Part shown: positions 1-30,530 of the stretch, piece by piece
Position numbering within the stretch: position 1 is the stretch's first letter
How the letters are laid out: every line of letters begins with the position of its first letter
Source: Gloeobacteraceae cyanobacterium SOY_34_metabat_159
Lineage (GTDB): Bacteria; Cyanobacteriota; Cyanobacteriia; Gloeobacterales; Gloeobacteraceae
NCBI GenBank assembly: GCA_031399965.1
Contig: JANNPH010000071.1
Location: forward strand, 1 to 30,530
Direction of reading: 5' to 3'
DNA: 30,530 nt
Program-made: the position numbers and the translations under genes
The notes under the pieces: generated by a model
Seen by the model: only the letters and a program-made list of their open reading frames with translations
Told to the model about the DNA's origin: nothing
Databases searched by the model: none

Positions 1-2709
1 CTCGATCCGGTAGCCGCGAATTTTTGCCTGGCCGTCCGTGCGGCCCACGAACTCGATTGCCCCGTCCGCCCCGAAGCGCGCCAGGTCGCCGCTGCGGTAC
101 AGCCGTGCTCCCGGTTGCTCACTGTAAGGGTGCGGCACGAATTTCTCGGCCGTCAGACCGGCACGACCCAGGTAACCCCGCGCCAGTCCAGGACCGCCCA
201 GGTACAGCTCCCCGGCTACCCCGATGGGCACCGGCTGACCATTGCTGTCCAGGATATAGCTCTGGGCATTGGGGAGTGGGCGGCCGATCGGCAGGCCCTG
301 GGAGGCCGTGTCGATGCGGGCGGTGGCCGATAATTCGTGCATCGTCGCAGAAGCCGTGGCCTCGGTCGGGCCGTAGCTGTTGATTACGCGCGGGTGCAGG
401 CCCAGGTGCGACCGCCATAGCCGCAACCGCTCCGCGAGGGCCTGTTCGCCGCCGATCACCACCAGGCGCAACGACGGCGGGAAGCGGTGCCGTTCGCTGC
501 CCAGGTGGTTGGTCAATTCGTGCCAGTAGGCCGTCGGCAGGTTCAAGACGCTCAGCCGCCAGTCGCGGCATTTCTGCCAGAAACTTTGCGCCGACTGCAG
601 CATCGCTTCTGAGCGCAGCACCAGGGTCGCGCCGCTGGTGATGGTGGGGTAAATTTCCTCGGCGCTGTGGTCAAAGCTAATGGACACGAACTGCAGCACC
701 CGGTCTGCGGGCGTCAGTGCAAATTTCGCCCGAATTGACGCGATGTGGTTGACGACCGAGCGGTGCTGGGTCAGCACGCCCTTGGGCCTGCCCGTCGAGC
801 CGGAAGTGTAGATGACGTAAGCCAGGTGGTCGGCAGTCGTCACTGTGGGTAGATTCTCCGCGTCCCCAGGCGCGGCAAATTCTTCTAGAAAGAGCACCGG
901 CGTCCCGGTAGGCGGCAGGAGGGTTGGGGCCAGGTGGGCCTGGGTGAGTAGCACCGACACCTGGGCGTCCGCGAGGATAAACGCCAGCCGCTCGGCGGGA
1001 TAGGCCGGGTCGAGGGGCACGTAAGCCCCGCCCGCCTTCAAGACCGCGAGCATGGCGATCACGATCAGGGGCGAGCGCTCCACGCACAGCCCGACCAGTG
1101 TCTCAGCCCCGACGCCCAGTGCCCGCAGGCGGTGGGCGAGCCGGTTGGCCCGGACGTTCAGCTCCCGGTAGCTCAATTGCTCGTCTTCGTAGACGAGCGC
1201 CGTGGCGTCGGGGGTGAACGCCGCCTGTTGCTCGAAAAGGATGTGCAGGCAGGTATCCGGGTAGGGACTGGCAGTCGCGTTCAATTCGACCAGCACCAGT
1301 TGCCGTTCGGCCTCGGCCAGGAGCGGCAAGCGCGAGAGCTGCGCCTGCGGGCAATCGACGATCCCGGCAATCAGCGTCTGGAAGTGGCCGGCCAGGCGGG
1401 CAATCGTCTCCGACTCAAAGAGGTCTGTGTTGTATTCGAAGAAGCCGACCAGCCGCTGGTCGTACTCGTACAGCGACAGGCTCAAATCGAGTTTCGCCGT
1501 GCCGTTGTGGGCATCGAGGAGCGACAGGGCCGCCTCCGACGCAGCCTCCGGTCCGAGGAAGTTCTGCATGTCGAAGCCGACCTGGAAGAGCAGGTTGCGG
1601 CTCGCGTCCGGTTCCAGCCGCAGGGCCTTGACGAGCTTTTCAAAGGGCAGATCCTGGTGCTCGTAGGCTTCCAGGCTCACCTCGCGCGTGTTCGTGAGCA
1701 ACTCACTAAAACTGACATCCCCCGACAGGTCGAGGCGGATTGGAATCGTGTTGGAAAAAGGACCGATGAGCCCCCAGAAATCGCTGTTTTCACGGTTGGC
1801 GAAATTGGTGCCGATTACCAGGTCGGTGTCGCCGCTGTAGCGGTGGAGCAAGACACCGAAGGCCGCCATTAGCGCCATGAAGGGTGTCGCCCCGGCGCGC
1901 TGGGCAAGTGCCTTGAGCGCTGCTGTCACCGGCTGCGACAATTCCAGCGGCTGGCTTGCTCCCCGGAAAGTCTGGATGGCCGGGCGCGGGCGATCGGTCG
2001 GTAGGGCCAGGGAGCACGGTGCCCCCTGCAGGCGCGCTTTCCAGTAGGCCAGGTGGGTTTCGAGGGCCTCGCCCCGGACGCGTTCGTGCTGCCAGCGCAC
2101 GAAGTCAAGATACTGTGCCGGCCGCCCGGTAGAAGGCGGATAGCCGTCCGCGTCGTAGACCTTGCTCAGTTCGCGCAGGAGCACTCCTGTGGACCAGCCG
2201 TCGAAGACGATGTGGTGGACGACCACGATCAGCACGTAGCGCACTTCCCCCAGGCGCAGCAGGTGGGCGCGCAGGAGCGGGGCGCAGGCGAGGTCGAAGG
2301 GGATCTGAGCCTGGGCCTGGGCCAGCCTTTGCACCTGGGTTTTCCAGTCGGCCTCCAGTTGGTTTCGCAGATCTGTGGTCGATAGCGCCACCGTGAGAGC
2401 AGGTACCACCGTCTGCATGGGTTGTGCACCGACGAGCTCGAAAGTCGACCGCAGCACCTGATGGCGTTGCAGGACGGCGTTGAGGGAGCGCTCCAGCCGC
2501 TTGGGACAGACCTCGGCGTTGACGCAAAAGATCAGCGGTATGTTGAACGCGGTGCTCTCGGGGTCCAGTTGCTGCAAGAACCAGAGGCGTTGCTGGCTGG
2601 AGGACAGGGCCGATTGCTTCGGCTCCGCTGCTTTCTCGCGCAGTAGCTGTGCCAGGGCCAGCCGTTTTTGTTCGCTCGTGAGGCGGTTCGGATCGATATT
2701 CGTAGTCAT
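1..2709 (-). CDS. Non-ribosomal peptide synthetase, N-terminal part (condensation domain then adenylation domain); the 3' end lies beyond the left window edge
   Basis: This ORF is absent from the supplied track because no stop codon lies in the window. My own translation of the minus strand from ATG 2709 is open through base 1 (903 codons, frame checked). The C-domain core is VHHIVFDGWS (about 2190-2225). The A-domain cores are LAYVIYTSGSTGRPKG (about 781-830), NSYGPTEAT, GELYLGGPGLARGY, YRSGDLAR, and GRTDGQAKIRGYRIE at bases 1-45. Confidence 0.9.
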   Translation of the reverse strand, partial: MTTNIDPNRLTSEQKRLALAQLLREKAAEPKQSALSSSQQRLWFLQQLDPESTAFNIPLIFCVNAEVCPKRLERSLNAVLQRHQVLRSTFELVGAQPMQTVVPALTVALSTTDLRNQLEADWKTQVQRLAQAQAQIPFDLACAPLLRAHLLRLGEVRYVLIVVVHHIVFDGWSTGVLLRELSKVYDADGYPPSTGRPAQYLDFVRWQHERVRGEALETHLAYWKARLQGAPCSLALPTDRPRPAIQTFRGASQPLELSQPVTAALKALAQRAGATPFMALMAAFGVLLHRYSGDTDLVIGTNFANRENSDFWGLIGPFSNTIPIRLDLSGDVSFSELLTNTREVSLEAYEHQDLPFEKLVKALRLEPDASRNLLFQVGFDMQNFLGPEAASEAALSLLDAHNGTAKLDLSLSLYEYDQRLVGFFEYNTDLFESETIARLAGHFQTLIAGIVDCPQAQLSRLPLLAEAERQLVLVELNATASPYPDTCLHILFEQQAAFTPDATALVYEDEQLSYRELNVRANRLAHRLRALGVGAETLVGLCVERSPLIVIAMLAVLKAGGAYVPLDPAYPAERLAFILADAQVSVLLTQAHLAPTLLPPTGTPVLFLEEFAAPGDAENLPTVTTADHLAYVIYTSGSTGRPKGVLTQHRSVVNHIASIRAKFALTPADRVLQFVSISFDHSAEEIYPTITSGATLVLRSEAMLQSAQSFWQKCRDWRLSVLNLPTAYWHELTNHLGSERHRFPPSLRLVVIGGEQALAERLRLWRSHLGLHPRVINSYGPTEATASATMHELSATARIDTASQGLPIGRPLPNAQSYILDSNGQPVPIGVAGELYLGGPGLARGYLGRAGLTAEKFVPHPYSEQPGARLYRSGDLARFGADGAIEFVGRTDGQAKIRGYRIE

Positions 2710-2748
2710 CGCCGGCAAGTCCAGGAGAATGAAAAGTCAGAGTGGGTT

Positions 2749-3501
2749 TCAACCGAGGTGGGGCTGCAGCGCTTCTGCGATTGATTCGAGCAGTAGCGGT
2801 TGCGCCGAGCGCAAGAAGAAGTGATCGCCCGGGAACATCTGGAGACAGAAGCGTTCGCTCGTCTGGCCGCGCCAGGCTTCGAGGCGGTCGCAGCCCACTT
2901 TGCCGTCTTGGAGACCCCCGAAGACCGAGATCGGGCAGGCGAGTGGAGCAGCGTTGCGGTAGAAGTAGGTCTCGTAGAGCGTGAAATCGGCCCGCAACAC
3001 TGGCAGCATCAGTTGCATCAATTCTTCGTTTTGCAACACTTCTTTGGGGATGCCGTTGAGCGCGCAGAGCCTTTTGAGAAAACTGTCGTCGGATAGAGCG
3101 TTCAGCGGCTGTAGTTCGGGAGTCTGGGGGGCACCGGCCGCCGAGGCGAATAGATGCACCGGACCCGGCCCGGATCTGCGCAGGGCGCGGGCCAGCTCAA
3201 AGCCCACGAGGGCACCCATGCTGTGGCCGAAAAAGGCGAAGGGCCGGTCGAGATAGGGCGGCAGGGCGGCGGCAAGCGACGCGACGAGCGCTTTTAGGTC
3301 GCAGCAGGCGGGCTCGTCGAGCCGGTTCTCGCGGCCGGGGTACTGGATTGCACAGACTTCGAGCGTTTCGGGCAACCCGGCAGGCCAGGTGCGGAAGACT
3401 GCTGCTCCCGAACCCGCGTAAGGAAAACAAAAAAGACGCAATTTTGCCCTCGGGTTCGGCCGGTGCAGGACGACCCAGGGATCGGTGACGGTTGGTGTCA
3501 T
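2749..3501 (-). CDS. Type II (editing) thioesterase, alpha/beta hydrolase
   Basis: The track ORF is 2749..3531, but its start is a TTG. The first ATG at 3501 gives MTPTVTDPW. Motifs are FCFPYAGSG, the nucleophile elbow GHSMG, and C-terminal GDHFF, typical of discrete TEII proteins in PKS/NRPS clusters. Start choice is uncertain (3501 vs 3531). Confidence 0.85.
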   Translation of the reverse strand: MTPTVTDPWVVLHRPNPRAKLRLFCFPYAGSGAAVFRTWPAGLPETLEVCAIQYPGRENRLDEPACCDLKALVASLAAALPPYLDRPFAFFGHSMGALVGFELARALRRSGPGPVHLFASAAGAPQTPELQPLNALSDDSFLKRLCALNGIPKEVLQNEELMQLMLPVLRADFTLYETYFYRNAAPLACPISVFGGLQDGKVGCDRLEAWRGQTSERFCLQMFPGDHFFLRSAQPLLLESIAEALQPHLG

Positions 3502-3553
3502 GGCGCAAATCCGTGCAGTAAAGCTGTGCAATGTGGATGGCGGTGGTCCCGGT

Positions 3554-5188
3554 TCAAGTTCTCTCGCAGGCCGCCGGATATTTTTGCTCGATGATCTTGC
3601 CGCTATCGAGCTTGATGATCTTGTCGGCGACGTCGTAGTAGAGGTCGTCGTGGCTGATCACCAGGACCATCTTTCCGCGGGCTTTCAATTCCGGCAGGAG
3701 TTGCAGGTAGAAAATCTCTTTGAAATAGGGGTCTTGATCGGCGGCCCACTCGTCGAAGACGTAGATGGGCCGGTCTTCGAGGTAGGCCGTCAGGAGCGCC
3801 AGCCGCTTGCGCTGGCCCTGGGACAAATTCGTCGTCGAGAAGACGCCGTCTTTAATCTGGACCTTGCTGGCAAGCTGCAACTTCTGGAGGTAATGCAGTG
3901 CCTGGGCGTCGAGGTCCGGGTTGTGCAGACCGACCAGGCTCTCGAAAAGATAAAAGTCGGAGAAGACGACCGAGAAGTGCTGGCGATAGTCGTCGCGGTT
4001 CTCGTCGTCGATGGGGCGTCCGTCCAGGCGCACTTCCCCGGTGTCGGGAGCATAGAGACCTGTAATCAACTTGACGAGGCTGCTCTTGCCGCTACCGTTG
4101 CCGCCGATGAGAAAAGTAATCTCCCCGGCCTTGCACTGCAGGTCGATCGGGCCGAGGGTGAAGTCGTGGTCCTCCTGCTCAGACCGGTAGGTATAGCGCA
4201 GTTTTTTCAGTTCGAGCGTCCGGCCATTGACCGTGGCCGGTATCGCCTTGTCCTCACGAATCGTCGGCGTCAGCGACAGGCCCAGGGATTCGAGTTTCTC
4301 AAGGGCGATGGTCGCCCGGCGAAACGAAGGGAACGTGCCGACCAGGTACGAGAGGGGGGCGTTCATGTAGATCACGATGAGCGTGAAGCCGGTCAGCACC
4401 TGCGGGTCGAAGCGGCCAAATCCCGGCGCGGCGAACAAAATCAAGCCAATTAACACGAAGTAGAGCGCCTGGCCGTAGCTGTTGGCGAGGGCGAAGATGC
4501 TCTGGCAGGTAAAGGCCAGTTTGCGCATGGTGAGGGCGGTCGGCTGCAGGACGCCCGAGAAGAAAAATTCCCGCCGCTGCCGGTGCAGTCTCAGTTCTTT
4601 GCTGCCGTGAATCAGGGTCTGGTAACCGCCGATCAGCACGTCCCAGGTCTCGCGGGTCGAGACCAGGTAAGTCCGGGCGCGGCGCTCGATGGCTTCGTGG
4701 GTGAGCGTGCCGAGGGCGACGAAGGCGATCAACGCGAGGGCCAGTAGCGGTGAAAGCCAGAGCAAGTAGCCCAGGCAGCAGATGAAAATCGCCAGATTGA
4801 CGCAAAAGAGCGGGAAATCCGCCAGGGTCGTCGTGATCGTGAGCACGTCCTCGGTCAGCGCGGCCAGCAACCGGTTGGAGCCCAGGCCCTCAAGGCGCTG
4901 GAAGGAAGTCGAGAGGATCTGCCGACACAGGTGCAGGCGCATTTCGAGGATGGCCTGGGTCGAGAGGTTCAACAGCAACACCCGCGAGCTGTAGTTGAGC
5001 ACGAGGACGAGGGCGGTGACAGCAAAGAAAGTGACGATGCTGGCGGTGGTGGCCGGTCCCGTACCCGCGAGCTCCCGGTTGATGAGCGCGACGAGCGAGG
5101 CACTGGCCAGACCGCTGCTCACCCCGGCCAGGATGGCAAAGGCGGTCGTGGTCTTCGAGAAGCGGAGCAAAAACAAAAGCATCTTCAT
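3554..5188 (-). CDS. ABC exporter, fused TMD-NBD, cyclic-peptide (SyrD/YojI-like) transporter family
   Basis: The track ORF 3554..5869 overlaps the PKS 3' end with an Arg/Pro-rich extension that is not credible. In-frame ATG 5188 (MKMLLFLLRF..., AAGGA about 10 nt upstream) starts the hydrophobic TMD. Motifs are Walker A GGNGSGKSS, signature LSQGQRKRL, and Walker B IYVFDEWAADQDP. Confidence 0.9.
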   Translation of the reverse strand: MKMLLFLLRFSKTTTAFAILAGVSSGLASASLVALINRELAGTGPATTASIVTFFAVTALVLVLNYSSRVLLLNLSTQAILEMRLHLCRQILSTSFQRLEGLGSNRLLAALTEDVLTITTTLADFPLFCVNLAIFICCLGYLLWLSPLLALALIAFVALGTLTHEAIERRARTYLVSTRETWDVLIGGYQTLIHGSKELRLHRQRREFFFSGVLQPTALTMRKLAFTCQSIFALANSYGQALYFVLIGLILFAAPGFGRFDPQVLTGFTLIVIYMNAPLSYLVGTFPSFRRATIALEKLESLGLSLTPTIREDKAIPATVNGRTLELKKLRYTYRSEQEDHDFTLGPIDLQCKAGEITFLIGGNGSGKSSLVKLITGLYAPDTGEVRLDGRPIDDENRDDYRQHFSVVFSDFYLFESLVGLHNPDLDAQALHYLQKLQLASKVQIKDGVFSTTNLSQGQRKRLALLTAYLEDRPIYVFDEWAADQDPYFKEIFYLQLLPELKARGKMVLVISHDDLYYDVADKIIKLDSGKIIEQKYPAACERT

Positions 5189-5259
5189 AGGGGACTGTCC
5201 TTGGTGGCGGTGAACACCGGCTGGTGGACCCGCCCGGCCGCCGGGGCCGGGCAGGCCGC

Positions 5260-8200
5260 TCATTCCTCGGCGAGGATCGAATTGAGCAACCGGTGGACTT
5301 GCTCGTCTGAGAGTTGTTCGAGTTCGCCGAGCAGTGCCTCGGCCTGGTCGCTGTCGAGCACTTCGACCGGAGCCGGAAGCGCCGTGGCCGTGGGCGGGGC
5401 GACCAGTTTGCTCAGCAACTGTTCTGCCAGTTGGGCGATCGTGGGTCCGCGCAACAGGCTGGTGACGGAGACGAGGGTGCCGATTGCACTTTCGATCCGG
5501 TTTTTGACTTCGAGGGCCACCAGCGAATCGAGGCCCATCGCACTCAGCGACTGGTGATGGTCCACCCGCTCCGGGTCGAGCTGCAACACCTGGGCAATCG
5601 CCCGAGTGAGGCGGGATTCGAGGACGGCGCACCGCTCGTCGGGCGGTAGGGCTGCGAGCGCCTCGGCGGTCAGCGGCCCGCTTGCCTGGGCCGGGGGGTC
5701 GTGACGTTCTACGAGACAACTGAAGTACGGACTGTCGCAGACAACCGGGTGATAGCGATACCACATCCGCCAGTCGATCGGGATGACCCCAACCTGAGGC
5801 TCCTCCTGACCGAGTAGCGCTTCGAGGGCGTCGAGTCCCTTCTCGGACGACACGCCGCCCAGCCCCCACTCCTCCAGGCGCTCCTGCGCGTTTTCGTTGA
5901 CCACCATGCCGACTTCGCTCCAGGGTCCCCAGCAGACGCTCAAAGCTGGCTGGCCCTGGGCTTTGCGGTGGTGAGCCAGTGCGTCCAGGAAGGCGTTGGC
6001 GGCCGCGTAGTTGCCCTGGCCGGGCGAACCGAACAGCGAGGCAAGAGAGGCATAGACGACGAAGAAGTCGAGGGGCGTATTGGCCGTGTGCACGTGCAGG
6101 TTCCAGGCACCATTCACTTTCGAGTGCATCACTGCGCGGAAGCGCTCCTCGTCCATTTGCAACAAGAAGCCGTTGGCAAGGACGCCGGCCGCGTGCACGA
6201 TGCCCCGCAAGGGCGGCATCGAGGCACCCAGGCAGTTGAGCACGTCGGCCACCTCCTGATCCCGGCCGATGTCCGCCTGGATCACCCGGACCTCGGCGCC
6301 TGCGGCGCGCATGCGGTCGATTGCCTGCTGGGCCGCCGGGTTGGGGCCGCGCCGGCCCAGCAGGGCCAGGTGGCGGGCACCGCGCTTGACGAGGCGCTCG
6401 GCCAGGGACCAGCCCAGACCACCCAGACCGCCGGTAATCAAGTACGTGCCATCAGGTTGCAGGCTTGCTGCTCCGGCGGCCGGTTCGCTCAGCACCAGCG
6501 CCAGGCAGGTGCCCGGAGTTTCAGGCTCGCTCAGGCGTTCGGCTTCCTGGAAGTTCACCGCCTGCACCGGTAAAGGCGCGTAGATCCCGGCCTCAAAGCA
6601 GCTCAGCACCTCGGTAAAGAGCACCCCGACTACTGCCGGGCGTTCGTGGATTAAAGTCTCCAACTCGACTGCAAAATGCGCCAGGTTGTTCTGGGTCGTG
6701 CCCGCGGCCGCCCCGCCGAGCCGGACGAAACGTCCGCAGGCGCCAAGCGTCCGCGCACTGCGGCGGGCACTCGTTCCGGGTCGGCAGCTCAAGACGACAT
6801 CCATCGCCGCCCCCCCGGCAGCGGAACGCAGTTCGTCGCTAAAAGCCGGCGACTGCGAATCGAACATGCCCTCGGTGCCAGGAGCGGGCAACGGGGTCGC
6901 CGCTGCGGCAAAGACCGTCGCCCCACGCCGCCGGGCTACGTGCACGGCGGCAAGACCGACGGCAGTATCGGCCCCGTCCACGAGCAGGCGCTCGCCCGCC
7001 ACGATCCGCGCCAACCCGTCCAGGGCGTGGTGGGCAATCAAGAAGGCCACAGGCGCTGTCGCCGCCTGCTCGAAACTCCAGTGAATCGGCTTTGGAGCGG
7101 CCAGGGCGGCGGGCACGATCAAGAAGGGGACGACCGGGCCGGGAGCGATTGCCATGACAGCATCTCCCGGTGCAAAGCCGCTCACTCCCTCGCCGATCGC
7201 CGCAATGTAACCCGCCCAACCCTGGGCCAGTTTGAGCGTACTGCCGTCCGGCCCGCGCTTCAGGCTGACCGCACGCACCTGCAACTCGATCTGTCCGGGG
7301 CCTGGAGCCTGCCGGGCTGCCGAGCCGAACAAATCGGCCAGGGCTGCCGGGGCCGCAGGACCCGTCTCGGGTGGCGCGTGGCGTACGAGACGGGCTACGT
7401 AGCGGTGCGGACCGCGCAGGGCGACTTGATCGTCGCGCTCGCTCGACCAGCACTCCTCAAATAGAGACTGGATCTCCGCCGGGGTGCTCTGGGGGCTCAA
7501 ATCGATCGCAGTGAAACCGAGTTCGGGGTGTTCGAAGGGCATCGCTTTGCCCAGGCCCCAGAGGGGCGACTGGGCGATTGCCACGGCCCCGGTGTCTCCT
7601 TCCACCCGCTGTACCGAGCGCGTCACCGCCCGCAACCGGGGCATCTGCTCCAACCCGGCTGCGGCCAGGGCCTGGATCAAGTGCAGGATGCTGACGCAGC
7701 CCAGGGTCTGGGCCGCTTCGATGGACTGCATCGTGGTCGTCTCACCTGGGGATGCGTCAAGGCTCCAGAGGTGGATGATGCCCCGGCAGGCCGGTTTCGC
7801 TTTGTCGAGGGCTATAGCGATCAGGCGGTGCATGTCCTCGCTGCGGGCGGGGTCGATGCAGAAGTAGGCTTCGCCCAACTGCGCGTACTCCCGTCCGTGG
7901 ACGACCAGCACGCAGCGCTCTCCCCGAGCACGCAGGCGGGCGGCCAGGGCTTCTCCGGTGCTGCCGGTGTCGCCGAAGATGAGCCAGCTGCCACTTTTGC
8001 GCTCGTTTGGCCGCTCGGCCGGGCGCTCCCTGGGCTGCCATTCACTCCGGTAAAGCCAGTCCTCCCAGTGGGTGGGAATGCCCGAGGCCTCGGACCGGGC
8101 GGGCTGGAGGCGCACACCTTCGAGCTGGGCAATGGGCGTGCCGTCCTCGTCAAAGCAGTGCACGTCGCCGCGCGGCGTCGCCTCGCCCGGCTCAGCCCAG

Positions 8201-11200
8201 GTGCGCAGGCGGGCGTAGACCCAGACAGTCTCGCCGGGTGCAGTAAAAAGGCGAGCCCGCTCGATCTGGTCGGCAACGAGGGGCACCGCTTTTTCGCCCC
8301 GCGCCGCGATCAGCAGCTGCTGACCGGCTTCGAATAGCGCCGGGCTGAGACTATCCGGCGGCAATTGCACCCGGCCGAGGGCAGCACCGTCTCCCCGCCA
8401 CAACTGATCGAGGTTCTGTAGGGGTGAGCCGTAGTCGAGCCCACCGCCACTCAGCCGGTCATAAAATTCACTGGCGACCAGTTCCTGATTGCAGGCGGCC
8501 TGCAGCCTGGCGAGGGATGTGGGTGATGCTGTGCCCGAGTCGGCGCGTTCGATCGTGCCGGTGGCCCGCAACGTCCAGGCCGGGTCGCCCGCGATCTGGG
8601 TGTAGAAGTGCACGATTGCCCCGCTGTCCCCGGCCGCCGACAGGACTACCTGCAGCAGCGGCGAAGCTTCCGGCGCAAAGCGCAGCGATTCAGAAATCTC
8701 CAGATTCGTCAGTTGCCAGCTGCCCGCCCCGAGGCCACGCTCGGCGGCCGCCAGGGCGAGTTCGATGAAAGTAGCGGCGCTCAGCAAGATCTGGCCCTCC
8801 ACGCGACAGGCACCGATCAGGGGTGAGGAGCTGTCGAGGGGCAGCTGCCAGGTCGGTTGGGCGAGGGGCAACCGCCGACTCAGCAGCGGATGGTTGTCGG
8901 CCGTCGCCTGCATTGCCACACCCGCCTGGCCACCGGACGGGAGCATGTCAAGCCACAGGCGTTCGCGCTGCCAGGGATAGGAGGGTAATCGTACGCACTC
9001 GCCCTCAAATGGATAGAACTGCTGCCAGTCCACCTCGTAACCCTGGGTGTAGAGCGCGCCTAGCGACTGCAGCATCAGCGACTGCTCAGGTTCGTTGCGG
9101 CGCAAAGAAGGCAGCACCGTCGCCTGCATTTCCAGCGACTGCAACGTCTGGGTAATCACCCCGGAAAGCACCGGGTGCGGACCCAGTTCGACAAATAAGT
9201 TGTAGTCCTCGGCAGCCAGGGCAGCCAGGGCGTCGGCGAACCGAACCGCCTGGCGGACGTTGGCACCCCAGTAGGCCGCACCGAAGTCCTCGCCTCGGGC
9301 GGCATCACCACTCACCGTCGAGAAAATGGCAATCGAGGCGGCCTGGGGCTTTAAACCTGCCAGGGCTTCGATCAGGGCAATTTTGAAAGGCTCCATCTGG
9401 CTGCTGTGAAAGGCGTAGTTCACAGGCATCAGGCGGTGGTAAATCTCGGTTTCGGCCAGGCTCGCCACCAGGCGGTCAATGGCCTCGGGTTCGCCCGAGA
9501 TGACAACCGAGGTCGGACTGTTGACCGCAGCAATCGACAACCCCTCGCTGCCGGCCAGCAGCCGCTTCGCCTCGGGTTCACTCAATTCGGTGACGACCAT
9601 CTTGCCGTGGCCGGTCGCTTGCTGCATCAGGCGGCTGCGGTGGAAGACGACCGACACGGCCGCTTCGAGGTCGAGCGCCCCGGCAATATAGGCCGCGGCC
9701 ACTTCTCCGACACTGTGGCCGACCACCGCATCGGGAACGACACCCCAGGAGCGCCAGAGAGCGGCAAGGGCTACCTGGAGCGCAAAGAGCGCCGGCTGCG
9801 CCACTGCCGTTTCGTCCAGCCGCGAGGCCGACTGGGGTAGCGTCAGTTCGGCCTTCAGGGACCAGCCGGTGTACGGGGCAAGCAGCGCGTCACAGCGCTC
9901 GATTTCCCGGCAAAACACCGGTTCGCGCTCCAGTAGCTCGCGCCCCATCGCCCACCACTGCGGTCCCTGGCCGGGAAGGACGAACACCAGCCGCCGCCGA
10001 CCGGCGGCCCCCCGGCCGGGAGCGGTGCCGCCGCTTGCCTGGTCGATAAATTGCGAAAGTGCGCCCACCAGTTCGGCTGCACCCGTCCCGACCACGGCGA
10101 GGCGATGGTCGAGGTGTCCCCGGCGCCGACTGGCCGTGTAGCAGATATCCGAGAGCGAATCTTCGGTCTGACCGGCAAGAAAGTCGCGGTAGCGCTCCGC
10201 CAGACTGCTCAAAGCGGCCGGGCTACGGGTGGAGAGAGGCAGCACGAAAGGTCGGGCGCCGGTTTGCGGTCGCGGCCTTGGCGGCTGGGGGGGCGCTTCT
10301 TCGAGCACGATATGAATATTGGTGCCCCCGACGCCGAAGCCGTTGACGCCAACGAGGTTGGCCCGGTCCTTTTTCGGAAGCGGTCCGAGGGCCGTCTGGA
10401 CTCGCAAAGGGAGGCTATCGAAAGGAATGGCCGGGTTGGGTTCGTTGAAGTGCAGGCTGGCCGGGATCTGCCGGTGCTTGAGGACCAGGGCTGCTTTAAT
10501 TAAGCTCGCGATACCTGCGGCGGATTCCGAGTGTCCGATGTTGGTCTTCACCGAGGCCAGGGCGCAGTAGCTGCCCGGCGGCCGGTCGATGGCGAGCACC
10601 GCTCCCAGGGCATTGACCTCGATCGGGTCGCCCACGGGCGTGCCGGTGCCGTGGGCTTCGACAAAGTCGATTTGCCCCGGCGACACCCCGGCCAGGCGGC
10701 AGGCATCGAGGATGACCGCCTTCTGCGCTTCGCCGTTGGGTGCCGTTAGACCGTTGCTGCGTCCGTCCTGGTTAATCGCACTGCCGCGAATCACGGCGTA
10801 AACCGAATCGCCGTCCGCCAGGGCCTGCGCCAGGGGCTTCAGGACGACAACGCCGGCACCGTCGGCGCGGACGTAGCCATTGGCCCCGGCATCGAAGGAC
10901 CGGCAGCGTCCATCCGGCGACATCATGCCCGCTTTGCTGAGGGTCAGGGTAATCGACGGCGACAGTTGCAAATTGACGCCGCCCGCCAGGGCCAGGGTGG
11001 CCTGACCGTCCCAGATGCTGCGGCAGGCCAGGTGGACGGCGGTGAGCGCCGAGGAGCAGGCCGTATCGACGGCAAGCCCCGGCCCTCGGAAGTTATAGAA
11101 GTAGGAAATCCGTTTGAGCACCATGTTGAGAGCGGTGCCGACCCCGGAGTAGGCGTCTGTCAGCTCCATCGAGGAGAACTGGTTCATCCCGTAGTCGCTA

Positions 11201-11646
11201 CCCGAGATGCCGATGAAGACGCCCGTGGCCGACCCGTCCAGTTGGGCCGGCACCTGACCGGCATCTTCGAGGGCTTCCCAGGCGGATTCCATCAGGAGCC
11301 GGTGTTGGGGGTCGAGGCGAATTGCCTCGCGGTTGGAGATGCCGAAGAAATTGACATCCAGGCCGTCGATATTTTTAAGAAAGCCACCCCAGCGCGTATT
11401 CAGCTTGCCGGGTTTGAAGCGGTCGGGGTCGTAGAGGGCGCCTACGTCCCAGCGCTCGGGCGGTACCTCGGTGATCGCATCCACGCCGTCGCGCATCAGT
11501 TGCCAGAAAGCGGCAGGACCGTCCGCACCAGGAAATCGGCAGCCGATGCCGATGATGGCAATCGGTTCAAGCGGAGCGGATGCATGCTGCGTGCTTTCAG
11601 GAGCGCTCGGCACCGGACCGGCGGCAATCGGATCTGTCTCGTACAT
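5260..11646 (-). CDS. Type I modular polyketide synthase, single module KS-AT-DH(like)-ER(like)-KR-ACP, no loading module
   Basis: A 2128-aa ORF with GAGG 8 nt upstream of ATG 11646. By-eye motifs in order:
- KS: DTACSSAL with Cys at 11056-11058, [19 protein letters not shown]
- AT: GHSVGE at about 9703-9732; YAFHS fits the xAFH malonyl-type pattern
- DH-like: HPLL at 8881-8892
- psi-KR region
- ER-like: about 6700-7300
- KR: [31 protein letters not shown]
- ACP: GLDSL with Ser at 5524-5526
- an acidic helical C-terminal tail of about 50-60 aa. Confidence 0.95.
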
Positions 11647-11697
11647 ACGGAAACCTCAAGTGTTTTGAATGGCGGCCCCGTGGCCGCCGTTGCCGAT

Positions 11698-11728
11698 CAA
11701 AAAATGCCGACGCCCAGCCGGGTGTCGG
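11698..11728 (-). terminator. Putative intrinsic terminator or attenuator between the MbtH-like gene and the PKS
   Basis: Read on the minus strand, the sequence is CCGAC-A-CCC GGCT GGG-C-GTCGG (11728..11707) followed by CATTTTTTG (T-run at 11703..11698). The stem is 5+3 bp with one mismatch, followed by a 6-U tract. Confidence 0.35.
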
Positions 11729-11785
11729 ACACGACAGTTCCCGACGGGCAGGCCCGTGCCGGGAACTGGAAAGCCAGTGGTCTTT

Positions 11786-12046
11786 TTAGCTGCCGGGCTT
11801 ATGGCCGCAGATGGTCTCATCCCAGCTGCCGGTGGCCGACTCTTGTCTGCGCAGGCTGAGGGGCCGCATGTCGAGCCAGACTGCGTCGATGTGGGCCAGG
11901 CACTCGGCTTTGGAGCCGCGCTTACCGGCCGCGAGCCAGCCCAGGGGCGGCGGGTCGCCTACGGCCCAGATGGAATACTGCTCTTCGTGGTTGACGACCA
12001 CCTGGTACAGGTCCTGGGCTGCTTCGACGCCGATCGGTTGAGTCAT
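11786..12046 (-). CDS. MbtH-like protein (NRPS adenylation-domain chaperone)
   Basis: An 86-aa ORF. AGGAG lies 6 nt upstream of ATG 12046 and overlaps the PPTase stop. It contains the MbtH signature [14 protein letters not shown]...PLGW...[21 protein letters not shown]. Confidence 0.85.
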
Positions 12047-12055
12047 GATCTTCTC

Positions 12056-12829
12056 CTAATCAGGTTGGTTGGATGGTTGGGGCCACCGCCGCCAGAGCAG
12101 ACGGCCCAAAGGACCCTGCACAGCCAGGGCGGCAGCGTAATTGAAAGCAGGCTGCAGTTCGCGCAAAGACCACCTGGCCGCCGCCTTTTTGTCGCCGTCG
12201 ATGGCGAGCAGCCGGGCTGCGCCGTCCCCGTCGAAGCCCACCTCCACCCGGTCGAGGGGTGCTGTAAGCCCATCGCCCGTCGCCTTCAAGCAGGCTTCTT
12301 TGCAGGTCCAGCTTCGAAAAAACGCCTGGCGCCTTTTGTCGGCCGGTAAGACCCGAAAGGCCGCCGCTTCGCGCTCGGAGAAGTAGCGCTCGACCAGTGA
12401 CTCGACTACCAGGGTGGAGCGGTTGTACTCGATGTCGATGCCGATTTCCCGGTTCAAAGTGACGGCGTAGAGGGCAAGCCCCGCCGAGTGCGACAGGTTA
12501 AAGCGCAGCGGGCTCACCGCGAACGCCCCTGCCAGGGCCGGTTTGCCCGAGCTGCCGTAGCTAAAGTCCAGATCTGTGGGCTCGCACTGCAAATAGCCGC
12601 TCAAAATGGTTCGCAAAACCCCCCGGCCGATGATGAAGAGGTCGCGGTCCCGCTCGAAGTGGTAGCGCCCGGCGCGCGCGCGCTCCTCTAGATCCAGGGT
12701 TCGTCGCCACCGCTCCACCGGTCCGAGAGCCTGCAGGGAGACGCACCAGACGTGCAGGTCCCCACTGGCCAGTTCACCGACGCTCGCGCCGGTCAGTGCA
12801 TCGTCCGCTAAGAGTAATCGAGTTTCCAT
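12056..12829 (-). CDS. Sfp/HetI-type 4'-phosphopantetheinyl transferase
   Basis: The track ORF 12056..13201 has an implausible Ala/Arg/Pro/Thr-rich extension that overlaps the upstream ORF. In-frame ATG 12829 gives METRLLL (257 aa). Motifs are SSGKPAL, FNLSHSAG, IGIDIEY and WTCKEACLKATG. Confidence 0.85.
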   Translation of the reverse strand: METRLLLADDALTGASVGELASGDLHVWCVSLQALGPVERWRRTLDLEERARAGRYHFERDRDLFIIGRGVLRTILSGYLQCEPTDLDFSYGSSGKPALAGAFAVSPLRFNLSHSAGLALYAVTLNREIGIDIEYNRSTLVVESLVERYFSEREAAAFRVLPADKRRQAFFRSWTCKEACLKATGDGLTAPLDRVEVGFDGDGAARLLAIDGDKKAAARWSLRELQPAFNYAAALAVQGPLGRLLWRRWPQPSNQPD

Positions 12830-12833
12830 AGGG

Positions 12834-13214
12834 TCACGCAAGCGTGTAGAGGTCGTGGCCGTCGCAGCGCCGGTTGCGCAGGCGGTTGGCTTCCCTCTGG
12901 GTGTATTGGCTGACTGACGGGTTGCCCCGGCTCGGATCGGCGGTGCCCGTGGTGCGCTGCCAGACGCCTGGGGCAACGGGCGAAAGTTCGTGGTGGTCGT
13001 CGAGTTTGCGGACTTGATACCAGGTGCTCTGCTGGCACTCGGTGCACCAGAAAGCTTCGAGCCAGGTGCGCTGCGGGGCCGGTCCCGTAGCGACGTCGTG
13101 GGACAGGGGCCATTTCTGACTGACGCTGGACGCGTAACAGCCGTGCACCGGGCACTTGATCCGTCGGCCGCCGGGCTGGGTGCGCCGACGATTTCTCTCA
13201 CACCTTTTCTGCAT
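12834..13214 (-). CDS. Hypothetical small basic protein with a 4-Cys (CX4C...CX2C) zinc-ribbon-like motif
   Basis: The track ORF 12834..13253 starts at a TTG. ATG 13214 is preceded by GGGGTGGA. Third codon positions are strongly G/C, like the neighbouring genes. Motifs are CPVHGC and CTEC spaced about 30 aa apart, with an N-terminal KRCERNRRR. The stop at 12834-12836 lies 4 nt before the PPTase ATG. I do not recognise the family. Confidence 0.55.
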   Translation of the reverse strand: MQKRCERNRRRTQPGGRRIKCPVHGCYASSVSQKWPLSHDVATGPAPQRTWLEAFWCTECQQSTWYQVRKLDDHHELSPVAPGVWQRTTGTADPSRGNPSVSQYTQREANRLRNRRCDGHDLYTLA

Positions 13215-13318
13215 ATCCACCCCTGTTGAAAACAGCACGCTCAAAGGCGCCAAAGGGCTTCGGCAAAGGGGCGGAGATTATCAAAACCGTCACAGCCCGC
13301 TTTGAATGTGATCGCCTC

Positions 13319-13342
13319 GGACCGATTGTGGGCAATCGGTTC
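13319..13342 (-). other. Stem-loop in the ATPase / 4-Cys ORF intergenic region
   Basis: GGACCGATTG tggg CAATCGGTTC forms a 10-bp stem (one G.U or mismatch, depending on strand) with a 4-nt loop. There is no adjacent U-tract. Confidence 0.25.
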
Positions 13343-13378
13343 GATTCGGCGCCGCTACTACAAAATCAATTGGCGACT

Positions 13379-14107
13379 CTAGTGAGAAACCCCGGCCTGG
13401 GGTTGAGAAGCCATCTCGCCGGCCTTGCCCACCCCGATCACCTGCCCGTCCAGCATCCAGACGGTCCGGTCGCCGTAGCTTGTGAAGCGCGGTTCGTGGG
13501 TGACCATGCAGATGGTGGTCCCGGCCCGGTGCAGGGCGCGCAGCAGTTCCATCACCGCTTCGCCGTTGGTGGAATCGAGGTTGCCGGTCGGCTCGTCGGC
13601 AAGCAGGATGGCGGGGGTACCGGCCAGGGCGCGGGCAACGGCGACGCGCTGCTGCTGGCCTCCCGACAACTGGGCCGGGTAGTGGCGCAGGCGGTGGGAC
13701 ATGCCGACTTGCTCGAGGGCCTGCTCGACGGCCTGTTTGCGCTGAGGAGCGCCGAGGCCGCGGTAGGTGAGGGGCAACTCGACGTTCTCCGCCACCGTCA
13801 GGTCGCCGATCAAGTTGAAACTTTGAAAGATGATGCCGATTTCGCGATTGCGGATCCGCGAGCGCTCATCGACGCTCAGGCGCTCTACCGGCGTGCCGTT
13901 GAGAATATAGCGGCCTTCGCTAATCGAATCGAGCAATCCCAAAATCGACAGCAACGTCGATTTGCCGCAGCCGGAGGGGCCGGTAATCGAGACGAATTCG
14001 CCTGGATAAATTTCGAGATGGACGTTTGCCAGGGCGTGGGTTTCCAGTTCGTCGGTGGTGAAACGTTTGGTAATCCCTTCCAGGCGGATCAAGGCTTGTG
14101 CGGTCAT
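13379..14107 (-). CDS. ABC transporter ATP-binding protein, MacB/LolD/DevA-like
   Basis: A 242-aa ORF with GGAG 7 nt upstream of ATG 14107. Motifs are Walker A GPSGCGKST, signature LSGGQQQRVAVARAL, and Walker B ILLADEPTGNLD. Confidence 0.9.
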   Translation of the reverse strand: MTAQALIRLEGITKRFTTDELETHALANVHLEIYPGEFVSITGPSGCGKSTLLSILGLLDSISEGRYILNGTPVERLSVDERSRIRNREIGIIFQSFNLIGDLTVAENVELPLTYRGLGAPQRKQAVEQALEQVGMSHRLRHYPAQLSGGQQQRVAVARALAGTPAILLADEPTGNLDSTNGEAVMELLRALHRAGTTICMVTHEPRFTSYGDRTVWMLDGQVIGVGKAGEMASQPQAGVSH

Positions 14108-14138
14108 CGTGACTCTCCAGATAGGTTTGGTGACAGGT

Positions 14139-15392
14139 TCACTGCAGGCGGATGCGTTCGGCTTTTTCCTGGGCCGACATGTCCGAGAGAATCACCCGGT
14201 CGCCGACTTGCAGACCCTCCAGCACCTCGGCGGTGTTGACCGAACTGCGGCCCAGGCGCACCTGCACGCGCTGCGCCTCGTCGGTGCCGCGAATCAACTT
14301 GAAAAGGCCGACGGTGCTGCGGTCCTGACCGGAGGCCGGTCGCCCGACGTAGAGTACGTTTTCGAGGCGTTCTAGTTCAATCACGCCGTCCACGCTCAAA
14401 TCGAGGCGGGCCCCGGCGGGCAGCGGCCCGCTGAGCGCCAGATCGACGGTGACCGTGCCGTTTTGCACAGCCGGGTCGATCCGGGTCACCCGACCGGGGA
14501 TGAGCCCGTTGTGGGTATCGACGCTGGCGGGTTGGCCGATTTGAATGTCTTTGGCCTGGGCCTCGGCAATTTTGAGTTCCGCCTTGAGTTGCTTCGGGTC
14601 GGCGATGCGCGCCAGGTTGGTGCCGGTAATCAGTTGCTGGCCGACTTCTGAGGGCAACAGTTGCAATACTCCGCTCGTACCCGCCCGGACGCGCAGGGCC
14701 TGCAACTGGCTCTGCTGCAACTGCAGGCGGCTGCGCAACTGGTCAATTTTGGAGCGCTGGACGGCAATGCGTGCGGCGGCGGCTCGTGTCGCGATGGCGA
14801 CGCGCTGCTGTTCAAGCTGGGTGCGAGTACCCAGTTCCACCGCCCGCACCTGGGAGAGCCTGGCGGTCAGTTTCGGGAGCAGATCTTGCCTGGTGAGGTC
14901 TTGATCGACGTCGTTTTGAATTTTCGCCTGGTGGTATTCCGACTCGACGGCAGCCAGTGCCGCTTTTTGGGTCAGCAACTGGCTTTCAAGCTCGACTACC
15001 AGATTGGCCAGTTCCGCCTCGGCCCCTTTGAGTTGCAGGCGCAAGTCCGCGGTCGATTGCGCGAGGATCGGGTTACTCAGTTCCAGTAAGACCGTGTCGG
15101 GTTTCACAATCGCCCCCGGCTTCACGATGATGCGCTCGACCCGCCCTTCGGTGGTGGAGGCAATCCAGTGCACCTCCTCGCTGATGAGCGTGCCCAGCCC
15201 GCGCACCTGGCGCAGCATGGTACCGCGCTTGACGGTGTCCACCAGCACAGTCGAGCGATCGACGCCCGGTAGGGCCGGCTGGAGGTTGCTCAAGGCAAAA
15301 CTGACCAGGGCGAGGCTACCGACCGCGATGCCGGAATAAAGGAGCGGACGGAGATAGCGATTGTGCGCTTTTGCTTCGCGTGGGATGTCCAT
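14139..15392 (-). CDS. HlyD/MacA/DevB-type periplasmic adaptor (membrane fusion protein)
   Basis: The track ORF is 14139..15446. ATG 15392 (MDIPREAK) has GGAGAAACC directly upstream. The protein has an N-terminal TM segment (LLYSGIAVGSLALVSFAL), a long Q/L/A-rich coiled-coil hairpin, and C-terminal beta-barrel-like segments. Confidence 0.85.
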   Translation of the reverse strand: MDIPREAKAHNRYLRPLLYSGIAVGSLALVSFALSNLQPALPGVDRSTVLVDTVKRGTMLRQVRGLGTLISEEVHWIASTTEGRVERIIVKPGAIVKPDTVLLELSNPILAQSTADLRLQLKGAEAELANLVVELESQLLTQKAALAAVESEYHQAKIQNDVDQDLTRQDLLPKLTARLSQVRAVELGTRTQLEQQRVAIATRAAAARIAVQRSKIDQLRSRLQLQQSQLQALRVRAGTSGVLQLLPSEVGQQLITGTNLARIADPKQLKAELKIAEAQAKDIQIGQPASVDTHNGLIPGRVTRIDPAVQNGTVTVDLALSGPLPAGARLDLSVDGVIELERLENVLYVGRPASGQDRSTVGLFKLIRGTDEAQRVQVRLGRSSVNTAEVLEGLQVGDRVILSDMSAQEKAERIRLQ

Positions 15393-15435
15393 GGTTTCTC
15401 CGGAAAAATTGAGAGATGGCGTTCGGGGCAGGATT

Positions 15436-16203
15436 TCAGGCTGCACGGGACATCAGGCTGGACCCGCAAGCACTCAGGCGGTCGGGGGTGCCTTTCAGCG
15501 CCTTCAAGCACTGCCCCGTGTGCCCATCCCAGAGGTGCAGCGTGGGTGCCGCCTCGGCGGTATCGGCCGGGCTAAAAGTCAGCAGCAGTTCGTCTGCAGC
15601 CATTTTCCCGGCGTAATTTGCCGCCATGCAGACGGCCTCCGCTACCTGTGCTGCGCTGGGCCGGGTGTGGTCGAGGGGCAAGTCGTGTTTTGAAATCGCC
15701 CGGGTCGCCACGAAAGCAGGAAAAACGGTGCACCGCTGCCCGGCTGCCGTCCACGGGGCCTCGGCGGCAAGACGCTGGGCTGCGTAGTAACCGCTACCCA
15801 GAGCCGGCGGAGAGCTGACGGTGGGCGCAACGGCGACCAGCATCCCGGCCGGTCCGACCGCCTCGAAGGCCCGCATCACGGCGAGTTCTGCCGGTGAATA
15901 GAGCACCTGCATCGAGGCAACGACCCGGTCGGCTACGGTGGCATCCACCCGCAAATCGAACGACTGAGACAGCGTGTAGCAGGGAGCGTCGAGACCGAGG
16001 CACACCACCGCGGCCCCAGCCTGCAAGCAGCGCTCGGCGGTCTGGGTGAGGGTTGCCGCCCGTGCTGCGAGCAGTACCAGGTCATACCCTTCTTCAGCCA
16101 GGGCCAGGGCGATTGCGCCACCGACGATGCCGTCGGCACCTGCCACCAGGGCGACCATTGCCTGCGCTTTTTCTGCCGCACTCTGTGTCGTTCTTTCTGC
16201 CAT
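15436..16203 (-). CDS. Atypical NAD(P)-binding Rossmann/SDR-like protein with a WD40-repeat-like C-terminal tail
   Basis: A 255-aa ORF with GAGG 10 nt upstream of ATG 16203. It has a GxxGxxG-type dinucleotide fold (LVAGADGIVGGAIALALAEEGYDLVLLAAR) and YYAAQR in the place of the SDR YxxxK motif. The last 45 aa or so resemble a WD40 unit (see findings). Confidence 0.6.
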   Translation of the reverse strand: MAERTTQSAAEKAQAMVALVAGADGIVGGAIALALAEEGYDLVLLAARAATLTQTAERCLQAGAAVVCLGLDAPCYTLSQSFDLRVDATVADRVVASMQVLYSPAELAVMRAFEAVGPAGMLVAVAPTVSSPPALGSGYYAAQRLAAEAPWTAAGQRCTVFPAFVATRAISKHDLPLDHTRPSAAQVAEAVCMAANYAGKMAADELLLTFSPADTAEAAPTLHLWDGHTGQCLKALKGTPDRLSACGSSLMSRAA

Positions 16204-16496
16204 GCTGCTTACCTCGTGTGGAGATGCTTGAGATTCGACAGCCCTGCCCTGCAGGAACTACGCAAATACTAAAGACCCCACCCCCGAGAAACCAGGCGAG
16301 AACGACCGAGATTGGTCGAGTTAAGGAATTTCGCCGACACAAACCCCCGAAGCTTCTTCTGGAGAGCGTTTTAGCTTCTGGACAATTTAAAGGTACGGGC
16401 CTTAAGTGGCTTAAGTTGCGCAATTGTATCGGGGCGGTCGCTTCGATGGAGATCGCCCGAGTACTGTGAAGGGAGGATTTATGGCTGCATCTATTC

Positions 16497-16832
16497 GTGG
16501 TTTCACCTTCTAAACAACGCAAGCGCGGCGTCATCCTGACGCCCGAAGGCTACCGGCGTCTGCAAGAAGCCAGGCGTCAGATCGAGCGCCAGGAAAACCT
16601 GGGTGGGCGCTATTCCCTTGAAAACTTGAGCGAGCGCACCGGCCTCGCACCCCGGACCGTCACCCGCGTGCTGGCCTGCGCGGAGGGCGTCGACAAGCAA
16701 ACCCTGGAGCAATTGTTCTGGGGTTTCAGCCTGGAGCTGACCCGGCGCGATTACACCAGCGTCGGAGCAAGACCTGCCGTCCCGGAGCCTGCTGTGCCGT
16801 CCCGGAGCCTGCTGTGCCGGATACGCGCTTGA
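16497..16832 (+). CDS. N-terminal helix-turn-helix fragment of the split STAND (NB-ARC/WD40) gene; possibly a pseudogene piece
   Basis: The start is GTG 16497. The sequence [73 protein letters not shown] matches the HTH module that normally forms the N-terminus of cyanobacterial NTPase-WD40/TPR proteins. The ORF ends at 16830-16832, out of frame, immediately after the 20-bp duplication. Confidence 0.7.
   Translation: [111 protein letters not shown]
16775..16819. repeat. 20-bp perfect tandem duplication (2.25 copies) of TGCCGTCCCGGAGCCTGCTG
   Basis: Unit 1 is 16775-16794. Unit 2 is 16795-16814 and is identical. A partial third copy, TGCCG, occupies 16815-16819. Confidence 0.95.
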
Positions 16833-19800
16833 ATCTGGGTGACGCCCCGGACGTGTCCGCTTTCCATGGCCGTACAGAAGAACTGGCGCTCTTGAAGGGC
16901 TGGCTTCTGGAGGACAACTGCCGACTGGTGGCCCTGGTGGGCATGGGCGGCGTCGGCAAGACTTCCCTTGCTCTAAAGTTGTGCGAGCAGGTCCAGGGAT
17001 CCTTTGAGTACGTGATCTGGCGGTCGCTGCGCAACGCGCCGCCCGCCCAGGACCTGTTGGCCGAGAGCATCCGTTTTTTCTCGGCCGGCGTTCAGAGCGA
17101 TCTGCCGCCGGGCCGCTCCAGCGAGCGCATCCTGCTGTTGCTCGATCACCTGCGCCGACACCGCTGCTTGATCGTGCTCGACAATGCAGAAACGGTGCTG
17201 GGTGGCCAGGGTTCGAGCGGCTACCACGAGGGCTTCGCAGACTACAGCGAGCTGCTGCGCTGCATCGGCAGCACCACCCACCGCAGTTGCCTGGTCCTGA
17301 CCAGCCGCGAGAAGCCCCAGGAAGTGGCCGTGAGCGAAGGGCGGACCCAGCCGGTCCGCTCGCTTCTGGTGGGCGGTTTACCGGCGGAGTTCGGCCAGAA
17401 GATTTTGCTTGAAAAAGACCTGCGTTCACCGAGCGACGAGGCGGCGCGCGCCCTGGTCCAGCACTACTCGGGCAATCCTCTCGCGCTCAAGATGGCGGCA
17501 AGCACGATCCAGGATCTCTTCGCGGGCAGCATCTCCGACTTTATGGCCCAGGGCACGACTATCTTCGGTGAAATTCGTAACCTGCTCGATCAGCAGTTCA
17601 ACCGGCTCTCCGAAATCGAGCGCGAAATCGCCTACTGGCTTGCCATCAACCGCGAGCCAGCTTCTCAAGCGCAGTTGCGCGAAGACCTGCTCTCGCCCGT
17701 CTCCAAACTGCGGCTGCTCGAAGCGCTCGAATCCCTCGGGCGGCGCTCCCTGACCGAGTCGCAGTCCACCCGATTTACGCTACAGCCCGTCGCCCTGGAA
17801 TATTTGACCGGGCGGTTGGTAGAACAAGTCTACGAAGAACTGGTCTGTAGCCGGCTGGTGCTCCTGAAGAGCCACGCCCTGCTCAAGCCCCAGGGCACGG
17901 AGTACATCCAGGGTATGCAGGTCCGCTTTATCCTGGCACCCCTGCTCGAACAATTAATGGCCACTTTCGGCGGCAAAGAAGCGGCCGTACAACACCTCAG
18001 CCGTCTGCTGCCGGTCCTGCGGCAGGACGGCACGGAGCCCGGCTACGCCGCAGGCAACTTGTTTAATCTGCTGCGCCGCCTGGGTGCCGATTTGAGCGGC
18101 TGCGACTTTTCCAACTTGAGCGTCTGGCAGGCCGACCTGCGCGGTGCCGATTTGCATCGCCTCAATTTTTCCGGCGCCAACCTGGCGAAGTCGGTGTTCA
18201 CCGAGGCGGTGGGCAACGTCACCTCCCTCGCCTTCAGTCCCGACGGCAGGCTGCTCGCCACGGGCGATGCGGGCAGCGTCGTCCGGCTGTGGCAGGTGGC
18301 CGACGGCAAGCAACTGGCCCTCTGCGAGGGCCACACGAGTTGGGTATGGGCGGTCGCCTTCAGCCCCGACGGCAACTTGATCGCGAGCGGCAGCATGGAT
18401 CAGACCGTCAAATTGTGGGATGCCCGCACCTGCGAATGCCTCAAGACCCTGCGCGGCCACGTCGGCCGCGTGCTGACAGTCGCCTTCAGTCCTGACGGGC
18501 GCACCCTGCTGAGCGCTGGCGACGACCAGGTAATCCGGCTCTGGGACGTCAGTTCGGGCGAGCCCGGTTTGCACCTGTCGGGCCACAACCGCTGCGTTTC
18601 CTCCGCCGGCTTCAGCCCCGACGGCAGCTTGATTGCCAGCGGCAGCATGGACCGCACCGTGCGCCTCTGGGACACTTCCGGTCAGTGCCTCAAGACGCTC
18701 GCGGGCCACGACCACTGCGTTTTTTCAGTCGCCTTCGCCCCGGATGGCCTGACTATCGCGAGTGCCAGCCAGGACGAGACGATCAAACTCTGGCAGGTGG
18801 CAACCGGCGAATGCAGGGGCACCCTGCGCGGCCACACCAGCGTCGTCCACTCGCTGAGCTTCAGCCCCGACGGCCTGACCATCGCCAGTGCCAGTCAAGA
18901 CGAGACGATCAAACTCTGGCAGGTCAACTCTCTCCAGTGCCAGGGCACCCTGCGCGGCCACGAAGGCTGGGTGTGGGCAGTCGCCTTCAGTCCCGACGGC
19001 GAGACGATTGCCAGCGGCTGCGCCGCCCGGTCGGTGCGCTTCTGGGACACCAGGGCCGGGATCTGCCGCATCGCCCTGCAGGGACACGCCAACTTGATGT
19101 TCTCGGTGGCCTTTGCCCCCGACGGCCGTACGCTCGCAAGCAGCAGTTCCGACCGGCGGGTTTACCTGTGGGATGTCGAAGGCAAAAGCTGCCGGGGTAC
19201 GCTGCGCGGCCACGAGGGTTGGGTACTTTCGGTCGCCACTGCCCCGGACGGCCGCACGCTTGCGAGCACCGGCATGGACCGCACGATCCGGCTCTGGAAT
19301 ACCCGTAGCGGCGCGTGCTCGAAAATTTTGCGCGGCCACGAGGGCTGGGTCTGGTCGGTGGCCTTCAGTCCGGATGGTCAGACCATCGCCAGTGCCAGCA
19401 CCGATCAGACTGTGCGGCTGTGGGATGCGCGCACGGGGCAGTGCTTGCAGGTCCTGCGCGGCCACAGCGACTGGGTGTGCACGGTCAACTTCAGCCCCGA
19501 CGGCCGCCTGGTGGCAAGCGGCAGCCAGGACGGCACGACCCGACTCTGGCAGACCGATACCGGCGATTGCCTGCATACTCTCTCAGGAGAAGGTGGCAGC
19601 GTGCGGGCGGTGAGCTTCAGCCCGACTGCGCCGCTCGTTGCCTGTGTCGGCGACGAGCGCACCGTCCGCATCTGGGACATCCAGGCTGAAAGCTGGCTCC
19701 ATGTCCTGGAGGGCCACACCAACGGGATCTGGGCTGCTGCCTTTGCTCCGGATGGGCAAACGCTTGCCACCGCCGGTGCCGACCGGACAATCCGGCTGTG

Positions 19801-20098
19801 GGATGTGAAAGCGGGCTGCAACCTGCGCGTTCTGGAGGGCCACACCAATCTGGTCTTCGACATCACCTTCAGCCCGGACGGAAGCCTGATGGCAAGCGGC
19901 AGCCAGGACGAGACGGTCAAACTCTGGCAACCCGACGGCACCTGCGACACCCTGGTAGCGACCAAACCTTACGAAGGGATGAACATCGCCGGCGTCCTGG
20001 GGTTGACCAGGGCTCAGAAGCTCACCCTCAAAGCGCTGGGAGCGGTAGAGATGTTCGCTGAGGACCCCAGTCAGACCCGGCCAGACTCGGGTACTTAG
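16814..20098 (+). CDS. STAND NTPase (NB-ARC/AP-ATPase type) with pentapeptide repeats and 14 WD40 repeats
   Basis: A 1094-aa ORF starting at GTG 16814, inside duplication copy 2.
- NB-ARC motifs: P-loop GMGGVGKT (16940-16963), Walker B [17 protein letters not shown], and the GLPL-like GNPLALKM
- Pentapeptide repeats: [34 protein letters not shown] (about 18083-18200)
- WD40: 14 units of about 42 aa, of the form (A/S)FSPDG...LWD....C...L.GH. Confidence 0.9.
   Translation: [1094 protein letters not shown]
18209..19935 (+). repeat. Intragenic array of 14 WD40 coding repeats (126-nt period), enough for two 7-bladed propellers
   Basis: I counted 14 SPDG/APDG/SPTA blades in the translation. Units 5 and 6 are near-identical at DNA level: 18746-18798 vs 18872-18924, 49 of 53 nt, with a 26-nt exact run. 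Confidence 0.9.
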
Positions 20099-20155
20099 CC
20101 GCCAAATTCCAGGTGCCTGACGAGCCGATGCCAGAAAATCGGTCAGCCTGTCTTG

Positions 20156-20195
20156 TTGACCAGCCCCACGGCGATATATAGTAAGTTACCTAACT
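20156..20195 (+). promoter_or_regulatory. Putative MarR-gene promoter with overlapping operator
   Basis: TTGACC (20156-20161) is followed by TATAGT (20177-20182, 15-nt spacer) inside the run GATATATAGT. The inverted repeat AGTTA-cc-TAACT lies at 20184-20195, ending 13 nt before the MarR ATG. CCTAAC is at 20189-20194. Confidence 0.4.
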
Positions 20196-20208
20196 ACTAG
20201 GCCCTACT

Positions 20209-20718
20209 ATGTTCACACTGCCCGACATGCCACAGGATAGGGCGTTGCTGGAGTTGGCGGACCGGTTCTCTGAATCGGAAGCGACTTCTTTGAGAGCTTT
20301 CCTCGCCTTCCTGCACGTATCTGCTGAGACTTACGAAGCCTACAACGTCCACTTTGCCCGCTACGGCCTCTCGGACGGCCGCTTCAGCCTGTTGATTTTT
20401 CTACTCACCGAGCGCGAGCGGGTGCTGACGCCCTCCGATTGCGCCGAGCGGCTGGGCGTCACCCGCGCGACCGTCACGGGGTTGCTCGACGGTCTGGAGC
20501 GCGAAGGGTTGATCAGAAGGGAGCCGCGCCCTGGGGATGGACGGATGTTGGCGGTACGCCTGACCGAACAGGGTCAAAAACTGCTCGAAGGCATGCTGCC
20601 GGACCATTTTCGGCGGATCACGGCCTTCACTTCCCACCTCACCGAAATCGAAAAAATGCTGCTGATCTCGCTCATTGTCAGGCTGCGGGCCGGGCTGCTC
20701 GCCTTGAGCGAACGTTAA
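20209..20718 (+). CDS. MarR-family transcriptional regulator
   Basis: A 169-aa ORF. The winged-helix core is LTPSDCAERLGVTRATVTGLLDGLEREGLIRREPRPGDGRMLAVRLTEQGQKLL. Confidence 0.9.
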   Translation: MFTLPDMPQDRALLELADRFSESEATSLRAFLAFLHVSAETYEAYNVHFARYGLSDGRFSLLIFLLTERERVLTPSDCAERLGVTRATVTGLLDGLEREGLIRREPRPGDGRMLAVRLTEQGQKLLEGMLPDHFRRITAFTSHLTEIEKMLLISLIVRLRAGLLALSER

Positions 20719-20740
20719 AGCGTCGAATCGGGCATTTTCA

Positions 20741-20781
20741 GGGCCCGCTGCCACTTCCTGGCAGGAAGCGTCAGCGGGCCC
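20741..20781 (+). terminator. GC-rich stem-loop 22 nt after the MarR stop (terminator-like, no U-tract)
   Basis: GGGCCCGCTG (20741-20750) pairs with CAGCGGGCCC (20772-20781). An inner palindrome CTTCCTG/CAGGAAG is separated by a 3x3 internal loop. Confidence 0.4.
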
Positions 20782-20860
20782 CACTGAACACATCGGCGAC
20801 GGGAATCCGAAGGCAAAATAAAATTTTTATTAGCCGCCATACTAAATCGAGATTCTCTGC

Positions 20861-20883
20861 TACTATATGTTTAGGCGCCTAAC
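20861..20883 (+). promoter_or_regulatory. Putative promoter/operator of the ACP-KS-CLF operon
   Basis: TACTATAT (a -10-like element, 20861-20868) is preceded by the A/T tract AAAATAAAATTTTTATTAG. The perfect 12-bp palindrome TTAGGCGCCTAA lies at 20871-20882. CCTAAC at 20878-20883 sits at the same 9-nt distance from TATAT as in the MarR promoter. Confidence 0.4.
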
Positions 20884-21093
20884 AAACAGCCGCCCCACAA
20901 GTAGTCCCGCTGAATCCTTCCCCGATGCTCCGACGCCTTCTAGAAGTCAGTTGAAGCGACGGCCAGCGAACGAAGTTTCTTTATTTTCAGACCCGAGCGG
21001 AACATCCTGCCCAGTGACTCCGCGTGCTCGTTTACCAAGACGGGCTGATTTAGGCAAAACCTTAGACCCTATCAATCTAAATCGGAGCAAGAA

Positions 21094-21363
21094 ATGAACC
21101 TCAACAGCATTGCTCATGTCCTCGACCAGATGCACATCTCGTTTGCAGAGTTGACCGTCGATTCGAAGCTCAAGGCGGATGTTGGGATGGATTCGCTGGA
21201 ACTGGTCGACTTCGAGTGCTTTTTTGAAGAACTATTTGATATCCGTCTCGACTGGGAGACCATGCAGGCCGACCCGTCGGTGCAGGAAGTGCTCGACCAG
21301 GCCCTCTCAAAACTGAGTGCAGGGGCAGTCCAGACCCAATACCGCCACTCCGTGGCTGCTTAG
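21094..21363 (+). CDS. Discrete acyl carrier protein
   Basis: An 89-aa acidic ORF with GGAG 7 nt upstream of the ATG. The phosphopantetheine attachment motif is VGMDSLELVD, with Ser34 at 21193-21195. Confidence 0.85.
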   Translation: MNLNSIAHVLDQMHISFAELTVDSKLKADVGMDSLELVDFECFFEELFDIRLDWETMQADPSVQEVLDQALSKLSAGAVQTQYRHSVAA

Positions 21364-21398
21364 CTACCACTGATCTCAACTGCAAGAGGGCTTATTTC

Positions 21399-22646
21399 AT
21401 GAAAATCAGGCGAGTCGTAGTCACCGGCATGGGAACCATCAATCCGATTGGTGACAACTTGAAAGACTTCTGGTCCAACTGTTGCCGTGGAACCTCAGGA
21501 GTGCAGCCGATTTCGGCGTTCGAGATTCCAGACGGGCAGAGTAAGATTGCCGGCCTTGTCAAAGACGGTGGCCCAATGGCCGCGCCGGTGGACCGCAGCT
21601 ACCACTTCACCCTGGCCTGTGCTGCAGAAGCGCTGCAAATGGCCGGCCTCGACGACGGGCAAGCCGCGCAGAACCTGGACCCAGAGCGCTGCGGCGTCTT
21701 TCTCGGCACCTCCACAGCGCAACTGGGCAGCATGGAACAGGAGTATCTCAATCGAACCGGCACCCCTGCTCAACCCAATCCGCTGAGTGCACCGGACACT
21801 TTTCACTTCAATACCGTCGCCAGGCTCCTGGCCGGGCACTTTAATTTCCAGGGCGGGTACGCGACGCTTTCCACCGCCTGCGCCAGTGCGCTCGATGCCA
21901 TCGGCTACGCCGTGGATGCGATCCGCTACGGGGACGTCGATGTGGCGATTACCGGGGCGTCCGAGGCACCGATTACCCCTTTGATGGTGGCCAGTTTCGC
22001 CAAGATTGGGGCCACCTCCCTGCGCAACTCTGAACCCCAGAAGGCGAGCCGTCCTTTCGACCAGGACCGCGACGGCTTTGTGCTCGCCGAGGGCTGCGGC
22101 ATCCTCGTCCTAGAAGCGCTTGAACACGCCCTCGCACGCGGTGCCCAAATCTACGCAGAACTGCCCGGCCATGCGAGCACCAATAGCTACCACCACATGA
22201 CCGGCATTCCCAAAGACGGCGCGAGCATCGCCCGCTCTGCACTGCTGGCACTCGCAGATGCCGGACTCAAGCCCGCCGACATCGACGCCATCTATGCCCA
22301 CGGCTCCTCCACCCCGGCAAACGACCTCGCGGAGTCAAATGCCTTTCATCAATTGCTTCAGGAGCGGGCCTGCACCGTGCCGGTCACCTCTCTCAAGTCG
22401 CAATACGGCAATCCGCTCTCGGCGTCGAGCAGCATCGAGGTGATCGCGGCGGTGATGTCCATCAACACAGGGCTCATCCCACCCACCATCAATCTGGAGC
22501 GACAAGACCCGCTAATTAAGCTCGATGTCGTTGCACCCGAGGCCCGACAGACTCCGGTGCGCTGCGTGCTGAAGACCGGCAGCGGTTTTTCCGGAATCCA
22601 CTCAAGTTTGATCATTCGCCAATACGAGGGGGCAGCTCATGTATAA
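21399..22646 (+). CDS. Discrete beta-ketoacyl synthase (FabF/KS-alpha-like) with an atypical Cys-His-Asn active site
   Basis: A 415-aa ORF. The start RRVVVTGMGTINPIG is FabF-like. The nucleophile is in LSTACASALDA (Cys161, 21879-21881). The first His is in YAHGSSTP. At the second His position, KSQYGNPLSASS carries Asn338 (22410-22412). PPTINL is conserved. Confidence 0.9.
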   Translation: MKIRRVVVTGMGTINPIGDNLKDFWSNCCRGTSGVQPISAFEIPDGQSKIAGLVKDGGPMAAPVDRSYHFTLACAAEALQMAGLDDGQAAQNLDPERCGVFLGTSTAQLGSMEQEYLNRTGTPAQPNPLSAPDTFHFNTVARLLAGHFNFQGGYATLSTACASALDAIGYAVDAIRYGDVDVAITGASEAPITPLMVASFAKIGATSLRNSEPQKASRPFDQDRDGFVLAEGCGILVLEALEHALARGAQIYAELPGHASTNSYHHMTGIPKDGASIARSALLALADAGLKPADIDAIYAHGSSTPANDLAESNAFHQLLQERACTVPVTSLKSQYGNPLSASSSIEVIAAVMSINTGLIPPTINLERQDPLIKLDVVAPEARQTPVRCVLKTGSGFSGIHSSLIIRQYEGAAHV

Positions 22647-23814
22647 CCACCAACCCTGCGCAATCACCGGAGCCGGCTTTGCAACGCCGATGGGCAACGA
22701 CCCAGATGCGCTCTGGAACACCTTGAAGCAAGGCAAGCCTCTGTTTGACGCCTTCGCACCCCAGCTAAACGGCCCGACCTACCAGGTCGCCCGCGTCCAT
22801 GACAGCACTCTCGACCACCGACTACCCAGTCGGCAGTTGCGCAAGCTCGACCGCTTCACGATCCTGGCGTTGGCGGCCTCGCACCAGGCACTCGCCAGTT
22901 GCGGCCTCGAAATTAGCGACAGCAATCGCGATCGGATCGGCATCTACCTCGGCAACAGCACCGGCGGCTGGGGTTTTGTGGAGCCAATCCTGGAAGCGGT
23001 CTACGCGACCCAGATGCGGACAGCCAGTCCTTACGCAGTCACCGCCTGGTTTCCCTCGGCTCCCCAGGGTGAGATTTCGATCCTCTACAAAATTGGCGGC
23101 TTCAGCAAAACCATCGCCGCCGACCGGATCAGTGCCGGGCTGGCCCTGGAGCAGGCCGTCCGCAAAATTGACACGGGCTCCATGGATGCGATGCTCGTCG
23201 GCGGTGCCGAATCTCCCTTCAGCGGCCTGTTGTTAAACGCCTACCAGGCAAGCGGACACTCCTCAAGCAGCGGACAATACCGGCCCTTCAGCCGTGCGGC
23301 GGACGGTAGCCTGCTCGGTGAAGGGGCAGCTCTATTTGTCGTGGAAGGGGAAGCACAGGCCCGCGCGCGCGGCGCCAATATCCACTGCCGGGTACTGGGC
23401 ATCGGCAAGGGACGCTCTCTAGCCCCGGCCATCTGGAATTGCCTGCGTGCGGCGAACGTACCGCAGGAGGCAATCGACTACGTCGTCCTCGACGGCAGCG
23501 GTCGCCCGGACGCAGACCAGGGCGAGTACCAGGCAATTGCCGAAACCCTCGGCCGCAATCCAAATCTGCGCATGAGCGCACCCAAATCGATGTACGGCGA
23601 CCTCCTGGGTGCCGGCATGGCGGTCGATCTGTTGATCGGCGCATTGAGTCTGGAGCGACAGGCCGTGCTCCCGACCGCGATATCGGGCTTAATCGAAGTG
23701 CCGCCCGTCGGCAAACACGTCCTGGCAGCTGAGTCCTGCCCTCTAGAGTACGTACTCGTAAACGGGCGCGACGAGGCCGGGCAGAGCCTCGTAGTGCTGC
23801 TTGGTCGGGCCTGA
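22639..23814 (+). CDS. Catalytically inactive KS paralogue (KS-beta / chain-length-factor-like partner)
   Basis: A 391-aa ORF. Its ATG overlaps the KS stop (ATGTATAA), and GAGGGGG lies upstream. It has the thiolase/KS fold pattern (CAITGAGFATPMGN, LVGGAES, KSMYGDLLGAG). However, the nucleophile region reads TIAADRISAG with no Cys, and both His positions are Asp (LDGSGRP, YGDLLG). Confidence 0.85.
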   Translation: MYNHQPCAITGAGFATPMGNDPDALWNTLKQGKPLFDAFAPQLNGPTYQVARVHDSTLDHRLPSRQLRKLDRFTILALAASHQALASCGLEISDSNRDRIGIYLGNSTGGWGFVEPILEAVYATQMRTASPYAVTAWFPSAPQGEISILYKIGGFSKTIAADRISAGLALEQAVRKIDTGSMDAMLVGGAESPFSGLLLNAYQASGHSSSSGQYRPFSRAADGSLLGEGAALFVVEGEAQARARGANIHCRVLGIGKGRSLAPAIWNCLRAANVPQEAIDYVVLDGSGRPDADQGEYQAIAETLGRNPNLRMSAPKSMYGDLLGAGMAVDLLIGALSLERQAVLPTAISGLIEVPPVGKHVLAAESCPLEYVLVNGRDEAGQSLVVLLGRA

Positions 23815-23863
23815 CCCGCTGCGGGCGACATCGTAAGGCAGGTGGGGTTCGTGGAGTCCCCGT

Positions 23864-23919
23864 TTGAGAAACTTGTGCTGTATTTCTCAAGCTTAGACAA
23901 GAGTCGTCCTGAAGGACGA
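23864..23919. terminator. Two weak hairpins in the convergent CLF-like / TetR intergenic region
   Basis: The first is TTGAGAAA (11-nt loop) TTTCTCAA at 23864-23890. The second is TCGTCC tgaa GGACGA at 23904-23919. Neither has a clear U-tract. Confidence 0.25.
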
Positions 23920-23941
23920 GGCTTGCACCCATTCCCAGGGG

Positions 23942-24601
23942 TCAGATAGGAGCCGCCTCGACCGGTTGCAAACCGCTGCCTTGTAGCATCAATGTCAGCA
24001 CCGTGCGTTTCCAGCACTCAAAATGTTCGGACTGGTCGATGTTTTCGTCGTAAAAGCCCTGCATATATTGCATCTGCGAAAAATACGAGAAGCAGAGCAT
24101 CATCCCCGCAAGGAGAAATGCACGCACATCGAGATCGGCGCGCAGATAGTTTTGTTTTTGAGCAGCTTCAAAGTAGCTCACCACCTGCTCAAAAGTCTGG
24201 CGGCGAAAACCGAGGGTGCTGAGGTGGGTCCCTTCGCTGGTCACTTCCCAGCTAATCAGGCGCACGTAGAGGCGGTGGGTCGAAAGAAAGTCGAAGTAGC
24301 TGTTGAGCAGGCGGGTAAACATGTCGCTCGGGTGCAACTCTTCTTGCAACAGATGCAGGCTCAGCTCGATCATCGGCTTGAGGTGTTTTTCGAGCACTGC
24401 CTGGTAGAGACCTTCTTTGCTGCCGTAGTGGTAGTAGATCATGCGCTTGTTGATGCAGGCCACCCGGGCGATTTCATCGACGCGGGTGCCGACGAACCCG
24501 AGACGGGCAAAAAACATTTCAGCGGTCTCAAGGATGCGCCGGGCCGAGCTTGTACAGTTTTTGTCCTGGGCTGATTGTGTGGATTCTGGCGTGCTGTTCA
24601 T
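23942..24601 (-). CDS. TetR/AcrR-family transcriptional regulator
   Basis: A 219-aa ORF starting at ATG 24601. The N-terminal HTH is ARRILETAEMFFARLGFVGTRVDEIARVACINKRMIYYHYGSKEGLY. Confidence 0.9.
   Translation of the reverse strand: MNSTPESTQSAQDKNCTSSARRILETAEMFFARLGFVGTRVDEIARVACINKRMIYYHYGSKEGLYQAVLEKHLKPMIELSLHLLQEELHPSDMFTRLLNSYFDFLSTHRLYVRLISWEVTSEGTHLSTLGFRRQTFEQVVSYFEAAQKQNYLRADLDVRAFLLAGMMLCFSYFSQMQYMQGFYDENIDQSEHFECWKRTVLTLMLQGSGLQPVEAAPI

Positions 24602-30530: not shown

What the first reader, a model, noticed from the sequence alone, without database searches (positions are those of the whole stretch)
1..23814. Possible three-way hybrid: discrete KS/CLF + ACP supplying the starter for a loader-less type I PKS and a C-domain-first NRPS
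The type I PKS (5260-11646) begins directly with its KS about 27 residues from the N-terminus. It has no loading AT/ACP, FAAL or GNAT loader, and no loader gene lies anywhere in the minus-strand run up to 16203. Something else must therefore deliver an acyl starter.

The only other acyl-chain-building machinery in the window is the ACP-KS-CLF cassette about 5 kb away, and a single Sfp-type PPTase and an MbtH-like protein sit between the two.

In actinobacteria, type II-like KS/CLF pairs are known to build polyene or cinnamoyl acyl-ACP starters for NRPS lines. An analogous arrangement feeding a PKS-NRPS in this organism would be a new architecture.

Two points weigh against this idea. The cassette is on the opposite strand, and it is separated from the cluster by the STAND/WD40 gene.
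Basis: inference. Interest (0 to 1): 0.7.

Follow-up and report, generated by a model that had tools for sequence, protein, structure and literature searches.

The report
Lipopeptide cluster beside orphan KS/CLF cassette
A Gloeobacter genomic island carries a lipopeptide assembly line whose first enzyme has lost its usual fatty-acid loader, right next to a stripped-down three-gene polyketide cassette; comparisons suggest they are separate neighbours, not one three-way hybrid, though a link is not excluded.

Summary
On the minus strand lie a C-domain-first NRPS, a type II thioesterase, a cyclic-peptide exporter, a KS-first type I PKS (KS-AT-DH-ER-KR-ACP), MbtH and an Sfp/HetI-type PPTase. On the plus strand lie a STAND/WD40 gene and MarR-ACP-KS-CLF. 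The window is from a Gloeobacter; G. morelensis has the same block at about 92.6% DNA identity.

The "loader-less" premise holds. The closest syntenic homologue (a Terriglobia contig with MbtH, PKS, ABC, TEII and NRPS at 47-62% identity) has FAAL-ACP fused in front of the same PKS and no KS/CLF nearby.

The KS/CLF pair belongs to a widespread non-actinobacterial type II PKS family. In 84 loci outside Gloeobacter it never sits beside an NRPS C domain or a type I KR. It usually sits with a cyclase.

G. violaceus keeps a paralogous MarR-ACP-KS-CLF cassette but has no detectable orthologue of this PKS. The cassette has no KR or DH, its own regulator, and no operator shared with the PKS unit.

In favour of a link: both units lie on one accessory island whose edge is 16 nt after CLF, both are under purifying selection, and each lacks parts its relatives have.

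Best reading: two independent units. I put the three-way hybrid at about 0.13.

The parts
1..2712 (-). NRPS, first module (C-A...). The gene starts at 2712 and runs off the left end of the window.
   Evidence: Pfam Condensation at residues 35-472 and AMP-binding at 493-848; HHIVFDGWS motif. The G. morelensis orthologue is a 2624-aa C-A-T-C-A-T protein followed by a 3576-aa NRPS. It is 47% identical to the Terriglobia NRPS.
2749..3501 (-). Type II thioesterase
   Evidence: Pfam Thioesterase, E = 4e-49. The exact protein is on record with the ATG start at 3501. It is 51% identical to the Terriglobia TEII in the same position. dN/dS 0.05.
3554..5188 (-). Cyclic-peptide export ABC transporter (permease fused to ATPase)
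   Evidence: NCBIfam TIGR01194 cyc_pep_trnsptr, 486 bits, above the cut-off of 286. It is 56% identical to the Terriglobia ABC in the same position. dN/dS 0.11.
5260..11646 (-). Type I PKS, single module KS-AT-DH-ER(degenerate)-KR-ACP, with no loading domains
   Evidence: Pfam domains. Motifs DTACSS, HGTGT and NIGH in the KS; GHSVG and YAFH in the AT; GLDS in the ACP. The ER NADPH motif is DGADTAVG, against HGAGGSVG in the homologue. The N-terminus aligns to the ACP-KS linker of the FAAL-ACP-bearing Terriglobia PKS. dN/dS 0.19.
11700..11745 (-). Terminator-like hairpin with a T-run between MbtH and the PKS (tentative). Homology with G. morelensis restarts here.
   Evidence: Consensus scan hit at 11721-11707 followed by CATTTTTTGA. 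Fold energy -29.6 kcal/mol, z = -2.05. The blastn alignment begins at 11691. G. morelensis has about 340 extra bp here.
11786..12046 (-). MbtH-like protein
   Evidence: The G. morelensis orthologue is annotated PF03621 MbtH. It is 62% identical to the Terriglobia MbtH.
12056..12829 (-). Sfp/HetI-type phosphopantetheinyl transferase
   Evidence: Pfam ACPS and AASDHPPT_N. NCBIfam HetI, 222 bits, below the cut-off.
12834..13214 (-). 126-aa Cys-rich ORF of unknown function. It is not an ACP.
   Evidence: No Pfam or NCBIfam match; translation. It is conserved as a called gene in G. morelensis.
13379..15446 (-). ABC ATPase (13379-14107) and HlyD/RND-type adaptor (14139-15395 or -15446). No FtsX/MacB permease is present.
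   Evidence: Pfam and NCBIfam RND_mfp. The Terriglobia MacB permease has no tblastn match in the window.
15436..16203 (-). Degenerate SDR-like protein (Rossmann N-terminus only)
   Evidence: Only residues 13-73 match SDR models, far below the cut-offs; sequence. It is the least conserved gene of the block: 83% aa identity, dN/dS 0.26.
16497..20098 (+). STAND NTPase (NB-ARC, pentapeptide and WD40 repeats). In this window it is split by a frameshift near 16770-16800.
   Evidence: Pfam NB-ARC and WD40. A 23-nt repeat insertion relative to G. morelensis shifts the frame.
20209..20718 (+). MarR-family regulator of the cassette, followed by a 20-bp-stem hairpin at 20741-20781
   Evidence: Pfam MarR_2. 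A MarR gene also precedes the ACP-KS-CLF genes in the paralogous G. violaceus cassette. Inverted repeat. dN/dS 0.09.
20871..20882 (+). Perfect palindrome TTAGGCGCCTAA upstream of the ACP; candidate MarR operator (inferred)
   Evidence: It is the only exact copy in the window. None lies upstream of the PKS or the SDR-like operon.
21094..21363 (+). Discrete ACP of the type II PKS kind
   Evidence: GMDSLE motif. NCBIfam ACP models at 1e-5 to 1e-7, below the cut-offs. It is 32-33% identical to the ACPs of the KS/CLF family clusters (E = 2e-10 to 2e-8) and unrelated to the FAAL-partner ACP of the Terriglobia PKS (E = 0.18).
21399..22646 (+). Ketosynthase (KS-alpha-like) with Cys161, His301 and Lys333 but Asn338 in place of the second catalytic His
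   Evidence: Pfam. Best solved relatives are AntD 6smo_B and the actinorhodin KS 1tqy_A, ahead of FabF. Asn338 is found only in this window and G. morelensis among 121 family KS sequences. dN/dS 0.19.
22639..23814 (+). Chain-length-factor-like partner (no active-site Cys or His), overlapping the KS stop by 8 nt
   Evidence: Alignment A2: Asp at the Cys position, as in the four other family CLFs aligned. dN/dS 0.12.
23815..23830 (.). Right edge of the block shared with G. morelensis (synteny breakpoint)
   Evidence: The blastn alignment ends at 23830. The next genes are TetR, MutS2 and GT2 here but ribF and ndh genes in G. morelensis. The flank genes have no relative at 90% identity or more in other Gloeobacter.

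Best explanation
The region is one accessory genomic island of a Gloeobacter species. It carries two neighbouring but independently working biosynthetic units.

Unit A (from before position 1 to about 16203, minus strand) is a cyclic-lipopeptide assembly line.
- A single type I PKS module (KS-AT-DH-KR-ACP with a probably dead ER) extends an acyl starter by one C2 unit. It hands the product from its own ACP to the N-terminal C domain of the NRPS. In G. morelensis the NRPS part comprises at least four modules on two proteins (two more are suggested only by protein size).
- A type II thioesterase, a cyclic-peptide ABC exporter, MbtH and an Sfp-type PPTase serve this line.
- This is why the NRPS starts with a C domain. 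That arrangement is the ordinary PKS-to-NRPS junction.
- The line descends from a type that is primed by a FAAL-ACP didomain fused to the PKS. Here that didomain is missing.
- I infer that the fatty-acyl starter comes from outside the window. It could be a stand-alone FAAL/ACP pair elsewhere (for example beyond the second NRPS gene) or a fatty acyl thioester from primary metabolism.

Unit B (20209-23814, plus strand) is a MarR-controlled minimal type II PKS (ACP, KS, CLF). It is a second, diverged copy of a four-gene cassette that Gloeobacter also keeps elsewhere. It has lost the cyclases and tailoring enzymes that accompany its relatives in other phyla. It makes its own, still unknown, ACP-bound product.

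What is shown: gene content, homologies, synteny, island boundary, purifying selection. What is inferred: the source of the starter, the independence of the two units, and the product classes.
For: - Syntenic homologue: a Terriglobia contig has MbtH, then MacB, then PKS, ABC, TEII and NRPS in the same order. Identities are MbtH 62%, PKS 47% (over 99% of the window PKS), ABC 56%, TEII 51% and NRPS 47%. Its PKS carries FAAL-ACP at the N-terminus. No KS/CLF lies in the 10 kb upstream.
- FAALs are known as fused, didomain or stand-alone enzymes, so a trans arrangement is ordinary (PMC11837247).
- The exporter scores above the cut-off for the cyclic-peptide exporter family.
- The four closest KS/CLF relatives outside Gloeobacter with readable context (47-58% KS identity, in Microcystis, Myxococcus, Chlamydiales and Frankia) sit in type II PKS clusters. 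These contain a radical SAM enzyme, ACP, SRPBCC cyclases, an FAD monooxygenase and a PF04199 cyclase.
- Across 84 family loci, none has an NRPS C domain or a type I KR nearby. Of the 37 loci of at least 10 kb, 32 have the PF04199 cyclase.
- The cassette ACP is homologous to the ACPs of that family, not to a FAAL-partner ACP.
- A paralogous MarR-ACP-KS-CLF cassette (gll2853 group, 55% KS identity) exists in G. violaceus and G. morelensis. No G. violaceus orthologue of the PKS or of KS1 appears in the searches or in the 90%-identity clusters.
- The cassette is on the opposite strand and has its own regulator, a hairpin after MarR, and a palindromic box not repeated upstream of unit A.
- GC3 of the cassette genes is 0.70-0.75, against 0.73-0.84 for unit A.
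- All genes are under purifying selection.
Against: - No loader for unit A was found. I could not read the DNA beyond the second NRPS gene of G. morelensis or search its whole genome.
- The only free-standing ACP on the island is the cassette ACP.
- The cassette and unit A are inherited as one block: 92.6% nt identity to G. morelensis and similar dS (0.13-0.23) in both units. The block edge is 16 nt after CLF. The flanking genes have no relative at 90% identity or more in other Gloeobacter.
- Each unit lacks what its relatives have (loader; cyclases and release enzymes), which would fit a merger.
- The cassette ACP has the canonical DSL motif, unlike the DSQ of its relatives. That would suit the neighbouring Sfp-type PPTase.
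- One relative (L098) combines a FAAL with ACP-KS-CLF, so this KS/CLF clade can act on fatty-acyl starters.
Confidence: 0.6

Rival explanations
1. Three-way hybrid. The minimal type II PKS has taken over the role of the lost FAAL-ACP loader. KS/CLF builds or extends an acyl chain on the discrete ACP. The KS of the type I PKS takes that chain as its starter. The NRPS then adds the peptide.
For: - The PKS has lost the FAAL-ACP that its closest homologue carries, and no remnant remains.
- The cassette ACP is the only free-standing ACP on the island.
- The cassette has lost the cyclases and release enzymes of its relatives, so an ACP-bound product needs an acceptor.
- The two units form one inherited block. 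They are present together in two genomes and absent together from G. violaceus, and the island edge is right after CLF.
- There is a single Sfp-type PPTase, and the ACP has a canonical DSL motif.
- L098 shows this clade working with a FAAL-loaded ACP.
- The KS has a lineage-specific His338Asn change yet remains under purifying selection.
Against: - No other member of either family shows the combination: 0 of 84 KS/CLF loci, and not the Terriglobia cluster.
- A bare paralogous MarR-ACP-KS-CLF cassette persists in G. violaceus, which has no detectable orthologue of this PKS.
- There is no KR or DH to turn a poly-beta-keto chain into a stable starter. All known type II-to-NRPS systems have them.
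- The cassette is on the opposite strand, separated by a STAND gene, with its own MarR and no shared operator.
- Co-inheritance can be a single island event.
Confidence: 0.13
2. The two units are independent, and the PKS needs no external loader. It primes itself from malonyl-ACP by decarboxylation, or takes acetyl/acyl-CoA directly. It may work iteratively, as the loader-less myxochromide PKS MchA does, before passing a polyketide chain to the C-first NRPS.
For: - The architecture (a single KS-AT-DH-ER-KR-ACP protein without a loader, followed by NRPS genes) matches the myxochromide arrangement. There MchA is a type I iterative PKS that makes the lipid chain for the NRPSs MchB and MchC (PMC6180311).
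- The KS has a complete Cys-His-His set.
- The ER NADPH motif is degenerate, as expected for an unsaturated chain.
- No loader lies in 30 kb here or in the additional G. morelensis sequence read.
Against: - The closest full-length homologue is FAAL-primed, and its KS region aligns closely with this one. This argues for a long-chain acyl starter rather than self-priming.
- Iteration cannot be read from sequence.
Confidence: 0.17
3. One or both units are decaying remnants. On this view the PKS lost its loader, the exporter lost its permease, the KS lost a catalytic His and the STAND gene is frameshifted, and no product is made.
For: - The FAAL-ACP is missing.
- The HlyD/ATPase pair has no FtsX/MacB permease.
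- The ER and the SDR-like protein are degenerate.
- KS1 carries His338Asn.
- The STAND gene is frameshifted in this window.
Against: - Every biosynthetic ORF is intact in two genomes, with dN/dS of 0.04-0.26 at dS of 0.09-0.39.
- Cys-His-Asn is a working triad in other thiolase-fold condensing enzymes (general knowledge).
Confidence: 0.05

Closest known systems
FAAL-primed hybrid PKS-NRPS lipopeptide lines. The uncharacterised Terriglobia cluster on L095 is the nearest. Puwainaphycin, jamaicamide and hapalosin-type initiation are characterised analogues (PMC11837247, PMC4219810).
   Same: The gene order MbtH ... PKS, cyclic-peptide ABC, TEII, C-first NRPS is shared with L095 at 47-62% protein identity. 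One reducing PKS module extends an acyl starter and passes it to an NRPS C domain.
   Different: The Gloeobacter PKS lacks the N-terminal FAAL-ACP (about 700 aa) and starts in the ACP-KS linker. No stand-alone FAAL/ACP lies upstream. The ER motif is degenerate. The MacB permease is absent.
Non-actinobacterial minimal type II PKSs: AntDEF of Photorhabdus (6SMO), actinorhodin KS/CLF (1TQY), and the Gloeocapsa PCC 7428 gloPKS (PMC11744666). Also the uncharacterised radical-SAM/cyclase type II clusters of Microcystis, Myxococcus, Chlamydiales and Frankia found here.
   Same: A KS with an active-site Cys, a Cys-less CLF translationally coupled to it, and a discrete ACP. The best solved-structure matches are AntD and the Act KS. 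KS identity to the Microcystis, Myxococcus and Chlamydiales clusters is 53-58%.
   Different: No cyclase/aromatase, radical SAM enzyme, monooxygenase or starter ligase lies next to it. The KS has Asn instead of the second catalytic His. The CLF has Asp, not Gln, at the Cys position (as do the four other family CLFs aligned). The ACP has DSL where its relatives have DSQ.
Highly reducing type II PKSs that supply cinnamoyl or polyene acyl groups to NRPSs: skyllamycin, WS9326A, atratumycin, and ishigamide Iga11/12 (6KXD) (PMC12532209).
   Same: A discrete KS/CLF and ACP lie near an NRPS line that begins with a C domain.
   Different: Those clusters universally contain a KR, a DH, an isomerase and a cyclase complex. 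None is present here. KS1 scores 188 bits against Iga11, compared with 301 against AntD and 278 against FabF. The organism is a cyanobacterium, and the cassette is on the other strand with its own regulator.
Myxochromide synthetase (iterative type I PKS MchA plus NRPSs MchB and MchC; PMC6180311)
   Same: A single loader-less PKS protein is followed by NRPS genes.
   Different: The sequence relationship was not tested here. Whether the Gloeobacter PKS iterates is unknown. Its nearest homologue is FAAL-primed.

Membership tests
Minimal (aromatic-type) type II PKS | KS-alpha homologue with an active-site Cys, closer to type II PKS KS than to FabF | tested here: met
   Cys161 is conserved. Top PDB hits are AntD at 301 bits and Act KS at 290 bits, above FabF at 278 bits. 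The protein scores below the FabF equivalog cut-off.
Minimal (aromatic-type) type II PKS | Complete Cys-His-His catalytic set in the KS | tested here: not met
   His301 is present. The second His is Asn338. Of the 121 family KS sequences, 119 have His; only this window and G. morelensis have Asn.
Minimal (aromatic-type) type II PKS | CLF partner that lacks the catalytic Cys and is encoded immediately after the KS | tested here: met
   Alignment A2 shows Asp at the Cys position and both His lost. The CLF start overlaps the KS stop by 8 nt.
Minimal (aromatic-type) type II PKS | Gln at the CLF position equivalent to the KS Cys (decarboxylative priming, as in the actinorhodin CLF) | tested here: not met
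   The residue is Asp here and in the four other family CLFs aligned. The role of Gln is taken from general knowledge of the actinorhodin system.
Minimal (aromatic-type) type II PKS | Discrete ACP with a phosphopantetheine-attachment Ser | tested here: met
   GMDSLE motif. ACP models match at 1e-5 to 1e-7. The ACP is homologous to the ACPs of family clusters.
Minimal (aromatic-type) type II PKS | Cluster-encoded cyclase/aromatase or ketoreductase that shapes the chain | tested here: not met
   tblastn finds no match to the family's PF04199 cyclase, SRPBCC cyclases, radical SAM enzyme or FAD monooxygenase in the window or in G. morelensis. By contrast, 32 of 37 relatives of at least 10 kb have the cyclase.
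Highly reducing type II PKS feeding an NRPS (cinnamoyl/polyene lipopeptides) | Dedicated KR and DH alongside KS/CLF and ACP | tested here: not met
   No KR or DH lies in or next to the cassette. The only SDR-like ORF is a degenerate protein at the far end of the other operon. The requirement is taken from PMC12532209.
Highly reducing type II PKS feeding an NRPS (cinnamoyl/polyene lipopeptides) | Isomerase and cyclase complex | tested here: not met
   No such Pfam family was found among the window's ORFs scanned.
Highly reducing type II PKS feeding an NRPS (cinnamoyl/polyene lipopeptides) | KS most similar to polyene-type KS (for example Iga11) | tested here: not met
   Iga11 (6kxd_A) scores 188 bits, below about 40 FabF/FabB structures and far below AntD and Act KS.
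Highly reducing type II PKS feeding an NRPS (cinnamoyl/polyene lipopeptides) | Acyl-ACP product is accepted by the assembly line | not testable with these tools
   This needs genetics or biochemistry.
FAAL-primed PKS-NRPS lipopeptide assembly line | Core synteny of PKS, exporter, TEII and C-first NRPS, with MbtH | tested here: met
   The order is the same as in L095, with 47-62% identity for all five proteins.
FAAL-primed PKS-NRPS lipopeptide assembly line | FAAL and its ACP, fused or adjacent | tested here: not met
   Residues 1-707 of the Terriglobia PKS have no counterpart in the window or in the two G. morelensis loci. The DNA beyond the second NRPS gene could not be read.
Iterative type I PKS plus NRPS (myxochromide type) | Single loader-less reducing PKS protein followed by NRPS genes | tested here: met
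   Domain order; precedent from PMC6180311.
Iterative type I PKS plus NRPS (myxochromide type) | Iterative use of the module | not testable with these tools
   This cannot be read from sequence.

The most novel reading that the evidence does not exclude
A minimal type II PKS (discrete ACP, KS with a Cys-His-Asn set, and an Asp-type CLF) has replaced the ancestral FAAL-ACP loading didomain of a type I PKS-NRPS lipopeptide line. On this reading, a type II system primes a type I module, which in turn primes an NRPS. I know of no precedent for this wiring (no systematic check was made), and it would be in an early-branching cyanobacterium.
Probability: 0.13. Interest if true: 0.8.

Novelty: new variant of a known kind. 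Interest (0 to 1): 0.35.

Why it matters
If the two units are independent, as I think most likely, this is a routine pair of uncharacterised gene clusters with two useful details.

- It is a natural example of a FAAL-type lipopeptide line that has shed its fused loader.
- It is a pared-down, MarR-controlled KS/CLF/ACP cassette, present twice in Gloeobacter, whose KS carries a unique His-to-Asn change yet is kept by selection. The cassette is a compact system for asking what a type II minimal PKS does without cyclases.

If the units are coupled, the result would show that a type II PKS can substitute for a loading module of a type I/NRPS line. That would be new assembly-line logic and a new handle for engineering lipopeptide tails.

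G. morelensis has been isolated and has a complete genome. The question is therefore directly testable.

Tried and rejected
1. I first inferred that G. morelensis lacks the PKS, because its DNA alignment to the window stops at 11691, just upstream of the PKS start. This was wrong. Cluster look-ups and a second locus show the PKS, ABC, TEII and NRPS genes there, with about 340 extra bp and a 118-aa ORF inserted between MbtH and the PKS.

2. The genome-collection scan with a KS alignment was swamped by FabF-like genes. Only four of the 80 loci returned were true family members, and no Gloeobacter genome was returned. A CLF-motif scan of metagenomes was far more specific.

3. The best NRPS hits (47-52% identity) mostly lie in unrelated FAAL-NRPS clusters. 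The G. morelensis orthologue was missed, apparently because hits seem limited to about 1.75 times the query length.

4. Extending the window to the left failed. The window is nearly a whole 30,532-bp record, and the only other contig with the TEII gene is 3.7 kb.

5. I looked for FAAL remnants in the window and in the G. morelensis loci. None were found; only A-domain cross-matches appeared.

6. I looked for a shared MarR-type operator upstream of the PKS or the SDR-like operon. None was found.

7. The SDR-like ORF was considered as a possible KR for the cassette and rejected. Only its Rossmann N-terminus matches SDR models, it has YxxxR instead of YxxxK, and it is the least conserved gene.

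8. The 126-aa ORF was considered as a hidden ACP and rejected. It is Cys-rich and has no DSL motif.

9. A literature search for gll2853 and its neighbours found nothing. The G. morelensis genome paper does not discuss secondary metabolism.

10. The promoter and terminator consensus scans were not enriched over shuffles. I therefore treat the terminator after MbtH as tentative.

Full report
**What is in the window**

ORF listing and Pfam/NCBIfam scans give the map below.

Minus strand, read in the direction of transcription:
- a degenerate SDR-like ORF (16203-15436);
- a HlyD/RND-type adaptor (15446/15395-14139);
- an ABC ATPase (14107-13379);
- a Cys-rich 126-aa ORF with no family match (13214-12834);
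- an Sfp/HetI-type PPTase (12829-12056);
- MbtH (12046-11786);
- a type I PKS (11646-5260);
- a cyclic-peptide export ABC transporter (5188-3554; TIGR01194, above its cut-off);
- a type II thioesterase (3501-2749);
- an NRPS that starts at 2712 with a Condensation domain (HHIVFDGWS), then an A domain, and runs off the left end.

Plus strand:
- a STAND NTPase with NB-ARC, pentapeptide and WD40 repeats (16497/16814-20098);
- MarR (20209-20718);
- ACP (21094-21363, GMDSLE);
- KS (21399-22646);
- CLF (22639-23814).

After these come TetR (minus strand), MutS2, a GT2 glycosyltransferase and others.

In the PKS, the KS begins at residue 27, and the ORF cannot be extended upstream. No loader domain or loader gene lies on the minus-strand run.

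**Source and close relative**

KS1 is 95% identical to a G. morelensis protein. A G. morelensis locus aligns to window 11691-23830 at 92.6% nucleotide identity.

I first took the alignment's end at 11691 to mean that G. morelensis lacks the PKS. This was wrong. Exact-sequence cluster look-ups and a second locus show the PKS (2130 aa), ABC, TEII and two NRPS genes there. The NRPS genes encode a 2624-aa C-A-T-C-A-T protein and a 3576-aa protein with further modules. About 340 extra bp lie between MbtH and the PKS.

The window is almost a whole 30,532-bp public record. Its left side therefore could not be extended.

**The PKS-NRPS unit**

The PKS has a complete condensing KS (DTACSS, HGTGT, NIGH). 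It also has an AT (GHSVG, YAFH), a DH (HPLL), a KR and an ACP (GLDS).

Its best full-length homologue is a 2858-aa PKS on a Terriglobia metagenome contig, at 47% identity over 99% of the query. That contig is syntenic. It carries MbtH, a MacB permease, the PKS, an ABC exporter (56%), TEII (51%) and a C-first NRPS (47%) in the same order.

The homologue's PKS begins with a FAAL (AMP-binding plus DIP2-like) and an ACP. The Gloeobacter protein aligns only from the ACP-KS linker onward. No FAAL remnant exists in the window or in the G. morelensis loci.

Three conclusions follow.

1. The C-first NRPS needs no special explanation. It receives the chain from the PKS ACP.
2. This kind of line is ancestrally primed by a fatty acyl-AMP ligase.
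3. In Gloeobacter that loader really is missing from the PKS and from the 11 kb upstream.

FAALs occur fused, as didomains, or stand-alone (PMC11837247), so a trans loader elsewhere is an ordinary possibility. Loader-less iterative PKS proteins that feed NRPSs are also known, for example myxochromide MchA (PMC6180311).

The ER NADPH motif is degenerate: DGADTAVG against HGAGGSVG in the homologue. The module probably yields a 2-enoyl or 3-hydroxy extension. This is an inference.

**The KS/CLF cassette**

KS1's best solved relatives are AntD and the actinorhodin KS-alpha, ahead of FabF. The polyene-type KS Iga11 ranks far lower.

The partner has Asp at the Cys position and lacks both catalytic His residues, as do the four other family CLFs aligned. 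The ACP is homologous to that family's ACPs and not to a FAAL-partner ACP.

The four closest relatives outside Gloeobacter whose context could be read have 47-58% KS identity (Microcystis, Myxococcus, Chlamydiales, Frankia). They sit in conserved type II PKS clusters with a radical SAM enzyme, ACP, SRPBCC cyclases, an FAD monooxygenase and a PF04199 cyclase.

A CLF-motif scan of metagenomes added 80 more loci. Across all 84 loci:
- 0 have an NRPS C domain nearby;
- 0 have a type I KR nearby;
- 1 has a weak AT match (28% identity, Frankia);
- 55 have the PF04199 cyclase, including 32 of the 37 loci of at least 10 kb;
- 8 have an AMP-ligase.

The nearest metagenomic CLF (L098) lies in a cassette of FAAL, a 148-aa ORF, ACP, KS and CLF.

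The Gloeobacter cassette has none of these partners. It is preceded by MarR, as is a paralogous cassette (gll2853 group, 55% KS identity) found in G. violaceus and also in G. morelensis.

KS1 has Asn338 in place of the second catalytic His. This substitution is unique to this window and G. morelensis among 121 family KS sequences. Cys161, His301 and Lys333 are invariant.

The cassette is not decaying. dN/dS against G. morelensis is 0.19 for the ACP, 0.19 for the KS, 0.12 for the CLF and 0.09 for MarR. These values are similar to those of the PKS-NRPS genes, 0.04-0.26.

**Is there a link between the two units?**

Evidence against a link:
- Neither family shows the combination anywhere else.
- G. 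violaceus keeps a bare paralogous cassette. It has no orthologue of this PKS or of KS1 in the searches or in the 90% clusters. It is about 92.7% ANI to G. morelensis (PMC8691054).
- The known type II-to-NRPS systems all carry a KR, a DH and an isomerase (PMC12532209). These are absent here.
- The cassette is on the other strand behind a STAND gene. It has its own MarR, a 20-bp-stem hairpin after MarR, and a perfect palindrome (TTAGGCGCCTAA, 20871) that has no copy upstream of the PKS or the SDR-like operon.
- A terminator-like hairpin also separates MbtH from the PKS, but this evidence is weak.
- GC3 of the cassette genes (0.70-0.75) is nearer to that of the flank than to most of the PKS-NRPS genes.

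Evidence for a link:
- The two units are one inherited block with similar dS.
- The shared block ends 16 nt after the CLF stop. Beyond it, the window has TetR, MutS2 and GT2, whereas G. morelensis has ribF and ndh genes.
- None of five right-flank proteins has a relative at 90% identity or more in other Gloeobacter, whereas the block's proteins do. The block therefore behaves as an accessory, probably exchanged, island that includes the cassette.
- Each unit lacks what its relatives have.
- The cassette ACP is the only free-standing ACP on the island. It has the canonical DSL motif instead of the family's DSQ.

Because the two units are contiguous, their joint presence or absence may reflect a single event. 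It does not show shared function.

**Verdict**

The proposed three-way hybrid is not supported by comparative evidence, but it is not excluded.

My estimates:
- two independent units: about 0.6, with the starter coming from a trans FAAL/ACP or primary metabolism;
- self-priming or iterative use of the PKS: 0.17;
- the hybrid: 0.13;
- decay: 0.05.

The decisive data are the rest of the G. morelensis cluster and genome (FAAL present or not), the neighbourhood of gll2853, expression data, and a cassette deletion with analysis of the lipopeptide tail.

Noticed in passing
window 16497-16830 (insertion around 16770-16800): Relative to G. morelensis, the STAND/WD40 gene carries a 23-nt insertion in a short GC-rich tandem repeat (…CCGTCCCGGAGCCTGCTGTG… ×2). 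The insertion shifts the frame, so the first roughly 90 codons (16497 onward) are in a different frame from the NB-ARC/WD40 body (ORF from 16814). It could be a pseudogene, a slippage-prone switch or an assembly error.
   Followed up: partly
window 22410-22412 (KS1 residue 338): The second catalytic His of the ketosynthase is Asn (KSQYGNPLS). Among 121 family KS sequences, only this window and G. morelensis have the change, yet the gene has dN/dS of 0.19. The effect on decarboxylative condensation is unknown.
   Followed up: partly
window 23815-30530: The right-flank genes (TetR, MutS2, GT2, an EcsC-like ORF, GNAT) have no protein relative at 90% identity or more in a 15-billion-protein collection that holds the G. 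morelensis and G. violaceus proteins. The adjacent block is 92.6% identical in DNA to G. morelensis. This suggests the NRPS-to-CLF block was exchanged between fairly divergent Gloeobacter lineages.
   Followed up: partly
window 13379-15446: The HlyD-type adaptor and ABC ATPase have no FtsX/MacB-type permease next to them. The syntenic Terriglobia cluster has an 816-aa MacB permease. The exporter looks incomplete, or it borrows a permease encoded elsewhere.
   Followed up: no
window about 6700-7100 (PKS residues about 1520-1650): The enoylreductase region of the PKS is degenerate. The NADPH-binding motif reads DGADTAVG, where the Terriglobia homologue has HGAGGSVG, and Pfam ADH_zinc_N scores below its cut-off.
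   Followed up: partly
L098 47-5376 (Baltic Sea metagenome contig): The nearest metagenomic relative of the CLF (45%) and KS (51%) lies in a compact cassette of FAAL, a 148-aa ORF, ACP, KS and CLF, with no cyclase. This is a type II KS/CLF apparently primed by a fatty acyl-AMP ligase.
   Followed up: partly
window 21184-21198 (ACP serine motif): The Gloeobacter cassette ACP has the canonical GMDSL motif. The ACPs of related type II clusters have G(M/L)DSQ. A paper on the Gloeocapsa type II ACP reports that residues flanking the serine decide compatibility with Sfp-type PPTases.
   Followed up: no
window 20741-20781 and 20871-20882: A 20-bp-stem inverted repeat lies directly after the MarR stop. 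A perfect 12-bp palindrome, TTAGGCGCCTAA, lies about 210 bp upstream of the ACP start. They are a possible terminator and a possible MarR operator.
   Followed up: partly
window 18300-19950: The WD40 repeats of the STAND gene are similar to each other at DNA level (63-88% identity between repeat copies). An independent short-read assembly breaks inside them, at 17920.
   Followed up: no
L093 1364-1842 (G. morelensis, between MbtH and the PKS): G. morelensis has about 340 bp more than the window between MbtH and the PKS, including a called 118-aa ORF on the opposite strand with no Pfam match. Homology to the window resumes at the hairpin after MbtH.
   Followed up: partly
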